Program-made: the position numbers and the translations under genes
Part shown: one piece after another, positions 1-64,000 of the stretch
Layout: each line of letters opens with the position of its first letter
Numbering within the stretch: position 1 is the first letter of the stretch
From: a virus
DNA: 64,000 nucleotides
Virus record (IMG/VR): IMGVR_UViG_3300050166_000025
Coordinates: 64,001 to 128,000 of that record
Strand: one strand, 5' to 3'
The notes under the pieces: model-generated
Seen by the model: the letters and a program-made list of their open reading frames with translations, nothing else
What the model was told of the DNA's origin: nothing
Databases searched by the model: none

Positions 1-357
1 CGCTTCGATTTGATAGTCTCTTGGAGTATCTTTGTAGCCGTCAAAAAAAGCTAGGGCCCAGGCTTCAAACTGCTCGGCCGATATGTTAGGGTCAAACATT
101 CTAGTGACCCCGTTAATTTTTAGTTCAAACCTGTACTCTTTACACAGAGTCATCACATGTCTCCACAGCCCTGCTGGAATCCATTTATTGTCTTTTATAT
201 ATGACACATAGCCATCCCAGACACCTCTTTTGACCAATGGATTAAATCTCCATCCCTCGATTCTTTTTGTTAGACTTATATTTAATTGTTCTAACTCCAG
301 TTCCGACGCCTCATCAATGCTTAAGAATCTATTATCTTGCGTTAAACTTAATACCAA
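1..357 (-). CDS. uvsW: UvsW-like SF2 DNA helicase, N-terminal part (runs off window)
   Basis: Not in ORF track; manual translation from TTG at 357 gives ...WRFNPLVKRGVWDGYVSY...IPAGLW...TPRDYQIEA (WDG and PRDYQ Q-motif typical of UvsW); adjacent to uvsY. Confidence 0.8.
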   Translation of the reverse strand, partial: MVLSLTQDNRFLSIDEASELELEQLNISLTKRIEGWRFNPLVKRGVWDGYVSYIKDNKWIPAGLWRHVMTLCKEYRFELKINGVTRMFDPNISAEQFEAWALAFFDGYKDTPRDYQIEA

Positions 358-373
358 ACACGTAAACGTATTT

Positions 374-817
374 TTACAATTGCTTCATATCCATGCGTTG
401 CTTTATTGCAAAACCCATGTTGTCTAATGTTTTAACGGTACCAGTCAAAAAATCTTTGTGGTCCTCTAACATTTCATGAAGCTGTAATTCATCTGATAAA
501 TCAGACTTAATAAACTTCTCTCTTTGAGAGTCTGTTAATTTATAATCATACGTATAGTATGAAATCCATCTTTCTTTATATAATTTGTCAATCTTACTCT
601 TTTGTGTTCTAACTTTAGAGGCTAAAGATGCTAAAGCCTCTACTAGAATCTGTCTATAACTCAAGGCGAATGAAGCCACTTCGTGTAGAGAAGTTCCCGC
701 CTTTAAATCCTCCGCCAAAACTTTTATTTTATTAGTCCAATCTAGTCTTTGTGCAGCTAGCATTTCATCTAGCCTAACTAGTTTATTGACTTTTGTTTCT
801 TCAGGTGTATCTGACAT
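374..817 (-). CDS. uvsY: UvsY-like recombination mediator
   Basis: 147 aa helical; C-terminus DFLTGTVKTLDNMGFAIKQRMDM resembles T4 UvsY; position beside uvsW. Confidence 0.7.
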   Translation of the reverse strand: MSDTPEETKVNKLVRLDEMLAAQRLDWTNKIKVLAEDLKAGTSLHEVASFALSYRQILVEALASLASKVRTQKSKIDKLYKERWISYYTYDYKLTDSQREKFIKSDLSDELQLHEMLEDHKDFLTGTVKTLDNMGFAIKQRMDMKQL

Positions 818-828
818 TTATGAGTTGT

Positions 829-1044
829 TTAAAACAATTGACCTTTACTCTTATCTTCTTTAATGTAAACCGAGGCAGTAAGCTTCTTTTTAAATACTGG
901 CTTAACCTCTAGGGTCACTTCAGACCCTTCGTAATTTGGTACACTAGTACTGAAATCAACCAGTGATTTTAATCCTTTGTGTTTTGATCTCTCTTCGTTG
1001 AAATCATCAAATTCTTGCTCAATCATTCTTAATAGTCCGATCAT
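829..1044 (-). CDS. hypothetical protein
   Basis: 71 aa ORF, start overlaps primase stop (ATGA). Confidence 0.6.
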   Translation of the reverse strand: MIGLLRMIEQEFDDFNEERSKHKGLKSLVDFSTSVPNYEGSEVTLEVKPVFKKKLTASVYIKEDKSKGQLF

Positions 1045-2114
1045 AGATAGTATGCGTCTAAGGGTGAAGTGCTAAAATAGGCTTCAATCTTTTTTAGACA
1101 GTCGCTTTTGACTGAATAGGATGCCATTACCAGATCGTTTAAATCTTTTATTTTGTTACTATATTTATCCATCTTAGTTTCTTTTAAGTATTTCTCCCAT
1201 GTGAAAACACTCTTGCCTCTCTTTAATTTCTGCATCATCTTTTCCTTACCCACTGTATCGTTGTCGAACATATATCTCATGGTTGGAATCTCGTCCAGCT
1301 CTGTCGTGTCTCTCTGCGCTGAAGCTAATGCCAATGAATTTGCCATAAACAATCGGTCCATTGGGCCTTCAAACACTGTTACAGGCCTTGTCATGTCAAC
1401 CTGCATAATGCCGAACAGGGTTGAAATCTTATTAATATTATCGTGTGTTTGCTCGTCTATTTCATAGGGTTGCCCTAACCATTCTTTGATTTTAGACAGC
1501 TCGTAAGTCAAGTATCTAGAACTTTTAGTTTTTACTAGGGCTCTTGATTGCATACCTATCACCTTATCTTCAGGTCCTAGATTAAGAATATAGAGTCTTT
1601 TATCACTTGGAGAATACATAAAATGATCCATCTTATTATGAAGCATTCTGCCTCGTAAATACATAAAGGCCATTTCTCCAACTACGATATCCTTAAATCC
1701 TAATTTATCTCTTAGGTCCTGTTTGGTTGGCGCTAGTTCTAATATTTTTGAAAATGTACCATGCTGTAGAACATCTGCGTGATTGGTTTCAATTCTGTGT
1801 TCCTTTACATAGTCAATCATTTCTATTGTATCATCCGCATTTAATTTAATGCCATGATCTTTTAAGAATTGATAAGCGTCATTATGTTGACCACAGTTGA
1901 AACAGTGATACTGTAATGAATCCCAGTATAGGTTGCCACGTTTCATTTTTTCATCCTTGGTGGAGTCACCACAATAGGGACATGCGATAGTAATACGACC
2001 TGGCATATCTTTGATCATGATCTTGCCACCCGTACGATGCTCTTTCACCACAACCTGTTTGAACAGGGTTTTGATTTTTGCCTTAAGCTGCTCTGTGATT
2101 TTGGTATTGCTCAT
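1041..2114 (-). CDS. DNA primase (T4 gp61-like)
   Basis: Zn ribbon CPYCGDS...YHCFNCG; TOPRIM VFEGPMD and FDND; KDLND. Confidence 0.9.
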   Translation of the reverse strand: MSNTKITEQLKAKIKTLFKQVVVKEHRTGGKIMIKDMPGRITIACPYCGDSTKDEKMKRGNLYWDSLQYHCFNCGQHNDAYQFLKDHGIKLNADDTIEMIDYVKEHRIETNHADVLQHGTFSKILELAPTKQDLRDKLGFKDIVVGEMAFMYLRGRMLHNKMDHFMYSPSDKRLYILNLGPEDKVIGMQSRALVKTKSSRYLTYELSKIKEWLGQPYEIDEQTHDNINKISTLFGIMQVDMTRPVTVFEGPMDRLFMANSLALASAQRDTTELDEIPTMRYMFDNDTVGKEKMMQKLKRGKSVFTWEKYLKETKMDKYSNKIKDLNDLVMASYSVKSDCLKKIEAYFSTSPLDAYYL

Positions 2115-2126
2115 CTTGCTTAAATA

Positions 2127-2158
2127 AGTAAAGACCTACCTCACGGCAAGTCTTTACT
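2127..2158 (-). terminator. stem-loop after SSB gene (probable terminator/attenuator)
   Basis: RNA AGUAAAGACUUGCC-GUGA-GGUAGGUCUUUACU: GNRA loop, G-U pairs, followed by UAUUUA. Confidence 0.65.
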
Positions 2159-2178
2159 GTTAAACTGATTGAAATTGA

Positions 2179-3132
2179 TTAACCTAAGTCTAGGTCATTT
2201 AAGAATGCATCTAAGTCATCACCTGCGTCATCATTAGAAGATGAGCTGGATAAACCTGTCTCAGATGGAGCACCTAATTCAAAAGAATCAATGTTTGCAT
2301 TACCTGATGAGACTGCAGCTGCTTCTCTAACTGGAGCTGCTTTTTGTGCTCGTGGTTTATTTACGATGTCTTCCATCGCAGAGCCTGGGTTTAAATACTG
2401 ACGTAAGATTGAGTTTACAAAATCACGAGTTTGATCATCCCATACTTTATACTCATAAGGCTCTAATAAAGGAGCTTTGTCTAATTCTGCTTTAATAACC
2501 GACATGTTCTCTTTGGTCTTTTCAGCTGGAGAACCATCTACTAAGATAGCGCTCTTGCTTGGAGAGAATTTAGACTTATCATAGTTATTATAATCATTTT
2601 GACGAGTGATGATTAACTCAAAGTTCTTGCCTTCGAATAAATCGAATACTTGAGTTGGCTCGCCGAATGCTGGCTTTAATTCCTCGTCAATCTTCTCTTT
2701 GATTTTGTAACCAAATTTGAAGATTTTATACGTGCCTTCAAACTCTGGAAATTGAGGGTCTTTGATAACTTTAACTAATGCGTAATATTGTTCACGACGC
2801 TTTAATTGCTCGGACATCTTACGGTCTACTGCTGAATCACTTTTACGTAATTTGAAGAATGCATCTGCGATTGGGCACTTATCTCCGATTGAAGATGGTG
2901 AATCAACTAATTTACCTTCGCCACCTGCATCTTTCAGCCAGTGTACATACTTTTTAACTAATGAATTGCGAGGGTTTGCTGGGTTTGGAACAAAGCGAAT
3001 CAATGCTTTATAGGTTCCGTCTTTGCCTTGTTCGGCATCTGGTTTGTACAAGTCGTTGCTTCCTGTTGAAGCTGCTTGTTTGTGTGTGTCTACGTCATCA
3101 ACTCCTAGGTTGAAAATGTCAAAATCTGCCAT
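2179..3132 (-). CDS. single-stranded DNA-binding protein (T4 gp32-like)
   Basis: ALIRFVP, CPI, IFKFGYKI, GKNFEL, NYDKSKF and acidic tail DDLDAFLNDLDLG. Confidence 0.9.
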   Translation of the reverse strand: MADFDIFNLGVDDVDTHKQAASTGSNDLYKPDAEQGKDGTYKALIRFVPNPANPRNSLVKKYVHWLKDAGGEGKLVDSPSSIGDKCPIADAFFKLRKSDSAVDRKMSEQLKRREQYYALVKVIKDPQFPEFEGTYKIFKFGYKIKEKIDEELKPAFGEPTQVFDLFEGKNFELIITRQNDYNNYDKSKFSPSKSAILVDGSPAEKTKENMSVIKAELDKAPLLEPYEYKVWDDQTRDFVNSILRQYLNPGSAMEDIVNKPRAQKAAPVREAAAVSSGNANIDSFELGAPSETGLSSSSSNDDAGDDLDAFLNDLDLG

Positions 3133-3210
3133 GTCTTTAATACTTTAAGTTTCTTTGAAAATTGTTAATTTCGTTAATCTGTTTAGGCCTTAAACTTTAA
3201 TAACTGTAAT

Positions 3211-3238
3211 TTATACAGGAATACTCTCTATTGTTTCA
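3211..3238 (-). promoter_or_regulatory. putative middle-type promoter GAAAC-N15-TGTATAA upstream of SSB
   Basis: Same two boxes and spacing upstream of dCMP deaminase (42196-42222) and RNase HII (~49391-49417, TAAAC); variant upstream of 44790. Confidence 0.55.
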
Positions 3239-3437
3239 CTATCATACTCAGAATTTCACCAGAAGGCGCTTCATACTTGCCGGCCTCTATTTTAGTTAAG
3301 CCTGCTTTCCATAGAAGCTGTTCCATTTCAGTACCTAACAGTTTACCTGATAAGTGCATCTTGTTTAGTAATTCATATAGTTGAAAGTACTCTCCGGTGG
3401 TTAATTCGGGTTGATTGGATTGATATTGATTTTCCAT
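3228..3437 (-). CDS. hypothetical protein
   Basis: 69 aa; preceded by AATATATA-GAAT-ATG. Confidence 0.65.
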   Translation of the reverse strand: MENQYQSNQPELTTGEYFQLYELLNKMHLSGKLLGTEMEQLLWKAGLTKIEAGKYEAPSGEILSMIVKQ

Positions 3438-3538
3438 ATTCTATATATTTGTAAATAATTTAAAAATAATCTGAGAATTGTGAAACTATCCCCTAAAGCT
3501 GCTATATAAGATTTGTTCTTCCGGGTTTGAAGGTCTAC

Positions 3539-4195
3539 TTAAAGGGAGGAGATATACTGGGCTAAGAAGTAAGCATCGACTAGATCATCAAAGGGTTTAG
3601 GAACCTTAGTGCCCACTTCAAGTCCTTTCGCAAACTTCCACACTTCTGAGCTTTCAAGACTCTTGTCTCCAAGACTGTTTGCAGTGAAAGCTTCCCATAA
3701 ATCCTTCTTGTTCATTCTACCACCGCCCGCAAACTTTTTAATTGAGGTAGGAGCAACTGTTACAATGTTAAACGGTTTAGCTAAAGGGCTGAAAGCTCTG
3801 TAAAGATTCAACTTAAAGATTGCTGCTCCCGCGGCCAGGTCGATTAGATTATTGGTACCACCTCCGCCGGAACCATAGGAAACACCTTCAAATGCAACAA
3901 TAGTGGGCTTAAAGGGCTCAATTAGTTCAGAGTCCCTAATGATAGAGATAATTTCATCCGAAGAGGTCATATATCTAGTTAGTTTCGACATCTCTTTTTC
4001 AGAGAACTCTTTTGAGGTTTCAAAGCCCGGTTGATATTGAAGTGTAATGTCTTTGCAAGCGGACAGTTCCTCCTGAATTCTAACCTCGGCTTTCGTGCCA
4101 CCTGCTTTAAGGTATGAGATAAACTTAGAGCCCTCTTCTGATTTTAAGAAGATGCCCGGGGAGTTAAGAGAAAAGTCAACAGCAATAATTTGCAT
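3539..4195 (-). CDS. RuvC-like Holliday junction resolvase / RNase H-fold nuclease
   Basis: IIAVDFSLNSPG, VAFEG, PTSIKKFAG...K, DDLVDAY; start moved to ATG 4195 to remove overlap. Confidence 0.75.
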   Translation of the reverse strand: MQIIAVDFSLNSPGIFLKSEEGSKFISYLKAGGTKAEVRIQEELSACKDITLQYQPGFETSKEFSEKEMSKLTRYMTSSDEIISIIRDSELIEPFKPTIVAFEGVSYGSGGGGTNNLIDLAAGAAIFKLNLYRAFSPLAKPFNIVTVAPTSIKKFAGGGRMNKKDLWEAFTANSLGDKSLESSEVWKFAKGLEVGTKVPKPFDDLVDAYFLAQYISSL

Positions 4196-4196
4196 A

Positions 4197-4565
4197 TTAG
4201 ATTCTTGTACCAAGTGATGAGCCAACTGCGGCGCCAACCAGTCTTGAAGTTAAAAGATCATAAAGAAGGCCAGATTGAACTCCTAAGGCTCTAGCCACTA
4301 CCTTACCAATAGTATTACCGAGAGCAAATCCAGTAAGACCACCTAGAAGAGAACCAAGAAGACCTTCATTAGTTAGTTCCTCGTTGAACTTTCCAATCTG
4401 AAGTACACCATTCTCATCTGAGTAATTTGTCATAAACTCGTCAATCGCACGACCTATCTTCTCTTCAAGCTCAGGAGTTAATTCCGATGTCAAGGATTCT
4501 TTTAACATGTCAAATTCATTGACTGTTACGTTCTGTTCTGCAAGATATTCGTTGAATGTTTTCAT
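4197..4565 (-). CDS. putative head-packaged protein with C-terminal glycine zipper
   Basis: N-terminus MKTFNEYLAE like T4 capsid-targeting sequence; GxxxG-rich hydrophobic C-terminus. Confidence 0.55.
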   Translation of the reverse strand: MKTFNEYLAEQNVTVNEFDMLKESLTSELTPELEEKIGRAIDEFMTNYSDENGVLQIGKFNEELTNEGLLGSLLGGLTGFALGNTIGKVVARALGVQSGLLYDLLTSRLVGAAVGSSLGTRI

Positions 4566-4575
4566 ACTCTATATA

Positions 4576-5127
4576 TTAGTCTATTTCAAGCTCTATATTA
4601 AATTTGTTATAATAGAAGTTAATATCGAACGTGTTAAACTCTGCTACGTTTTGACTCATGTTAAGCTCTAGATCAGAAATAGAATTCATAATAGGCTTTT
4701 CAAATACCACAGAAACAAGATGAATCCCTTCACCGTCTAATAACTGTAGTTTAATATCGTTTGTAAATGGAGTAGCAACCTCCTTTGAGTAATAATATAG
4801 AAGAGTGTCTTGCATAATCCAGTAATTTATGAATCCATCTAAAGATTGCATCGTAACTGAGAATTGGCGATCTATTAAATTTTGAATGGGTTGAGCACCT
4901 CTAAAATATCTAGTGGTACCATCGTTGTTATTTTGTGTAACTGGATCAAAGTTTATTCCGGGAATACTCACACCTTGAATAGAGTAATTAATAAAATCTA
5001 TAGGTTCTGTTATGATATTACCTGGCATTCTATTCAAATACTTCTTGTACTTGTCAGCCACTTCCTTAGGAATAAACGTCCTAGGAAATTGAAAGTTAAA
5101 CAGATTATTTCTACTATTTAATATCAT
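4576..5127 (-). CDS. tail tube-like / tail completion protein
   Basis: 183 aa, QGVSIPG...FSVTM...FDINFYY pattern of the gp19/gp3 tube fold; structural context. Confidence 0.5.
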   Translation of the reverse strand: MILNSRNNLFNFQFPRTFIPKEVADKYKKYLNRMPGNIITEPIDFINYSIQGVSIPGINFDPVTQNNNDGTTRYFRGAQPIQNLIDRQFSVTMQSLDGFINYWIMQDTLLYYYSKEVATPFTNDIKLQLLDGEGIHLVSVVFEKPIMNSISDLELNMSQNVAEFNTFDINFYYNKFNIELEID

Positions 5128-7169
5128 TATACAATGTTAACTATTCCGTAATATAAGGTTGAACTGCTGGCTCCGTTAGTTATATTGATGTAAAACTTGT
5201 CGGTCATTAAATTAGTGTCAGGCTGGTCAAATCTTGTAGCAACATACTTAGGTATTTTAAACATGATTTCACCCTTGCCCATGTCGATATCTGGAAAACT
5301 TAGATCAGCACTAATTAGTTGTTCTACTGTTCCACTCTTAATTAAAATGTCAATTGAATCAGCATTAACTAATGAAACTTCTTTCATCGAGTTTCCGTCT
5401 TGTTGCACCACTTTAAATTTAATAAAATTGTCTGCGACTTTAGATAGAGTCATAACTCCTTCTCCTTCAGGTTTAAATAAAATGGGAGAGATAGAAGTCA
5501 CTTCTGTTCCGTTTAATATAACAGATGTGTTGCCAGCTCTTACGTTAACAGTATCTATTGCAACAGGAACATATCTAGTTTCTCCAACAGAAGGTCTTAT
5601 CGAATTTACAAATGTTTCAATTGTTTTTGAAGAAGCAGTTGACGCAATAGTATTGTATACTTTATTAATTACATTGTTGCCTATCGCGAGTTGTAACATT
5701 TTCTTTCCATATTTAGAAGGCTTTCTGTATATTAATGAAGCCTGCTTCAAGATTTGAGTGTTATCGGTTACGTTATAGATTCTTAAGTTTAGGTTAATTA
5801 AGAATGAAGCTGCAACGTTTGCGTTCTTAATGATTGGCCTAAAACTAATAGGCTCATCAAATCTGTCAGTTTGAACATAAGAACCAATAAAAGTTGGCGC
5901 GTAGTTTAACCCTATTTGTTCCAATACTTCTATATCATAGAAAACTGTAATATCATCTGATGATTTCTGAATTCTATCTAGTATGTATTGAGAAAAATTA
6001 GCAATAGAACCATCTTTAGTTCCATATAGATTGAAGTAATCTCCGTCTCCGGCCTCTTCAACAACAGCAGCGATATCCTGGTACTCATCTTCTTGCGGTA
6101 GAATTAATTCTAATTCATAACCCGTATCTGCGTATTTAACACCATCAATAGTCGTTAACTTATCTATTAACTTAAATGCTATTTCATAATTTGCGCTTGG
6201 GTTTAAAGCAGCTTGCGTTCCGACTGCGCCGAAGAAAGCCTCTTCGAAATCAAGATTAAGCTGATTGTCAAACATATCAACTAACGATGGAACTTTAATC
6301 TCAATGAATTTAGAGAATGCAACTCCACTTAAAATAAATGGAGATGGATTCTGTACTTCATAGCTTGAATTGTTTAAATATGCTAAAGAAGTAAAGAAGT
6401 TGTAGATTCCTGAATTTCTTTTAGCTTTAGTTTGAAAAATAAAACCCTGATATCCTCTAGCCGCAAATGAAAAACCAGTTCTTAAATGTAGTCTAATTGT
6501 ATCGTAATTTACATGATTAGATGCGATAGATTGATTTACCAGGTCAATTGCTTTTGTTCCTGTCCAGTTTATACTGTTTAAATGAGTCAATGAATTATCT
6601 AATAACGCGTATTTAGTTCCATCTGTATTATCTAAAATAGCATACCATCTTCCAACCTCGCCGGTACCAGTTTTAATAGTGTTTCCGGTTTCTTGCTCGG
6701 GAGTTGCATAAATAGAGTTAACTTTGTCTCCTACCTGAATAGAACCAGTTTGCGTAGAAGGATAAGAATAATGATAGGTTCCGTTTGTGTTTGGAACATA
6801 AGTTGCAACGCTACCTACAATACTAAAGCTACCTCCTCCACTAATCGTAAAATTAGCAGGCACAGAGAGAGCAGATAGATTAAACACGTAAGTTTTACCG
6901 TTTTGTAATAGTAATTCCCTAGAAGCAAAATCGTTGATAACCAAGTACGCTCCAGTTTGAGAAACTGTAAAATTCACAACATCATCTCCGAGTTCGTGGA
7001 TCAGATATCGTGTCTTAGTGTTATCGTTTTCAATTGTGTTTAAGAATTTAATATGGCTTCCACTGTTATCTACCGAGATAATCGAATTTGAGTTATTCGA
7101 TTGATCGTGATAGATGAACTCTAGTAGAACATCAGTATCTAATCTTAAAAATTTAGAAGATTTAGCCAT
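5127..7169 (-). CDS. virion structural protein
   Basis: 680 aa, beta-rich, within tail operon. Confidence 0.55.
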   Translation of the reverse strand: MAKSSKFLRLDTDVLLEFIYHDQSNNSNSIISVDNSGSHIKFLNTIENDNTKTRYLIHELGDDVVNFTVSQTGAYLVINDFASRELLLQNGKTYVFNLSALSVPANFTISGGGSFSIVGSVATYVPNTNGTYHYSYPSTQTGSIQVGDKVNSIYATPEQETGNTIKTGTGEVGRWYAILDNTDGTKYALLDNSLTHLNSINWTGTKAIDLVNQSIASNHVNYDTIRLHLRTGFSFAARGYQGFIFQTKAKRNSGIYNFFTSLAYLNNSSYEVQNPSPFILSGVAFSKFIEIKVPSLVDMFDNQLNLDFEEAFFGAVGTQAALNPSANYEIAFKLIDKLTTIDGVKYADTGYELELILPQEDEYQDIAAVVEEAGDGDYFNLYGTKDGSIANFSQYILDRIQKSSDDITVFYDIEVLEQIGLNYAPTFIGSYVQTDRFDEPISFRPIIKNANVAASFLINLNLRIYNVTDNTQILKQASLIYRKPSKYGKKMLQLAIGNNVINKVYNTIASTASSKTIETFVNSIRPSVGETRYVPVAIDTVNVRAGNTSVILNGTEVTSISPILFKPEGEGVMTLSKVADNFIKFKVVQQDGNSMKEVSLVNADSIDILIKSGTVEQLISADLSFPDIDMGKGEIMFKIPKYVATRFDQPDTNLMTDKFYINITNGASSSTLYYGIVNIV

Positions 7170-7184
7170 TCTAGGTTTTTAATT

Positions 7185-7970
7185 TTAAAATTGTAGAAAC
7201 GCAGGACTCCAATATAAACCAGCATTTATGTTAGGTCCATATTGAATAGTTTGTCCATTGATTAGAGTCATACCATAACCAACACCAAACCCAATAGACC
7301 ATCTTGCTTTCTTAGGAGTTTTTTCGTTTAATTTATTATTTATCAAGTTTATATTTTCAATATTTTCAAAATCTAATCCAGGATAAGTTGAACTCATTTT
7401 AATTTTCTTATAACCATCTTTCTCATCAATTGAAGCGTACAATTTAATTTCCTGTGATAGGTTGAAATCTGAATTTTGAACATTAAATTTGTCGCCACTT
7501 AAAGTAAATTTTACTGAGCCATCGAATCTTCTAGTGTTACCTTTTCCAAAGTCTTTAAAATCATTAAACTTAAATACAGTAGTCGTATCGTTTAATTTTG
7601 AAACTATTGTCTCTGTTTTAATCTCATCTTTTATCTTAACTTGCGCCTTCAATAGTGCATTAGTAGACTTTAGAGATTTAGAAAGTTGTAAAGCATCAGA
7701 ATACTCATTTGCTAAATCTTTATATTTACCCATAAATTCATTTATGTCATATACGAAACTTCTCTTCTCTGCAATCAAGCCTACGTTTTCGCTCTTATAC
7801 TTTTTAATAGTATCGTTTGCTGCAAGCAGATTATTATAATGAATACCTGCATCAGCCTTAGTTTTTACTAACTCGGCTTTTAATTCAGAAATAGCATTAC
7901 ACTGTCTTAAAAAAAGAAGAGCAAATATTGCTAACAATAAAAAGATAATTAAGTTTCTATTTAAGTTCAT
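7185..7970 (-). CDS. membrane protein, spanin-like
   Basis: N-terminal TM helix, coiled coil, C-terminal amphipathic beta-hairpin WSIGFGVGYG...GLYWSPAFLQF. Confidence 0.5.
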   Translation of the reverse strand: MNLNRNLIIFLLLAIFALLFLRQCNAISELKAELVKTKADAGIHYNNLLAANDTIKKYKSENVGLIAEKRSFVYDINEFMGKYKDLANEYSDALQLSKSLKSTNALLKAQVKIKDEIKTETIVSKLNDTTTVFKFNDFKDFGKGNTRRFDGSVKFTLSGDKFNVQNSDFNLSQEIKLYASIDEKDGYKKIKMSSTYPGLDFENIENINLINNKLNEKTPKKARWSIGFGVGYGMTLINGQTIQYGPNINAGLYWSPAFLQF

Positions 7971-7972
7971 AA

Positions 7973-10225
7973 TTAATATATTGAGGCTGTTCTATTTGTT
8001 GAAGTACCACCTGTGATTGCTAAAGTGTATGAGTAATTCCCAGCAGGAACTTGAACAGTTAATATTTGCTGTGGATTATTAGCGTCAACGTCTCCATATA
8101 ACGTGTAATTCTGACTACCACCTGAAATAATTAATTGAGAAGAACCTGTTCCACCACTAGAGAATGAGCGAGTTGTTCTAAGAGTAATAGTAGAAGTTCC
8201 TGATACCGATAAGCTTCCATTTGTAGATAGCGTAGTAGCATCGCTGACCATTGTTCCTCCAAAGAAAGTATACGCAGCTCCAACGTTTGCAACTATTTCA
8301 GGAGAGTATTGAATCGAGCTCTGAGTTCCTGTTGCAGCGTCTAGCGTCACTATACCTACTCTAAAATAATAGGTTTCCACAGAAGAAAGAGCATAAGTGC
8401 CGCTAGTTGGAATCACGTAGGTTGAGCCAGTTGCTCCTGAAATGTTAAACATTCCATTTGAACCAAATCTCATCTGCCACTGATACGCGTGAGTAAGTTG
8501 TGATGTATTTCTCCAAGCAGGTAAACTCTTAGATGAATATAAAGTTGCAGTTTCATTGATAATCATACTCTTATTGCTAGGACCTCCAACCGAATCAAAT
8601 GCTGCAACCGGTAAAATACATGTCTGTGCATCTCCATTCTCTAAGCAAGGCGCAGGGAATAGGTTATCAAAGATAACGCCAGCGTTAACATATCTAACGT
8701 ATCCGTCTACGGTGTAGTATCCATCATTAGCTGGTAAAGTTGTACCAGTTTGATATAAGTAAACCTTACCTGTTGGGCCTTCGTAATTTAAGTCAACATC
8801 TCTCCATGCTTCCGCTTTAGTTCCTGCAACTTGATGTTGAATCCATGAAGCGTATGTTGGATTGGTAGGTGGAATAGAAATATCATATACATTCGAGTTG
8901 TAACCTGCGCATGAATCCCATGGATTAGTAGAAGAAGTCATGGTAACCGAAGCAATTATTAAATTATTAATAATTTCGCCTTGATCTCCAGCATCTTCCC
9001 AATATAAATTATCATGGCCTAAGTAAACAATATGAACCATTTTGTAAAGATCCATCGCCACGCCACTTGAACCCGGATAAATTAACTCGTTAGCAGTATT
9101 AAGATTTGTAGTAATAGTATACTCGTTATGAACTGATTCGTACGTAGCATCTAAACCTAAGTCAGCGCCACCGTTCAAGGCTAAAATTGAATTAATTATT
9201 TCAATCGGACCTTGCCCTTGACCAGATGGTCTCTCCGTGTTGTTTGTGATCTTGTAACTGAAAGAGCATAGGTCTTTAGTTGAATAAGAGACTCCAGCCC
9301 CATCAATCCAGTTTTTACCATTTGAGATATACCATCCTTTATAAGCTCCTTTTCCTCTGCCATATAGGATATGAAGAGGTGAGGCATCGCTTGGAAGAAA
9401 TGCTCCTTGTTCAAAGTTATTAGGATTATCGAAAATGTCGGTTAATACCGGCACAATAGTTCCTACTGGAACTGCTCCACCTATTTCTGAAATATTTTTC
9501 CAGGTTGCATTTCCTAAAGAGTCTGTTCCTGCTAAAATTTTATTAAGTGCCGGCGTACCAACGTGTATTTGTAGAGGTGCTGTAATTGTTACACCTTCAT
9601 TAAAGTTAGTAGCAACATTAGCCTCTAGCAGATCAGCGTCTATTGTAACTAGATCGTTCGCACCATCTGAAAATATATGTTTTGCTGCTACTTTTTTATT
9701 AACAGTATTTGTAAGAGAACTAAATGATTCTGTTTTGACAGTTTTGTCACCTACTAAATCAATGTTAATATACGCAAAGTTTCCATTGGTATTGGTAACT
9801 CCATCATCTAATAGTTGAACGTTATAATTATGAAGACCTGTCTTTTTATTAATTAAAAGGCTTGACTCCTGTAAAACAACATCATATAAAGGATCATTTT
9901 TATCAACACCCACCATTATGGTCGGAGCGTTTGGTTTAGCAGTGTGATCGTGTATAGGAACGATTGTGTTGTTATTAGCACCTACGTTAACTTTCCAGAA
10001 CTCTTGGCCTGGATCTCCTTTTTGTCCAGCTGGACCCTGTAATCCTGGAGCTCCGGTATCACCCGTGTCTCCAGTCAAACCATCAAAGCCTCTTATACCT
10101 TGAGCGCCTTGGGCACCCATAGGACCACCACCGTTAACCATAATTTGATCGAAATTATAATTAAGCTTGTCTAACACTACGTTAGCGGAATCATTTATAA
10201 GTATTTCTTTAAGATTAATCGCCAT
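7973..10225 (-). CDS. tail fibre-like protein with short collagen segment and collar-like domain
   Basis: KLNYNF, G-X-Y repeat, VPVGTIV...GWYISNG collar-like motif; paralogue of next gene. Confidence 0.65.
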   Translation of the reverse strand: MAINLKEILINDSANVVLDKLNYNFDQIMVNGGGPMGAQGAQGIRGFDGLTGDTGDTGAPGLQGPAGQKGDPGQEFWKVNVGANNNTIVPIHDHTAKPNAPTIMVGVDKNDPLYDVVLQESSLLINKKTGLHNYNVQLLDDGVTNTNGNFAYINIDLVGDKTVKTESFSSLTNTVNKKVAAKHIFSDGANDLVTIDADLLEANVATNFNEGVTITAPLQIHVGTPALNKILAGTDSLGNATWKNISEIGGAVPVGTIVPVLTDIFDNPNNFEQGAFLPSDASPLHILYGRGKGAYKGWYISNGKNWIDGAGVSYSTKDLCSFSYKITNNTERPSGQGQGPIEIINSILALNGGADLGLDATYESVHNEYTITTNLNTANELIYPGSSGVAMDLYKMVHIVYLGHDNLYWEDAGDQGEIINNLIIASVTMTSSTNPWDSCAGYNSNVYDISIPPTNPTYASWIQHQVAGTKAEAWRDVDLNYEGPTGKVYLYQTGTTLPANDGYYTVDGYVRYVNAGVIFDNLFPAPCLENGDAQTCILPVAAFDSVGGPSNKSMIINETATLYSSKSLPAWRNTSQLTHAYQWQMRFGSNGMFNISGATGSTYVIPTSGTYALSSVETYYFRVGIVTLDAATGTQSSIQYSPEIVANVGAAYTFFGGTMVSDATTLSTNGSLSVSGTSTITLRTTRSFSSGGTGSSQLIISGGSQNYTLYGDVDANNPQQILTVQVPAGNYSYTLAITGGTSTNRTASIY

Positions 10226-10282
10226 GATGGTCTATTTTTTTCTATATAAGTATTTATCTGTCTTTTATTTAGTCGACAACCA

Positions 10283-12676
10283 TTATGAAATAGTCACCAT
10301 CGTAACAGACGTTGTTCCGCTTATTGTGTCATACGCTCCTACATAATAAGTATATTGCAAATAGGAGTCTTGCATTACAGTAAGATTGTCTCTTCTGTAT
10401 CTGCTAGGTGATGTAGAATAGTTATTAACTGGTTCTATCATCGATGTAGAATATGGTTGAGACGGAGGACTTAATTGGATATAATATCTAATATCGTACG
10501 TTCCATCTCCACCAGAAGGGGTTGCATATACTGAAATCCATCCTTCGGTTGAAGAAGTTATGCCTTTATTTATTACCAAACTTAATGCAACTGGGGCTGG
10601 TGGCAGAACCGGGTTTCCGGTTCCCGATGTTCCTGCAGTTCCACTAGTAGAACCAGAAGGAGAAGATGGGGAAGGTGCAGATGGTGTAACAGGACATCCG
10701 CTTTGGCCTGACACTAATTGAACGTTTCCAACCGCTCCGGGAGAAGAAGTATCTGTGACAGAGGTGTTATCCCATACGTAATACACATTATTGCCATAAT
10801 CATAATATTGCTGTGAAGCGATGTTTGGCTGTATTTGAGTGTATAATGTTCCACCTGATTGTTCACATGAATTTAATTTATAATACGTATATACTGGCGG
10901 AACATACGTGCATGATCCAGAAATGTTAACTTCGTTTTGACCTTCAGTATTAAAATTAGGGTCTGCCGCCGCAATTGCATCCGCATCCGCTTGAGAAATA
11001 GTGGACACATACTGCTTGCTATACGTCATAGTAGAACCTACATAATTAGAACCACAATTATCACGAGTAAAACTTCCGCTTCTGGTTGAAGTCCAGGTTG
11101 GAACTGTGTTGTCTATACAAACTCCCACTGTATTTGCATACGCTTGTCCTTGTGAATCAAAGTTAGGATCACTAGCAGCAATATTATCAACGATCACCTG
11201 TGAAATTATAGAAGCGTAATTTTTAGTGTAAGTTACTGGCGTTGTTGTAAAACCAGATTGGCAATTATTCTTAGAGAACTGCCCAGACCGGGTTGCAGTA
11301 TAAATAGTTGGCTGTGGAGTAGGCGTTGGAGCAGAACCTGGAGTAAATCCTAATACAGTAACACCTGTATTCGTTCTATTCCATGTGAGTTCATTGCCAC
11401 CCGTATCCCACTTTAAGTCTGATGCACCCAAATAACAAACGTATAGTAGTTTACTATTGCTAAACGTATTAGCACCACTTGCATTAGAATGAATTGTAGG
11501 CTGTTCGCCTGCATCTAAATATGTGGCTAGGGTCTGCTCATCAATAAGGTAAGTTGGAAAATTATAGTAATAGTTTACTCTAACATCGGCACCTGTAATA
11601 AAAGACTTGCCTAAAGTATTTGTAGTTGTAACTTCATGCGTTTGATCTCCTCCGTTTGATGCAATGTCATACTGAAAAGAATTCAGGTTTGGTAAAAAGT
11701 AACTGTTAGTTCCGTTTGTCCATGTTTCACCATTGCAAACATACCAGCCTTCATACTGTCCATTTGCTTTACCGGCTCCGACAGAAGTTAAAAGTTTTGG
11801 TGTGCCGGTCTGTGAAACCGTTTCGTGTGTAATAAAAGCAGTGTCTGTGAAAAGAGCAGAATCAACTCCAATTATGCTTCCTATTGGAAACGTAGTAATA
11901 AGGTTACTTAGCTTTTCCCATGCAGTATGACCCTGATTGTCTGTTGAAATTAAGACTTTTCCAAGACCAACTCCAGTAGTATTGATTTTAATAGTCTTAT
12001 CGATTTTAACCTGCCCATTTAATGTAACTGGATTGTGGATCTGAAATCCAACAGCTGAATCGATAGTGGCCCAGTTTACGTTTGTGAAAACGTGTGAAGC
12101 CGCTTCATATCTAAATACACCAATGGTATCGTCTGTCCATTTTTCTTCTAGGAAGGTGCTTATTCCATCCTGGTATAGAATAGTGTGTGATCTATTTCCG
12201 TTAACTGTATCATCGGCTTCAACATTTCTTAGAGTAATGTGATTTCTATAATCTAAAGGATCTAGTATATTCTTTGTTCTAATTCTTACAACTGAATCTT
12301 GGTCAGTTGAATCATAGTTCGTATCTAATTCTTCATAGCCAACTGAAATAGTAGTTGGGTAAATTTTATCTAGTTGGTTGGTTTTAAGAGTTGAATAGGA
12401 TAATGAATTGTCATTAGTTTTAATCCATAATGAATCTCCGACAACGCCCTTTTCACCTTGAGGACCAGTAGCTCCCTGTAAACCAGTTAAACCCTTAACA
12501 CCTTTAACTCCTTCTTCTCCAGGTAAACCTGTTTCACCAACAGGACCCATTGGACCACCACCTGCCACTCTAATTTGTTCAAAGTTATAGTTTAACTTAT
12601 CTAATTTTTGAAGTGACCAGAAGGCACCAGATGAATCTATATCCGATGCGTAAATTTCTTTGATTATAATCGACAT
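10283..12676 (-). CDS. tail fibre-like protein (collagen, collar-like domain, two DUF5977-like repeats)
   Basis: KLNYNF, G-X-Y repeat, FPIGSII...GWYVCNG...LPNL; two SGxFxxxNC...Y.S.ISQ repeats. Confidence 0.65.
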   Translation of the reverse strand: MSIIIKEIYASDIDSSGAFWSLQKLDKLNYNFEQIRVAGGGPMGPVGETGLPGEEGVKGVKGLTGLQGATGPQGEKGVVGDSLWIKTNDNSLSYSTLKTNQLDKIYPTTISVGYEELDTNYDSTDQDSVVRIRTKNILDPLDYRNHITLRNVEADDTVNGNRSHTILYQDGISTFLEEKWTDDTIGVFRYEAASHVFTNVNWATIDSAVGFQIHNPVTLNGQVKIDKTIKINTTGVGLGKVLISTDNQGHTAWEKLSNLITTFPIGSIIGVDSALFTDTAFITHETVSQTGTPKLLTSVGAGKANGQYEGWYVCNGETWTNGTNSYFLPNLNSFQYDIASNGGDQTHEVTTTNTLGKSFITGADVRVNYYYNFPTYLIDEQTLATYLDAGEQPTIHSNASGANTFSNSKLLYVCYLGASDLKWDTGGNELTWNRTNTGVTVLGFTPGSAPTPTPQPTIYTATRSGQFSKNNCQSGFTTTPVTYTKNYASIISQVIVDNIAASDPNFDSQGQAYANTVGVCIDNTVPTWTSTRSGSFTRDNCGSNYVGSTMTYSKQYVSTISQADADAIAAADPNFNTEGQNEVNISGSCTYVPPVYTYYKLNSCEQSGGTLYTQIQPNIASQQYYDYGNNVYYVWDNTSVTDTSSPGAVGNVQLVSGQSGCPVTPSAPSPSSPSGSTSGTAGTSGTGNPVLPPAPVALSLVINKGITSSTEGWISVYATPSGGDGTYDIRYYIQLSPPSQPYSTSMIEPVNNYSTSPSRYRRDNLTVMQDSYLQYTYYVGAYDTISGTTSVTMVTIS

Positions 12677-12677
12677 T

Positions 12678-15600
12678 TTACGCCTTTATTTTAACTACGA
12701 GTTTAAATTGATAACTATATTCGTATCTTTTATTATATATCAATCTAAAACTCAGGCTGTCATTTGCAAATGTATCTATCGCATATCCAGTTTGTTCTTT
12801 ATAAACAGTTGTATCTATGTCTGTTGCATTTACTACGCTTAAAAAATCAGTAGACAGGTTCTTTCCTTCATTAGCAAACACTTGAACAAATTGAATGTTA
12901 AATCTAGGCGCAATGTTAGCCCTTACATACTCTTGTAAATCATCATCAATAGTGTTTAGGCTACCTGCTGATTTAGAAGGTGTCACGTACTTACTGAAGT
13001 TTGAATAGATTCCATTTTCAATCAATTCATTTAGAATAGACTGTTCAATGTAAAAATCAGCATACACCTTATCAGCAGTTTCGGCCCAAATGATTGCAGT
13101 GTTAGAACCACCGTTTAAGCCGTTTAATCTGATTTTATCTAATTCATCTACAGTTGCGACCTGTGAAGTTGTAAATGCCGTAATATCGTAAGTGTCATTG
13201 ACTTTCATAATGGTAGATGCCAAGAAAGCTCTCTTTTCAACCGGGCTAAATGTTCCATTAACCTCAGTATTTCCAATATTGGCTGAAGACTTTACAAAAT
13301 AGTTTGACGCGTACTTGGATTGCAGAACGTTCATGTCTCTCTTATCAATTGCAATTTCACCAATCTTAGGATACACTGGAGTTTTATCAGTTGCCATCGA
13401 TAATTTTAGAGTAGAATCAGGTGCGTCTGGATTCACTTTATGGAAATGATAATTTTTTATTATTCCCCATCCAGCTTCTCCTTCTTCTGCAAAGTATGAC
13501 GCAAAAGCAATGCCTAATCTGTTAAATTTATCATAGATTAATTTCTTTCTCTCGTCAATGCCATTTGAGTCAACGCCTTTATTTTCAGTATAAATGTCAG
13601 TGAATGTGATCACGTCACATGTTAATGGATTGTAGTGCCCATTCATTCTACGCAACTCGACAAAATATGAATCTGGTCGCTCAACTATTTTCTTTCCAAC
13701 CTCGGTTGAAGTTATTTTATATGAAAGAGGCTTATCTGCATCTACGTCTGCTTTAATAAATGAAGGCTTTACTAATGAAGTTCCATCCTGAATATTCAAG
13801 ATGTAATCATTTAGAGTCTCTACTCCAGAAGTAGAGATAGTAGAATATTTAATTGAAGCGGAACTTGTGTTAAATACCTCGCTCATGTTCTTAGCCTGTA
13901 AACCCTCTACAATTTCTCTAAACGCATCATAACCTCCTTGGTGATAAGTATAAGTTAGTGTTTTTTGAATTGATTTAGAAACTCCAGTCACATCATTCCA
14001 TCTTGCGCCAGTTGTATTTGTATTAGGATCCCATTCGTATGGTAATCCATCCACAACAATAGTAGAATCGTTAAGCACCTCAATAACCTTAAGAGCTTTT
14101 TTCTGCACAACCTGCGTTAAATAATTAGTCCAGTCAAAAATTAGATATGAATATCCGTTAACAGTATCCGTGTTTATTGGATTGATCTGCTTTTCAAACT
14201 GTGGCTTATTGCCAACTTGATCAGTTAATCCCGTTAAAGTTACTCCATTTGGAGAATTCCAATCCCCTGTGTTTAAATCAAGAATACCAGTTAGTGGTGT
14301 GTCAATATATTTTCCATCTAAAATTGCATGCTTAATTTCATAGAGAACTTTTCTAGTTATAGCATCTATGTCATTATGTTGTAGTCTAAGATTTATGTAG
14401 ATGCAAATAAATTGATGTGCATCATTCTTTATAACTTCAATGCTGTATCCGTTTGTATTGGCGCTTGTTTCTAAGTTTAAGACCGAAGCAAACCTATAAC
14501 CATTCACATCAGTCGTTTTGAATTCAGATGGATGCGCTTTACGATTCTCTTTTCTGGATTTAAACTGATATCGCAATCCTCTAAATATAGTCGATGAGAA
14601 GTTATGCGAGCTTCCATCTTCAAATTTAGAATACATCTTTCTAGTTTCAGATTTGACAAAGTTGATAGAAAAAGAATCAAACGTCTCTCCCACAAATAAA
14701 CCAGGGTTTTCACCATAGAATGAGATAGTGTCTTCCCCTAGACCTATAATTGGCATTGAAGGTAAAGTATACTCAGTTCCATTGTATGCGATAATCTTGT
14801 TTACATCTATAATAGAAGATTTAAACTTGCCAGTAAAAGTGACTAGATGCGCTAATCCATTTACTTGTATGCTTTTTATTGAAACAGCATCAGAGTATGC
14901 ACCATCCCAAATAAAGAATTTATCAAAATAATTCTTATCGGTTCTCTTTAAATTTTCAACAGTTAACTCACTTGTAATTGAAGTGTTATATCCAACGTAG
15001 CTCTGTAATTTCTTCATGTTTGCCGAAGATCCTTCGTAGATTGATGGAATATAATTAATATGAAAATGTTCCATACTGTAATCAAGAGGATCTCTCTGTT
15101 TTCCAGTATTTAGAACAGGTGACATGTTATCACTGCCAAAAGCCTCACTATATGTTAAGATATAAGGCTTCATTCTAGCGTTAAACGCGTCTTTAAGAGC
15201 AAACTTATTAATCACAGGCGTAACTCTTGAGTATACCGCAGTTTCTTTTAACTGATTTTCAAACAGTCTATCGTATTCGGAATTAATTTTAAAATCTTTA
15301 ATGCTAAGAGCAGCGTCTTGGCTTAAATTCGAGATAGTTTCTCTTTTATTAACAACTTCGCTCTCTAATACTGGATAAATCGTTGGAAAATAATCAACTG
15401 CTCTTTCATTAAAATTAGGTTCACATGCTGCTTCATATCTATTATAAGAGTTTAAATCTAATAAAAGATCTTCAACCATGAGTTCACCTAAATCAGAATT
15501 AGATTGATCATAAAAATCAAAGTCAAAATCCTTTAATGCGTACGCACTAAACTTACCGTATTCTGTTCTATAATCAGAATACACGTTTACAATTTTAGTT

Positions 15601-17402
15601 CTAGATAATTCTATCGGCTCTTCTGTAATAATTCGGTATGCGCCGGTTGTAAATGGATCCTTGGTTATTTGTTTAATCTTAACAAACTTTTCTGTTTTAT
15701 AATTTTTGAAATATTGACCAGCTGTAATAGTTCCTTTATTTTCAATATTAACTACAAACGTAGTTCCTTTAACTCCGCCACCAGTTGGAGTCCAAACGGT
15801 CCAGCCTGGAAGAGTTAATCCAATTGAGTCTTGTATTCCAGTATTGACCTGTATAAATGTGGAAATATTAGCGTTTAATACACCGAAAGCCGTTAGTTTT
15901 CTAGTGTTACCTATGCCATAATCTTCAATGATTAGTCTTTCACCAATATGAATTGCAGTGTAAGGAATTTCAGACGCAGTAATTACGGATGCTAACGCAG
16001 AAGCAATCTGTGAAAGGGTTCCAGCATTAGAATATGTGTTATTGATATATGTGCCTGCCGATAAACTAGACTCGGCTACAAATTCAAAATCATGCAACAT
16101 TCCATTAACTGCGTTTAATTCTGATTTAGCGGCCAATAAGAGCTTGTCACCATTATGAGGAACTGCAATTATTTGAATATCTAATACATCTTTCATGTCT
16201 TTTAAAAGATCTTCTAACTGAATAGAGCTACCTTTTAATTTATCAGTGAATGTTGAAGTATTGGCTTTATTCAATGAAACAGGAAGAGAATATATGTTGT
16301 TAAATTTAACGCCGTTCTTAATGTGATAAAAATCACCGGCCGTAGATTTAACCCAGTTCAATGTGGGTAGAGCTAAATCCGCCGCAGTTAAGAACATGTC
16401 ATCATTCGTTAGAGAGGTTCCTTGTAGACTGTATTCAGTTTTAACTGAGCCGACTTGAATGTCTAGGGACTCTGTATTCTCTCCGTTGTTTGCGTTATAT
16501 GAAATGAAATCTCCCTCTTTAATAGAATCAACATACATTCCAAAATATCTGTATATCTTATAAGTGTCTGCGTTTACATCGTCAAATAAAAATTCCAGAT
16601 TAATAAGATTTGCAATTGCGGTTTCAGTTCTTTCGAAACCTGAAGTTAAGATGTGATTATTTAGGATCTCAATCTTATCAGCAATTAAATCTCCGTTTGT
16701 ATATTCTTTCTTTTGAACAAATCCACCATGCACAACATCAATGCCATTGAATACGGTTGGTTGATTTACGTCAAAGTTATGAGTGATTGCTGCCTTTGGG
16801 AATTTGACATCGTTTACATGTGAATTAAGGTATGTACCAAGCTTTGAAGTTGGGCCGAGATCAAATGTTTTAACGATGGTTGCTCCCTTTAACATCTGCA
16901 TAACTCTTTCGTTTTGAGAAACTGTGGTGTTGTCAAGGTCTTTATTGAAGTCTGTTCCTTCAACTCTGTAAATTACAAAGTGAGAAGGCATATTCTTCTC
17001 TAACCAAATAGGTGCAAAGAATCTGTATTGTTCAGGATAAAATTTAGAAGAATTGAAATACGCTCCATATTGATATTGCGTTTCATACTGTTTGGCATAA
17101 TCACCATACACGCTTAGGTCTGAATTCTCTCTTAGAGTTTCATACTTAATTGCGCTAGGAGTTTTTAGACCGTAGAAAGATGCGACATCATTTGAATATT
17201 TTCCAGTATGATCAACTGGTCTATTCTTAAATGTTGTATTTGAAAGAGATGAATTCGACGAGATAGAATCCATATATAACGACCCGGCTGAATTAACCAC
17301 CAATTTGACGTTAGTAGTTAACTTTGGATTCGTTCTCAATAAGCCAAATGAAAGATCATCTACCTTATTATTTATCGCATCAAAGTTGGTTGTTATACTC
17401 AT
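12678..17402 (-). CDS. large virion structural (baseplate) protein
   Basis: 1574 aa ORF in tail/baseplate block with putative late promoter. Confidence 0.6.
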   Translation of the reverse strand: MSITTNFDAINNKVDDLSFGLLRTNPKLTTNVKLVVNSAGSLYMDSISSNSSLSNTTFKNRPVDHTGKYSNDVASFYGLKTPSAIKYETLRENSDLSVYGDYAKQYETQYQYGAYFNSSKFYPEQYRFFAPIWLEKNMPSHFVIYRVEGTDFNKDLDNTTVSQNERVMQMLKGATIVKTFDLGPTSKLGTYLNSHVNDVKFPKAAITHNFDVNQPTVFNGIDVVHGGFVQKKEYTNGDLIADKIEILNNHILTSGFERTETAIANLINLEFLFDDVNADTYKIYRYFGMYVDSIKEGDFISYNANNGENTESLDIQVGSVKTEYSLQGTSLTNDDMFLTAADLALPTLNWVKSTAGDFYHIKNGVKFNNIYSLPVSLNKANTSTFTDKLKGSSIQLEDLLKDMKDVLDIQIIAVPHNGDKLLLAAKSELNAVNGMLHDFEFVAESSLSAGTYINNTYSNAGTLSQIASALASVITASEIPYTAIHIGERLIIEDYGIGNTRKLTAFGVLNANISTFIQVNTGIQDSIGLTLPGWTVWTPTGGGVKGTTFVVNIENKGTITAGQYFKNYKTEKFVKIKQITKDPFTTGAYRIITEEPIELSRTKIVNVYSDYRTEYGKFSAYALKDFDFDFYDQSNSDLGELMVEDLLLDLNSYNRYEAACEPNFNERAVDYFPTIYPVLESEVVNKRETISNLSQDAALSIKDFKINSEYDRLFENQLKETAVYSRVTPVINKFALKDAFNARMKPYILTYSEAFGSDNMSPVLNTGKQRDPLDYSMEHFHINYIPSIYEGSSANMKKLQSYVGYNTSITSELTVENLKRTDKNYFDKFFIWDGAYSDAVSIKSIQVNGLAHLVTFTGKFKSSIIDVNKIIAYNGTEYTLPSMPIIGLGEDTISFYGENPGLFVGETFDSFSINFVKSETRKMYSKFEDGSSHNFSSTIFRGLRYQFKSRKENRKAHPSEFKTTDVNGYRFASVLNLETSANTNGYSIEVIKNDAHQFICIYINLRLQHNDIDAITRKVLYEIKHAILDGKYIDTPLTGILDLNTGDWNSPNGVTLTGLTDQVGNKPQFEKQINPINTDTVNGYSYLIFDWTNYLTQVVQKKALKVIEVLNDSTIVVDGLPYEWDPNTNTTGARWNDVTGVSKSIQKTLTYTYHQGGYDAFREIVEGLQAKNMSEVFNTSSASIKYSTISTSGVETLNDYILNIQDGTSLVKPSFIKADVDADKPLSYKITSTEVGKKIVERPDSYFVELRRMNGHYNPLTCDVITFTDIYTENKGVDSNGIDERKKLIYDKFNRLGIAFASYFAEEGEAGWGIIKNYHFHKVNPDAPDSTLKLSMATDKTPVYPKIGEIAIDKRDMNVLQSKYASNYFVKSSANIGNTEVNGTFSPVEKRAFLASTIMKVNDTYDITAFTTSQVATVDELDKIRLNGLNGGSNTAIIWAETADKVYADFYIEQSILNELIENGIYSNFSKYVTPSKSAGSLNTIDDDLQEYVRANIAPRFNIQFVQVFANEGKNLSTDFLSVVNATDIDTTVYKEQTGYAIDTFANDSLSFRLIYNKRYEYSYQFKLVVKIKA

Positions 17403-17470
17403 TAGAAATTCCTATATGTATTGTTAGTAATATATATCACACTCACTTACAATAGGAATTTCTTAGAACA

Positions 17471-20400
17471 TTATCTCAGCTGTGAAATTTCTCCTGGTGT
17501 AGAGAAATCATTTGCATCAACAAAGAGTCTTTTGTGAGCTCCACCCGGCAAAGTTGAATTATAATTGCTTATCATTCCACTAGTAACGTTTGTTGAAGAG
17601 GAACCCTCTTGCTTGTATTTTGCGTATACTTCAACGTCAAAGAAGAAAGAATCTCCATTCTTTTCTAAAATATCAATACCAATTTTCTTAGAGTAAGTAA
17701 TGTTGCTTAGCGTATTTCCAACAATACCACCTATTCTACCAGTTTCGTTTACGCTGCTAGTAGTGCTAATACCAGTATCTGCGATACCATAATAATCTGT
17801 CATTCTATATTGGAAGATTAAATCTACTGAGATTGCATTGGTAGCACCTTGTTTAAGAGCTTTAGTTCCAAATTTATTATCAGCGCTTACGCTTAAACTC
17901 GTCTTCTCTAATGGAGCAAGATATAGATATGCACCACATGAATGACCACCTAATAAGTATTGATCGTTTGCATCAAATGACATCTTTAACGTTTGAGTCT
18001 TTGAAACTCCACCATCGTTAATCCATGTCGTTAATTTGTATGGATTTTGAAGAGCACCGTCTGTCATGTTAGCTCTTCTAGCTGAATTCTTCGACATTCT
18101 AACAAGACCATTACCCTGAATTTGTTGCGGAGTAATGATACCATTCTTTAACAATGGGTGGTCTTTATGTAAGAAAATACCGTTATCATACTTTTCATTT
18201 GTTAATACCGCATCACCAGAACCAATTGCAAGTTCAGTTAATCTTGGCGTAGTTGCATTGTTATATGCTCCAGACCAAATGAATGCATTAGAATCAGAAG
18301 ACGTGTTAAAATCAACAGAAGTTGCGTTATCGTAATTTCTTACTCTATTAGAATCAATTATAACATTATTAAACTTATATCCTAAACCATATTCAAAATC
18401 ATCAATACCACTAACATCTGTTAAATCAGGGGCATCCATTGAATATAGGTCTGCGTCATTTGCTAAATTACGGAATCTAGAATAGATGAATTGACCTCTT
18501 AATTGACCTGACTGCAATGGAATAGAATTAAAGAAGGTATTATTGGCAATAGAAGTGGCATCTATATTTTGGTATAAGATTGGCACTAAATCATATTTAC
18601 CTTCTGTTGTATAGTAAGTATTCGCTAACACTTCGGCGTCAGGTGTTGCTGACGGAGAAACACCTAAAACAGTTGAATTTCCTGAAGCGTATGCTGGCTT
18701 TTCTCTGTCTCCAATTAATCTTGCAACTAATTCTAATTCAGATGCTTTAGTGTTAGTCAGCTTAAGCTTAAAGTTCTTTGTTACAATTGCACCTTTTCTA
18801 TCTGTTTGTCCAGTAATCTCATCCACATAATAGCCTGCAAATAATTTGACAACTGAGTGATTATTAACAATGGTTTGATTTCCAGCCTGATCTTCAATAT
18901 AGACTGCCAGCTCTCCAAGAGTTCCAGCAATTTGTGCTTGTAAGGCTTGAATCTGTGCTTGCATTTCTACTAACTTATCGAATAAGCTAACCGGATTCTG
19001 CTCAGTTGTTAAAAAACCAGATGCGATCGTAGTTGCGTTATGCGCAAAATATTTAGAGTTGGCAATAAATGAATCATCTAAGTGATTATAAACGCCGGTT
19101 GTTTTTAAATCTTGATCAACCTGAACCTTAATTACTTCAAGCGAGTTTTGATTGATAGTATCTGTTAAAGCGGTTCCAGTAAATTGTCCTTCTGGAAATT
19201 CTATCTTTGCAATATTAGACCAATCTGACTCAACTGGATTTGCTGGAAAACCTGCCTCTGAAAGAGACTTAACCATAATTTCAACCGCTTCTCCGGACTG
19301 AAGAGCAATATCTAATGAATTAAAGTTTACGACTTGTGCATCCTCTTCATTTTCAATCTGCCAATAATATTTACCGTTAGAATCTTTAACACGTGTTCTA
19401 ACTGGTCCTAGTACCTCAATCCAGTTTGAAAATGCTGCGGTTTTAGTAGTAGCGTTGTTAGTATCGTTAAATGGTATTTGTTCAATTTGACTTGTTTTAC
19501 CGTTTGTTGAAACATAACGATATCTAATCTTAAACTGAACTACTTCTTGTGGAACTGAATCAGCTAATTTTTTAGCAAAAGGAACTGACCAGAAGCCTCT
19601 AACTTTGAATTTAGGAGCAACCGTCGATAAATTATTAGAATCAGCGATTGCTTTAATTTCTGAAACTAAAGAAGCATATAGGCTAGACTCAGTATTTCTC
19701 TGATCTACTAAAGCTTTATATTCATTTTGATCTCTGTCTTTTTCAACAGTAGACGTATACTTCTTGGTCATAATCGAAGTTTTCTTTTGACCAATAGCTT
19801 CATCTAATTTTTTAATAGCCTGCTCTGAAGCAGCCTTGTCAGATTTTAATTTTGTAATCTTGTTAGTTGCATCGTTATCCGTCAAGTGAGAATTAACTTG
19901 CACAACTTTGAAGTTATTTACCTCTAAAACAGGAGCATTCGGTACTAAACCAACTGTCGCAGGTGGAATAAAGTCGTTTTTTAAGCTCTTAATAAATTGC
20001 CCAAAATCAGCAACTTCAGTTTTATAGTAATCTGCTAGAGTGACAGAACTGCCGTCACTCATATTTAGTTTAAGATCGTTTGAGTAGAATGCAATTCCTG
20101 GAGAAAATTCTTCTGCCATTATCTTAGAATCTACGTCAATAGCCTTAATAAAGATAACTTGTCTTTCATCGAATGCAACGTTTAACTCAACACTAGTTTG
20201 AATTTCAGTCTCTTTATAGATTTTAAGTTCATCTGCTCCAATGTTAACTCCTTCAAATCCTTCAATTAACTCAAGCTCTATTTGGTAAGTGCTGCTGTTT
20301 AAAGATTTGACAATGTATCTAGTTGCTAGTTTTCCTGTATTCACCACTAATGAGTCACCAACCTTAAGAGTTTCTGTCTCCTTTAACGCTTTAGATGAGT

Positions 20401-21145
20401 CTGAATAAACGAATTTATTTAGAGTAAATAACCTAACCGTGTTGGTTTGAGTAACACCGTCAACGATCTGTGTCTTCTGGACATTATCAACGCTAATTAC
20501 GTCAAATGTACCAAAGTATTGCACTTTTCTAGAAGGCATTTCAACAATAGAAGAATCTAATGTATACTGATATTGATTCTGCACTAATTCATTCTTGAAT
20601 AGTGTGTAATCAATCGTATTTGCTGATTTATATAGAGTGTCAAAGGCTTGAACAGACGCTGCATTTTGACTATTAAAGACATATCTTTCAACGTACACTT
20701 TTTCAGTGTTTGCTGGAATTTGCCCATTAACGTTTAAGTTGACAGTCAAAAGAGGATTTAAAAAATCCTCGAAGAATTGATTTGCTTTAGTGTCAAACGT
20801 AGTTGGGGTATACAACGTATTGATTTTAGGAGCTGGTCCGCTTAATTTACTTGAAAAAACTTTACGGTAAGTACCATCCTTTAATTTTACAGTAGATGAC
20901 GCAGTTCCAACCGAAGATAAATTATCTAGGTTGTTACCTAATCTTTCAATTTCTCTCTTTAAGAAACCAAATGAAGGAACCTGAACGGCTTTAACAGCCT
21001 TGTTGGCTGGATCATACAAATTAATCACAACAGATTCTTTATCTGAAGTGATCGCTTCATTTGTTTTTTCAAAAGTTGTTAACGAATTATTGTACAACTC
21101 AATGAATTGTTCTAATAATTGTGAAATTGAATTGTTGGCGCTCAT
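17471..21145 (-). CDS. large virion structural protein with coiled coils
   Basis: 1224 aa ORF in structural block. Confidence 0.6.
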   Translation of the reverse strand: MSANNSISQLLEQFIELYNNSLTTFEKTNEAITSDKESVVINLYDPANKAVKAVQVPSFGFLKREIERLGNNLDNLSSVGTASSTVKLKDGTYRKVFSSKLSGPAPKINTLYTPTTFDTKANQFFEDFLNPLLTVNLNVNGQIPANTEKVYVERYVFNSQNAASVQAFDTLYKSANTIDYTLFKNELVQNQYQYTLDSSIVEMPSRKVQYFGTFDVISVDNVQKTQIVDGVTQTNTVRLFTLNKFVYSDSSKALKETETLKVGDSLVVNTGKLATRYIVKSLNSSTYQIELELIEGFEGVNIGADELKIYKETEIQTSVELNVAFDERQVIFIKAIDVDSKIMAEEFSPGIAFYSNDLKLNMSDGSSVTLADYYKTEVADFGQFIKSLKNDFIPPATVGLVPNAPVLEVNNFKVVQVNSHLTDNDATNKITKLKSDKAASEQAIKKLDEAIGQKKTSIMTKKYTSTVEKDRDQNEYKALVDQRNTESSLYASLVSEIKAIADSNNLSTVAPKFKVRGFWSVPFAKKLADSVPQEVVQFKIRYRYVSTNGKTSQIEQIPFNDTNNATTKTAAFSNWIEVLGPVRTRVKDSNGKYYWQIENEEDAQVVNFNSLDIALQSGEAVEIMVKSLSEAGFPANPVESDWSNIAKIEFPEGQFTGTALTDTINQNSLEVIKVQVDQDLKTTGVYNHLDDSFIANSKYFAHNATTIASGFLTTEQNPVSLFDKLVEMQAQIQALQAQIAGTLGELAVYIEDQAGNQTIVNNHSVVKLFAGYYVDEITGQTDRKGAIVTKNFKLKLTNTKASELELVARLIGDREKPAYASGNSTVLGVSPSATPDAEVLANTYYTTEGKYDLVPILYQNIDATSIANNTFFNSIPLQSGQLRGQFIYSRFRNLANDADLYSMDAPDLTDVSGIDDFEYGLGYKFNNVIIDSNRVRNYDNATSVDFNTSSDSNAFIWSGAYNNATTPRLTELAIGSGDAVLTNEKYDNGIFLHKDHPLLKNGIITPQQIQGNGLVRMSKNSARRANMTDGALQNPYKLTTWINDGGVSKTQTLKMSFDANDQYLLGGHSCGAYLYLAPLEKTSLSVSADNKFGTKALKQGATNAISVDLIFQYRMTDYYGIADTGISTTSSVNETGRIGGIVGNTLSNITYSKKIGIDILEKNGDSFFFDVEVYAKYKQEGSSSTNVTSGMISNYNSTLPGGAHKRLFVDANDFSTPGEISQLR

Positions 21146-21146
21146 A

Positions 21147-23111
21147 TTATCTTAAAATGTCAAGCTCAAATGTCTTGTTTTGTTCATCGATGCAAATAAG
21201 TTCTACATAAGGTTTTTGACTAATCATCTGCGATGAATTAAATGAAGCGGCTAGCTTCCAACCCGTAGAACTTAACTTGTTAGTGTAAATTTTGAAGTTA
21301 TAAATACCTAAGTCTATTGCAGAGTTAAATACTACTTTTAAAACTTGTCCATTTTTCCAGCTAACTGTACTATCATCAATGTATATATTAATGTCACTCG
21401 CAGCCTGGTTTTGATCTACGTAAATAGAAACCCGGTTAGTGTACGGTCTTAATCTGGCCCACATTCCGTTATTAATAGAATTAAGTGGATTATATGGATT
21501 AGTAACATCTAATTTATCACCAACGCTCCAGTTTAAATACGAGTTGTTAGATATATCATAACTAAAAGAATCCAGCAATTCATATCCATAAACTGTATTA
21601 ACGATTTTAATTTTATCTTTGACAGTTTTATCTAAAGCTATTCCTTCACTATCTCTTAGAACATCAATATTATATTGAACACTAGTTGGAATAGTTCCAT
21701 CTATCATTTGATTGATTCTTGCGTTAGTAGACTGAATCAATTTCAGTAAAGAAGATGAGGAAGAGTAGTTTAGTTTAGCATTCTCAACTTCAACTTGTAG
21801 TGTATTAAGTTGAGTTTGAATATCCGTAAGATTGGTTGATGTTAGAATTAAACTCTTTAAGCTCTCAACCTCTTGTGCAATCGTAGTATATTTTGAATTT
21901 GAGTCTGCTAATAATTTCGTAGCATGTCCTAGTGCTGAAACAGTGTCTAGGAAAATGTCCATTCCAAAGGTAGAGAAATCATTAATGTTATTTTCAACTC
22001 CGACATTTTCTAATGAAGAGTTAAATTTAACATTTAGCTTTAATGCAAACGCATTACCGTTAAGTCCAGTAATATCGTTTGGCTTGTACTTTGTTTGAGT
22101 TGGAATATACCATCCATTTAAGTTTGGATCGTTTTTAAAATTATCCAAGATCAATACTCCATATAGATTCGTTGCTCTATTTACTGGAGTAGACTTAGAG
22201 TAAATATCATAGTAAACTAAGATAGCGTTAAAGCTAAAATCTCCACCTAGTTTTGAATAATCAAATAGCGTATTTAGATTAGATGAATTTACAATTCTAG
22301 AGTATGAAGCCGAATCAAAATCGATTCCAACTGCATTTTCAATAAAACCAACTTGATTAGCATCAATGTTTATTTCACCATCGGCCTGATCAACGACAGA
22401 AACAAGATTTAAGTTTGCATCTGGGTGAGATTGTCCTGCTCTACCCTGGATATATGTAGAAGGAGTATACGTTTTGGTTGCAGTATTATAAGTCTCCTGC
22501 TTTAAAAGAATCTCTGGTGTAAAACCTACGGCCGAGGGAACATTAACAAATACCTCGTTATAAGTATCTCCTTCATAACTCTTATCGTTAGACACATCAA
22601 TATTTCCAACGTACTTGATAACTTTCTCATATTCAGATCCAGTTAAAGAAGAATTGTCTTGCTCAACAGCTCTACTTAACCCAGAAACCACTTCTTGCGA
22701 ATTAGCAGTTCTGGCTTTAAAAGCTCCAATACGGTTTAAATACTTAAAGAATATTTTCTCAGAGTCAGACTTTAATATAGTAGAATCAAACGAAGAGTCA
22801 GTTAATACTAATTGCTCTAAGTTTAAGGCGTAGTTTTGAAAAGTTTGTGCAAAGTGAACATTTGCATTATCTACCGTTGCATCATCGTAAGCAGCACCTC
22901 CAATATCAAATAGATTTTTGAATTGGATATAATTGTTAGTTGAACCAAGAGCGGGTGTAGTGACTACTGGCATTTTAATCAGAGCAAACTTTGAAAATTC
23001 AAAGTTTAAATCTGGGTTATAATAAGACCTAGTCAAATCTCTAGAAGCATTGGCAAACGCATACATCGTTCCTCCCTGCTCTTGTGGTATTCTAATTAAT
23101 GGTGTTGCCAT
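21147..23111 (-). CDS. virion structural protein
   Basis: 654 aa with central coiled coil; structural block. Confidence 0.55.
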   Translation of the reverse strand: MATPLIRIPQEQGGTMYAFANASRDLTRSYYNPDLNFEFSKFALIKMPVVTTPALGSTNNYIQFKNLFDIGGAAYDDATVDNANVHFAQTFQNYALNLEQLVLTDSSFDSTILKSDSEKIFFKYLNRIGAFKARTANSQEVVSGLSRAVEQDNSSLTGSEYEKVIKYVGNIDVSNDKSYEGDTYNEVFVNVPSAVGFTPEILLKQETYNTATKTYTPSTYIQGRAGQSHPDANLNLVSVVDQADGEINIDANQVGFIENAVGIDFDSASYSRIVNSSNLNTLFDYSKLGGDFSFNAILVYYDIYSKSTPVNRATNLYGVLILDNFKNDPNLNGWYIPTQTKYKPNDITGLNGNAFALKLNVKFNSSLENVGVENNINDFSTFGMDIFLDTVSALGHATKLLADSNSKYTTIAQEVESLKSLILTSTNLTDIQTQLNTLQVEVENAKLNYSSSSSLLKLIQSTNARINQMIDGTIPTSVQYNIDVLRDSEGIALDKTVKDKIKIVNTVYGYELLDSFSYDISNNSYLNWSVGDKLDVTNPYNPLNSINNGMWARLRPYTNRVSIYVDQNQAASDINIYIDDSTVSWKNGQVLKVVFNSAIDLGIYNFKIYTNKLSSTGWKLAASFNSSQMISQKPYVELICIDEQNKTFELDILR

Positions 23112-23139
23112 TTAATGTATAGATTTATAATTTTAAAAA

Positions 23140-23679
23140 TTAGGCAATAGTTGCACCATGGCTACCAACGATAAACCATTTAGTTCCAGCAAATTTAAGT
23201 GAAACTCCACCATTTGCACCGATCGTTAATGAAGTTACTCCAGCAATGTTGGTAACACTGACAGCAACAGATACATTATCTGATAATAAAAAGATCTCTT
23301 GTCCTTCATCTCCAATATTTAAGTTAACTGAAGAAACTGCAATTTTATAAATGGCATGAACAAAAGCATTTGCGTTTGGTAAGTCACCTGATGCAATGTT
23401 TTTAACTGAAAGATTAGAACCAGCGCCTAACGTAAATTTAGCGTTGATCGCGGTTGGAACAGCCGAAGTTAAAGCAGTATTGCTAATTACAACTTTCCCA
23501 GCTGCAACGTTAACAGAGCCAAATGCGGCACTGCCAGACAATGCGATAGACTGATTTGTTACGTTTAATAATCCAGCGATGTCTGCTAAATCACTATTAA
23601 TAGCTGTAAAGTTGTCGTTGATAACAACTCTAGATGATGATACGCTATCAGTACCTAAAATTTGTGTAATGTTTGCCAT
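23140..23679 (-). CDS. short fibre/baseplate-attached protein
   Basis: ITQILGTDSVSSSRVVINDNF N-terminus resembles the fibre N-termini; beta-rich; ATG at 23679 preferred. Confidence 0.5.
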   Translation of the reverse strand: MANITQILGTDSVSSSRVVINDNFTAINSDLADIAGLLNVTNQSIALSGSAAFGSVNVAAGKVVISNTALTSAVPTAINAKFTLGAGSNLSVKNIASGDLPNANAFVHAIYKIAVSSVNLNIGDEGQEIFLLSDNVSVAVSVTNIAGVTSLTIGANGGVSLKFAGTKWFIVGSHGATIA

Positions 23680-23688
23680 TTTGAACAA

Positions 23689-26460
23689 TTATTTTATAGT
23701 TAAAATATTTCTTTTAATATTATTTGTGTTTCCGTTACAATCGGTTAATTCTAATTCCAATGAGTAATCTCCCCTACTCGAAAATAGGTATGTTAGCCAT
23801 TGATTATTATAGTATATATCACCGTCATTTTTACTATTATTGGTTAGTTTCCAAGTCTGTTTAGCAATGCCCGGCATTTTAGTTTGATCGAATGAGAAAA
23901 CAACATGTGTTAATATTGAAATATCTTGATGACCTGTTATAAATCTAACGTCATTATAAGTAGGATTGTATCCTTTATAATTAATCTTTCCATAAACTAG
24001 GCCTCCATTGTCCACAAAATAAACATCCGTAAAGTCGTATGATGAAGAATATTCTTTACCAGCTGCCAAAATAAATTCACAAGAATCTTTAATGCCGTCT
24101 GAATTACTATCTTTAAACGCTGGGTTGAATATAAACTTAGTTAGCAAAGGATACTGTTTCTTATCTAATCCGTTTAATTCGCTTGCAACATTCTGCCAAG
24201 CTGTCACGTCATGCAAATCAGCGGGGTACGTAGATTGAATTAGATAGCTTTCAGTTTCTTCTAAACCACTAGCCTGATTAAACCACTTAATAGTTAGTGC
24301 TTTATTAGTGTGGCCCTGATCTTGTCTTATATCTAATAAGAATGATGAGTTTTGATCAGCGCTAACTCTAGTCATATCCCATGACAAATTATTAGCATCA
24401 TTCCACGTTGCCTCCTTCAAGTACTTCCAAACATAAGGGCCTGGAGTTTCTGAATAACCGGTCGGTGAATTAGCGTCAACGTATCTTCTAGTGATTGAGA
24501 ACTGATGACCAGCTGATTCGTCAATAGTATAGTTTGCTCTGTCAAGTGTTAGGTACCAAGTTGCAATAGCATCTCTGATTTCCGTTGGATTTTCTTGTGG
24601 AAAATCATATGTTCCACCGGCTCTATTGAATTGAATATTGTAATCATTCCAAGATTGAACCTCCTCTTTCTTCTCATACACTCCATATATGTCAACATTT
24701 TTACATTTGACTTCTATTGCGTCGTGTTTAATACTCGCGCTTCTAGCATTGTATAGATCATGAAGAGTTAAGATCACATCATATTTACCGGCGTAAGGTA
24801 AAATAAATGGAAACTCATACATTTCTCCAATGGTACCTGAAACGGTTTGCATAAAATCATTAGGTCCAATCACTGTCCATTCTGCCTCGTAAACTCCTTT
24901 ATACCACCAATTATCCATTGATAATAGACTTGAGTCAATGCCAGTGTAATCATTAGATGCAAATCCAGCATCACTCCAAGTGAAGTCAGCTGCATCCCAA
25001 CTTTGCGGAAAAGAATTACATTTTAAAATTATAGGACAACCGATAGGTGTCTTGTCTAAAATTGGAAATGTAGTAAGCTCATTATTATAATAAGTATCAT
25101 AAAATGCAATTATTTCATTTTTTGCTAATTCGGCTGACGTATCAATCGTAGACTGACTAAAGTCTATGTTGACAAATCTAAGATCCTCTATAAAAAGAGG
25201 TCTCTCTGGCCAAACTGTAAAATCAACTTCAACTCCAGAATTCTGAACTTGAATGCTGTGCTGGTTGTTCCAGACTGATTGTTTAAACTGAGAAAAGTAA
25301 TCAGCTTCTCCAGTAATATCTACAATTTTTGCTTGTAGTGGTAAGTATTCTCTTTGTAATTTTTTCTTTAATCCATAGAGCTTAATTAAAATTTCGTCCG
25401 GAGAAAATTGTGTAATTTCTTTAGTTTGAGGAATATCCCACTCATCTAAGACACCGGTGGCCTCATTTATTCTGTACGATAATGAAAAGCGGCTAGTCTT
25501 TTTGTGATTTGAACTAGGCAATTCAACATTAGCTGACTTTTCAGCTAAAAAACCTTTACTGTTTTGGTTAGGGATAGCAACGGCTTTTAATTTTCCAAAA
25601 TTAGAAGATTGCTCGTTGATGTTTAACCAGTATTCTTTAAGAGTTAGGTTATCGTAACCATAAAATTTAATTGCGTTTAAGATGGCTTTATATGTTCCAA
25701 TAAATGGAGCAATATTATGTGCCTCTAATAATAATTCTTTACGCTTGTTATTGATTAGTTGCCAGTCAATTGCCAATTCATTCACATCAGAGTCTCTGAA
25801 GATAATCGTGTCATCCTCGTTAACCGAAAGTCCCATGTTTGATAGTAACACTGCTAATCTTTCGTCTTCCGCTACAGTCTCACCATAAAACTTGATGGCT
25901 GCTATAGTGGAAGTAACTACACCATTCTCGATCTCATAGATATTAAGAGTTCTAACGTGTATAGCTTCATCGCTAGAGTTTATTGCAACGTTACAGTGAA
26001 GAGCCTCTTTATTATATAAAGAATCAACACTCTTGTATGATATGTTTTTAGTTACATGATTTGCGCTAGAGTTTGATTCTTGATACGATACTATTCCTTG
26101 ATTAACACTGGAATTTTGCATATCTAAATCTAGAGAATCCTTGACATTAATCAAGTATGTTCCATCCGCGTTTAACGTAGCGTCATATATAAAGATAGAA
26201 TCACTAGAGCCAGATTCTTCTATAAATTCAAATTTTAATGTAGTTGAATTTTCATTTTCAGAAATAGGCCTAATGTATTGTATGTCACCTGATTCAGTGA
26301 TAACTTCTTCGAAAATAAAAAGATTAGAGGTTTCATACAGTCCAGTTGAAACCCTAGGCATGTAAACGTGACCAGACCAATATTGTGATGTTTCATCATA
26401 ATAAAAATCAAGTTCACCGGAAATACCATCAAAAAATCTTAGGTTTTGATATTTTAACAT
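23689..26460 (-). CDS. baseplate wedge-like protein
   Basis: 923 aa; IGTYKAILNAIKFYG motif typical of wedge proteins; PKD-like segments; follows gp6-like gene. Confidence 0.5.
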   Translation of the reverse strand: MLKYQNLRFFDGISGELDFYYDETSQYWSGHVYMPRVSTGLYETSNLFIFEEVITESGDIQYIRPISENENSTTLKFEFIEESGSSDSIFIYDATLNADGTYLINVKDSLDLDMQNSSVNQGIVSYQESNSSANHVTKNISYKSVDSLYNKEALHCNVAINSSDEAIHVRTLNIYEIENGVVTSTIAAIKFYGETVAEDERLAVLLSNMGLSVNEDDTIIFRDSDVNELAIDWQLINNKRKELLLEAHNIAPFIGTYKAILNAIKFYGYDNLTLKEYWLNINEQSSNFGKLKAVAIPNQNSKGFLAEKSANVELPSSNHKKTSRFSLSYRINEATGVLDEWDIPQTKEITQFSPDEILIKLYGLKKKLQREYLPLQAKIVDITGEADYFSQFKQSVWNNQHSIQVQNSGVEVDFTVWPERPLFIEDLRFVNIDFSQSTIDTSAELAKNEIIAFYDTYYNNELTTFPILDKTPIGCPIILKCNSFPQSWDAADFTWSDAGFASNDYTGIDSSLLSMDNWWYKGVYEAEWTVIGPNDFMQTVSGTIGEMYEFPFILPYAGKYDVILTLHDLYNARSASIKHDAIEVKCKNVDIYGVYEKKEEVQSWNDYNIQFNRAGGTYDFPQENPTEIRDAIATWYLTLDRANYTIDESAGHQFSITRRYVDANSPTGYSETPGPYVWKYLKEATWNDANNLSWDMTRVSADQNSSFLLDIRQDQGHTNKALTIKWFNQASGLEETESYLIQSTYPADLHDVTAWQNVASELNGLDKKQYPLLTKFIFNPAFKDSNSDGIKDSCEFILAAGKEYSSSYDFTDVYFVDNGGLVYGKINYKGYNPTYNDVRFITGHQDISILTHVVFSFDQTKMPGIAKQTWKLTNNSKNDGDIYYNNQWLTYLFSSRGDYSLELELTDCNGNTNNIKRNILTIK

Positions 26461-26463
26461 GCG

Positions 26464-26742
26464 TTATTTAACTTTTTTGTACGCCTTACCAACCGTGTAT
26501 GATTTATAAATTTTTAAATATGTAACTGCGTTTATATATTTAACTAAAATATCTTGCAGCAGTATTATAAAATCTTTAACGTACGCATTTCTAGAAATAG
26601 AAGAAGAAGTATTTCTAAAAATAATATCTTTAGCAAAATTTCGACCTAGGTTCTTTCTATCGTCTTTGATTTGAGATTGAACGTCATATATGCTCTTTTT
26701 ATTAGCACCAAACAAACCATCATGCAAGTTACTATTTGCCAT
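26464..26742 (-). CDS. hypothetical (baseplate-associated)
   Basis: 92 aa, coupled to gp6-like gene. Confidence 0.55.
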   Translation of the reverse strand: MANSNLHDGLFGANKKSIYDVQSQIKDDRKNLGRNFAKDIIFRNTSSSISRNAYVKDFIILLQDILVKYINAVTYLKIYKSYTVGKAYKKVK

Positions 26743-28562
26743 TAAATTGCTTTTCTATTTTGAGTTTGTATCTTTGTAAATATTGTATTAGGTACAGCTG
26801 GCTCATCAAAGTAAACTGAAAGAGCAGCTTGTTCTCCAAGTCTAGCGTCATCATTTACCATAACCGAATCTCTATCTAACCAACCACCTCTGAATATTGC
26901 AACTTCTTCCTTGCCTAAGATAATGTCTCCGAACGAATCCATCGCAACAACTGATTCAGGAAGAGCGTCACCTGGAGCAATATTGATTTTTGTTTGCTTT
27001 GTAGTCTTCTTAAAGAATACATATTTTTGTTTTCCATTACCAATGCTTTCTAATACTGGTGTTGATGGAGTAACAATTGTCGTATCTACTGTGTAGTATC
27101 CTAGTCTTCTTGCTGTTTCTTCGGCCTCTGACACAAATCTCAAGTTGACCGAATCAACTCCTTCAACCGCTTCAATCACTGCAATCAAATCAGATTTAGG
27201 CAATCTATCTCTTCTGGTAATGTTTAATAGGTATTGAGAAACTTTACTTCTAACTTCATTAAATAATTGTGCTTTAGAATAGCCTTCAAAATATCTAAGT
27301 TTAATATCAACCCTAAATCTCTTAACAATAGGATCTACTATTTTAACTTCAGTAGTGACCATTTGTTGACCAGATTCAGATAAAACTCCTAGTATCGCAT
27401 TCTTTTGATCTTGAGAAAAGAAGAATTCTTGTGTTGAAATGCTAAAGTAATCCTGATTAGAAGTCAACTTCTTTTTAATGTCAGGTAGCATGAATAGGTA
27501 AATGACATTGTCATCATCTAAATATCCATCATCTGTTGTATTGTATGCATCTAAATAAGAAAACATTCCATACTTAGATAGAAAGTATTCATAATTTTCA
27601 GGTGTTGCTAAAACAAAAGATTTAGACGCGAGTGGCGCGATTAATTTAGTTAACGCAATATCTTCTACGTCTGCTCCCATTTTTGGAGCTAACGTGCATT
27701 TTAATTCTAATATGTCATTTAAGTTGTATGAATTTCCAGAAGAATCATATCCAACATCCTGAAATTTAAAGGTTAAATCTCTCGAATCAACCATATTTCC
27801 AGCAGTTCCTCTAGTAGAAATGTAACTAATATCAATGCTGGCTCCTAATTGCGGCTCTTTTCCTAGTGAATTATTTCCAAAATATATGTCTAGGCCTCCA
27901 GTGACAGCAGTTTTTACTAAGTATCCTTTAGTATCAGGTTGCATGTCATACAGAGATTCATACTTTGTCCACTTCTCACCGTTAACTGAAACTCTAACTG
28001 AATCATGATCAGTTGTTCCATTTGTAATAATATTAAATGATTGCAATGCTTCTCCGGTTCCGGTAACAGTTTGATTCTCTAATTTACCCTGAATAATAGG
28101 AATAAACATATAAGCAGAATTAGATTTTTCAATTCTAAACTGATCATTATTCGTTCTTAGTAGGTAAGATAATCCGTTTGAATTAGAAACAATTGCAGAA
28201 TTAGCAGGTATTGTGATAGCGTCTCCTGCAATTTCATTGATTGCACCCGTATTTAATCTAATAGCAATTTCACCAATAGCGCTAGCTCCTCTATACGCAT
28301 CATGGCCAGTCAATCTTGCCAAACCATAGACCGATTCAGGCTGTTGCGCCGTCAAGATATTTTGCTCAACCGTTGAGTCTTCAATATAGAAAAAGATCAG
28401 CTCTCCAAGTTCATGTATTACCTCTAATACTTGCGCAAAAGGAGACGCAGAAGTAAACATTTCTCCTAAACGGCCATACAGTCTAGAGATATAGGTTCTA
28501 GTGTCTGCGATCGTCTGAGACGCTAGAATTCTAGATGTTTGTAAAAATTTTAAATCTGCCAT
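26742..28562 (-). CDS. baseplate wedge protein (T4 gp6 / baseplate J-like)
   Basis: TAQQPESVYGLARLTG, IYFGN...G..P, STRGTAGN, LATPENY, VEGVDSV. Confidence 0.8.
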   Translation of the reverse strand: MADLKFLQTSRILASQTIADTRTYISRLYGRLGEMFTSASPFAQVLEVIHELGELIFFYIEDSTVEQNILTAQQPESVYGLARLTGHDAYRGASAIGEIAIRLNTGAINEIAGDAITIPANSAIVSNSNGLSYLLRTNNDQFRIEKSNSAYMFIPIIQGKLENQTVTGTGEALQSFNIITNGTTDHDSVRVSVNGEKWTKYESLYDMQPDTKGYLVKTAVTGGLDIYFGNNSLGKEPQLGASIDISYISTRGTAGNMVDSRDLTFKFQDVGYDSSGNSYNLNDILELKCTLAPKMGADVEDIALTKLIAPLASKSFVLATPENYEYFLSKYGMFSYLDAYNTTDDGYLDDDNVIYLFMLPDIKKKLTSNQDYFSISTQEFFFSQDQKNAILGVLSESGQQMVTTEVKIVDPIVKRFRVDIKLRYFEGYSKAQLFNEVRSKVSQYLLNITRRDRLPKSDLIAVIEAVEGVDSVNLRFVSEAEETARRLGYYTVDTTIVTPSTPVLESIGNGKQKYVFFKKTTKQTKINIAPGDALPESVVAMDSFGDIILGKEEVAIFRGGWLDRDSVMVNDDARLGEQAALSVYFDEPAVPNTIFTKIQTQNRKAI

Positions 28563-28575
28563 TTTCTTTTTTATT

Positions 28576-28929
28576 TTATATTACAACCTGAACCTGATAT
28601 CTTGAATCAATCACGACATCGATAAAAATTGCATCTCTTTGCGTTCCACTTAAAAACTCAACTGTTGTTTTTACATCATACTTTTGAGCTAATGGAACAA
28701 ACAATAACATCTGTGTGTTTATTTCGGACTCTATCTGACCAGCGTTATATGTAAATTCATACACTAAATCTTCAAGACTGCATCCAAATTCTGGATTTCC
28801 CAGCACATCTCCTTTATTTGTAAATAATACAAGTTCAATCTGTGCTAGCAGCTGTGCTATTTCACTTTCAGATTGTAATTTGTAAGGATCAAAATTAGGG
28901 TCGTCTACTGATTTAATATAAAATTCCAT
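28576..28929 (-). CDS. baseplate gp25-like protein
   Basis: LFTNKGDVLGNPEFGCSLEDLVYE. Confidence 0.85.
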   Translation of the reverse strand: MEFYIKSVDDPNFDPYKLQSESEIAQLLAQIELVLFTNKGDVLGNPEFGCSLEDLVYEFTYNAGQIESEINTQMLLFVPLAQKYDVKTTVEFLSGTQRDAIFIDVVIDSRYQVQVVI

Positions 28930-28944
28930 GGTTTATATATTTTC

Positions 28945-29784
28945 TTACGAGTGCATCATCCAGTCAGTGCCTTCATCTGATTTAATCTCTTCAATTACTT
29001 TATCCAGCTCATCTTGACCAAGAGATTGTATTGCATCCGCGTTAACTTTAATTCCACCCGGTAGAGTATAGTCAAAAATAGACATTTTATTTCCTAATGA
29101 AATTTTAACTTTTGCCGAAACGTATCTAAAGAATGCTTCGTCATCGAAAAGAGCACACTCTGGAATAGTTTCATATACGTTTAAGATCACATCTTTCTTT
29201 GGGTTTAAACCAGTGAATCTAATCTCATGTGTTAGCTGATTATAGTGATAGCTGATAGGGCTCTCTATGATCTGTCTCGTTAAGTCAAAATAACTTTCAT
29301 TAATTACATAGTATTGTAAGTTTTCAGCACCTGCGACTGTTCCTGTGCCACCATATAAACCACCGTATAGCATTCTTTCTAGTGCAAAGTCACCGGTAGT
29401 AAATTTAACCGAGGTTCCAGCTCCATATCTTGAACCGGTTTGTCCAACACCAAATACAGAATACACTTCTCCGCCTCCGGTGGTAGGGTCCATTTTGTCA
29501 AGTGTTAAGCTTCTAGTTCTTTTAAAGTATTCAGTCTCAAAAATAGCGTACGGTAAGTAATAAAAGTTCTCTCTCATGCTATACTCGTAGTTCTTATAGA
29601 ACCACTTCTTAGCACGTTGCACTATATTATAAACCTCCTTTTTGGGTAAATTCATTGGGATCATACAAGAACCCGTTACGTCATCGGCTATACTTTTTAA
29701 GAAGTCATCTAGGCACATGCTGTTCCATGATGGCGGAGTTGTCTCCGTTCCCATGTCACCACCTACATTAAAAACATCACTCAT
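28945..29784 (-). CDS. neck protein (T4 gp13-like)
   Basis: C-terminal LGNKMSIFDYTLPGGIKVNADAI...ELDK typical of gp13. Confidence 0.7.
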   Translation of the reverse strand: MSDVFNVGGDMGTETTPPSWNSMCLDDFLKSIADDVTGSCMIPMNLPKKEVYNIVQRAKKWFYKNYEYSMRENFYYLPYAIFETEYFKRTRSLTLDKMDPTTGGGEVYSVFGVGQTGSRYGAGTSVKFTTGDFALERMLYGGLYGGTGTVAGAENLQYYVINESYFDLTRQIIESPISYHYNQLTHEIRFTGLNPKKDVILNVYETIPECALFDDEAFFRYVSAKVKISLGNKMSIFDYTLPGGIKVNADAIQSLGQDELDKVIEEIKSDEGTDWMMHS

Positions 29785-31105
29785 ATCTTGCTTGGTTTTT
29801 TATTACGTTTACTATTTTATTAGAAGTCACTATCTCAACATCATTGAATTTAGCTGTCTTAGGTTCATACATACCCTCTCTGAATATTCCACCTTGCATC
29901 TCGCCTTTAAGAACTGCATCGCTCCCATAGAAGTAGCAATTTTTAAGAACGCAACTCGTTGCAACATGAGAAGATCCAACCTTTGAATTGTTAACCTGTG
30001 TACTCTGATAAAAATTACAATTTCTAATATCAGAAGATTTTACATCACACTTAAAGAAATCACAATGTGTTAATTCACCTTGAATTGAACATGCAACAAA
30101 CTCATACCCTTCTAGTTCAAAGCAGTATGGTAAATTACCTTCGTTAATTTGAATTCTTCCAGTGTTAGAGTCATAGTTGATATGTCCTTTTTCCATCTGT
30201 CCATGTGTAAATAGTCTAGATACTGACTCCTTAATTTGAGGCCAATACAAGTCTATTACATTTGGATCATTGTTTAAATCAACTGTAAATTTACATTTTG
30301 GGAAATTTTCACTGATTTTTTTCCAGTCAACTCTAAGTTCGATGATCTTCTTGTTTTCAGCCAAGATTCTCTTTAACTCCAGTTTATTTGAAGGGTTAAA
30401 TGCGTTTTCGGTGGCTGAGTTCCAGAGCTGAATCATAAAAATGTCGAGCATATTCAAAATCTTTGCTGGCTTTTTATGCCAATCTTCACCGCCTAAGTAT
30501 CTAAACTCAAGATAGTTTTTCTGTAACTTATCAAAGTTTACACCGTAATACTTGGTCTTTGGAAAAATAAAATTATTTTGGCTAATCTGCTCTCCATTAT
30601 AAGTATAGGTTTCAACTCTAGGAATAACAAATTTGATTGATTTAGCGTAAGCTGAATCTTTTCTATTCGGAAATGATTTCCAAACAAGATCTTCATTAAA
30701 ATCCAAGATGAACTTTAGTGGGCTCATCTTGGAGATTAGGTTTTTATTGCCTGACAGTTTAGAGTCAAAGCTTAAATTTAAGTGTATTGAAGAACGTTCA
30801 GTTGTGTAACCGTTCTTTTGTATCCATTCGCATACCTTGATAATCATCAGCCTTGCAGCCGAATAAGGCATTGCGCCAGTTACCAACTCTATTAGTCCGG
30901 CGCCTCCAGACATATCTGGCTCCATTTTAAATTCGTCAGCTGTTGGCTGAAATGGGCTGTGTGCTTTCTTTTCTACTCTTATCTTCTTATTTAGCATCTC
31001 GCCAACGGCTTTCGCAGTGTCTTCAATACTAGTATTAGAATAGAACTCGAATTCAACTCCTACGAGGCCTTTTGATAAGATTTCAGAATCTTTAAGATTA
31101 ATCAT
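29777..31105 (-). CDS. putative amidoligase (COOH-NH2 ligase type 2) with C-terminal beta-helix-like repeats
   Basis: GVEFEF, IELVT, SSIHLNLS, KYYGVNF, LEFR motifs. Confidence 0.75.
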   Translation of the reverse strand: MINLKDSEILSKGLVGVEFEFYSNTSIEDTAKAVGEMLNKKIRVEKKAHSPFQPTADEFKMEPDMSGGAGLIELVTGAMPYSAARLMIIKVCEWIQKNGYTTERSSIHLNLSFDSKLSGNKNLISKMSPLKFILDFNEDLVWKSFPNRKDSAYAKSIKFVIPRVETYTYNGEQISQNNFIFPKTKYYGVNFDKLQKNYLEFRYLGGEDWHKKPAKILNMLDIFMIQLWNSATENAFNPSNKLELKRILAENKKIIELRVDWKKISENFPKCKFTVDLNNDPNVIDLYWPQIKESVSRLFTHGQMEKGHINYDSNTGRIQINEGNLPYCFELEGYEFVACSIQGELTHCDFFKCDVKSSDIRNCNFYQSTQVNNSKVGSSHVATSCVLKNCYFYGSDAVLKGEMQGGIFREGMYEPKTAKFNDVEIVTSNKIVNVIKNQARYE

Positions 31106-31155
31106 GCGATATATACAGTGAATATTTTCTATTTCACTATATATATCACTGATAA

Positions 31156-32370
31156 TTATATTAACTTCAAGAATACTTTTCTTGTAGCCTCATCAATTCT
31201 AGTAACGGTTACCGTAATTGGATCTCCTTTCTTAATAGAAGCAATATCAATTCCTTCTAATTCTGATACGTGTAATAAGCCAACAATACCCTCTTCGATT
31301 GTTACAAAGATACCATAATCTTTAGTGGCTTTAACGCTACCAACTACTTGGCTAGGAACTGTGTATCTTTCTGCGATACCAATCCATGGGTTTGCTTGTT
31401 CTACTATCTCGACCTGTGTAAGGGTGATCTTCTTTTCAGAGATAATTTCTTTAACCTTAAAGGTAATCTCTTCTCCAGGTTGAATCTGGCCAGCTGACAG
31501 ACGCTTTGATAACTCAACGTTTAAGTCATTCACGTGGATCATACCAGTTAAACATCCGTTAAATTCAACGAAGACACCGAACTTAGCTGTTCCTGTAACA
31601 GTTCCAGTATATTCTGTCTCTGCAGGAGCTTCATTTAATTTATCAATCGCGACAGGAATCATCGCCTGTAAATATTTTCTATGTGATACTACGATAGTTC
31701 CTTTATCAGCTGAGAAACTAACTGGCACAACATACATTTCTGTTCCGATGATAGATTCAAAGTTAGATAGTTTGTTAGCTCCTGCTAATGAACCTGGCAT
31801 AAAACAGTCAATGCCTTGTACATTAACAATGTATCCGCCACCTGGAATCATTTGAGTTACTGTTCCAGTATATGCAGTTCTACCTGATTCAATTGAATTA
31901 CGTAATTCTGCAAAAATAGCTTGTCTAGTTCCTTCGGTTACTGAACCTAAAATAAATCCTTTAGTGATCTTGTCTCCTAAGACTTTAATCATAAACTCTT
32001 TACCAGGTTGAATTAATTTTCTAAATTGAGGTGATTCTTTTTCTAAATCAATATACGCTAATTCTCTATAACCAATATCGATCATAGCCCATTTTTCAGA
32101 GATAGAGTAAACTGTTCCAGTATGATGTTCTCCGATTAAAACTTGATTTAATAGAGAATTAGAAGAAACTCCCATAATCATGTTATAGAGCTCTTGTGCA
32201 TAGTTACTGCGAGAGTAAACTTTAACGCCTTCTGAAACTTTGATTTTTTTGTTGCCTTGTCTTAAAGCAGAAGGGCAATCTGCTGAATACTGATCCCAGT
32301 CAAAATTAGGATCGGGTTGTCTCCAAGAAATTTGTGAACTTGTTGACTGATTTTTTTTTGTTTCTAACAT
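31156..32370 (-). CDS. rpsA: ribosomal protein bS1 homologue (four S1 domains)
   Basis: Repeated S1 motifs (IDIGYR, GYIVNVQGIDCFMPGS, FGVFVEFNGCLTGMIHVNDL, YGIFVTIEEGIVGLLHVSEL); N-terminal FDWDQY resembles Bacteroidota bS1. Confidence 0.8.
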   Translation of the reverse strand: MLETKKNQSTSSQISWRQPDPNFDWDQYSADCPSALRQGNKKIKVSEGVKVYSRSNYAQELYNMIMGVSSNSLLNQVLIGEHHTGTVYSISEKWAMIDIGYRELAYIDLEKESPQFRKLIQPGKEFMIKVLGDKITKGFILGSVTEGTRQAIFAELRNSIESGRTAYTGTVTQMIPGGGYIVNVQGIDCFMPGSLAGANKLSNFESIIGTEMYVVPVSFSADKGTIVVSHRKYLQAMIPVAIDKLNEAPAETEYTGTVTGTAKFGVFVEFNGCLTGMIHVNDLNVELSKRLSAGQIQPGEEITFKVKEIISEKKITLTQVEIVEQANPWIGIAERYTVPSQVVGSVKATKDYGIFVTIEEGIVGLLHVSELEGIDIASIKKGDPITVTVTRIDEATRKVFLKLI

Positions 32371-32411
32371 TTTTTGTTAAGTTAAAGTGTGAATATGAAT
32401 TATATAACTGT

Positions 32412-33962
32412 TTACGAGACTGGTGCTTTGAAAATCAAAAGGTTCCATTTTGTAGCCGGTTTTGAAGCATACGCAAAATAGGTTCTGTAGTTGGTAATGT
32501 GATCAGTGATCCATTTGTGACCATCGGAGCCTGCGTGTAAGCCACCAGTAAACATCTGAGTGTGGCCATATATCTTGCTAACTTCAGTAGAAGGTCCGTC
32601 TACTGCCCAGTAAGATACAACATCTCCTATGTCAAAATCCCGACTCAATAGAGTTTGAATTTCTGATTTGCTCATTTCTTTTCCGCCTGCAACTAGATCA
32701 TATCCAAGATTTTTTAAGGCTTGAATATATCCAATACCATTTGCGTTTCCACCGGCATTGAAATTAGCACCTTTAGTCATCTGTTTACCGGATAAACCTT
32801 GAACGTAATTTCTGGCTGTGTTATAAGTATATCTTGCGCATTTACCGTTTGATCCACCAAAGGCATGAGTAGCTTGTACTGCTTTTATGATAGAATTTTT
32901 AGCTTTATCGCTAGCATTTCCGTTGTAGAATGAAGTAGAATTATCGTTACCGTTGAATTTTCCACCATCATCATCCAATGTAGCTTCTGCATCAGTAGTA
33001 ACTCCAGTATAAGAAACCGGGGCATCATTTTCATTCAATATCAATTCGTCTGTTGTACTATAAGTAGAAGAAGATTGAGTAGAATTAGCGTCTGCAATAA
33101 CTGAACCAGCGCTTTTATTACTTGATGTTGGTTTTTCAGGCTGACCTTTTTGAGGATTTGTGCTAGGTGCAACTGGAGATGATGTCTTACTTGAATTATT
33201 TGAGGCATTTTCGCTTACAGTGGTAGGCGCTCCACCACTAGATTGGCCACTAGATGAGCTGGTACTTGGCGCAGCTTTAGATTTAAACTGTTTAATAGAT
33301 TCAAGTTTTGACTTATCGGAGCTAATATTAATTACCTCGGGTGGTATTGGAGCTGACGTAGGAGATCCATTTGGGGTTAAATGCTTGTGTGTAATAACAG
33401 ATTGCATGAATCTATCTAATATCTTTCTTAGCGTTTCTCCCTTTACGGCCGGCTCACTCTCATCATTCCAGTTAGATGCGATAAAGATGTTATCTGAATT
33501 TAAGAAAATTTTACCGTCATGAAAACGTAACATTGGCGCGGAAGACTTGCCTTCTCCCGTAGTCAATACTAAGCCGTCTTCTTTACTCACATAGAATCTA
33601 AAATTTCTAAGTGCGTCATACGCTAGTGCAATGGTATTTTCGGGTTCAGTAGAACCAGCCAATACTTCATTTTTTAATTCTAAATTTTGATTAATTTGAC
33701 AAGAGTATAGGGGTAGGTATATGTTACCGTTGTCGAATGTGATAGCAACTATGTCTCCTTTTCTAGGCACAAAATGCTGACCTGCTCCCATTGAATTAGC
33801 AGGACTAGCCCATGGAATAGCCTCTATGGGTAATATATCGAATTTTCCAAAGACGTTGACCTTACATCTGCCATTATTAAGAGGGTCTTTGTTATCAACC
33901 ACTTGACCAATCCAATGAGTGTCTCTGATATTGTCAGAACCTAATTCGTATTCAGTTGCCAT
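32412..33962 (-). CDS. baseplate spike (gp5/VgrG-like OB fold) with C-terminal Cys-His peptidoglycan amidase
   Basis: GQVVDNKDPLNNGRCKV...PWA...VPRKGDIV; THKH apex motif; S/T linker; GKCARY...GDVV...YGHTQM. Confidence 0.75.
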   Translation of the reverse strand: MATEYELGSDNIRDTHWIGQVVDNKDPLNNGRCKVNVFGKFDILPIEAIPWASPANSMGAGQHFVPRKGDIVAITFDNGNIYLPLYSCQINQNLELKNEVLAGSTEPENTIALAYDALRNFRFYVSKEDGLVLTTGEGKSSAPMLRFHDGKIFLNSDNIFIASNWNDESEPAVKGETLRKILDRFMQSVITHKHLTPNGSPTSAPIPPEVINISSDKSKLESIKQFKSKAAPSTSSSSGQSSGGAPTTVSENASNNSSKTSSPVAPSTNPQKGQPEKPTSSNKSAGSVIADANSTQSSSTYSTTDELILNENDAPVSYTGVTTDAEATLDDDGGKFNGNDNSTSFYNGNASDKAKNSIIKAVQATHAFGGSNGKCARYTYNTARNYVQGLSGKQMTKGANFNAGGNANGIGYIQALKNLGYDLVAGGKEMSKSEIQTLLSRDFDIGDVVSYWAVDGPSTEVSKIYGHTQMFTGGLHAGSDGHKWITDHITNYRTYFAYASKPATKWNLLIFKAPVS

Positions 33963-33965
33963 GTT

Positions 33966-35138
33966 TTATTTATAAACATTTCCTAGACCATTGATTCCGC
34001 CTCTCTGTAAAGCTTCTATAATTTTATCTCCGGGATTGGCTCCGTACACGTTTCCCAAAATAGCCTCTTCTATTCCTTTCTGGGTAATCTTAGTTGCTTC
34101 ATCTAGTCCCCTAACTGCATTCATTATTACGTTTTCAGGGGTTGGAATTCTATCGTTGATGGCGCCGGTAACTGCTCCTAATATTTCTTGCTTTTTTGAT
34201 TCAGAGAAATTTTTCAATGATGTTGAAGCCTGATCCGCTATTCCATTCAATCTTGACTGCAATCCAGATGCGGGTACTTCTACTTCAACAGTTGGAATAT
34301 TTCTTTCAGTTATTTTATCAGGTACTTGTGTAATGACACCGTTTAAATATACGCCATTTACCTCTTGCATTTTTTCATACTTTATTACGATTTCTTGCTT
34401 AGCATGTTCAGGCGAAGTTGCAGATAAATCAGATATGGCCATACTTCCAGAAGACATATCGAATTCACAAAAGTCGAGTCTAAATAGGATCTGTGGGATA
34501 TTTTTAGCTGCTATGTCAACGTTTATATTTTCATCTTTTTCATAAGATTGATCATTAAAGTTGGGATTATTTACGTATGAGCCAATGTCAATATTTCTAA
34601 TTTCGCTGACATAAACATACATTGAAAACTTTCTAAGATTTGCAGGTATAATGTAAGACCATTTTTCTTCATCAAACACAGCTTTCTTATATAGAGACAT
34701 TAATCCAGTGATTGCTAGATTAATTGATTCTAAACATTCGATCGTTAATTTAGCTTCATCTCCTCCCCAATATGGTCTATTCGGATCATATTGCTGTAAT
34801 CTATCTAAACCTTTTAAAGATTGCCAATACCATGGCATCTCTTTGTTAATTTTCATTAGCGCTGATTTAAAGTCTTTAAGATTCTGTAATCTAAGCGCAT
34901 ATTTTTCAGGAGCGCTAGCAGTATTCTTTAATTTTTCTAAAAATCTTTCTGCTGCGCCAGCTAGTAGTGGAGAAGAATCCCTGGAATCAGTCTGCATCTC
35001 GCTTTCAACGAACATAAATCCAAACGTTAAATACGTAGGATCCTGATATGGCAATTTAATATTACCACCTAAAGAGCCTTTGGTATAAAGACCAGATTTT
35101 CTAAAATCGTTCCAACCTGCAGAATTATTTATTGCCAT
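33966..35138 (-). CDS. tail tube-like baseplate protein
   Basis: 390 aa, tube-fold-like pattern, hub context. Confidence 0.45.
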   Translation of the reverse strand: MAINNSAGWNDFRKSGLYTKGSLGGNIKLPYQDPTYLTFGFMFVESEMQTDSRDSSPLLAGAAERFLEKLKNTASAPEKYALRLQNLKDFKSALMKINKEMPWYWQSLKGLDRLQQYDPNRPYWGGDEAKLTIECLESINLAITGLMSLYKKAVFDEEKWSYIIPANLRKFSMYVYVSEIRNIDIGSYVNNPNFNDQSYEKDENINVDIAAKNIPQILFRLDFCEFDMSSGSMAISDLSATSPEHAKQEIVIKYEKMQEVNGVYLNGVITQVPDKITERNIPTVEVEVPASGLQSRLNGIADQASTSLKNFSESKKQEILGAVTGAINDRIPTPENVIMNAVRGLDEATKITQKGIEEAILGNVYGANPGDKIIEALQRGGINGLGNVYK

Positions 35139-35158
35139 ACTGTATATATTAACTTAAA

Positions 35159-36736
35159 TTATCTGGTCTTGTTTATGACCGCCGTTGTTTTTTTAGGCGA
35201 AGTCGAAGATTCCATAGTCTCAAGCTTAACATTATTAATTCTAGTTGGCCATTCTCTTCTAAGAAGAACCAGCTTCTGATATAATATTGAATTTGTGTTA
35301 TAATGATAAGATATTTCATCTATTACATAGTAACCAGATAAAAAATCATCTATTGTTTGTATGTTTTCTGGGTCTGATACGTCTTCTCCGTATTCTTTTC
35401 CTACAGTGTCAAAACCTTTCTCCTCTTTGAATTTTTTTGCAAATTTATTCATTGTATTTGCAGTGTACTCATGGTGAAACATAATCACCGGGATTTTCAT
35501 GTATCTATATAAACCAGGATTAACGGTCTCTAACGTAATTTCCAATTTCATTTTATCAACCTCCTCTCGGTTAATTCTATTATGAACAGACGAATAAAAA
35601 TAGTTAGGATGTAAATTTCCATGAACAGGATGTGAATCTATTCGGCCAACGTATTTTTGTTTAACTTCGTTTTCAAAACGGGATTCATCTCTTCTACCAC
35701 GTAAAGGTTCTTCTATGTCTTTCATTTTATCGGAAGTCAATGCCTTTAAATCAAATGAAACTAGATTTTCACGAGAATTATTTTCAAAATATTGCAATTT
35801 TCTAATATATCCATTAGAGATGCTGATTGCGTTTGCGTTATTAATTATTCTATGTGAGGTTACATATTGTGAACTTCCGGCTAGATTGGTGTGGTTAGTT
35901 AAAAGCAATTTAGATTTAATTTTGTTAATTTCATTTCCATTTTCAGGATTCATATTAAAATCTGTCCCAAATACATGAATCAGAGTCTCTTCCATTTCGT
36001 TTGGTGCATTAAACACCTGATTTAGATTAACAAAGTTTAAATAATAATAAGGGTCTATAGAACCTACCTGGAATGATTTATCATCAACGTATGAATGAGA
36101 AACCGTATCTTGTATAAAATTAAGATTAGACATATACGGATTAAACCTTACCATTTTGTCGTCGCACGATTCCAAGTTACTTGCAAAACCTAATTCTAAT
36201 TTAGTTGCAACCATTCTAAGATGCTCGAACGAATTATCAAGTCCATAACTGGAACACTCTTCCGCCATCAGCATTGGTATTTTCATGATGCCTGACACAT
36301 TATATGTTGATCTTGCTGCTGGATTGTAATTTGAACCAGCTGTTCCCCTAATCGAGGTAATATCGAAATCAGCTCTAATATCTTTAAATGTATCTTCTTG
36401 TCTAGCACTAATTCTCATATTGACCGCATCTCCATCTCTAGGAAGTGAATCAATATTAAAAAAGTTTTTAGAATCTATAAAAGAAAAAGATATGCTTGGT
36501 ATGAATCCTGCACAGTTTAATGTAAACGAAACTATGTCGGTATCTGGGATATTAAAATTATTGATTCTAACATGAGGAGCCCAACTACCATTTTCTCTAG
36601 ATATCTTAGGTCCCCCATTAGTCTCATCTAGATCCTGAAATTGCATAAGATCTAGTTTAATTTTAGGTTCAGTGATAGCAAATACATGTCTATCTAATGA
36701 AACCTTAGAATTTGATTGAATGATTTCTTCAGCCAT
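35159..36736 (-). CDS. baseplate hub protein (gp27-like)
   Basis: C-terminal LSGYYVIDEISY...KLVLLRR hub motif; between gp53- and gp5-like genes. Confidence 0.6.
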   Translation of the reverse strand: MAEEIIQSNSKVSLDRHVFAITEPKIKLDLMQFQDLDETNGGPKISRENGSWAPHVRINNFNIPDTDIVSFTLNCAGFIPSISFSFIDSKNFFNIDSLPRDGDAVNMRISARQEDTFKDIRADFDITSIRGTAGSNYNPAARSTYNVSGIMKIPMLMAEECSSYGLDNSFEHLRMVATKLELGFASNLESCDDKMVRFNPYMSNLNFIQDTVSHSYVDDKSFQVGSIDPYYYLNFVNLNQVFNAPNEMEETLIHVFGTDFNMNPENGNEINKIKSKLLLTNHTNLAGSSQYVTSHRIINNANAISISNGYIRKLQYFENNSRENLVSFDLKALTSDKMKDIEEPLRGRRDESRFENEVKQKYVGRIDSHPVHGNLHPNYFYSSVHNRINREEVDKMKLEITLETVNPGLYRYMKIPVIMFHHEYTANTMNKFAKKFKEEKGFDTVGKEYGEDVSDPENIQTIDDFLSGYYVIDEISYHYNTNSILYQKLVLLRREWPTRINNVKLETMESSTSPKKTTAVINKTR

Positions 36737-36738
36737 GC

Positions 36739-37248
36739 TTATTTTTGACTAGGTCCGTTAATAGTAAGAATTCCGTTTTTGATAACCACGTTTGTTTTTC
36801 CAGTCTTTAAGACATTAGGTGGCAGCATTTCAGAAGCTCCATTTTCATATCCAGCTGCTTTTCTTTGCAAATATTCTATTCTCTTTTGATCCTGGACCGT
36901 TAATCTTTTTGTACTTAAGAATTTATTTCTAATTATATTACCATCTTCTGTTTTAGAAGCTGGCTTATTTTTCCAGGTTTGTAAAATTGCATCATGATAA
37001 GGAATCATTAGAACATCACCCTCTTCAATCGAGAAAGGATTAGAAATTCCATTGTATTTTAATATGTAATCAGCTTTCGAGGCGGTACCGTATAACTGCA
37101 GAGCTATCAGGTCAATTCTGCCAGCATATTCAGAATCTACCGTAAAGGTTCCTATTATGCTAGTTGAATTTGCAAATAGAACAGTAGGTTCAGTCATTAT
37201 AACCTTTCCGTTTTCTATTCTTTTATTATTAAGTGTAGTTAAGTCCAT
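36739..37248 (-). CDS. baseplate gp53/LysM-like protein
   Basis: GRIDLIALQLYG...ILKYNGISNPFSIEEGDVLMIP. Confidence 0.75.
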   Translation of the reverse strand: MDLTTLNNKRIENGKVIMTEPTVLFANSTSIIGTFTVDSEYAGRIDLIALQLYGTASKADYILKYNGISNPFSIEEGDVLMIPYHDAILQTWKNKPASKTEDGNIIRNKFLSTKRLTVQDQKRIEYLQRKAAGYENGASEMLPPNVLKTGKTNVVIKNGILTINGPSQK

Positions 37249-39182
37249 TATCCGTTAGTGAATTTTCTCATTTCTTCTTGCATGAAAGTTGTCATGTTTA
37301 AATGACCAGTTTCTCCAGTGCTAGAGTATCTAGCTTTTCCGTATGCATCTATGTTTTTCTCATTGTCTAGATCTTTTCCAGAATAAGGTTTAATGTAAAA
37401 TCTACCCCTACCAGCGTTAAACATGGTTTCAATTTCAGCCTTATCTCTTGGCCTAGCTGGCTTCAGAGTAATTTTTAATTCTAATTCTTCAGGAAAATCT
37501 TGAATTCCAAGCGGACCTTTTAAATTTAATTCAGTTTTGGTACACGCTAAGTTTCCTATCACTGCCATAGGATTTAATGGATTTCCAACCGTAACATGCC
37601 ATTGTCCAGTAGAATCACCTGTTAAGAGTGCGTTGGCAACTTGTCCGCCTTGTGGAGTATTAAATAACTTAAGTAATGAACCTCCTAATAGATTATTAAC
37701 TAAATTGCTACCTGCAATTCCTTTAGAGCTAATGTCTCCGATCAAATTTTTAGCTAATCCTGCAATATCTCCAATAACGCTACCTAAGAAGTCTTTGTAT
37801 CTGCCTTCTCTAATTAAATCCGCGTTTCCAAGAGGTCTACCAATAGTTCCCTGTCCACCGCCAATGTATCTAACAGCTCCTCCCCAAAATGGAGCGGTAG
37901 AATAAGTTAGTGCCAGCAATTGACCCATTAAATCTAGAAACATTAATTTTGGATTGGCTCCATCTAGAGAACGCATCTCATAATTAAACGTCAACGTAAA
38001 TTCATGGTTAAAATCCATTCCTCCTTCACGCTGTAACATGTTTCTTATCGAATTATAAGGGCCAAATACGTGATTAGGATACGTTGATTTGATAGGATCA
38101 AATGAAGAATCTCTAGTTGCCATTGCAATATTTTGGTTAGCTCCAATTCCATTGGCAGCTGCAAAAATAGCCTGTGCTGTTGAATTTCCATCTATAAAAC
38201 TACCGATCTTACCTCTTCTTTCTGCATTTTGATTTTGTAATTCCTGGACTTCCGCCTTAACATCTTCCCATCTATATCCAAAATCAAAATTTAATATTTC
38301 TTCTATTTTATTGTTTGTCTCATCTGACATCCATGTAATAGCTCTTGCAATATCTGGTGTGGGCTTGATGAATTTCTTTCCAGCTTTACCTATTGAAAAC
38401 GGAGTGATGATATCGTCCTCGATAGGAAATGCAAATCTTCTAAGTGTGACCATTCTATTATTTGGAATTCTGCCTAAGTATTTGCATAACGCAAAATCAG
38501 AATATGCGTATCTATATCCAAGACCTCCACTTTCTGCAGTTCGCTCTATGATAGTTGCTACTGTTGGATTTTTTAAAACGTCAGGGTTGAAGTCAAGATT
38601 GTTATATTCTCCATACTTAACACCCTTCGGAGTTCCTTGTAGTGGAGTTCCTCTATAATTAAATAGAGTATACATGTTAAAGGCAGAATGAACCATTTTA
38701 CCCTCGTGGATATCTCTTTGTTTTGTTGCGATTGCGGGGCCTGTTGGTTTAATACCCCTTTCCCTAGCAACATCTGATGTAGTTTGATCCGCAATTTTGT
38801 AAACTTCGGATTGAGCTATTCTATCGTAATATGTTTTCTTTTCGGGTGAACTTATTGCAGCTAAATTATCTTTGGTCAAATTCAGGCTTTCAGAAGTATT
38901 AGCAGAACCAATTACACCATTATTAGTTGGCGCCATCGCAACCATTGAAGTGCTAGAAGTTAATTGATCTGCCTCTAATGCAGGTGCTGAATTTACAAGT
39001 TGTTCTGCCTCATATACTGAAACGGGATCCTCACTTGGTAAATATTTAGAGGAATCTGTTTTGATAGAAATTGTTGAGCCTTCCGCCGCAGCGTTCTTAC
39101 CAACAGTAGTCGCCTTACCAGAAGAAATAACTCCCTTTGGCTTAACTACCGGTTTAACTTTAGGTTTGTGATTTTTACCCAT
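37248..39182 (-). CDS. tail tube initiator / gp48-gp54-like baseplate protein
   Basis: FTLTFNY...GNLACTK...DFPEELELKITLK tube-fold pattern; context. Confidence 0.5.
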   Translation of the reverse strand: MGKNHKPKVKPVVKPKGVISSGKATTVGKNAAAEGSTISIKTDSSKYLPSEDPVSVYEAEQLVNSAPALEADQLTSSTSMVAMAPTNNGVIGSANTSESLNLTKDNLAAISSPEKKTYYDRIAQSEVYKIADQTTSDVARERGIKPTGPAIATKQRDIHEGKMVHSAFNMYTLFNYRGTPLQGTPKGVKYGEYNNLDFNPDVLKNPTVATIIERTAESGGLGYRYAYSDFALCKYLGRIPNNRMVTLRRFAFPIEDDIITPFSIGKAGKKFIKPTPDIARAITWMSDETNNKIEEILNFDFGYRWEDVKAEVQELQNQNAERRGKIGSFIDGNSTAQAIFAAANGIGANQNIAMATRDSSFDPIKSTYPNHVFGPYNSIRNMLQREGGMDFNHEFTLTFNYEMRSLDGANPKLMFLDLMGQLLALTYSTAPFWGGAVRYIGGGQGTIGRPLGNADLIREGRYKDFLGSVIGDIAGLAKNLIGDISSKGIAGSNLVNNLLGGSLLKLFNTPQGGQVANALLTGDSTGQWHVTVGNPLNPMAVIGNLACTKTELNLKGPLGIQDFPEELELKITLKPARPRDKAEIETMFNAGRGRFYIKPYSGKDLDNEKNIDAYGKARYSSTGETGHLNMTTFMQEEMRKFTNG

Positions 39183-39235
39183 CAAATATAATTATGTTTA
39201 AGCAGAATGATTCTATCTAAACATATATATCAATG

Positions 39236-39829
39236 TTAAATACTTTCTATATTGTCTAGCTCGTTTGAATCGGGTCTAAACAATAATTTATCAAAGTATC
39301 CTTTTTCGTTAGGCACTCTATCACCTAAGAATTTTTTAAGAGAGGCTTCAAAATCTCCTTTCACGTGGTAGTAATACTGCCCTTTTGAATAGAAGTTTCG
39401 GTTTGTAATCTCATATAGTTCTTTCATTGTCTTTTCGGCAAAGAAATCCTGTAATGAGTTAAATAAGGTTTGTAATTCAACTTTAGTTTTAGTGCAATAT
39501 ACGGAGTCGACTACAATCAAGTAACTTTCCCACTTCTCGGCAAAATGACGTTCAATCTCCTCGATGTTAGTATATTTTAAGCGCTTAAGATTAATCTTTA
39601 CTTGCCTATCATTAAAGTCTCCTTTAAACGTTAGACCAAAAAAGTATCTTTTTAAGAAGGCCGCGTCATCATAGAAATTTTGAATCTTTACCTGATACTG
39701 CGGCATTACAGTATCAAACTTTACATCGTAGATAATGCAACGCACTGGAAACAGGATATTAGGATGCCTAAAATTAGACAGTAAAGCGTAAACCGTTTCT
39801 CCTTTAGTAAATAGTTGATGACGAACCAT
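39236..39829 (-). CDS. hypothetical protein
   Basis: 197 aa in tightly packed operon. Confidence 0.7.
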   Translation of the reverse strand: MVRHQLFTKGETVYALLSNFRHPNILFPVRCIIYDVKFDTVMPQYQVKIQNFYDDAAFLKRYFFGLTFKGDFNDRQVKINLKRLKYTNIEEIERHFAEKWESYLIVVDSVYCTKTKVELQTLFNSLQDFFAEKTMKELYEITNRNFYSKGQYYYHVKGDFEASLKKFLGDRVPNEKGYFDKLLFRPDSNELDNIESI

Positions 39830-40254
39830 TAAATATCGATGAATCTAACGTTGCTGAATGATGTTAATACTTTTCGTTTAGGAAGATCTTCCCTGTTTAA
39901 GACAATAAGATTAAATCCATACTCTGCTCCATGAGAAGCCGTAATGAATTTTTGAATAGCAGTAATGGTCTCTTGATCCAGGTTCTTTAAAAGATATAAG
40001 ATCTTCATCTCCGTTACATCCTCTTCATTCTCGTGAAGTTCCTTGAATTTGTTTAATGAGTTATTAAAGGATTTCATAATGTGAAGACCTATCACCGAAT
40101 CGCCAGGTTCCTCACCTCTGACATCTGACTTGGATAACTTAGTCATAATGGCATAATAATCGATCACGTACGAGTATTCTCCAGTCGTAGACTTATTGAA
40201 CTTAACAAAGTCCTTTCTATTTAAACACCATACGCAATCGATTATTAATTCCAT
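39829..40254 (-). CDS. hypothetical protein
   Basis: 141 aa, TAATG coupling. Confidence 0.7.
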   Translation of the reverse strand: MELIIDCVWCLNRKDFVKFNKSTTGEYSYVIDYYAIMTKLSKSDVRGEEPGDSVIGLHIMKSFNNSLNKFKELHENEEDVTEMKILYLLKNLDQETITAIQKFITASHGAEYGFNLIVLNREDLPKRKVLTSFSNVRFIDI

Positions 40255-40577
40255 TAATTAGTTAACATTGCTTCAAGTCTAGCTGCAGCCAATTTATGTT
40301 CTGCGATCTTGACCTGTATTTCTTCATTGGTTGGGGCATAAGCTGTGCCCCAATCCTGAATAATTTTAATCTGTATTTTATCTTTAGGATTCCCTAACTC
40401 TAAGCCTGCATCCATTGCAAGGTCTGTTAAAAACTTAATTTTTGTCTCGATTGCTTCTTTCGATTCAAAATCATAAACAACCGTTGCCTCATAACGCTCT
40501 CCAGCCGCATTGATGTTATCGTCAATGACACTCTTAATTACTCCGTTATCAGCTAGTGCTAGGGTTATAGTTTGCAT
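40254..40577 (-). CDS. hypothetical protein
   Basis: 107 aa, TAATG coupling. Confidence 0.7.
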   Translation of the reverse strand: MQTITLALADNGVIKSVIDDNINAAGERYEATVVYDFESKEAIETKIKFLTDLAMDAGLELGNPKDKIQIKIIQDWGTAYAPTNEEIQVKIAEHKLAAARLEAMLTN

Positions 40578-40583
40578 ATAATG

Positions 40584-40964
40584 CTATTTAGACGCTAAAG
40601 ATTGATTTGCTTCTTTTAATAATTTTTTTGCTAATTTGCGATCCTCTGTTAAAGTCTCTCTGTTCTTGATAGCAGTTAAAGTAAAAGCCTCCTCTAATTT
40701 TGAGATTGCTTCAGTGTTGTAACCAACTTGAGCCCATGTTTCTTTGCATGAATTTAAGATTGTTTGCACTTGATTCTCAACAGAGTCTTGTGTATCTTGA
40801 ACCTGCTTAGCGTGAGATGTTCTACCCTCTTCAGCATTCTTTGCGTACCAGTTGGTTCTAACTTCCCCAAACATTGGGTAGTTGTTCTTAATCTTTAAGA
40901 AGCCCGCTTGCTTGTACATTCCTCTTTTGTTTCTTCTGTTTCCAGATAACTTTTTTCTACTCAT
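40584..40964 (-). CDS. hypothetical basic protein
   Basis: 126 aa, K/R-rich N-terminus. Confidence 0.7.
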   Translation of the reverse strand: MSRKKLSGNRRNKRGMYKQAGFLKIKNNYPMFGEVRTNWYAKNAEEGRTSHAKQVQDTQDSVENQVQTILNSCKETWAQVGYNTEAISKLEEAFTLTAIKNRETLTEDRKLAKKLLKEANQSLASK

Positions 40965-41496
40965 TATAGTATTTGTTTAGGTGTGAATTTACTTCTTCAG
41001 TTATAAAATCTTGTAACTTATCTATTGTTATTTGCGCGACAGCCATTTTCGTAATTGATTCTAAGATCTCATCTCTGCTCTCATCTGAATTTTCAATTAG
41101 CATCTCTACGACTTCTCTTTTAGGAATATTAATACCTAACTTTACATTGATAGATTCCACATTCTTTTGAGAAAGCTTTAAGATTAGTTTTTCAAGTGGA
41201 GTCTCGTTGACTGCTTTAGTCTCTTGGGGTGTGGAAGCAACATGATCAACTGGGATTCTAACAATTGTAGGAGTTTCATTTGCAACCGGAAGAGGCAGTT
41301 CTGCACCCTGAACAGGCATTAAAAATTCTCTATGAATAGATTTGTAGATCTGGGATCCATTTGTGAAATAATAGAATTCAGTATCTTCAGTAGAAACTTC
41401 TACCACGTCACCAAAGTTATCGCCTTTGATCCATTGGAATCTTTTTACCTCGTTAGCTTCATCTTGTGTTGCCATTGTCAATTCTTCTTGTTTCAT
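40957..41496 (-). CDS. hypothetical protein
   Basis: Start moved to ATG 41496 (MKQEE) to avoid overlap with upstream ORF. Confidence 0.65.
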   Translation of the reverse strand: MKQEELTMATQDEANEVKRFQWIKGDNFGDVVEVSTEDTEFYYFTNGSQIYKSIHREFLMPVQGAELPLPVANETPTIVRIPVDHVASTPQETKAVNETPLEKLILKLSQKNVESINVKLGINIPKREVVEMLIENSDESRDEILESITKMAVAQITIDKLQDFITEEVNSHLNKYYNE

Positions 41497-41503
41497 ATTC
41501 TTT

Positions 41504-41713
41504 TTACGCTTTAGGGGATTCATTGACCTGATTTGATTCCAAATTCCCATTGTTATAATTATTTATGAAGTGTTCTATGTAATCTATTGCGTCTGCATTA
41601 CCTCTGAGTGAATCGCTCTTTTTCAGGCTTTCATAAAACCAGGGTCTACCTTTTTCTTTAATCAGCTCTTCAATCTCGTTGACTGATGTGACGTATCTTA
41701 CATTAAATCCCAT
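41504..41713 (-). CDS. hypothetical protein
   Basis: 69 aa in operon. Confidence 0.6.
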   Translation of the reverse strand: MGFNVRYVTSVNEIEELIKEKGRPWFYESLKKSDSLRGNADAIDYIEHFINNYNNGNLESNQVNESPKA

Positions 41714-41724
41714 TTATATCGTAT

Positions 41725-42177
41725 TTAGTCGTTATTCCAAACAATTACTTGATTCACTTCAATGCCAGCTCTTTTTAACAGATCAACGCCAGACATATCT
41801 CTATAGTCTTCACAGTAGAAGACTTCTTTTACGCCGGCCTGAATAATCAATTTAGCGCACTCAAAACATGGCAGCGTTGTAGTGTATAGAATAGAATCTT
41901 TACACGTCATTGTTGACTTTGCAAGTTTCATCAGCGCGTTTGATTCAGCATGTAATACTTCTCGCTTAGTGTGACAACCGCATGAGTCAGAGTGTTCATC
42001 CTTGTCCCATACCTCACACTCATTTTCAAAACCATGTGGTGTTCCATTATAACCGAAAGAAATAATCTGTTCGTCTTTAACAATCACACAGCCTACCTTT
42101 CTGCGTTCGGCATAACTAAGCTTTGCAACCTGGTATGCTATTTGCATGTAAATAATTTGTATAGGAATTCTGGGCAT
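41725..42177 (-). CDS. dCMP deaminase
   Basis: VGCVIV, GYNGTP, HAESNA, PCFECAKLIIQAG. Confidence 0.92.
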   Translation of the reverse strand: MPRIPIQIIYMQIAYQVAKLSYAERRKVGCVIVKDEQIISFGYNGTPHGFENECEVWDKDEHSDSCGCHTKREVLHAESNALMKLAKSTMTCKDSILYTTTLPCFECAKLIIQAGVKEVFYCEDYRDMSGVDLLKRAGIEVNQVIVWNND

Positions 42178-42224
42178 ATAACTTAATTTAGTTATTTATA
42201 CAGATTATTATGGGATAGTTTCTA

Positions 42225-42253
42225 AAATAAAAAAGGGACCCATTGGGTCCCTT
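42225..42253 (-). terminator. intrinsic terminator
   Basis: AAGGGACCC-AAT-GGGTCCCTT followed by T-tract on minus strand. Confidence 0.85.
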
Positions 42254-42276
42254 AGTGTATTAAGTGGTTAAATTTA

Positions 42277-42747
42277 TTAAGCCTTAGCTGAAGGTTCTAG
42301 ATCTTCAGGAGCTTGTGGAGCCATGTTAGAATCCTTTGCTTCATCTATTTTCTTACAGAATGATTCTTTCATCGAGTTGCAAGCAGCTTCATACGCTTCT
42401 AACGCATACTCTTCTTTCATTTCTTTTAGAGTGTTAGCGCAATAGTTACCCATTAAAGAGGCAGCTTCGCACATATAAGATTCGATTGTATGCTCATCGT
42501 GCGCATCCTCTTCCCAAACCTTAGCCTCAGCCATCATCATCTCACAACATTCTTTTAATAGGTCAGATGCTGACTTCTTCTCTTCTTCTTTCGGCTCTTC
42601 TTTGATAGAGTCTGTTGGATTTTCAGCAGCCTCTTCTTTTTCCTCTTCGGGTTTAACTTCAGATTGTTGTTGAACCTTTGGTTCGTCTTCGTTTAATGCT
42701 GCCGCATTTTCTAAAACAAATTCGTTAAATGATTTTAATGTCTTCAT
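42277..42747 (-). CDS. acidic putative internal head/core protein
   Basis: MKTLKSFNEFVLE start; very Glu-rich. Confidence 0.6.
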   Translation of the reverse strand: MKTLKSFNEFVLENAAALNEDEPKVQQQSEVKPEEEKEEAAENPTDSIKEEPKEEEKKSASDLLKECCEMMMAEAKVWEEDAHDEHTIESYMCEAASLMGNYCANTLKEMKEEYALEAYEAACNSMKESFCKKIDEAKDSNMAPQAPEDLEPSAKA

Positions 42748-42751
42748 CGTA

Positions 42752-43300
42752 TTAAAACTTTCCTGCTAATTTATCGTCAATTTTAAATGCTACATAATCA
42801 ACAGCTTCTTCATACTCAAAACCATCATCTGTTAGGTCAGCAATAACGCCAGAAATACCATCTAACATTTTCTTAAGATTTGACTGTGAAACAACACCTT
42901 CCATTCTTTTGATGGTTGCTTTATCCATTCCTTCGCTTACTTCTACAGCTTCTTCTCCTTCAACAACAACCTTAGCGATAACTTCTCCGTTAGCTGTTTT
43001 AGCTAAGTCTGCTTCTAATTCTTTAGAACCATCTTCAGCTCTGTCTTCGGCTTTAGCATATTTTTTTCCATCAGCATCAACTACCGGAGGAGTAACGTCC
43101 TTTGAATCATCTTTTAATTCATCAGCTTGAATGCCTGTTACGTCAGCAGCTTCATTAGTTTCTTGACCCTGAGATTGAACTACATCTGCTTCTTCAGCAT
43201 CATGTTCTTCTGGAGTTCCTTGATCTACAATGTCTTTTTCAATTTCTTCAGCTCTATCCATTTCTGTTACGAACTGCTCAAATGATTTTAAATTTGCCAT
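42752..43300 (-). CDS. acidic putative internal head/core protein
   Basis: MANLKSFEQFVTE start; D/E-rich; GATATATA upstream. Confidence 0.6.
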   Translation of the reverse strand: MANLKSFEQFVTEMDRAEEIEKDIVDQGTPEEHDAEEADVVQSQGQETNEAADVTGIQADELKDDSKDVTPPVVDADGKKYAKAEDRAEDGSKELEADLAKTANGEVIAKVVVEGEEAVEVSEGMDKATIKRMEGVVSQSNLKKMLDGISGVIADLTDDGFEYEEAVDYVAFKIDDKLAGKF

Positions 43301-43344
43301 AATTATTTATTATTTTAATATGTTAGTAATTCTATATATCTAAT

Positions 43345-43743
43345 TTATTTGGATTTAGATTTTAAAATAAAAGATTCAAACGTCATTACAAATCTCTCGT
43401 TAGTCTCTTCTTTTTTAATCTGGTCCATAGTTTTCATAGCCCAATCAACTCCTTCATCTCCACCCCAAATTAACCAGGCCACATAGCCTCTGTCTTTCCA
43501 TGGAGTGTCTTTAAATTTAGGATCGATTGTTGAATTTTTTCTGTGTCTGTTAAATTGCGCCATTCTTGACACAACATCATAGGATAAGGCTTCTCCCTTT
43601 GCAAGTTGATTTGCTCGTTGCCAGCCTACTGGTGTTCCTGCGTCTACCTCTTCTCTGCCATATTTGTCTCTCCATTCAAGAGCCTTCTTAGCATTTTCGG
43701 TTGCCGCTTTAGGATAATCTGAAAATTTATCTGATTTATTCAT
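43345..43743 (-). CDS. conserved phage hypothetical protein
   Basis: DYPKAATENAKKAL...GTPVGWQRANQLA...VAWLIWGG; C-terminal TFESF. Confidence 0.65.
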   Translation of the reverse strand: MNKSDKFSDYPKAATENAKKALEWRDKYGREEVDAGTPVGWQRANQLAKGEALSYDVVSRMAQFNRHRKNSTIDPKFKDTPWKDRGYVAWLIWGGDEGVDWAMKTMDQIKKEETNERFVMTFESFILKSKSK

Positions 43744-43746
43744 AGC

Positions 43747-44481
43747 TTATATATTCAATAAAAAATCGATAGCGTTTGATAGCAGACCTCTCTCCTCAGT
43801 CGTCTTTTCAATGTGAGGACTCATCGCAATGATATTACCTTTGCCGTACGATGAAAAAACACCGGCTATCTTGCCAATAGAATAATTTTCGCCTGGTAAT
43901 TGCATAGGAACACCCTCTTTAAATTTTAATATGACGTTTATATTCTTATCTAATGATTCTCCTATTGGACCGCCATGATAATCTAATGTAACGCTATTCC
44001 TTGAAGTAGAAAAAATATCTTTTCCCGTCGGCGTTATTTCAAATTCTACTAAAACTTTGTCATCAGTCACTCTGTGCATTGGCATATATGCAGGTTCTGG
44101 CAGATTTGCGTTAGAACTTTTAACGTTAATCATTTTTAAGGACCAGTCATGTCCATAAGATATTAAGTGAAAGCCTGCGCAAACTGCTAATAGTTTGCCA
44201 CCAGATTTAACCCATTCCTTTAACTCTATCGTGCTCTGTTCTTTCATACCGAGTCTTTCCTGAAATGAATCTCCGCCCGGGATAATTAATAGGTCAAGTT
44301 TCTCAAAGTTTTTAAGTTCAAAAGAATCTGAATCTAATTTTACAGGTTCAACCCCTAAATATGTTTCAAAGAAATCATCCCACGCCGAAATAGTAGAGTC
44401 TACTACACCGTTATCATGGTATAAGCCTATTTTCAATTTTGAGTTGGCATTGAATTCCTCGAAAAGTTTAATCTTTTTCAT
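43747..44481 (-). CDS. class I glutamine amidotransferase-like (BPL_N-type) protein
   Basis: LLIIPGG, nucleophile elbow AVCAG, SPHIE; starts MKKIKLFEEF. Confidence 0.75.
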   Translation of the reverse strand: MKKIKLFEEFNANSKLKIGLYHDNGVVDSTISAWDDFFETYLGVEPVKLDSDSFELKNFEKLDLLIIPGGDSFQERLGMKEQSTIELKEWVKSGGKLLAVCAGFHLISYGHDWSLKMINVKSSNANLPEPAYMPMHRVTDDKVLVEFEITPTGKDIFSTSRNSVTLDYHGGPIGESLDKNINVILKFKEGVPMQLPGENYSIGKIAGVFSSYGKGNIIAMSPHIEKTTEERGLLSNAIDFLLNI

Positions 44482-44495
44482 TACTTTATATATTG

Positions 44496-44528
44496 AAAAA
44501 AGAAAAGGACCTTAAAAAGGTCCTCTCT
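44496..44528 (-). terminator. intrinsic terminator
   Basis: AGGACCTT..AAGGTCCT stem followed by T-rich tract on minus strand. Confidence 0.75.
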
Positions 44529-44553
44529 ATATCAATCAAACAAACAATTATCT

Positions 44554-44790
44554 TTATGATTTTTTAGTTTCTTCGACAACCGGCTTAACGGTTGAGAATA
44601 AGTTATCAACTAAACTGATCAATGAATTTGCTTCTTCTACTTTACGAAGCTGTTCATCTAGAATATCGATAATACCGGGATGTTCTCCGACACCAACCGC
44701 GTTATTCATATAAACATCAATAGTAGCTAGAGCTTCTAGTTTTTGTGCTTCGTATCTGGCTCTAAGAGCATTGATTTTAAGTTGTGACAT
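44554..44790 (-). CDS. conserved small phage protein
   Basis: 78 aa, NAVGVGEHPGI helical hairpin. Confidence 0.7.
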   Translation of the reverse strand: MSQLKINALRARYEAQKLEALATIDVYMNNAVGVGEHPGIIDILDEQLRKVEEANSLISLVDNLFSTVKPVVEETKKS

Positions 44791-44831
44791 ATCTTTTATT
44801 TTTATATAAATTAAATTAAAAATTGTTTCAA

Positions 44832-46244
44832 TTACATTTGAGATATTAGATCATCAATCTGTTTTAACTTGTCTAATAGTTCAGCTTTAGTTGTGCCGCC
44901 GCGCTCTTCAATGTACCACTTTGTAGTTAGTAGTGCCTCTAGAGAATATTTTTTGTCTGTGCCAACAACTGTCATTGTCGTTGGAGAATTCTTCAACTTG
45001 TTTAGGACAAATGTTAAGGCAAAGTCTACGCTCTTCTCATACATTCCTGAGTTGGCTTTAACGAATCTTGCAATAGATCTAATATCGTCGTAGATAGCTA
45101 GGCTATTATCAGGTCGGTTAACCATTGATTTCAGGATGACAGCTGCCGCTAAATTATTGTAGCCCTTATCGGTTAAAGCGGTTCCAATATACTGGGACTC
45201 AAAGGTTACCGTCTTGCCATAATTACCAATCCATCCCATATATAACCAGGTTGCTTTAATTTCATCTCTGTTTGGCAAGACTGTTGCTAGGGTTCCATTG
45301 TCTAGGCTTCTTCTTGCCGTATTACCTGCTAACCAGATTGGATCCATTACGCTTTCATATCGAGTATCCGATGGTTTTCCGTCTACTATCATATCGAAAG
45401 GGCCATATTTTCCACCTCGGTATCTAATTACATGTTGCATATAAGCACTGGACATCCATCTCATTGTGTTATATGACTCTTCAAAGTCATTTCCTCCATG
45501 CTCACCTGGATGTTTATCTGCTTCAGTGAGGGTATTAAAGACTATTCTCTTAAATCTTACAAAGTTAGCGTCTGTCGGGCTATCAAGATACATCTTATAA
45601 GCATTCTTGAATGACTCATCACCTTTTTTCATTAATTGAATTGGTCTGTCTGGCATCCAGTCTGTATTGTCTTCAATAGTAAACCAACCCGGAAGCTTCA
45701 TCGGCACTTTAATTTTCTTAAAGTCCCATGAATTGATCTGCTCTACGGTGTAAGCCGGATTCGTTAAACCAAGCTCAATAGCTAAAGCACTTTCAGTTGT
45801 GGTCTCAAAACCCGGTTGAAAGACATTTTGAGTTGAATTTCTAGGAGCGATAGCATCGGTTTTAGTTAAGCTCTTAATATAATTCATTACATCGGTAGAT
45901 TCCTTGACAGGAACGTGGTTTAGAGCTCGTTGAAAAACACGATTCATTGCCGGAATAGTATCGGAGTTATTAAACAATGCAATATCGAAACCGTCTCGCG
46001 AAATGTGGCAATTCATACATGCGTTACCGTTTGCATCCAAAGAATTAGCATACACCTGTTTTCCATCAATGATAGACTTCTCTAAATTGACAGATAAAAC
46101 TCGAGAATCTAATTGATCAGCCGGATTAGTGTTGTTAGTTTTCACTAGTTCCGGTTTAAAATCAACTACCGGTACGATTTCTTCCGGTTTTGAACACGCG
46201 GTTAAAATCGAGAGAGATGTTGCGAAGATTAATAATTTTTTCAT
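44832..46244 (-). CDS. lipoprotein with CxxCH haem-c motif
   Basis: Signal peptide with lipobox ILTAC; CMNCH motif. Confidence 0.65.
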   Translation of the reverse strand: MKKLLIFATSLSILTACSKPEEIVPVVDFKPELVKTNNTNPADQLDSRVLSVNLEKSIIDGKQVYANSLDANGNACMNCHISRDGFDIALFNNSDTIPAMNRVFQRALNHVPVKESTDVMNYIKSLTKTDAIAPRNSTQNVFQPGFETTTESALAIELGLTNPAYTVEQINSWDFKKIKVPMKLPGWFTIEDNTDWMPDRPIQLMKKGDESFKNAYKMYLDSPTDANFVRFKRIVFNTLTEADKHPGEHGGNDFEESYNTMRWMSSAYMQHVIRYRGGKYGPFDMIVDGKPSDTRYESVMDPIWLAGNTARRSLDNGTLATVLPNRDEIKATWLYMGWIGNYGKTVTFESQYIGTALTDKGYNNLAAAVILKSMVNRPDNSLAIYDDIRSIARFVKANSGMYEKSVDFALTFVLNKLKNSPTTMTVVGTDKKYSLEALLTTKWYIEERGGTTKAELLDKLKQIDDLISQM

Positions 46245-46264
46245 TGTTTGTTATTTTTATTGAT

Positions 46265-46289
46265 AGGTAAATATAACAATAATTTCCGA
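46265..46289 (-). promoter_or_regulatory. putative early (host RNAP) promoter TCRG-N10-TAKATTTACCT
   Basis: Five copies with identical spacing (46265, 47692, 48333, 53311, 54839), each just upstream of a gene; resembles Bacteroidota -7 TAnnTTTG. Confidence 0.7.
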
Positions 46290-46316
46290 AATAAAAAAAT
46301 ATTTTAAAGATTATTT

Positions 46317-47246
46317 TCAAACAAAACCATAATCTTTTGTATATTTAATTAGAGATCTCTCCTTAGCTTTAGCCTCCAGTTCAATGTCTAGATCTAGGCC
46401 GTAGGTGTTAATCTCTTCATATATATAGTCTGCATGTGCTCTAATAATTGAAGTTGCATCCTCGTGTAGTTTCTTAGAAGAGGAGTAGTGTGTTAGCTGA
46501 TTAACGTTTTCAGGCCATGTTTTAGCCGCAAGCTTAATGGCCTGCTCCTCACTTAAGTCTCCTGGATTGCATGAATGATGAAGATAGTCAAAGGTGATTG
46601 GTAATCTGGCACCGCCTAAGTGCATTCCGTCATACAAGTCCTGTACTGTATACTGAGCCGGCTTGTCATCATTCTCAATCACTAGTCTATTAGCTGCATT
46701 TTCTGGAAGTCGCTTGAAGTTTTCACAGAAGCGTTGTAAGGTAGTTACCTTATCGCCGTATGTGCCACCTATGTGAATATTAATCGCCGCATAAGGAGTG
46801 CGTGGTTGCCCTAAAAGATCCATGATTTCACCATGCTGTCGCAAGTCTTTAATTGCTTTTACGACAATCAGTTCCGATGGAGAGGCTAGAACATTATATG
46901 GACCTGGATGAAAGGTTAAGCGCTGCCCATACTCCTTGGCTAATTGACCCACCTTCTTGGCCTGAGCCTTAATCAGTTCGTAACCTGGCAAGTCTACTAT
47001 TTCATACTCTGACATCCATGGAAACATATCACTTGACATTCGGTACAGCGTAATGCCTCTGCGATGGTTCCATTCCAGGATTTGCTCCATATCGGTTAGG
47101 TTTTTAAGCGCTAGTTCCGACGCGTATGCAATACCTTTCAACAAGAAAGTCTTTTTAACCATTGACCGGTTACACGTTATTTTCTGGGTTTCCTGTAGAT
47201 CTAGGTTGATGCAGCAATAGCCTAGGGTTGAGCCTTTTCTTTTCAT
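46317..47246 (-). CDS. uvsE: UV damage endonuclease UvsE
   Basis: LGYCCIN, YRMSSD, RLTFHPG, IHIGG, LVIENDD, FDYLHH, AHADY, ELEAKAKE; ATG 47246 preferred. Confidence 0.92.
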   Translation of the reverse strand: MKRKGSTLGYCCINLDLQETQKITCNRSMVKKTFLLKGIAYASELALKNLTDMEQILEWNHRRGITLYRMSSDMFPWMSEYEIVDLPGYELIKAQAKKVGQLAKEYGQRLTFHPGPYNVLASPSELIVVKAIKDLRQHGEIMDLLGQPRTPYAAINIHIGGTYGDKVTTLQRFCENFKRLPENAANRLVIENDDKPAQYTVQDLYDGMHLGGARLPITFDYLHHSCNPGDLSEEQAIKLAAKTWPENVNQLTHYSSSKKLHEDATSIIRAHADYIYEEINTYGLDLDIELEAKAKERSLIKYTKDYGFV

Positions 47247-47247
47247 A

Positions 47248-47670
47248 TTAATATTCTTTTTCAAATGTGTACCAGTGGTCAGCACTAGCGCACTCACGCA
47301 TAGCATCTGAGATTAAGCCGTTTAAATCTGTGCCAGATAGAGTGCTCATGAAATGGTCACCTAGAGCAATTGCATCTTTCGTCGCAGTATTATCTTCATT
47401 GTATGGCTCGATGCCAGCTTCACGTAGTGCTTGATTGACCGCACCTGAGACAGCTGATAATAAACGAGCAGCTACATCTTCGTTGTTTTGAAAGCGGCGG
47501 CCTTCATAGTAATCATCCTGTGGCCAGGTCTTCACTAATTCATTATATGAATAGCGTAATCTAAATACTGAAACTGCGTTCTCGATGAATGCTATGTGTT
47601 TACGAACTGAACCGTAATAGGAGATACCGTTGGCTTTGATAGACTTAGGATCGATTGTTAATATTGTCAT
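47248..47670 (-). CDS. hypothetical early protein
   Basis: 140 aa directly behind early promoter copy. Confidence 0.7.
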   Translation of the reverse strand: MTILTIDPKSIKANGISYYGSVRKHIAFIENAVSVFRLRYSYNELVKTWPQDDYYEGRRFQNNEDVAARLLSAVSGAVNQALREAGIEPYNEDNTATKDAIALGDHFMSTLSGTDLNGLISDAMRECASADHWYTFEKEY

Positions 47671-47743
47671 ATTTGTTTGATTATTTAAGATAGGTAAATC
47701 TAACTATTTTTTCTGAATAAAAAAAATTATTTACTGATTATTT

Positions 47744-48319
47744 TTAAAATCTTTTCCAGTGCTTAAAGGCCAGCTGGATCTCTTCGTCGACTGGGCCTTT
47801 GTGTGATGTAGTTGGTTTTGGGTTGTAATTGATCCGGGTTTGCACGGGTTCTGGTTTAGGCTGCAGGATAACTTTAATCATTCTAATGATTTTATCTGCG
47901 TGTAAACGAGTGATGGTGCCGGCTTCCACTTTTGCGTTTAACCAACGTTCTGCTCTTGCCTGGCCTAAGCTTTCCCATAAATCTGTAGCACGCTTGCCTA
48001 TCTCCTCGATCTGTTCTGGAGTCACATATAACGAGTGAGTTGAAACGCTAGCGGTCAGCTTTACCTTTTCAGTAGAAGACTTGCCCATTCTTAAGCCTCG
48101 TAGTGTGCCAAAACCAGCACGACTTGATAGCTTATGAAACTCAGCCGCTACTTCAGGGTCTTTCACCACCTCAATAGTGTTACCGGTCTTATGGTTGATG
48201 ATAGGCACTGAGCTCCATCTTGATTCGGAGGTGCAGCTAACACAGTGCTCGGTGTTAGGAATAATCAGGAGGCGGGCTTCAGAGATAGATTGGCCACATG
48301 ATTTACAAGGTTTACTCAT
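47744..48319 (-). CDS. TraR/DksA C4 zinc-finger protein
   Basis: CKSCGQSISEARLLIIPNTEHCVSC; true start ATG 48319. Confidence 0.7.
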   Translation of the reverse strand: MSKPCKSCGQSISEARLLIIPNTEHCVSCTSESRWSSVPIINHKTGNTIEVVKDPEVAAEFHKLSSRAGFGTLRGLRMGKSSTEKVKLTASVSTHSLYVTPEQIEEIGKRATDLWESLGQARAERWLNAKVEAGTITRLHADKIIRMIKVILQPKPEPVQTRINYNPKPTTSHKGPVDEEIQLAFKHWKRF

Positions 48320-48332
48320 ATTCTTTTGATAT

Positions 48333-48400
48333 AGGTAAATATAAACAAAAAACCCGAGACTAAAAAATCTCGGGTCATTTATTTTCAAAAAAAGTTTAAT
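48333..48400 (-). repeat. duplicated terminator-plus-early-promoter cassette, copy 1
   Basis: Near-identical to 54839-54905; hairpin ACCCGAGA..TCTCGGGT plus T-tract, then TATATTTACCT. Confidence 0.9.
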
Positions 48401-48742
48401 TTATTTCCAGAACAGCTGAACACATAAGAGTGTTACAGACAACCCTAATGAAATCAAGGTTTTGGTGTTTATTCCCTCATCCATCATAAACCAGGTTAAC
48501 AGGGCAAACACCACCATTCCTGCAGCAAAACCAATGAACCTTCCTGGCCATAAGGCTCCATAATAAGAGGCCAATTCCTTTGTGCCCAAGATAAAGGTAT
48601 AGGACACAATACTACCTCCGATCAATGCTACCCACCCTGGATTTCTATTAAATACCGGCCAGATGAATTGACCGTTGGTTTGAAACCAGACCAGTGACTG
48701 CCCAGCTGCGAGCAATAAGATGCCGTTAATTAGATTTTTCAA
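48401..48742 (-). CDS. small multi-pass membrane protein (DMT/SMR-like)
   Basis: 113 aa, about four hydrophobic helices. Confidence 0.6.
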   Translation of the reverse strand: MKNLINGILLLAAGQSLVWFQTNGQFIWPVFNRNPGWVALIGGSIVSYTFILGTKELASYYGALWPGRFIGFAAGMVVFALLTWFMMDEGINTKTLISLGLSVTLLCVQLFWK

Positions 48743-49371
48743 AATAGTTCTGCTGTTTTTGTCACAATATGAGAGATGAAACTCATTCTGTGTTGTTCAC
48801 ATGGTCCATGCTCTTGAATGGCCTTGATGTGTTGCGCGGTACCATAGCCCTTATTTGAAGGCCAGCCATACTTTTTACCAGCTTCATACTCTCTCATCCA
48901 TTGGTCACGCTTTACCTTTGCAATAATCGAAGCCGCTGCAATCGAAGTATATTTGTTATCGCCGCCGACCACAGTCGTAAAGTTCTTGCCATTGTAGCCA
49001 TGAAACTGGTCTCCATCTACCAGGATAAAATCAAAGTCCGTTTGCTCTTCAACACCGCTTAGTGACAGCATCATACCATGTAAAGTGGCCTTCAAGATGT
49101 TCTGCTCCTCAATAATCTGGGGCTCTACGTGAACACAATACCAAGCAATAGCGTTCTCCATCACAATCTTATAGGCCTCTTCTTTCTGTTTCTCAGACAG
49201 GATTTTAGAGTCCTTAACTAACGGGTGTTGAAAGTCTGCCGGCATAATACAGGCTGCAACCGTAACCGGACCAGCCAATGCTCCTCGGCCTGCCTCATCA
49301 ACGCCAACCTCAATGATTGAAGTGTCCTGATTGTAATGTGATTTTAATAATACGTGTCTCGCTTGGTCCAT
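48739..49371 (-). CDS. rnhB: ribonuclease HII
   Basis: GVDEAGRGALAGPV, DSK, LVDG, SIAAASIIAKV, NKGYGT, HRMSF. Confidence 0.95.
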   Translation of the reverse strand: MDQARHVLLKSHYNQDTSIIEVGVDEAGRGALAGPVTVAACIMPADFQHPLVKDSKILSEKQKEEAYKIVMENAIAWYCVHVEPQIIEEQNILKATLHGMMLSLSGVEEQTDFDFILVDGDQFHGYNGKNFTTVVGGDNKYTSIAAASIIAKVKRDQWMREYEAGKKYGWPSNKGYGTAQHIKAIQEHGPCEQHRMSFISHIVTKTAELF

Positions 49372-49414
49372 TCTCTGTATAGTTTAGAGATTATACAGAG
49401 AATGGCTTAAAAGT

Positions 49415-50230
49415 TTACAGATTGTGCTTGTCTTTCCATTTACAATTATTGAAATGAGATTGCTTCATTGCGGAAACGCCTCCTATTTTTCCACAATGAG
49501 GGCATTCAATCTTTTCTTGTGGTTTACGTAATTTAATTTTAGTAGACTCAGGAAGAGGTCTTCCTTTTTTCCAAGCATGCATCTTGTCCTTTTGCTCTTG
49601 AGTCATATTTTTCTTAGCCTCTGACATCTTACGCTTAGATTCATCGGAATATACTTCACTTTTACCTTTATTCCATGGAGTTTGCCCCTTATGTGATTCT
49701 GAATTTTTTGCTCTAGATTCAGCCGTGTGCTTTACACCTAAACATCTCTTATTACCTAGCATTTGAAGTCTACATCTTTCTCTGAATTCAGCGTCGTGCT
49801 TTATTCCGGTATTAGCTTTAGATATCTTCAATCTAGTTTCTTCACTGCATTTTCTACCAGTTCTTGATTCTGACATTTTTTTACGCGTTTCTTCGGATAG
49901 TGTAGTTCCTGTAATATCGAATTTGTTTGACGATGCTTTACTTCTATTGTAGAACGCTGGATTTTTACCGACATCAAATTTATGGTGCAGCTTAATTTCA
50001 AAATCAATAGCTTCCTTTTTAGAATCAAACAGTGAAACTACCTTATAAGAATAATTAGTTGGATTTTGCTTTTGATCTAATATAAAATCTTTGTCCATAC
50101 TAGAAGAAAAATAGTGAATTCCTATGTCTTCTGAAGGAATTCTATTACATGACCTGGATCCGTAATAGAATTTACGTAATAACGTGTTAGTTATGCGGTA
50201 TACGTAGTGGTATCGATATTCGTTTTTCAT
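49415..50230 (-). mobile_element. free-standing GIY-YIG-type homing endonuclease with NUMOD3 repeats
   Basis: YVYRITN...FYYGSR, YFSSS, FYN; repeated SEETRxKxS; PWNKG; C-terminal CPHCGK. Confidence 0.8.
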
Positions 50231-50365
50231 GAAAAAGATATATGTTTGTGGTTACTCTATATATCTTTTAAAAAATAAAAAATTAAAGGGATGCCGACAT
50301 TGTGCAATTGAATAACCACAAACAATATTCACGAAAATTGTCGAAAATCCCTTTAATTTATATCT

Positions 50366-51067
50366 TTATTTATCGTTCTTATCTTTCCAAGCTTCGTATC
50401 TCTTTACGACCTCTTGTAAGATTTTAGCTCTAACGATATCCTTGTCAGTAAAGATGTGAGTTCCAATTCCCTTGATACCCTTTAGCATTTCCATAAATGA
50501 AGGAAGAGATACTTTATTTCTAGCGATGTCGTGTTGTGAAACGTCTCCAGCTACAATTACTTTAGTGTTCCTGCCCATCCTGGTGACAAAAAGTGCAAGT
50601 TGTCGAAAATCCGCATTTTGTGCCTCGTCAAGAATCATCAGGCAATTATCATAGGTGTCACCTCTCATATAGGCTAAAGGTTGAAACTCGATAATGCCAT
50701 CTCCGAAAAGTTGTTCAGTTTTATTCCAGCCAATAATCTTTTCAATATTAGATTTATATGACTTCATGTAAGGGTCTACCTTTTCATCGATTGAACCGGG
50801 CAAGAAGCCCAGTTTTTCGCCGGCCTCTTGAATAGGCTTGCATAGGATAATTTTAGTGATTTCTTTGTCTTTTAATAATTCCAGCGCAATATAACATGCA
50901 GTGAAAGTTTTTGAGGTTCCTGCTGGACCGTAGCAGAATGTAATATCGTTTTGAAGAACTGTGTTTACGTAATCGTTTTGTGATTGTCTTAACTGAACGG
51001 TTGGTTGAATTTCCGCCTTTGGTTTAGATTGTTGTTGACTCTTTTGATTGTTTCGAGTAGATCCCAT
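50366..51067 (-). CDS. phoH: PhoH-like ATPase
   Basis: GPAGTSKT, LGFLPG, LAYMRG, ILDEAQN, TRMG, GDVSQ. Confidence 0.92.
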   Translation of the reverse strand: MGSTRNNQKSQQQSKPKAEIQPTVQLRQSQNDYVNTVLQNDITFCYGPAGTSKTFTACYIALELLKDKEITKIILCKPIQEAGEKLGFLPGSIDEKVDPYMKSYKSNIEKIIGWNKTEQLFGDGIIEFQPLAYMRGDTYDNCLMILDEAQNADFRQLALFVTRMGRNTKVIVAGDVSQHDIARNKVSLPSFMEMLKGIKGIGTHIFTDKDIVRAKILQEVVKRYEAWKDKNDK

Positions 51068-51086
51068 GCTTATGTTTATTTTTAAC

Positions 51087-51371
51087 TTAATCCCCAGCCA
51101 TTATTACAAGCTCCTTTAGTTTCATTAAGGTATCACACTTCTCATACTCTTCCAGTTCTACAAAGTATTCGATTAATAATTGAATAAACTTTGAGCGTTG
51201 GCCTAAGCCATGTGGAATTTCAATAGTGTTCTTACCGTCTTGAAACGCAATAAACCTGTTAACAGTTTTCGTAAAATTTCTTGTAATGATAGAATAGCTT
51301 GAACGCATCAGCTGGTCTTTTTCATCACCTGTTAAATAACCCATTCTGTTTGTTTGAATGTTTTTTATCAT
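51087..51371 (-). CDS. EEYEKC (UVR-like motif) protein 1
   Basis: C-terminal YFVELEEYEKCDTL. Confidence 0.65.
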   Translation of the reverse strand: MIKNIQTNRMGYLTGDEKDQLMRSSYSIITRNFTKTVNRFIAFQDGKNTIEIPHGLGQRSKFIQLLIEYFVELEEYEKCDTLMKLKELVIMAGD

Positions 51372-51481
51372 GTTGAATTTTCAACAGTTTATATATTTTA
51401 ACCAGTAATGAATCGGTGTGGTTTGGACAATTTTAATAATGTAATATATTTTAGGATGTGAGCCCTGTATCACCGAAGTGT

Positions 51482-51667
51482 TTATTGATTGGTATTCTTC
51501 TGTTGCTTATATTCAGCTTTTTGTTTTTGTAATCGCTTCATCGCACTCTTTTTCTTGAACTCTTTTTTCTCTTGTAAGGCTTGCATCTGCTTGATTTTGA
51601 TAGTTTTACGCTTAAACTCCTTTAGAGCCTTCTCAATGTTGCCGTCCTTTACATTAATAATAATCAT
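51482..51667 (-). CDS. rpsU: ribosomal protein bS21
   Basis: MIIINVKDGNIEKALKEFKRK...F.KKS..KR...KAEY, 61 aa, basic. Confidence 0.9.
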   Translation of the reverse strand: MIIINVKDGNIEKALKEFKRKTIKIKQMQALQEKKEFKKKSAMKRLQKQKAEYKQQKNTNQ

Positions 51668-51918
51668 AACTCTTGAATTATTTTTTTAAGATTGTGACAT
51701 TTTTCATACTCTTCTAAGCCTTCGAACCACTTAACCATTAATTCTAAGGCCTCTATCTTGTTTTCTTTGGTGGCGCTGGATTCTGAGAGCGCTCCCATCT
51801 TCTTCGTCATCAAGGCCCGATATGTTAGTTCCATTATCTGACCCTTGTTCAAGGTTAGAAGTTGATTAAAGAAGGAAGTGTGGTCGTCACTCGAGAGTAT
51901 GCCGTCGTAGTCAATCAA
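51664..51918 (-). CDS. EEYEKC (UVR-like motif) protein 2
   Basis: C-terminal WFEGLEEYEKCHNL. Confidence 0.65.
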   Translation of the reverse strand: MIDYDGILSSDDHTSFFNQLLTLNKGQIMELTYRALMTKKMGALSESSATKENKIEALELMVKWFEGLEEYEKCHNLKKIIQEL

Positions 51919-52730
51919 TTTTCAAGTTGCTTTATTCTATTTATCAACTCAAGTTGATCGGCATTTATACCCGCAAAACTCGTAAGTAATTTTATTAAGA
52001 TGGCTCCAGCTTCATTAGTGCCCATGATAGGCAAGCCTTTACCGGCTAACCTGAGAACTTTTCCAGGATTTGAGCCCGGTGGAACGGTGAAGGCTAATTT
52101 ACCCGAAGGAGTGTCAATCTCTGTTTTAGTGCCAAGTATCATGTCATACCATCTCAGGCTCACCTCCATCCAAACATCATCGCCCTGAATAATCCAGTTC
52201 ACGTTGGGTAAGATAGTGACTTGCACTAATAGGTCACCTCTGGGAGCCTCTCTATTCCATGGGTTCCAGGAGCCTCTGCCTCTAACCCTTAAAGTCATGC
52301 CCTCCTTTGCTCCCTTTGGAATCTCCACTGGCACCTGATCGATTCTGGTGTTAAGAGTTGTCTTGAAGCCGTTATAGATGTGATGTATATCTAATTGAAC
52401 TGTGACACGCTGGTCCTGCCCTTTTCTCGAAGAGTCTGCCCGGTTGCCAAAGTGCACGTTGAAATCGTTGGACCAGTTTGTATTGCCCTGATTCCATTGC
52501 TGAAACAGGTTTTCCCAGTCCATTTCACCACCCTTTGACCTATCATACTGTCTACGCTTCTCCTCATCGCCAAGAGTTTGATAAGCCTCCTGTACGGTTT
52601 GAAAACGCTGCTTCGTATCAGTGTCCGGGTTCTTATCAGGATGCAATTCCTTAGCCAGTTTTCTGTACGCTTGTTTAATCTCCTCTTGACTAGCTGTCTC
52701 GCTTACTTTTAATGTTTGATAATAGCTCAT
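51915..52730 (-). CDS. dnaJ: DnaJ class B (CbpA-like) co-chaperone
   Basis: J-domain with HPD, no zinc finger, C-terminal substrate-binding domain (LRVRGRG, GDLLV, LRLAGKG). Confidence 0.9.
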   Translation of the reverse strand: MSYYQTLKVSETASQEEIKQAYRKLAKELHPDKNPDTDTKQRFQTVQEAYQTLGDEEKRRQYDRSKGGEMDWENLFQQWNQGNTNWSNDFNVHFGNRADSSRKGQDQRVTVQLDIHHIYNGFKTTLNTRIDQVPVEIPKGAKEGMTLRVRGRGSWNPWNREAPRGDLLVQVTILPNVNWIIQGDDVWMEVSLRWYDMILGTKTEIDTPSGKLAFTVPPGSNPGKVLRLAGKGLPIMGTNEAGAILIKLLTSFAGINADQLELINRIKQLEN

Positions 52731-52866
52731 CCTTGCGAGTTTTAATAGCCTCCTTAATTTTCTCTACTCCGCCTGTCAATAAGTCTGCCTTCTGTTGACG
52801 CTCCATTGAGTCAGCAATTCGTTTTAATTGTTTTGCGATTTCGGCTAGTGATTTTGAATCATCCAT
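52690..52866 (-). CDS. small coiled-coil hypothetical protein (58 aa, below ORF cutoff)
   Basis: MDDSKSLAEIAKQLKRIADSMERQQK...KRDS*; AATATATA upstream; overlaps dnaJ start. Confidence 0.55.
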   Translation of the reverse strand: MDDSKSLAEIAKQLKRIADSMERQQKADLLTGGVEKIKEAIKTRKDELLSNIKSKRDS

Positions 52867-52921
52867 AATAAGATATTATTTTAATCTATTCTATATATTT
52901 TTCACATTTTGTTTATAGATG

Positions 52922-52945
52922 AAAAAAGGGAGCCAGGGCTCCCTT
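52922..52945 (-). terminator. intrinsic terminator
   Basis: AAGGGAGCC..GGCTCCCTT with T-tract. Confidence 0.8.
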
Positions 52946-52964
52946 AATCAATCAAACAATTAAA

Positions 52965-53291
52965 CTATTTTATCTCAATGTCTTCCAACTCTGGCAGATA
53001 CTTGTTTAAGACTGCACACTTCTCATACTCTTCTCGCTCAACAAAATACTGAATCATATAACAGATAGTGCTCTTTAGTTGAGACAGGACCTTATTGTCG
53101 ATTGAAATAAGTCTTAAGCCTTGAATGTCGATGCCTTTGCGCTCGATCGCTTCATAGTTGGTTCTGACATATCGGTCAATCATTCTATCGTAGATTTGTT
53201 GTGACATCTCTTCAGTTGTTTCATCGGGTTGAAAGTCATCTTCGGAGCCAAAAAAATCTTCATCTTCGTCATTAATGTCGTCAAAAAACAT
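52965..53291 (-). CDS. EEYEKC (UVR-like motif) protein 3, acidic N-terminus
   Basis: YFVEREEYEKCAVL; early promoter copy upstream. Confidence 0.65.
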   Translation of the reverse strand: MFFDDINDEDEDFFGSEDDFQPDETTEEMSQQIYDRMIDRYVRTNYEAIERKGIDIQGLRLISIDNKVLSQLKSTICYMIQYFVEREEYEKCAVLNKYLPELEDIEIK

Positions 53292-53345
53292 AGTAAGTAT
53301 CTTTAAGTTTAGGTAAATATAACTAATTTATCCGAATTAAAAAAA

Positions 53346-53744
53346 TTATTCTTCAACTATTTTTACTTTTGTTGATTTTGATTCCTCATCACATGTCCAG
53401 GATACAGTTAAAATACCCGCCTTTAATTTTGCAGAGATTGAATCGGCATTCACCGTGCTGCCTAATGTAAATGACTTCTTAAAAGAGCTGATAAATTTAT
53501 TAGTATTTCCAGCAGGCACATTGGCGCTAACGGTTAAGACTCTGCATTCAACATGCACGTCAATCTCCTTAAGAGTTAAGCCCGGTGCTAAAAAATGAAT
53601 TTGTCTATTTTCATAATCAATGTCTACGAGTTCATCTTCTAAGTCGTTATATCTAACTAATGAAGTGGTTGACCATGTTGGCAAATCATTATTTAGAGAG
53701 AACATGTCTTTAATAGTTTGGTAGTGTCTTTGTGTAAAATTCAT
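53346..53744 (-). CDS. small heat-shock protein (Hsp20)
   Basis: APGLTLKEIDVHVE..VLTV, FKKSFTL, ISAKLKAGILTV. Confidence 0.85.
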   Translation of the reverse strand: MNFTQRHYQTIKDMFSLNNDLPTWSTTSLVRYNDLEDELVDIDYENRQIHFLAPGLTLKEIDVHVECRVLTVSANVPAGNTNKFISSFKKSFTLGSTVNADSISAKLKAGILTVSWTCDEESKSTKVKIVEE

Positions 53745-53791
53745 TGTATTTAAGTTTATTTTCTCTGGATTATTCCATTAACTAATATACT

Positions 53792-53833
53792 ATCAATTTG
53801 TGTGCCATTATGCTAAAATTGGACACATTGTCA
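53792..53833 (-). promoter_or_regulatory. sigma54-like -24/-12 promoter with upstream near-palindrome
   Basis: TGGCAC-ACAAA-TTGAT and TGACA-ATG-TGTCC upstream of hsp20. Confidence 0.5.
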
Positions 53834-53836
53834 CTG

Positions 53837-54571
53837 TTATGGTATAATTGTCATTCCACTTAACTTCAACATCACATCGGCGGTTGCCTTAATGTCTCTC
53901 TCGCAATACTCCATGATTTGTTGAATGTTGCCTTTATAGAATTCAGCGCTCACTTGTCCACCTTCCATCTGCTCTTTTGGTGAAGGAATTCCTAACATCT
54001 CACAGATAACACCAAGTTTAGCTCCATTCCAGCCACCAAATTTCCAAACATCAGCTGTATCTAATAAGCAGCTGTCCCATGGTTTCACTTTCTGCATGTG
54101 AAGTTGCTTTGGCAGTTCAATCCCATGAATCATCGCTCGTTTACAGATATAAGGCACGTCAAAGCCTTTAATATTATGACCAACTAATTTGACACCAGGT
54201 GCCTTAAAGAAGATGGCGGTGAGCACTTGTAAAAATTCTTTAAGCAACTCTTTCTCATCATCTCCATAGAACGAGCGGGCTTTGAAATCACTCGCGGGAC
54301 CTTCTTCATCAAACTTAACTTGTCCCATTGAGATACAGACTATCCGGCCCCATTCTGGGAATAGAGCAGCCTGAATGTTATAGATTTCAGCTTCATTCTT
54401 ATCCTCTAATTCAGGCCTGTCTTTACGAATAAACATGCACTTTTCTGCCCACCAAGAAGCCATTTGAGAATTAGCAGATAGTGACAGCTTAAACTCCTCG
54501 TAATCTGAATGCGAAGCAGACGTTTCAATGTCTATGAATAACATCTGTTTTAATTCATCTTGTCTATACAT
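53837..54571 (-). CDS. DEDD 3'-5' exonuclease (PolB-proofreading-like)
   Basis: FIDIET, GHNIKGFDVP, YCERD. Confidence 0.85.
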   Translation of the reverse strand: MYRQDELKQMLFIDIETSASHSDYEEFKLSLSANSQMASWWAEKCMFIRKDRPELEDKNEAEIYNIQAALFPEWGRIVCISMGQVKFDEEGPASDFKARSFYGDDEKELLKEFLQVLTAIFFKAPGVKLVGHNIKGFDVPYICKRAMIHGIELPKQLHMQKVKPWDSCLLDTADVWKFGGWNGAKLGVICEMLGIPSPKEQMEGGQVSAEFYKGNIQQIMEYCERDIKATADVMLKLSGMTIIP

Positions 54572-54822
54572 TATTTTTCTTCTTTAGTGATATCGAAAAT
54601 TGAAATTGGGTAGAACATTTCTGGCTTACCCATTCGGTCTGCCATTTGCTGATCTAGCTTAACGCTAAACTTATACCATTTATACCCATATTGTTTTGTC
54701 AAGTCCTTTAACTCCTCTACCAGGACTCCGGTTTTGGTCATAAACCCAGCGTGTAAGAATTGATAGGTCTTACCAACCTTTGGATTTGGGACCGTGATAA
54801 CTTTGGTTTGCTTCTTTGACAT
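54571..54822 (-). CDS. hypothetical early protein
   Basis: True start ATG 54822 (MSKKQTK), downstream of the duplicated promoter cassette. Confidence 0.65.
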   Translation of the reverse strand: MSKKQTKVITVPNPKVGKTYQFLHAGFMTKTGVLVEELKDLTKQYGYKWYKFSVKLDQQMADRMGKPEMFYPISIFDITKEEK

Positions 54823-54838
54823 ATTGCTGTTGTTTATA

Positions 54839-54905
54839 AGGTAAATATAACTAAAAAACCCGAGACTAAAAAATCTCGGGTCATTTATTTTCAAAAAAAT
54901 TTAAT
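54839..54905 (-). repeat. duplicated terminator-plus-early-promoter cassette, copy 2
   Basis: Near-identical to 48333-48400. Confidence 0.9.
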
Positions 54906-55142
54906 TTATTTTATGGAGTGTAAGGGATCGTTCCAGCTCCTGGCTCTTCTAACCTTTGCGTAAGACTCATAGTTAAGATGAACCGCCGCATATCCACCGG
55001 TTACCGAGTATGGAACATCGTGTTCTGAATACCAGTACGCCGGTGCCTCGCTGATTCTGTCATTTAGAAAGTCAAACAGCTCATCAATCTGCATGTGATG
55101 CACATAAATAGTTACAGTCATATTTGAGTTAGGGTATGCCAT
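54906..55142 (-). CDS. hypothetical protein
   Basis: 78 aa, coupled to ATP-grasp gene. Confidence 0.65.
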   Translation of the reverse strand: MAYPNSNMTVTIYVHHMQIDELFDFLNDRISEAPAYWYSEHDVPYSVTGGYAAVHLNYESYAKVRRARSWNDPLHSIK

Positions 55143-56095
55143 TATTTTTTAACCTGCCAGTTAGGATTTTGTTTTTGATTCTGTTTAATATCTTGCTGTC
55201 TAAATTCTTGTAGGAGCTTAGAGGTCTCGTCGGATAGTTGTGTCTCGTACCAGTCCTCGTAAATTCTCTCATATACCAGAGCCATTACTCCGAATAGAGC
55301 ACCAGGCTCTGAATTAATCTCGAACACATAGACTTTATCGTCCTCTGTCTTTGCAATATCGATCGCATAGAAGTCCAGGTCCGAGTGGTAGTCTCCAAAG
55401 TATGCAATGCATTTTAAGAAATCATCCCCTGGGGTCTCTTCTCTTAAAATATAAGCGAAATTAGTCTCCTTGTCCTCGGCCTTCTTAGCAATATCCTTTG
55501 TCTCATCATCCATTGGCTTTCTCTCTGCCCATTGAATTACTTCACTTCTCCACACAAAGAACCTATGCTCCTCTTTAATCTTAATCTTTTCAGAAAAGGA
55601 TGAGAATTGAGACAGGTCTACGCTATCCATGCTCTCTGGTGTTTCAAATACTTTAATACCTAAACCGCTATGATTATTATCTGGTTTTGCAACCACCGGA
55701 AAGTTAAGGTCTTTAACTGCTTTAGGATCTAAGACCGTAGGAATAATAAAACCTGATTTAGCGTGAGCCTTGTAAAACTCAGCCTTCGAGCTAACCTTCT
55801 CTCTTGCTTGCAGTTTATTATAAACCTGATTGTCTCTGATAGCGCCAGCCTTGATCATTTTCTCAAGCGTCTTTCTATCGTAGTTTAAGACAGGAAGATC
55901 TTTCGGCACCGTAATAGGCTCATCTCCGCGGGTAATAATAGTCCAGTACTCATGAGTTGAATACTCTGGGCCCGTGATAAACGAGTCATCCAGATCAGCT
56001 CTACGAGTAATCATTACTTTCTGGAACTCTGATCTTACAAATGCTTCATTCACAAATTGGTCAAATGATAATATCTTAGTATTGAGTGCTCTCAT
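55142..56095 (-). CDS. ATP-grasp ligase (RimK-like)
   Basis: FPVVAKPDNNHSGLGI, EHRFFV, FYAIDI, VFEINSEPG; N-terminal SFDQFVNE. Confidence 0.8.
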   Translation of the reverse strand: MRALNTKILSFDQFVNEAFVRSEFQKVMITRRADLDDSFITGPEYSTHEYWTIITRGDEPITVPKDLPVLNYDRKTLEKMIKAGAIRDNQVYNKLQAREKVSSKAEFYKAHAKSGFIIPTVLDPKAVKDLNFPVVAKPDNNHSGLGIKVFETPESMDSVDLSQFSSFSEKIKIKEEHRFFVWRSEVIQWAERKPMDDETKDIAKKAEDKETNFAYILREETPGDDFLKCIAYFGDYHSDLDFYAIDIAKTEDDKVYVFEINSEPGALFGVMALVYERIYEDWYETQLSDETSKLLQEFRQQDIKQNQKQNPNWQVKK

Positions 56096-56130
56096 AGTCT
56101 ATATATTAAAAAATAAAATACCTTATCTCT

Positions 56131-58035
56131 TTAGGAGTTTAATTGTATTTTTTTAATTGTATTTTTCAATTCTTCTATTTGCGCCTGTTGTTCTTTAATA
56201 GCCTCAACTAAAACTGCAACCATATTTTGATATTTAACAGACTTATTGCCGCTCTCATCAGTTACAACCAATTCAGGTATGTTTAATTCCAATTCTTGTG
56301 CAATAAATCCAATGTTATTTTTAGTGCCAGTATCTATTCTATCATAGACCACACCTCTTGATTTTAATATTTTATCTAAAGAACTTTCAATTGGTTTTAT
56401 GTTTTCTTTTACTCTAGCATCTGAAAAAGCAGTAATATCGCCAGAAGCATAAACTTCACCAAATGAAACTTTACCTTGAGCAGAACTCCACACGTCATTA
56501 AAAGTAGATGTAGTAGGAGACACTGAAGCACCATATATAGAATATGTGCTTGTTCTTAGTTGTGGGCTAATTCCATAGTTACAATACATATAATAGATTC
56601 CGCCGCCTCTTACCCACACTACTTCATCAGATGAGTTTGACATTTGCGTGATACCACCAATGGGCGACATTCCAGATACGAATCTATAGTTGTATGATTC
56701 AATAAATCTTATATTATCATTTGTTCCCCATCCGTTACCATTTGCAAACCATATTAATTTAACTGAAAAACCGGCCGGGTGAGATGACCAAGATGGAACA
56801 TTTGAATTCAAGGCAACTCTGATCGATAATTTATATAAAGTATTAGTTCCTAAACCAATTGTAACTGGATAATAAGTATTTACGTCTAATCCTGTAGTGT
56901 TAATAGTATATGAATATTCTATATCTCCATTTACACCGGCTGCTCCATTAGCTCCACTTGAACCTGAGCTTCCCGATGTTCCGTTTAAACCGCTTGAACC
57001 CGAGCTTCCTGAACTACCAGAATTACCAGATGAACCTGAACTACCAGAATTACCAGATGAACCTGAAGTGCCAGATGTTCCTGTTAAACCCGATGAACCA
57101 CTAAATCCTGAAGAACCAGAAGTTCCTGATGAACCTGATGAGCCAGAAGAACCAGATGTACCTGAAGTTCCTGATGAACCACTTGAGCCGGATGTACCAG
57201 ATGTTCCTGTTGTACCAGAAGTACCAGAAGTTCCTGATGAACCACTTGAGCCTGAAGTTCCTGATGAACCAGAAGAACCATTAGTTCCTGAAGAACCTGA
57301 TGTTCCTGCAGTACCATTAGTTCCTGATGAACCGCTTGAACCAGAAGTCCCAGATGTGCCTGTTGTTCCAGAAGTACCTGATGAACCGCTTGAACCAGAA
57401 GTCCCAGATGTGCCTGTTGTTCCAGAAGTACCTGATGAACCGCTTGAACCTGAAGTTCCTGCTGTACCTGATGAGCCAGATGAACCTGGTGTACCACTTG
57501 AACCTGATGTTCCAGAAGTACCTGTTGTACCCGATGTTCCAGAAGAACCATTGGTTCCGCTTGAACCAGAAGTCCCAGATATGCCTGATGTTCCAGTAGT
57601 TCCTGAAGAACCTGAAGTCCCAGATATGCCTGATGTTCCAGTAGTTCCTGAAGAACCTGAAGTTCCGCCTGTACCACTTGATCCAGAAGTTCCTGTTATA
57701 CCTGAAGTCCCATCTGTACCTGAAAAGCCCGATGAACCGGAAGTTCCGGAAGTACCATGCGTACCATGCTCGCCTGTAGTTCCTGAAGAACCTGAAGTAC
57801 CATCAGTACCGCTTGTTCCTGTTAAGCCAGAGCTACCAGATGTACCGCTTGAGCCAGAAGCACCTATTATTCCATCAATACCAGACGTTCCACTGGTACC
57901 TGAACTGCCATTAGCTCCAGAAATAGCAGCTTTATTTTTTAAATTATCTAATTCGGCTTTAAGTCCATCTATTTGATTTATACTAACTCTTGGCATAACT
58001 CGGGATATATTTGTTTCTTCTATATATTTCCGCAT
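56131..58035 (-). CDS. fibre protein with Gly-Ser/Thr triplet repeat and C-terminal S74 intramolecular chaperone
   Basis: About 330 aa of G-T-S/G-S-S; AFSDARVKENI...GFIAQE...LVEAIKEQQ. Confidence 0.85.
   Translation of the reverse strand: MRKYIEETNISRVMPRVSINQIDGLKAELDNLKNKAAISGANGSSGTSGTSGIDGIIGASGSSGTSGSSGLTGTSGTDGTSGSSGTTGEHGTHGTSGTSGSSGFSGTDGTSGITGTSGSSGTGGTSGSSGTTGTSGISGTSGSSGTTGTSGISGTSGSSGTNGSSGTSGTTGTSGTSGSSGTPGSSGSSGTAGTSGSSGSSGTSGTTGTSGTSGSSGSSGTSGTTGTSGTSGSSGSSGTNGTAGTSGSSGTNGSSGSSGTSGSSGSSGTSGTSGTTGTSGTSGSSGSSGTSGTSGSSGSSGSSGTSGSSGFSGSSGLTGTSGTSGSSGNSGSSGSSGNSGSSGSSGSSGLNGTSGSSGSSGANGAAGVNGDIEYSYTINTTGLDVNTYYPVTIGLGTNTLYKLSIRVALNSNVPSWSSHPAGFSVKLIWFANGNGWGTNDNIRFIESYNYRFVSGMSPIGGITQMSNSSDEVVWVRGGGIYYMYCNYGISPQLRTSTYSIYGASVSPTTSTFNDVWSSAQGKVSFGEVYASGDITAFSDARVKENIKPIESSLDKILKSRGVVYDRIDTGTKNNIGFIAQELELNIPELVVTDESGNKSVKYQNMVAVLVEAIKEQQAQIEELKNTIKKIQLNS
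56925..57920 (-). repeat. 9-bp-period coding repeat (G-S/T-S/T)
   Basis: cctgaagtt/cctgatgaa/ccgcttgaa units; exact 54-bp tandem at 57323-57430. Confidence 0.9.
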
Positions 58036-58060
58036 TTGTACTCAATAAAATATATAACCT

Positions 58061-58939
58061 ATGACAAAACGAGCGATATGGGTTCTGGAAAATGTGGATA
58101 AAAATCCGGCTTTTTATAGTAGCGTGAATACATTAATGCTCATGTCGAGTGTCATTAATTGGAAGAGATGGAATAATACGGCTACTGTTTTATATGTTGA
58201 CAAGTTGACGCATAACCACTTACGCGACCTAGACCTATTATCTCACTGGGATCATGTTAATGTTACTCTTCTAGAGCAGCCGACTACAATTGATAAGGTT
58301 GCGTTCTGGAGTTCTTCAAAACTACGTGTCCTATTACAACAGGAAGAGCCAGTAATCATGGTCGACTATGACTTTATTACCTTTACTAATTTAACTGATC
58401 CTTCGCCAGCTTCAAACTTTGTCTACTCGCATGATGAGGATGGAGATTTTGCATACCCTGGAGCAGCGGATCAATTTATCAAATCATGTAAATGGTCTAT
58501 ACCCGATTATTTAAAGTGGTCTATTAATAATGACGCCATTAACGTATCTTACTTATGCTTTAACGATATTAATTTTCAGAAAGAGTATGCAACGCATAGC
58601 CTAAACTCTATGGAAGAATTGTCGAGCTTAAAGGCTCCGAAAGGAAATTATGTTTGTTTCGCAGAGCAAAAGATATTGAAGCAACTTGCTCTACACAAAG
58701 AGATTGAGCATACACCTCTAATTAAGAACAGGTTTCATGCAGTGAAAGGTGTTTGGCATGAAGACCAGTTTATAGAAACAGGGCTCTGGAGTAAAGATGA
58801 AATGCATACTAAATTTATTCATTATGGACAAACCAAGCATGCTATACAAAAAGATGGAATTGAATTTAGATTTCTATGCAATAGCGTAAAGTCTAAAATC
58901 AATTCCACCACACTAGATAGAATTATTGCTATTCAGTAA
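58061..58939 (+). CDS. putative GT-A fold glycosyltransferase
   Basis: FWSSSKL...VIMVDYDFI (DxD), AINVSYL, FAEQKIL, FIHYG; only credible plus-strand gene; AATATATA-ACCT-ATG. Confidence 0.6.
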   Translation: MTKRAIWVLENVDKNPAFYSSVNTLMLMSSVINWKRWNNTATVLYVDKLTHNHLRDLDLLSHWDHVNVTLLEQPTTIDKVAFWSSSKLRVLLQQEEPVIMVDYDFITFTNLTDPSPASNFVYSHDEDGDFAYPGAADQFIKSCKWSIPDYLKWSINNDAINVSYLCFNDINFQKEYATHSLNSMEELSSLKAPKGNYVCFAEQKILKQLALHKEIEHTPLIKNRFHAVKGVWHEDQFIETGLWSKDEMHTKFIHYGQTKHAIQKDGIEFRFLCNSVKSKINSTTLDRIIAIQ

Positions 58940-60725
58940 AAGTTAAATTTACTCTACCTTCCTGAGCACCATATCTACAAGGAGCATCTATTGGATAAGA
59001 AGGATTAAAGTTATAAGCCCAATCCTCGATGCCGAAATCAATTTCAAATCTTTTCTTAATGTCTTCGTTATAATATTGAGCAATAGTTTTAACTCTTCTC
59101 TGAATGTCAGCTCTGGTTAAGTCCTGTGTATTCATTTCATATCCATCATTATATAAAAATTGAACATATAAAGTTCTAGGAATATGAACCATTGTCGTGT
59201 TTAAGAACGTTCTAACAATTAATTCATAATCATCGGCAATAGTTAAGCCTCTTGCGTGACCACCGATCGCAAAATAAGTGGATCTTCTCCATGCTCTAAT
59301 ATGATTAGGAACTCCAACGATGTGTCTAATTGTTTTTGGATTAACTCCAACCGTAACTGAAGATTGAACCTCTTTTCCGAATACATTATCGGTTCTATAT
59401 GAACCATATCCTAGGGCGAATCCTTCTCCATATATGTTAGAATTCCAGTTTAGATCTACTTCAGGCGCATCTGAGTAAAAGAAGCCTGCCTTTGGAAATT
59501 TAACAGAAGCTTTATATAAATATTCTGCGCAATCCGTTGTAACTATATCGTCATGATCAAGTTCGGCTAAAATTTCACCTCGACTCATACAACATGCTCT
59601 ATACTTAGCTTCGCCTATCAGACCATTCGATTTTTCTCTGAAATCATAAACTTTAACACGTGGATCGAGAGCTGCAATTTCTTCAGCTATCTTTAGAGTT
59701 AAACCCTCGTCAGATGAGTCATTAACTAGAATCCACTCCCAATTTGTATAAGTTTGATTCTTTAATGATTCATAAGTAAACTTTAATTTATCACCTGTAT
59801 TGTGCATTGGCGTAAAGAAAGAGACTAGATTTGCTCTATTAACGCTTAGCATATTCTTCATCGCTAAAGCATACGCCTTTTGTCCAAGAGATTCATCAAT
59901 TGATTCAGCGTTAAGCCACTTTGATTTTATTTCGGATGTTGCATTCCATAAATTTGAAAAAGAACCAGACTGTTTAGAAATAGTTACTATTGCATCTGGA
60001 TTCCAATCTAATAAAATTTCATTAAGGTCGTTATCATTCTTTTCGTATCTGACTTCTAATTCCGAGGATTCCCAGTCCCATGGGTTATCGGTTGTTAATG
60101 TGGGTTCTTCTTTGCCGATGAATAGGATTCGTGGAAGCCTCGCTTTTTTCATAGGTCTTAATGATTCGTGATTAGAAAGAACCTCTTTGCAAAATACAAT
60201 CTCATTGACTAATTCCTTTGCGATCTGCTGAATTAAAATTCCATCGGCGTTAAATTCATTAACGAATTGATATGTGTCGAATAGATCGGTCTTTAAAATA
60301 TACTGTGAACCATCTACATGGCCTGGTCTTAAATTTTGCAAGAATGCATTTCTAAAAGATTTGCCTCCATTGTACGTCTGTGAAAATACAAAGACAGATT
60401 TGTCTTCTATTCTTTCGATAAAGGTGTTATATAATTCTGGATGAAGTTCAGCGTCACCGCTTAACAAGTATATAAAACCTCCTAAGATACCGTTTATGAC
60501 CTCATTGATTGCAATGTACGTGCTACCTCCTTTAATAAAGTGCAGCTTAATATCCGGATGATTCAATTCGTCTAAAACTATTGCTGGAATATCTTTTAGA
60601 ACTGATGTGTCAAAAATTACATGCCACTCGACATTCTTGTCTTCATCTGTAAAAATAGACTTTTTAATTTTAGATAGATCAGCTGTTTTTTTACAGCGGG
60701 TAATTATGTGTAGTTTGTGTTTCAT
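58929..60725 (-). CDS. glycosyltransferase family 2 (degenerate N-terminal GT-A plus intact C-terminal GT2)
   Basis: VSFFTPMHN, WEWILVNDSSD, AELDHDD, ADDYEL. Confidence 0.85.
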   Translation of the reverse strand: MKHKLHIITRCKKTADLSKIKKSIFTDEDKNVEWHVIFDTSVLKDIPAIVLDELNHPDIKLHFIKGGSTYIAINEVINGILGGFIYLLSGDAELHPELYNTFIERIEDKSVFVFSQTYNGGKSFRNAFLQNLRPGHVDGSQYILKTDLFDTYQFVNEFNADGILIQQIAKELVNEIVFCKEVLSNHESLRPMKKARLPRILFIGKEEPTLTTDNPWDWESSELEVRYEKNDNDLNEILLDWNPDAIVTISKQSGSFSNLWNATSEIKSKWLNAESIDESLGQKAYALAMKNMLSVNRANLVSFFTPMHNTGDKLKFTYESLKNQTYTNWEWILVNDSSDEGLTLKIAEEIAALDPRVKVYDFREKSNGLIGEAKYRACCMSRGEILAELDHDDIVTTDCAEYLYKASVKFPKAGFFYSDAPEVDLNWNSNIYGEGFALGYGSYRTDNVFGKEVQSSVTVGVNPKTIRHIVGVPNHIRAWRRSTYFAIGGHARGLTIADDYELIVRTFLNTTMVHIPRTLYVQFLYNDGYEMNTQDLTRADIQRRVKTIAQYYNEDIKKRFEIDFGIEDWAYNFNPSYPIDAPCRYGAQEGRVNLTFTE

Positions 60726-61684
60726 TATTCTACGTCAAAGAAAAAAAGTTGAAAAAATCTGGCGTTCTCAATAGAATCACCAAAATATTTTGTCGCAGCA
60801 TGGATTCTCTTTGCATTAAAAAGAACTAGTCTATTATAGACATTTGCTGCAGTATCCATTAATTCATACTGAGTTGAATCATAGAAATTAAGATCTTTGC
60901 TTAAGCCCTTAAAGGTTTTATTAAATACTTCATCTGAGTGTGTTCCATCAAACTCTGTTGATCCCGTGTACTTGCTCTTATAGAATGCAGTTCCAGTTTC
61001 TAAAGGTGCATCAGGTGTTAAGAATACCATCGCAGCGTAAGTCTGTGTATCTACGTGGTATACGATCGGATCTAAAGGAGTGCAATATTGAAAGACTCCA
61101 TTTGCGTAATTAACATGATTCCAATTAGTTACTTTTCTACCTATAATTTGTTCGAATCTTTCTTTTGTGCCTTCTACAATAAATCTATCCTGTGTTCTTT
61201 TGCCCTTGTGATAATTCGAGTTAGCGTAATTCATGTTATTGATAGCATGAGTTCTAACTAAATCAGGATCACTGTAAAAATTATCGACAATGATTAAATC
61301 CTTGTGTGTTCGATTAAAACCAGTGTACATTACTGCCCACACTATAAAATTTTCTAGTATCTTTCTCTTTGATCTGTCAGAGAAAGTGACATACATTGGC
61401 ATCGATAATTGTTCTTTAGTTATTTTAAATGAAAAGCCTACACTATCGCTCTTCAATTCAGGATATACTAATTTTACGTCAGGTCTGCTGATAACTGTAT
61501 GCTCTACTCTATCTTCTTCGTTTTCTCCAACCTGAATAGATAAAGCTGAAAGGGATTCACAATGTAACCACCCGGTCACCAGATATGTGGATCCTTCTAA
61601 CTCAACATTATCAATATACATTTTTGTATTGGGATCTAATGTAGTATGATTCATTATAAATTTATTTGAAATGTGAACCGCCAA
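60725..61684 (-). CDS. 2OG-Fe(II) oxygenase-like protein
   Basis: IIVDNFYSDPD, HVD, YAAMVFLTPDAP..TGT.F, NVYNRLVLF..KRIH, R..QLFFF; start could be a downstream Met. Confidence 0.75.
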   Translation of the reverse strand: MAVHISNKFIMNHTTLDPNTKMYIDNVELEGSTYLVTGWLHCESLSALSIQVGENEEDRVEHTVISRPDVKLVYPELKSDSVGFSFKITKEQLSMPMYVTFSDRSKRKILENFIVWAVMYTGFNRTHKDLIIVDNFYSDPDLVRTHAINNMNYANSNYHKGKRTQDRFIVEGTKERFEQIIGRKVTNWNHVNYANGVFQYCTPLDPIVYHVDTQTYAAMVFLTPDAPLETGTAFYKSKYTGSTEFDGTHSDEVFNKTFKGLSKDLNFYDSTQYELMDTAANVYNRLVLFNAKRIHAATKYFGDSIENARFFQLFFFDVE

Positions 61685-62246
61685 CCCAAAGAACTAAAGA
61701 TTTTCTAATTCCTTTGGTTACGGGAGAAACTCTGTGTAACATGTATGATGGAAATAATACAGCAACTCCTTTTCCTCGAGGTGCTCTAAGAGGTGAATTT
61801 CCTCCTGTCCATAGTTCTAAATCTCCTCCTTCATATTCATCTGATTCGCTCAGTTGAACAGTGATTGAAATTTTTCGATGAGACATGTAATCTGATCCAC
61901 AGTCCATGTGCCAAGTGTAATGCCCTGCTTCAGTTGAATGATATTCCGTATATTGTATTAGCTCATTAGCACTATGAAGATCAAAATTCCAAATGGCTTT
62001 GTTTGCTTCCGAAGAAGCTGTTATTATTTTAGAATATAACCAGCTCCACTTATCTTCGTTTGGAATCCAATTGACGCGGGAAGATCTAACACTGACATCA
62101 CTTTCTTGTCCATCGTTTCCAACTCTCGCCGTTTCGACTTTTAAATTTGCTAAATCTTCTTCTAGTTTAGAAATTTCTTCTGGCGTAAAAATATTCTGAT
62201 ACCAGTAATAATTATCGGGTGTATTAAACGGCTGATTGTAATTCAT
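61662..62246 (-). CDS. 2OG-Fe(II) oxygenase, prolyl-hydroxylase-like
   Basis: HYTWHMD, RKISITVQL, YEGGDL, FPSYMLHRVSPVTKGIRKSLVLW; ATG 62246 lies after the terminator. Confidence 0.88.
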   Translation of the reverse strand: MNYNQPFNTPDNYYWYQNIFTPEEISKLEEDLANLKVETARVGNDGQESDVSVRSSRVNWIPNEDKWSWLYSKIITASSEANKAIWNFDLHSANELIQYTEYHSTEAGHYTWHMDCGSDYMSHRKISITVQLSESDEYEGGDLELWTGGNSPLRAPRGKGVAVLFPSYMLHRVSPVTKGIRKSLVLWVGGSHFK

Positions 62247-62278
62247 ATTTATTAAATGGTGTACTATATTTATCAAAC

Positions 62279-62309
62279 AAAAAAAGCTCGGCCTTTCGAC
62301 CGAGCTTTT
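62279..62309 (-). terminator. intrinsic terminator
   Basis: AAAAGCUCGGUC-GAAA-GGCCGAGCUUUUUUU. Confidence 0.88.
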
Positions 62310-62338
62310 CAAGCTTTGGCTTATTTCTTATATAGAAA

Positions 62339-64000
62339 TTAAGCGTTTAGTTTATTTTCAAGAGCTTCTACTTTAGCAGCTAAAGCCTTGATACCTTCAA
62401 TTAATAAAGGAACTATTTTCTCATATTGAACAGTGATGTAGTTTTCACCTGAAATTGAGTTACCATTTTCATCGATATCGAATGGAGCTGGTTTGATAAT
62501 TTCTGGTAAAACTGCTTCAATTTCTTGAGCAATTACACCGACTTGCTTATCAAAGTTCTCATAGCCAAACTTGGCAGCTAATTCATTCTGAGTATAGTAG
62601 ATACCATTAATTTGTGCAATTTTAGATAATGCGTCATTAATGTTTCCTAAGTTATCCTTTAATCTTGCATCTGAATAATATGCGATGATATCACCAGTTG
62701 CTACGATTTGACCTGCTGAACCAGTAGCGCCAGTACCTACACCAAGCGAGTTAACTTGTGCGTTAGAACCTGTTGAGAAGCCACCTGTAGGACCTGTAGG
62801 ACCTGTAGGACCAACAGGACCTGTACCACCTGGAGTACCTGCTGAACCTTGAGCACCTGTAGGACCTGTAGGACCAACTGGACCTGTAGGACCTGTACCA
62901 CCTGGAGTACCTACTGAACCTTGAGCACCTTGAGGGCCAGTAGGACCAGTAGCACCTTGAGCACCTTGAGCACCGTTAGCACCGTTAGCGCCTTGAGCAC
63001 CTTGAGCACCTTGAGCACCTTTAGCGCCAGAAGTACCTGAAGTACCAGTTGTACCGCTTGAACCAATGAGACCTTGCGCACCTGTAGCACCTTGAGCACC
63101 ATTTATACCAGATGTTCCTGAAGTTCCAGTTGTACCTGAAGTACCTGCTGTTCCAGAAGAACCTGAAGTTCCTGATGAGCCAGATGAACCTGAAGTTCCT
63201 GATGAGCCAGATGAACCTGAAGTTCCTGAAGTACCTGTTGTACCTGAAGTTCCAGATGAACCGCTTGAGCCTGAAGTTCCTGATGAACCAGAAGAACCTG
63301 AAGTTCCTGATGAACCGCTTGAGCCTGAAGTTCCTGATGAACCAGAAGAACCATTAGAACCGCTTGAGCCAGAAGTTCCAGTTGTACCTGAAGTACCTGC
63401 TGTTCCAGAAGAACCTGAAGTTCCTGATGAGCCAGATGAACCGTCAGTTCCTGATGAACCTGATGAACCTGAAGTTCCTGCTGTTCCAGAAGAACCCGAA
63501 GTTCCTGATGATCCAGAAGAACCATTAGAACCGCTTGAACCTGATGTACCAGTTGTGCCTGAAGTTCCTGAAGATCCAGATGAACCGCTTGAACCTGAAC
63601 TACCGGAAGTTCCAGCTGAACCGCTTGAACCAGAAGTACCTGCTGTACCGCTTGAACCTGAAGTTCCTGATGAACCGCTTGATCCTGATGAACCAGAAGA
63701 TCCGTCTGTTCCCGATGAACCGTTAGTACCAGAAGAACCGTTAGATCCGTCTGTTCCTGATGTACCAGCTGTACCTGAAGTACCCGCTGTACCGCTTGAA
63801 CCAGAAGATCCAGATGAACCGCTTGAGCCTGAAGTACCTGTAGTACCTGAAGTTCCTGAAGATCCAGATGAACCACTTGAACCTGAAGTACCTGCTGTTC
63901 CTGATGAACCTGAAGTACCTGCTGTTCCTGATGAACCGCTTGAACCTGATGTACCGCTTGAACCAGATGAACCATCTGTTCCTGCTGTTCCTGAAGAACC
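62339..64000 (-). CDS. fibre protein, C-terminal part: G-S/T repeat, collagen G-A-Q/G-P-T repeat, S74 chaperone (start outside window)
   Basis: Manual translation: GSSGTAG..., [27 protein letters not shown]...VGVIAQE...LLIEGIK...KLNA*. Confidence 0.85.

What the first reader, a model, noticed from the sequence alone, without database searches (positions are those of the whole stretch)
3437..58063. Putative late motif AATATATA sits exactly 4 nt before ATG: leaderless late mRNAs in a phage with its own bS1 and bS21
Seen: AATATATA-N4-ATG precedes seven genes: 3437 (GAAT), 4565 (GAGT), 28929 (AACC), 35138 (CAGT), 43743 (AGCT), 56095 (GACT) and the plus-strand gene 58061 (ACCT). At 44481 the spacer is 5 nt. 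The motif flips with gene orientation. RATATATA with longer leaders precedes 17402, 31105, 39182, 43300, 50230, 51371 and 52866. Known: the T4 late promoter is a lone -10 box (TATAAATA) with the start site about 5-6 nt downstream, and leaderless translation does not need SD pairing and is sensitive to S1 status. Inference: many late mRNAs begin at the AUG, and the phage bS1/bS21 may retune ribosomes to favour them over host mRNA. Alternative: the motif is an RNA enhancer read by phage bS1.
Basis: partly seen in the sequence, partly recalled or inferred. Interest (0 to 1): 0.82.

Follow-up and report, generated by a model that had tools for sequence, protein, structure and literature searches.

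The report
Late promoter box abutting start codons
In this T4-related phage of Bacteroidota the late-gene promoter box (A/G)ATATATA sits exactly 4-5 bases before the ATG of about eleven genes, here and in many related phages, so these messages most likely start at or next to the start codon (leaderless); a link to the phage's own ribosomal proteins is untested.

Summary
AATATATA-N4-ATG occurs 7 times in the window (0.16 expected).

ATATATA is the most enriched word upstream of genes. Its distance to the ATG is bimodal: a spike at 4-5 nt, a near-empty zone at 6-17, and a broad mode at 18-34.

The box is the clade's equivalent of T4's TATAAATA:
- A gp55-like late sigma is encoded here and in four relatives.
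- The box precedes sheath, fibre, portal, protease and capsid genes.
- Metabolic genes instead carry host-type Bacteroidota promoters.

In 80 related viral contigs and one complete 256-kb relative the 4-5 nt spike recurs, at orthologous genes only 27-47% identical, with ATAAATA swapping in.

Flavobacterial RNA polymerase starts 4-5 nt after its -7 box, which places +1 on the A of ATG. These sites also show pyrimidine at -1 and lack the usual A at -3.

No RNA data could be obtained, so "leaderless" remains an inference (about 0.7). The bS1/bS21 link is untested. The scan has noted similar patterns in other phage genomes. I rate it a new variant of a known kind (T4 late promoters; leaderless late mRNAs of Thermus phage phiYS40).

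The parts
3435..3449 (-). Short-spacing late box: AATATATA-GAAT-ATG, start of the 69-aa gene 3228-3437
4563..4577 (-). Short-spacing late box: AATATATA-GAGT-ATG, start of the 122-aa gene 4197-4565. The stop codon of the upstream gene overlaps the box.
28927..28941 (-). Short-spacing late box: AATATATA-AACC-ATG, start of the 117-aa gp25-like baseplate gene 28576-28929. Orthologues in relatives have the box at d=4, 5, 8, 9 or 10.
33960..33974 (-).
35136..35150 (-). Short-spacing late box: AATATATA-CAGT-ATG, start of the conserved 390-aa gene 33966-35138. Its orthologues keep d=4-5 in 26 of 44 distinct contexts, and variant boxes sit at the same d=4 in most of the others.
43741..43755 (-). Short-spacing late box: AATATATA-AGCT-ATG, start of the 132-aa gene 43345-43743. 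The box overlaps the stop codon of the upstream gene.
44479..44494 (-). Short-spacing late box with N5: AATATATA-AAGTA-ATG, start of the 244-aa amidotransferase-like gene 43747-44481
44503..44527 (-). Intrinsic terminator hairpin. Its T-run ends where the 44494 box begins, so upstream transcripts should stop just before this box.
56093..56107 (-). Short-spacing late box: AATATATA-GACT-ATG, start of the 317-aa ATP-grasp (RimK-like) gene 55142-56095
58049..58063 (+). Short-spacing late box in flipped orientation: AATATATA-ACCT-ATG, start of the lone plus-strand DUF6734 gene 58061-58939. The intergenic gap is only 25 nt.
58021..58028 (-). Divergent partner box for the fibre gene. It lies downstream of the first ATG (58035) and 24 nt before the in-frame ATG at 57996, which is the likely late start.
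17431..17438 (-). Long-spacing late box GATATATA, 28 nt before ATG 17402 (1574-aa gene)
31138..31147 (-). Long-spacing late box (overlapping ATATATATA), 32-34 nt before ATG 31105
39224..39231 (-). Long-spacing late box GATATATA, 41 nt before ATG 39182
43333..43340 (-). Long-spacing late box GATATATA, 32 nt before ATG 43300
50258..50265 (-). Long-spacing late box GATATATA, 27 nt before ATG 50230
51390..51397 (-). Long-spacing late box AATATATA, 18 nt before ATG 51371. This is the shortest leadered spacing in the contig.
52892..52899 (-). Long-spacing late box AATATATA behind a terminator, 25 nt before the 58-aa ORF 52690-52866. It heads the unit that ends with bS21.
31156..32370 (-). Four-domain S1 homologue ('bS1'). 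It is conserved in 74 of 81 related loci.
51482..51667 (-). Phage bS21 gene

Best explanation
(A/G)ATA(T/A)ATA is the late promoter box of a clade of T4-related Bacteroidota phages. It is read by host RNA polymerase carrying the phage gp55-like sigma and needs no -35 element. Most late genes have the box 18-34 nt (up to about 110 nt) upstream and so get ordinary leaders. For about eleven genes in this contig the box ends 4 nt (sometimes 5) before the ATG. Transcription would then start on the A of the start codon or within 1-2 nt of it, giving leaderless late mRNAs that ribosomes load through the 5'-terminal AUG. Where the gene sits inside an operon, the same site lets a full promoter fit into a 10-20 nt intergenic gap and boosts that gene late in infection. 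Shown here: the motif, its bimodal spacing, its conservation, the gp55 homologue, and the split between late and early genes. Inferred: the exact 5' end and how these messages are translated.
For: (1) Statistics: 7 sites against 0.16 expected. ATATATA is the top upstream 7-mer, found before 31 genes against 1.5 expected. Spacing is bimodal with 8 sites at d=4, one at d=5, only one between 6 and 17, and about 19 at 18-34.

(2) Late promoter identity: a gp55-like sigma (phrog_234, E 1e-10) is found here and in 4 of 4 related records, and in none of 14 control bacteria. The box precedes sheath, fibre, TerS-like, portal, protease and capsid genes. Host-type TTG...TAtaTTTAC promoters precede PRPP synthetase, exonuclease, cytidylyltransferase and DksA-like genes. 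No -35 element is conserved.

(3) Conservation: orthologues of the 390-aa gene at 27-47% identity have the box at d=4 in 23 and d=5 in 3 of 44 distinct contexts. Most of the rest carry GATAAATA or similar at the same d=4, and one sub-lineage jumped to d=19. The spike recurs over 679 unique gene starts in relatives and in a complete 256-kb relative, where ATATATA has 8 sites at d=4 and none at d=8-18.

(4) Geometry: the flavobacterial sigma-A box lies at -12 to -5 (PMC9723704), and the -7 element lies 4-5 nt from the start site (PMC6847099). T4's box lies at -13 to -6 (PMC1524935). N4 or N5 therefore puts +1 on the A of ATG.

(5) Start-site signature: there is a pyrimidine at -1 in 37 of 44 d=4 sites against 226 of 574 other genes (P 6e-9). 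A at -3, the usual translation determinant, is depleted at 30% against 58%.

(6) Context: a terminator lies directly upstream of the 44494 box and of d=4 boxes in relatives. The lone plus-strand gene at 58061 has no other recognisable promoter.

(7) All these genes start with ATG. The first 45 nt are less structured than in other genes (P 6e-5); this is weak support because orthologues are not independent.

(8) The hosts can translate leaderless mRNAs: these are 5.5% of F. psychrophilum mRNAs (PMC9723704).
Against: With strict T4 geometry (box at -13 to -6), N4 would put +1 on the T of ATG. Some orthologues have d=6-10, which implies 1-5 nt leaders whose translatability in Bacteroidota is unknown. 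Several short-spacing genes lie within operons and could be translated mainly from read-through polycistronic RNA. The gp33 and gp45 partners were not identified. 'Late' timing rests on analogy with T4, not on expression data. The contig is estimated to be about 47% complete.
Confidence: 0.7

Rival explanations
1. Dual-use site. The box is a real internal late promoter, but protein comes mainly from longer read-through transcripts. In those transcripts the AU-rich, unstructured box serves as the translation initiation region. Transcripts that start at the box are then minor or non-productive.
For: Six of the eleven sites lie 3-20 nt after the stop codon of a co-directional gene. In this contig the base before ATATATA is A in 9 of 9 short-spacing sites against 8 of 26 long-spacing ones (P 3e-4). 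That places A at -12, which is a positive translation determinant in F. johnsoniae (PMC6847099). Relatives place a host-type promoter about 14 nt upstream of a box-N4-ATG, which would give a leadered early mRNA from the same site.
Against: This does not explain why the spacing is exactly 4-5 nt with an empty zone at 6-17. It does not explain the pyrimidine at -1 and depleted A at -3. It cannot account for the sites directly behind terminators or the lone plus-strand gene. The A-before-box bias is not seen in relatives.
Confidence: 0.17
2. RNA-level enhancer. AUAUAUA at -5 to -11 is a translation signal on the mRNA, for example bound by host or phage S1, and is unrelated to the promoter copies further upstream.
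For: A fixed short distance from the start codon resembles a ribosome-binding element. S1 proteins prefer AU-rich single strands (established knowledge). An S1 homologue is conserved across the clade.
Against: The identical word, with the same ATAAATA variant, acts at 18-112 nt before virion genes in the same genomes. Only about 7% of genes carry it at short range. It has no complementarity to the anti-SD sequence (direct reading). The terminator-box-ATG arrangement leaves no room for another promoter. The spacing matches the box-to-start-site distance of flavobacterial polymerase (PMC6847099, PMC9723704).
Confidence: 0.08
3. Chance or compositional artefact of an AT-rich genome, or an artefact of gene calling.
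For: The genome is 37% GC and intergenic regions are AT-rich.
Against: No shuffle gave more than 2 sites against 7 observed. The spike is specific to the coding strand, does not depend on annotation, and is replicated in independent genomes.
Confidence: 0.01

Closest known systems
Phage T4 late promoters (TATAAATA at -13 to -6, read by gp55 with gp33 and the gp45 clamp)
   Same: An 8-bp A/T-rich -10-like box with no -35 element. A gp55-family sigma is encoded. The box precedes virion genes. The exact T4 word and ATAAATA occur as variants at orthologous sites (PMC1524935).
   Different: The consensus is (A/G)ATATATA. The host is Bacteroidota, which does not use Shine-Dalgarno pairing. About a quarter of the boxes abut the ATG at 4-5 nt, an arrangement not described for T4, whose late mRNAs carry SD-containing leaders (own knowledge). 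gp33 and gp45 were not identified here.
Thermus phage phiYS40: leaderless middle and late mRNAs, with host IF2 up and IF3 down
   Same: A phage whose later genes are transcribed from -10-type promoters that give leaderless mRNAs, coupled to an idea of retuned translation (review PMC3594737, citing Sevostyanova 2007, PMC1885378).
   Different: The phage lineage and host phylum are unrelated. There the 5' ends were mapped; here they are inferred. There most middle and late genes are leaderless; here only a minority are. This phage carries bS21 and an S1 homologue rather than altering IF2 and IF3.
-10 box adjacent to ORFs in Deinococcus-Thermus (TANNNT a few bp before the start codon)
   Same: A -10-only promoter at a fixed short distance from the ORF gives leaderless mRNA, with a spacing requirement (PMC12340547).
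   Different: That is a cellular housekeeping sigma in a different phylum. Here the system is a phage late sigma in hosts where leaderless mRNAs are rare: 5.5% (PMC9723704), and 3.7% of 5' UTRs shorter than 10 nt (PMC7366714).
bS21-encoding phages of freshwater Bacteroidota (Chen et al. 2022, PMC9723584)
   Same: A phage bS21 gene near late or structural genes in predicted Bacteroidota phages. That paper proposes that bS21 favours phage transcripts late in infection.
   Different: That paper holds no mention of promoter, motif or leaderless. This phage also has an S1 homologue. No link between bS21 and leaderless starts was tested in either place.

Membership tests
T4-type (gp55-dependent) late promoter system | Phage-encoded gp55-family late sigma | tested here: met
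   Genome 33879-34289 (L002:15879-16289:-) matches phrog_234 'late sigma transcription factor' at E 1e-10. It also has a weak sigma-70 family hit. The family is found in 5 of 5 clade records and 0 of 14 control genomes.
T4-type (gp55-dependent) late promoter system | Single 8-bp A/T-rich -10-like box with no -35 element | tested here: met
   The aligned profiles show no conserved positions upstream of the box. The scan for sigma-70-type promoters is not enriched: 60 found against 59 expected.
T4-type (gp55-dependent) late promoter system | Box lies upstream of virion (late) genes and not early metabolic genes | tested here: met
   Sheath, fibre, TerS-like, capsid, portal and protease genes lie behind the box. 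PRPP synthetase, exonuclease, cytidylyltransferase and DksA-like genes lie behind host-type promoters.
T4-type (gp55-dependent) late promoter system | Co-activator gp33 and sliding clamp gp45 | tested here: inconclusive
   The 248-aa gene upstream of the DNA polymerase is a positional clamp candidate, but it has no PHROG, Pfam or NCBIfam hit. gp33 was not searched for.
T4-type (gp55-dependent) late promoter system | Transcription starts about 6 nt after the box, late in infection | not testable with these tools
Leaderless mRNA | mRNA 5' end at, or within a few nt of, the start codon | not testable with these tools
   There are no 5'-end data. This is inferred only from the box-to-ATG spacing and the published 4-5 nt distance between the flavobacterial -7 box and the start site (PMC6847099, PMC9723704).
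Leaderless mRNA | Promoter -10 box at a fixed short distance from the ORF, with intermediate leader lengths depleted | tested here: met
   There is a spike at d=4-5 and a trough at 6-17 in this contig, in the complete relative and in the pooled relatives.
Leaderless mRNA | AUG start codon and no upstream translation signals | tested here: met
   All eleven sites use ATG. A at -3 is depleted (30% against 58%) and a pyrimidine at -1 is enriched (84% against 39%).
Shine-Dalgarno-like or S1-read translational enhancer | Element on the mRNA at a fixed distance before many start codons, and not found as a distant element | tested here: not met
   Only about 11 of 147 genes have it at short range. 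The same word lies 18-112 nt upstream of about 25 others. A terminator abuts the box at 44494.

The most novel reading that the evidence does not exclude
The phage switches the mode of translation initiation late in infection. gp55-driven promoters placed on the start codon produce leaderless mRNAs, and the clade-wide phage bS21 and four-domain S1 homologue remodel the 30S platform of Bacteroidota ribosomes. Phage messages, whether leaderless or with phage-type AU-rich leaders, then outcompete host mRNAs. This would couple a specialised promoter architecture to phage-specialised ribosomes.
Probability: 0.12. Interest if true: 0.85.

Novelty: new variant of a known kind. Interest (0 to 1): 0.55.

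Why it matters
Bacteroidota do not use Shine-Dalgarno pairing, and leaderless mRNAs are rare in them. A whole clade of their large T4-related phages appears to place a late promoter directly on the start codon of a defined, conserved set of genes.

If 5'-end mapping confirms this, three things follow:
- T4-type late transcription would be known to drive leaderless expression.
- There would be a simple sequence rule for annotating gene starts and late promoters in this large, mostly uncultured phage group: the box followed by 4-5 nt and ATG.
- There would be a concrete set of natural templates for testing how Bacteroidota ribosomes start on leaderless mRNA, and whether phage bS21 and the S1 homologue change that choice.

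The "all or nothing" leader lengths (0-1 nt, or at least about 14 nt) also suggest a minimum leader length for 30S loading in these hosts.

Tried and rejected
- **RNA evidence.** The first sequencing-run run was one base over the length limit.
- **Close relatives among deposited phages.** Megablast of 20 kb of the window against the phage collection found nothing.
- **Single-protein searches.** Searches of viral contigs with the 244-aa protein (43747-44481) and the DUF6734 protein (58061-58939) found no relatives. The conservation of those two sites could therefore not be checked.
- **Co-variation of box variants.** A per-phage test of ATATATA against ATAAATA in the short- and long-spacing classes was uninformative, because both variants occur in both classes within single phages.
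- **The related 462-kb huge phage LR756500.** It shares the ATATATA upstream word, but no d=4 site was seen in the 41 kb examined. The rest of that record was not scanned.
- **Clamp candidate.** It gave no family match.
- **Literature.** Searches for leaderless late genes in Bacteroidota phages returned nothing relevant.
- **Explanations rejected.** Stop-codon overlap or translational coupling does not explain the spacing, because the upstream stop lies at varying positions relative to the box and four sites have no nearby upstream gene. A compositional artefact is excluded by the shuffles, the strand specificity and the replication.

Full report
**Setting.** The window is bases 64,001-128,000 of a single 151,111-bp viral contig with 36.7% GC. 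CheckV rates the contig about 47% complete. A simple ORF-based gene call gives 147 genes, 143 of them on the minus strand.

The phage has a T4-type core:
- portal, prohead protease and major head protein;
- tail sheath and tail fibre;
- head-completion (gp4-like), DNA end protector (gp2-like) and sheath stabiliser.

By portal sequence its nearest deposited relatives are uncultured huge phages. LR756500 is 57% identical, followed by the 630-735 kb records and the Prevotella Lak phages. T4-like phages of proteobacteria and cyanobacteria lie further away. No close nucleotide relative is in the phage collection.

**The observation.** AATATATA-N4-ATG occurs 7 times in the window at exactly the stated places, against 0.16 expected. 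No shuffle of 100 gave more than 2. Over the whole contig:
- ATATATA is the most over-represented 7-mer in the 60 nt before genes. It precedes 31 genes where 1.5 are expected, and those copies account for more than half of all 56 in the contig.
- The distance from the end of ATATATA to the ATG is sharply bimodal. Eight sites lie at d=4 and one at d=5. Only one lies between 6 and 17. About nineteen lie at 18-34, with a few further out.
- Under a uniform 0-60 distribution, eight or more of 35 sites at one given distance has P = 8e-8.
- A count that ignores gene calls shows the same spike, on the coding strand only.

The variant ATAAATA also occurs at d=4 before window 33962, as the exact T4 word TATAAATA, and before genome 142491. 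It occurs at d=20-25 before five further genes, two of them behind T-runs. A box at 58021-58028 lies after the first ATG of the fibre gene but 24 nt before an in-frame ATG at 57996. "52866" is the start of a 58-aa ORF.

**What the motif is.** Three lines of evidence make it the late promoter box of this phage.

- *A late sigma is encoded.* The contig has a gp55-like late sigma (phrog_234, E 1e-10, plus a weak sigma-70 family hit). The same family is found in all four related records tested and in none of 14 control bacterial genomes.
- *Genes split by function.* The box precedes sheath, fibre, TerS-like, portal and protease genes, and the capsid gene at 112 nt. A different upstream signal precedes PRPP synthetase, an exonuclease, a cytidylyltransferase and a DksA-like gene. 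That signal is TTG...TTATATTTAC with leaders of about 20 nt, usually just after a terminator. It matches the Bacteroidota sigma-A "-7 box" TAnnTTTG (PMC9723704).
- *The box stands alone.* Nothing is conserved upstream of it. In related phages T4-like (G/A)ATAAATA replaces ATATATA at orthologous positions.

T4's late promoter is TATAAATA at -13 to -6 and is read by gp55 (PMC1524935).

**Conservation of the tight spacing.** I aligned orthologues of the 390-aa protein that starts at 35138 (alignment A1). That alignment retrieved 80 viral contigs at 27-47% protein identity. Among 44 distinct upstream contexts of this gene:
- 23 have ATATATA at d=4 and 3 at d=5.
- Most of the rest have GATAAATA, AGATAGATA or similar at the same d=4.
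- One sub-lineage has the box at d=19 instead.
- The four spacer bases vary freely.

Other gene families show the same behaviour:
- The gp25-like 117-aa gene (window 28929) has d=4, 5, 8, 9 or 10.
- A gene of about 269 aa carries a host-type box followed by GATATATA- or GATAAATA-N4-ATG in eight contexts.
- The 516-aa gene (window 33962) has d=4-7.

Over 679 dereplicated gene starts in these contigs the pooled histogram has 44 sites at d=4 and 16 at d=5. There is a small tail to 10, a trough at 12-16, and a broad mode at 19-30.

A complete 256-kb relative with terminal repeats repeats the pattern on its own:
- ATATATA is again the top upstream word, at 49 against 2.8 expected.
- Counting the ATAAATA variant as well, eleven sites lie at d=4 and five at d=5.
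- No ATATATA site lies between 8 and 18.
- Two of its d=4 boxes lie directly behind hairpins.

**Why this points to leaderless mRNAs.**
- *Geometry.* In F. psychrophilum the sigma-A box occupies -12 to -5 (PMC9723704). In F. johnsoniae probable promoters have 4 or 5 nt between the -7 element and the start site (PMC6847099). A box ending 4 or 5 nt before ATG therefore puts +1 on the A. Strict T4 geometry would be one base off for N4 and exact for N5.
- *Sequence signature.* At d=4 sites the base before the ATG is a pyrimidine in 37 of 44 cases, against 226 of 574 for other genes (P 6e-9). That is the usual -1/+1 preference of RNA polymerase. A at -3, a positive translation determinant in F. johnsoniae (PMC6847099), drops from 58% to 30%. 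The spacer therefore looks like promoter DNA rather than a translation initiation region.
- *Context.* At 44503-44527 a terminator hairpin and its T-run end exactly where the box begins. The plus-strand gene at 58061 stands alone among minus-strand genes, with a 25-nt gap that holds only this box.
- *The empty zone.* With a start about 5 nt after the box, the shortest leadered spacing (d=18-19) gives a leader of about 14 nt. That matches the upstream limit (-12 to -14) of the translation determinants reported for F. johnsoniae. Leaders seem to be either complete or absent. This last step is my inference.
- *Start codon and structure.* All these genes start with ATG. Their first 45 nt fold less stably than those of other genes (P 6e-5). 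This is weak support, because orthologues are not independent and GC content is slightly lower.
- *Host capacity.* Hosts can translate such messages. Leaderless mRNAs are 5.5% of F. psychrophilum transcripts (PMC9723704). About 3.7% of Bacteroides 5' UTRs are shorter than 10 nt (PMC7366714).

**What is not shown.** I could not obtain RNA data. The exact 5' ends, the late timing and productive translation of such transcripts are therefore all inferred.

About half of the sites lie 3-20 nt behind the stop codon of a co-directional gene. Read-through polycistronic RNA could contribute there, or even dominate.

In this contig the base before ATATATA is A at 9 of 9 short-spacing sites, against 8 of 26 long-spacing sites (P 3e-4). 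That places A at -12, which might serve translation of read-through RNA. The bias is absent in relatives, so its meaning is unclear.

**The ribosomal proteins.**
- The bS21 gene is genuine: TIGR00030 scores above its cut-off.
- The "bS1" is a four-domain S1 protein colinear with the first two-thirds of rpsA, but it scores far below the curated cut-offs.
- That S1 gene is present 2-4 kb downstream of the 390-aa gene in 74 of 81 related loci at 48-73% identity. That is more conserved than its neighbours.
- bS21 is present in the one complete relative and in one incomplete one.

Both genes are therefore features of the clade and co-occur with the tight-spacing sites. Nothing here tests a functional link. 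From E. coli work (own knowledge), S1 and S21 are not needed for leaderless mRNAs. If that holds here, the phage copies would be expected to help leadered messages instead. The published bS21-phage study proposes selection for late phage transcripts but holds no mention of promoter, motif or leaderless.

**Comparison with what is known.**
- The mechanism resembles T4 late transcription in its promoter type.
- It resembles Thermus phage phiYS40 in giving leaderless later mRNAs (PMC3594737).
- The -10 box next to the ORF mirrors the rule found in Deinococcus-Thermus (PMC12340547).
- New here: the (A/G)ATATATA consensus, the use of a T4-type late promoter to make leaderless messages in a phylum where these are rare, and the conservation of this arrangement for particular genes across a large uncultured clade.
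- Full-text searches found no paper describing this.
- Earlier notes of this scan describe the same pattern in other phage genomes, with boxes TATTTAT, ATATTTAT and RATATATA.

**Verdict.** The late-promoter reading is well supported. The leaderless reading is probable (about 0.7) but unproven. The ribosomal-protein link is untested. I rate it a new variant of a known kind, of moderate interest.

Noticed in passing
window 31156-32370 (-); L008-L087: The four-domain S1 homologue is a core gene of the clade. It is present in 74 of 81 related loci at 48-73% identity, always 2-4 kb downstream of the 390-aa gene within the baseplate/structural block, and it is more conserved than its neighbours. Whether it is a ribosomal protein at all is open.
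   Followed up: partly
window 57994-58063: Two late boxes sit back to back, 20 nt apart on opposite strands. The first ATG of the fibre gene (58035) lies upstream of its own box. The late transcript would therefore start translation at the in-frame ATG 57996, which shortens the protein by 13 residues.
   Followed up: partly
window 48351-48376 and 54857-54882 (-): The same 26-nt terminator hairpin (GACCCGAGA...TCTCGGGTT) occurs twice, each time followed directly by a host-type promoter TT(T/A)GTT(T/A)TATTTAC. This looks like a repeated terminator-promoter cassette heading early units. Similar 'ctcgggtttttt' cassettes occur elsewhere in the contig.
   Followed up: no
L018:13615, L020:14582, L021:15528, L027:8120, L032:16260, L040:9380, L072:15575: In relatives a gene of about 269 aa (N-terminus like M-x-KFKTYGQFINES) has a host-type box TTTATATTTAC about 14 nt upstream of a late box-N4-ATG. 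The same gene would therefore get a leadered early mRNA and a leaderless late one.
   Followed up: no
window 31105-31147 (-): The leader behind the 31138-31147 box contains a long inverted repeat. It pairs the promoter-proximal bases with the bases just before the ATG (GATATATACAGTGAATA...TATTCACTATATATATC on the opposite strand). This may be a structured leader. Another first-stage note (e1-5828902) describes the same thing.
   Followed up: no
L016 (LR756500.1 208841-250346): The 462-kb uncultured huge phage whose portal is 57% identical also has ATATATA as its top upstream 7-mer (10 against 0.8 expected) and a gp55-like gene. The box is therefore shared well beyond the immediate clade. No d=4 site was seen in this 41-kb piece.
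   Followed up: partly
window 55142-56095 (-) and 43747-44481 (-): Two of the short-spacing genes encode enzymes rather than virion parts. One is an ATP-grasp protein with a weak match to ribosomal protein S6 glutaminyl transferase (RimK-like). The other is a class-I glutamine amidotransferase-like protein.
   Followed up: no
genome 62003-62953 (-), 1047 nt before the window: An HNH homing endonuclease gene carries its own AATATATA-GTAT-ATG start. This recalls the late-promoter-driven mobile endonuclease genes of T4.
   Followed up: no

Follow-up and report, generated by a model that had tools for sequence, protein, structure and literature searches.

Homing endonucleases insert into arbitrary transcriptional settings, and their over-expression can harm. 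For I-TevI, I-TevII, I-TevIII, segB and Aeh1 mobE, RNA structure masks the start region on transcripts that arrive from upstream promoters, and the late promoters of such T4-type homing endonuclease genes (HEGs) are positioned to yield late transcripts free of the inhibitory sequence (PMC2988022). The same source describes the T4 late genes soc, e, 39, 25 and 26, whose start regions are masked in early transcripts, the autorepression of I-TevI, whose operator and late promoter overlap, and the processing of the segB, segG and Aeh1 mobE transcripts by RNase E (PMC2988022). A full-text literature search on kissing-loop or terminator-linked control of homing endonucleases returned the T4 work only.

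Two further systems are relevant for comparison. In IS10 and IS50, fold-back inhibits the translation of transposase on transcripts entering from outside. ColE1 RNAI/RNAII and CopA/CopT are kissing antisense pairs that act in trans to control replication.

Here, we analyse a locus of a T4-like phage in which a spacer of 135 nt separates phoH from a free-standing HEG. Our main reading, to which we assign a probability of about 0.65, is that the spacer is a translation lock of the T4 type, which insulates the HEG by combining a terminator, pairing of the start region and an internal late promoter.

Genomic context of the locus

The locus lies in IMG/VR record IMGVR_UViG_3300050166_000025 (151 kb, 37% G+C, completeness estimate about 47%). 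The window is the whole 64,000-nt stretch analysed, bases 64001–128000 of that record, and its minus strand is the coding strand for nearly all of its genes. A Gp23-family major capsid protein is encoded in the same record as the element, which identifies the virus as a T4-like phage. BLASTN of the locus against cultured phages gave no match. The local order is phoH, the 135-nt spacer, the NUMOD3 endonuclease gene and rnhB:

50366–51067, minus strand: phoH, the upstream gene (Pfam PhoH, E = 5e-63), with its stop codon at 50368–50366
49415–50230, minus strand: the free-standing HEG, 271 aa (Pfam NUMOD3, E = 5e-15)
48739–49371, minus strand: rnhB (RNase HII), the downstream gene (Pfam RNase_HII, E = 1e-34)

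The HEG is present in a single copy in the record. Its N-terminal 110 aa match the full GIY-YIG and SegE_GIY-YIG domains at sub-threshold scores (E = 0.1–0.15), and a PDB sequence search with the protein gave no match.

Shine-Dalgarno-like 4-mers precede just 5% of the record's genes and are rarer there than at random positions. The gene leaders are instead A-rich and G-poor, with A peaks at −3 and at −11 to −13. This scarcity of Shine-Dalgarno sequences, together with the A-rich leaders, makes RNA structure the obvious lever on initiation, and it is probably the main control on initiation in this phage. In two relatives (L093, 58–243; L095, 123–302), a gene for ribosomal protein bS21 lies two genes 5′ of phoH, which fits a host with Shine-Dalgarno-independent initiation.

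A candidate for a gp55-like late sigma factor was found outside the window, as a 137-aa frame at G000:C1:33990-34151 (-). Its similarity is weak (E = 5e-4 against a gp55-like relative, E = 0.03 against Sigma70_r2). The frame is thus indicated only weakly as a late sigma factor and was excluded from the evidence.

Two hairpins and a long-range complement

The initial annotation of the spacer had proposed two hairpins whose loops carry exact 12-nt complements. Both hairpins are found on the minus strand where they had been placed, the minimum free energy (MFE) fold agrees with them, and the 12-nt complement is present (50324–50313 against 50254–50243). The elements of the spacer are as follows:

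50359–50367, minus strand: distal 9-nt copy of the hairpin 2 5′ arm, a 9-nt inverted repeat with 50234–50242
50280–50359, minus strand: hairpin 1, terminator type, with a 13-bp basal stem, then 5–6 bp, then a weak 5-bp apical mini-stem
50310–50337, minus strand: anti-leader in the upper part of hairpin 1 (core 12-mer 50313–50324), complementary to 50224–50257
50270–50279, minus strand: T-rich tract 3′ of hairpin 1, read from the sequence and kept in orthologues
50233–50269, minus strand: hairpin 2, with an 11-bp stem that ends 2 nt 5′ of the ATG (50230)
50224–50257, minus strand: HEG mRNA leader and start region (core 12-mer 50243–50254; AUG 50228–50230)

The RNAfold MFE structure contains both hairpins at −33.3 kcal/mol (z = −4.2), and none of 200 shuffled sequences was as stable. 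Folded alone, hairpin 1 and hairpin 2 reach −23.1 and −6.1 kcal/mol, respectively, and the 3′ arm of hairpin 2 covers positions −3 to −13 relative to the AUG. The 12-nt complement pair is unique in the window, and neither 12-mer was found elsewhere in the 151-kb record with up to two mismatches. When only the loops were shuffled, a complement of at least 12 nt arose in a fraction of 4.5e-5 of 200,000 trials.

The complementarity extends beyond these 12 nt. A 15-bp core with one G·U pair is followed by four A-U pairs and then, after a 5-nt bulge, by a 9-bp helix that joins the AUG and the next four bases to an internal-loop stretch of hairpin 1. The full duplex (50337–50310 against 50257–50224), with two interruptions, is predicted at −25 kcal/mol. 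A third leader-complementary sequence, the distal 9-nt copy at the phoH stop codon, is engaged in one forced long-range fold.

The proposal that the two loops kiss holds in so far as they are Watson-Crick complementary: 9–10 of the 12 core pairs fall inside the two loops, and the 9-bp loop-only duplex is predicted at −11.3 kcal/mol, compared with −15.1 kcal/mol for the full 12-mer. It is less secure as to form. The kissing arrangement is just one of two nearly isoenergetic pairings, the other being a nested helix, which reaches −32.2 kcal/mol in a forced fold against −33.3 kcal/mol for the two-hairpin MFE, a gap of 1.1 kcal/mol. Nearest-neighbour folding assigns no score to a pseudoknot or kissing form, and on these models the contact would be either of that kind or a nested helix.

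Hairpin 1 has the stable stem and directly adjoining U-tract of a terminator; in place of a compact GC-rich stem and a short loop, it has an AT-rich stem and a long structured apical region. A consensus terminator scan did not call it, because the loop rule of the scanner is 3–8 nt. In a sigma-70 promoter scan, promoter-like matches were no commoner than in shuffled sequences. An Rfam 15 covariance search of 49300–51200, group I introns included, returned nothing relevant at E values up to 10, and an Rfam search of four related loci (L098, L103, L095 and L151) returned nothing at gathering score. A group I intron reading was dropped, as neither this region of the window nor the loci in which a HEG splits phoH gave an Rfam intron match.

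A presumed late-promoter motif within hairpin 2

A strand-specific intergenic motif, RATATATA, lies across the 5′ arm and the loop of hairpin 2; it was absent from the initial annotation. It forms part of a longer block:

50251–50269, minus strand: 19-mer late-promoter block, with the RATATATA box at 50258–50265 and a putative transcription start near 50253

Sense copies of RATATATA outnumber antisense copies in the record by 38 to 5, and 30 of the 38 lie in the intergenic DNA that makes up 8.4% of it. From this distribution, its assignment as a phage promoter motif is well supported. The record has one other identical copy of the 19-mer. This copy lies some 120 nt ahead of the gene for the major capsid protein gp23, and the promoter is therefore presumably a late one.

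Five genes have their ATG 12–13 nt from the start of a RATATATA motif (examples in the window at 56107, 35150, 28941 and 44494). This spacing would place the start of transcription about 5 nt after the box, which for the HEG would be near 50253, and it implies that such late mRNAs may be leaderless or nearly so. The box thus sits between the anti-leader and the leader. RNA that begins at about 50254 has no predicted pairs in its first 40 or so nucleotides, and the surroundings of the AUG are open.

The upstream operon also seems to be under the control of RATATATA-type boxes, at window positions 51397 and 52899, so the timing of read-through and of transcription from the HEG's own promoter may not differ as they do in T4. 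The lock may accordingly insulate the HEG from read-through generally and not impose a temporal delay. Two other by-eye readings were inconsistent among orthologues and were dropped: a −7 box of the Bacteroidota type (TAnnTTTG) on the strand antisense to loop 2, and a DnaA-box-like match.

Conservation in orthologous loci

Protein searches and contig look-ups yielded nine distinct phoH-HEG-rnhB loci with enough upstream DNA, in which the HEGs are 54–71% identical. Each of the nine retains a long hairpin with its T-tract, a box of the RATATATA type, another hairpin that ends at or covers the AUG, and long-range complementarity. Between loci, hairpin 1 is built from wholly different stem sequences while its pairing and the T-tract persist; hairpin 2 is likewise kept in position with differing arm sequences. 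The T-tract 3′ of hairpin 1 is present in all eight other phoH-family orthologues and in L113, and is absent in L162.

A lack of conserved loop complementarity in homologues had been named at the outset as grounds for rejecting the element. The complementarity is instead kept, and homologues show compensated G-C/A-U changes: the core pairing exists in two versions that differ in this way at two positions. An alignment of 11 sequences (the nine orthologous loci with L113 and L162) gives 93.9% pairing in the core helix, compared with 37–53% when the partner is slid. One core pair is AU in seven sequences and GC in four, with none unpaired, and the second pair is compensated too.

The extension helices that run toward the AUG are unrelated in sequence from one subfamily to another, and their small bulges are confined to the leader side. 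Cognate extension arms pair better than swapped partners; only 13 of 5040 permutations were as good (p = 0.0026). The balance between the two folds varies. The nested long-range helix has an ensemble probability of 0.52 in L093 and is the MFE structure of L095 in a shorter fold ending at the AUG, while the two-hairpin fold leads by 4–13 kcal/mol in the other type-B loci. In several orthologues, the core helix by itself is only 10–15 bp long.

One further locus, L102 (phoH 34–717, HEG 718–1521), is organized differently: the HEG ATG abuts the phoH stop codon (TAAATG), and spacer, terminator, promoter box and anti-leader are all missing.

The element and the endonuclease gene as one insertion

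Four relatives without the HEG (L084–86 and L090; PhoH 71–82% identical) have phoH, about 50 nt and then rnhB, with neither hairpin. In the window, the 10-nt sequence that begins with the HEG stop codon is the same as the one that begins with the phoH stop codon in L084. From this junction identity and the joint absence of the parts, hairpin 1, the T-tract, the promoter, hairpin 2 and the HEG reading frame make up one insertion:

49415–50365, minus strand: inserted cassette (terminator hairpin, late promoter, leader and HEG reading frame), absent in the HEG-less relatives

The suggestion that the element moves with the endonuclease is borne out by this joint absence of the cassette parts.

Several relatives carry pieces of phoH downstream of the HEG. 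L095–L097 have a 48-aa reading frame after it, a remnant or split C-terminal piece of PhoH, and L098, L103 and L104 have a PhoH C-terminal frame of 70–71 aa on its 3′ side. Such pieces suggest either a fractured phoH or an invasion within the 3′ coding region of phoH in which the cassette brought a replacement 3′ end. L098 retains the leader core, with coding sequence in place of the promoter box.

A separate hairpin was observed at rnhB. Just after the HEG stop codon, the rnhB start codon lies within the 3′ arm of a perfect 14-bp hairpin (window 49368–49405, minus strand), the 5′ arm of which holds a TGnTATAAT-like box. AUG-masking rnhB hairpins with differing stems also occur in L093, L005, L100, L099, L004, L105 and L090. 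As L090 has no HEG, the hairpin belongs to rnhB; its form suggests the same logic of locked and open states.

Distribution among T4-like phages

IMG/VR was scanned for the two core 10-mers in inverted order, which gave 99 stretches, of which 80 were fetched; these represent 39 unique sequences, mostly from T4-like, cyanophage-related contigs. A direct-repeat control gave 97 stretches (65 unique). The raw counts are nearly equal, and gene context alone separates the two patterns. Among 51 loci with a reading frame of at least 90 aa within 45 nt, 47 have the module directly 5′ of a GIY-YIG/NUMOD3-type frame, and seven of the nine representatives tested matched Pfam NUMOD3 or GIY-YIG, whereas no direct-repeat control stretch precedes a frame of this type. 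In the cyanophage-like contigs, the module follows a gp55-like sigma gene or precedes gp32, Hsp20 or gp47-like genes.

In this cyanophage-like family, the order is anti-leader, compact GC-rich terminator and TATAAATA box, and the helix reaches the AUG. The T and A counts of the extension shift together among its variants. An 18-mer around the anti-leader is identical in the window and in this family; it extends past the paired core, and its unpaired part is not accounted for by pairing alone.

The same layout also recurs with other sequences. L011, L018 and L019 have anti-leader, terminator, TATAAATA, leader and ATG in this order with entirely different helix sequences. This layout is shared, with an unrelated helix, by S-SRM01, a Synechococcus phage in culture (MW015081.1, endonuclease gene at 77663), and there a 16-bp long-range helix is the MFE structure and encloses the TATAAATA box. 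A shared layout with unrelated helix sequences favours base pairing over a DNA word recognised by a protein. The long-range helices hold three G·U wobbles on the sense strand and no A·C, a pattern that weakly supports pairing in the sense RNA. Among 58 more distant HEG relatives, complementarity between leader and upstream sequence was not enriched relative to control genes (p = 0.28). The module is a trait of particular lineages and not of all NUMOD3 endonuclease genes.

Two other occurrences of the core sequences were observed. Unrelated phage contigs (L154, L178, L216, L244, L258 and L264) carry arrays of the 9–10-mer TAACTACAA(A) in direct and inverted orientation. The arrays have the look of iterons or clustered operators, perhaps with no connection to the endonuclease module. 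In L114 and L128, the spacer before a gene for a gp55-like late sigma factor is flanked by the same core pair in inverted order, and the ATG follows 4 nt past the 3′ copy; a gene that does not encode an endonuclease may be masked in the same way here.

Proposed mechanism

The translation lock we propose would make the 135-nt spacer the regulatory head of a mobile GIY-YIG-like/NUMOD3 cassette placed just after the phoH stop codon, and it would act in three layers. In the first, hairpin 1 and its T-tract would, from their form, terminate most phoH transcripts. In the second, the start region of the HEG on read-through RNA would be double-stranded from about −27 to +7. Hairpin 2 would pair −3 to −13 with promoter-region sequence, and the anti-leader would pair the rest, either through a loop-loop or pseudoknot contact or, at a cost of about 1 kcal/mol, through the long nested helix; this pairing would be expected to block translation of the HEG. 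In the third, transcripts that start near 50253, the putative late start, would lack both partners, fold open and be translated.

The initial annotation had further suggested that the loop-loop pairing couples termination of the phoH transcript to silencing of the nuclease. That coupling fails on the order of synthesis. The 3′ partner lies downstream of the T-tract and is made after the polymerase has passed it, and it therefore cannot affect the decision to terminate; a termination switch is ruled out. The pairing most plausibly serves to silence the nuclease.

Alternative explanations

The pairing could also act in trans. The terminated 3′ end of the phoH transcript would then show the anti-leader in its apical loop and throttle the translation or stability of the late HEG mRNA. 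Known antisense RNAs display their pairing sequence in a loop closed by a short stem, and several subfamilies present the anti-leader in just this manner. With a start near 50253, moreover, the late mRNA would begin with 11 of the 12 core nucleotides, and the upstream operon seems to carry the same class of promoter, so both RNAs could coexist. Against this, the anti-leader of the cyanophage-like family, of L011, L018 and L019, and of S-SRM01 lies 5′ of or around the terminator and is nested in cis, and a nested cis helix suffices to explain the pairing. We judge an antisense role distinctly unlikely as the explanation of the element, and it could work alongside the cis lock.

Similarly, the interrupted helix of about 25 bp, which would form on read-through RNA only, might serve as a target for a double-strand-specific RNase, whose cleavage would separate the HEG message from the phoH mRNA and lead to its decay. 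RNase III substrates span a range of length and energy that includes a helix of this size, and both the length and the −25 kcal/mol of the present helix fall within it. RNase E processing at segB, segG and Aeh1 mobE offers a precedent (PMC2988022). However, the core helix alone measures only 10–15 bp in several orthologues, and such processing would come as a further effect of that pairing, not as a separate explanation. We give it little credence as a reading in its own right.

A third alternative places the function in the DNA. The inverted copies would be an operator pair, bound by the NUMOD3 region of the HEG or by another phage protein, that represses the late promoter between them. I-TevI provides the precedent, with an operator overlapping its own late promoter (PMC2988022). 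The conservation of the core motif past its paired part before NUMOD3 proteins of distant phages and the 9–10-mer arrays in contigs L154, L178, L216 and L258 are consistent with a protein-bound DNA word. The recurrence of the layout with unrelated helix sequences argues otherwise, as do extensions that differ by subfamily and yet remain complementary as far as the AUG, with their bulges on one strand, and the presence of three G·U and no A·C pairs in the long-range helices. The direct-repeat arrangement was found before no GIY-YIG/NUMOD3-type gene. The leader also shows no significant similarity to the phoH-rnhB junction of HEG-less relatives, the presumed homing site: shuffled sequences matched the similarity score in 0.9 of trials for L084 and L086, and one marginal value of 0.008 arose among six tests. 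As the similarity was no better than in shuffles in five of the six, an operator that mimics the homing site finds no support in this comparison, and an operator of any kind seems to us highly improbable.

Chance, or a functionless inverted duplication hitch-hiking in an AT-rich spacer, can be dismissed as extremely improbable, since the commonness in IMG/VR of exact 10+10 patterns of such composition (97 stretches in the direct-repeat control) and a largely invariant core, which for that reason yields no covariation signal there, stand against the loop-shuffle P of 4.5e-5, pairing kept in nine of nine orthologues despite full turnover of the hairpin 1 stem, and compensated changes with matched extensions.

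Significance

The translation lock would be a compact solution to the exposure of a homing endonuclease gene to foreign transcription: the loop of a terminator bears the silencer of its own read-through and is followed by a private promoter. It would extend the T4 scheme to a phage without Shine-Dalgarno sequences. Conservation of the element extends over many uncultured T4-like phages and reaches at least one cyanophage in culture, S-SRM01, which makes it testable at the bench. It is a candidate new RNA family for annotation, and it marks the boundaries of a mobile cassette, which aids the reading of endonuclease invasions in metagenomic phage genomes.

A wider reading, which we hold to be unlikely, joins two ideas: that the element is a portable, self-insulating module moving with GIY-YIG/NUMOD3 genes among T4-like phages, and that the 3′ end of the phoH transcript acts as an antisense RNA in trans. 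If true, the module would span very different hosts, from cyanophage-like genomes with a TATAAATA box to a phage with a RATATATA box and no Shine-Dalgarno sequences. It would represent a cis/trans regulatory RNA of a new class, associated with selfish genes, in which the RNA from the phoH 3′ end sets the level of nuclease.

Comparison with known systems

The closest likeness is to the control of T4-type HEGs. In both cases, a mobile endonuclease gene of a T4-like phage has its start region paired with upstream sequence. In the window, a late-promoter motif lies between the arms, and transcripts from the predicted start site just beyond it would lack the inhibitory arm, as late transcripts do in the T4-type scheme. 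The T4-type structures mask a Shine-Dalgarno sequence, whereas the window HEG has none and its A-rich leader and AUG are paired instead. Unlike in the T4-type scheme, the inhibitory sequence is doubled, as a local arm and as an anti-leader in the apex of an upstream terminator hairpin, and the topology would be a pseudoknot or kissing contact or a nearly isoenergetic nested helix. The late box also differs, being RATATATA in the window and TATAAATA in the T4-type scheme.

The T4 genes soc, e, 39, 25 and 26 apply the same logic to ordinary phage genes, to which the hairpin over the rnhB AUG is comparable. They use single local hairpins, and the use of a terminator loop is not among the arrangements reported in the account of them in PMC2988022. 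With the I-TevI operator, the locus shares a conserved sequence that adjoins the late promoter of a GIY-YIG/NUMOD3-type gene. It differs in that no similarity to the presumed homing site was found and in a pairing partner whose sequence changes between families.

Similarities with more distant systems are also apparent. Like IS10 and IS50, the cassette is a mobile element in which the start region pairs with sequence upstream of its own promoter, against transcription from outside; IS10 and IS50 are elements of another kind, and no terminator hairpin is known to be involved in them. As in ColE1 RNAI/RNAII and CopA/CopT, complements are shown in hairpin loops, where pairing could begin and spread into the stems. 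In contrast to those pairs, both partners lie on one read-through transcript, and loop display is not found in every subfamily.

The locus had at first been described as a possible undescribed cis-regulatory RNA. This applies to its sequence family and topology, for which Rfam holds no match, and not to its principle, which is known from T4-type HEGs. What is new here is an anti-leader embedded in the terminator and doubled by a local hairpin, the use of this device by a phage that lacks Shine-Dalgarno sequences, and how large the conserved family is.
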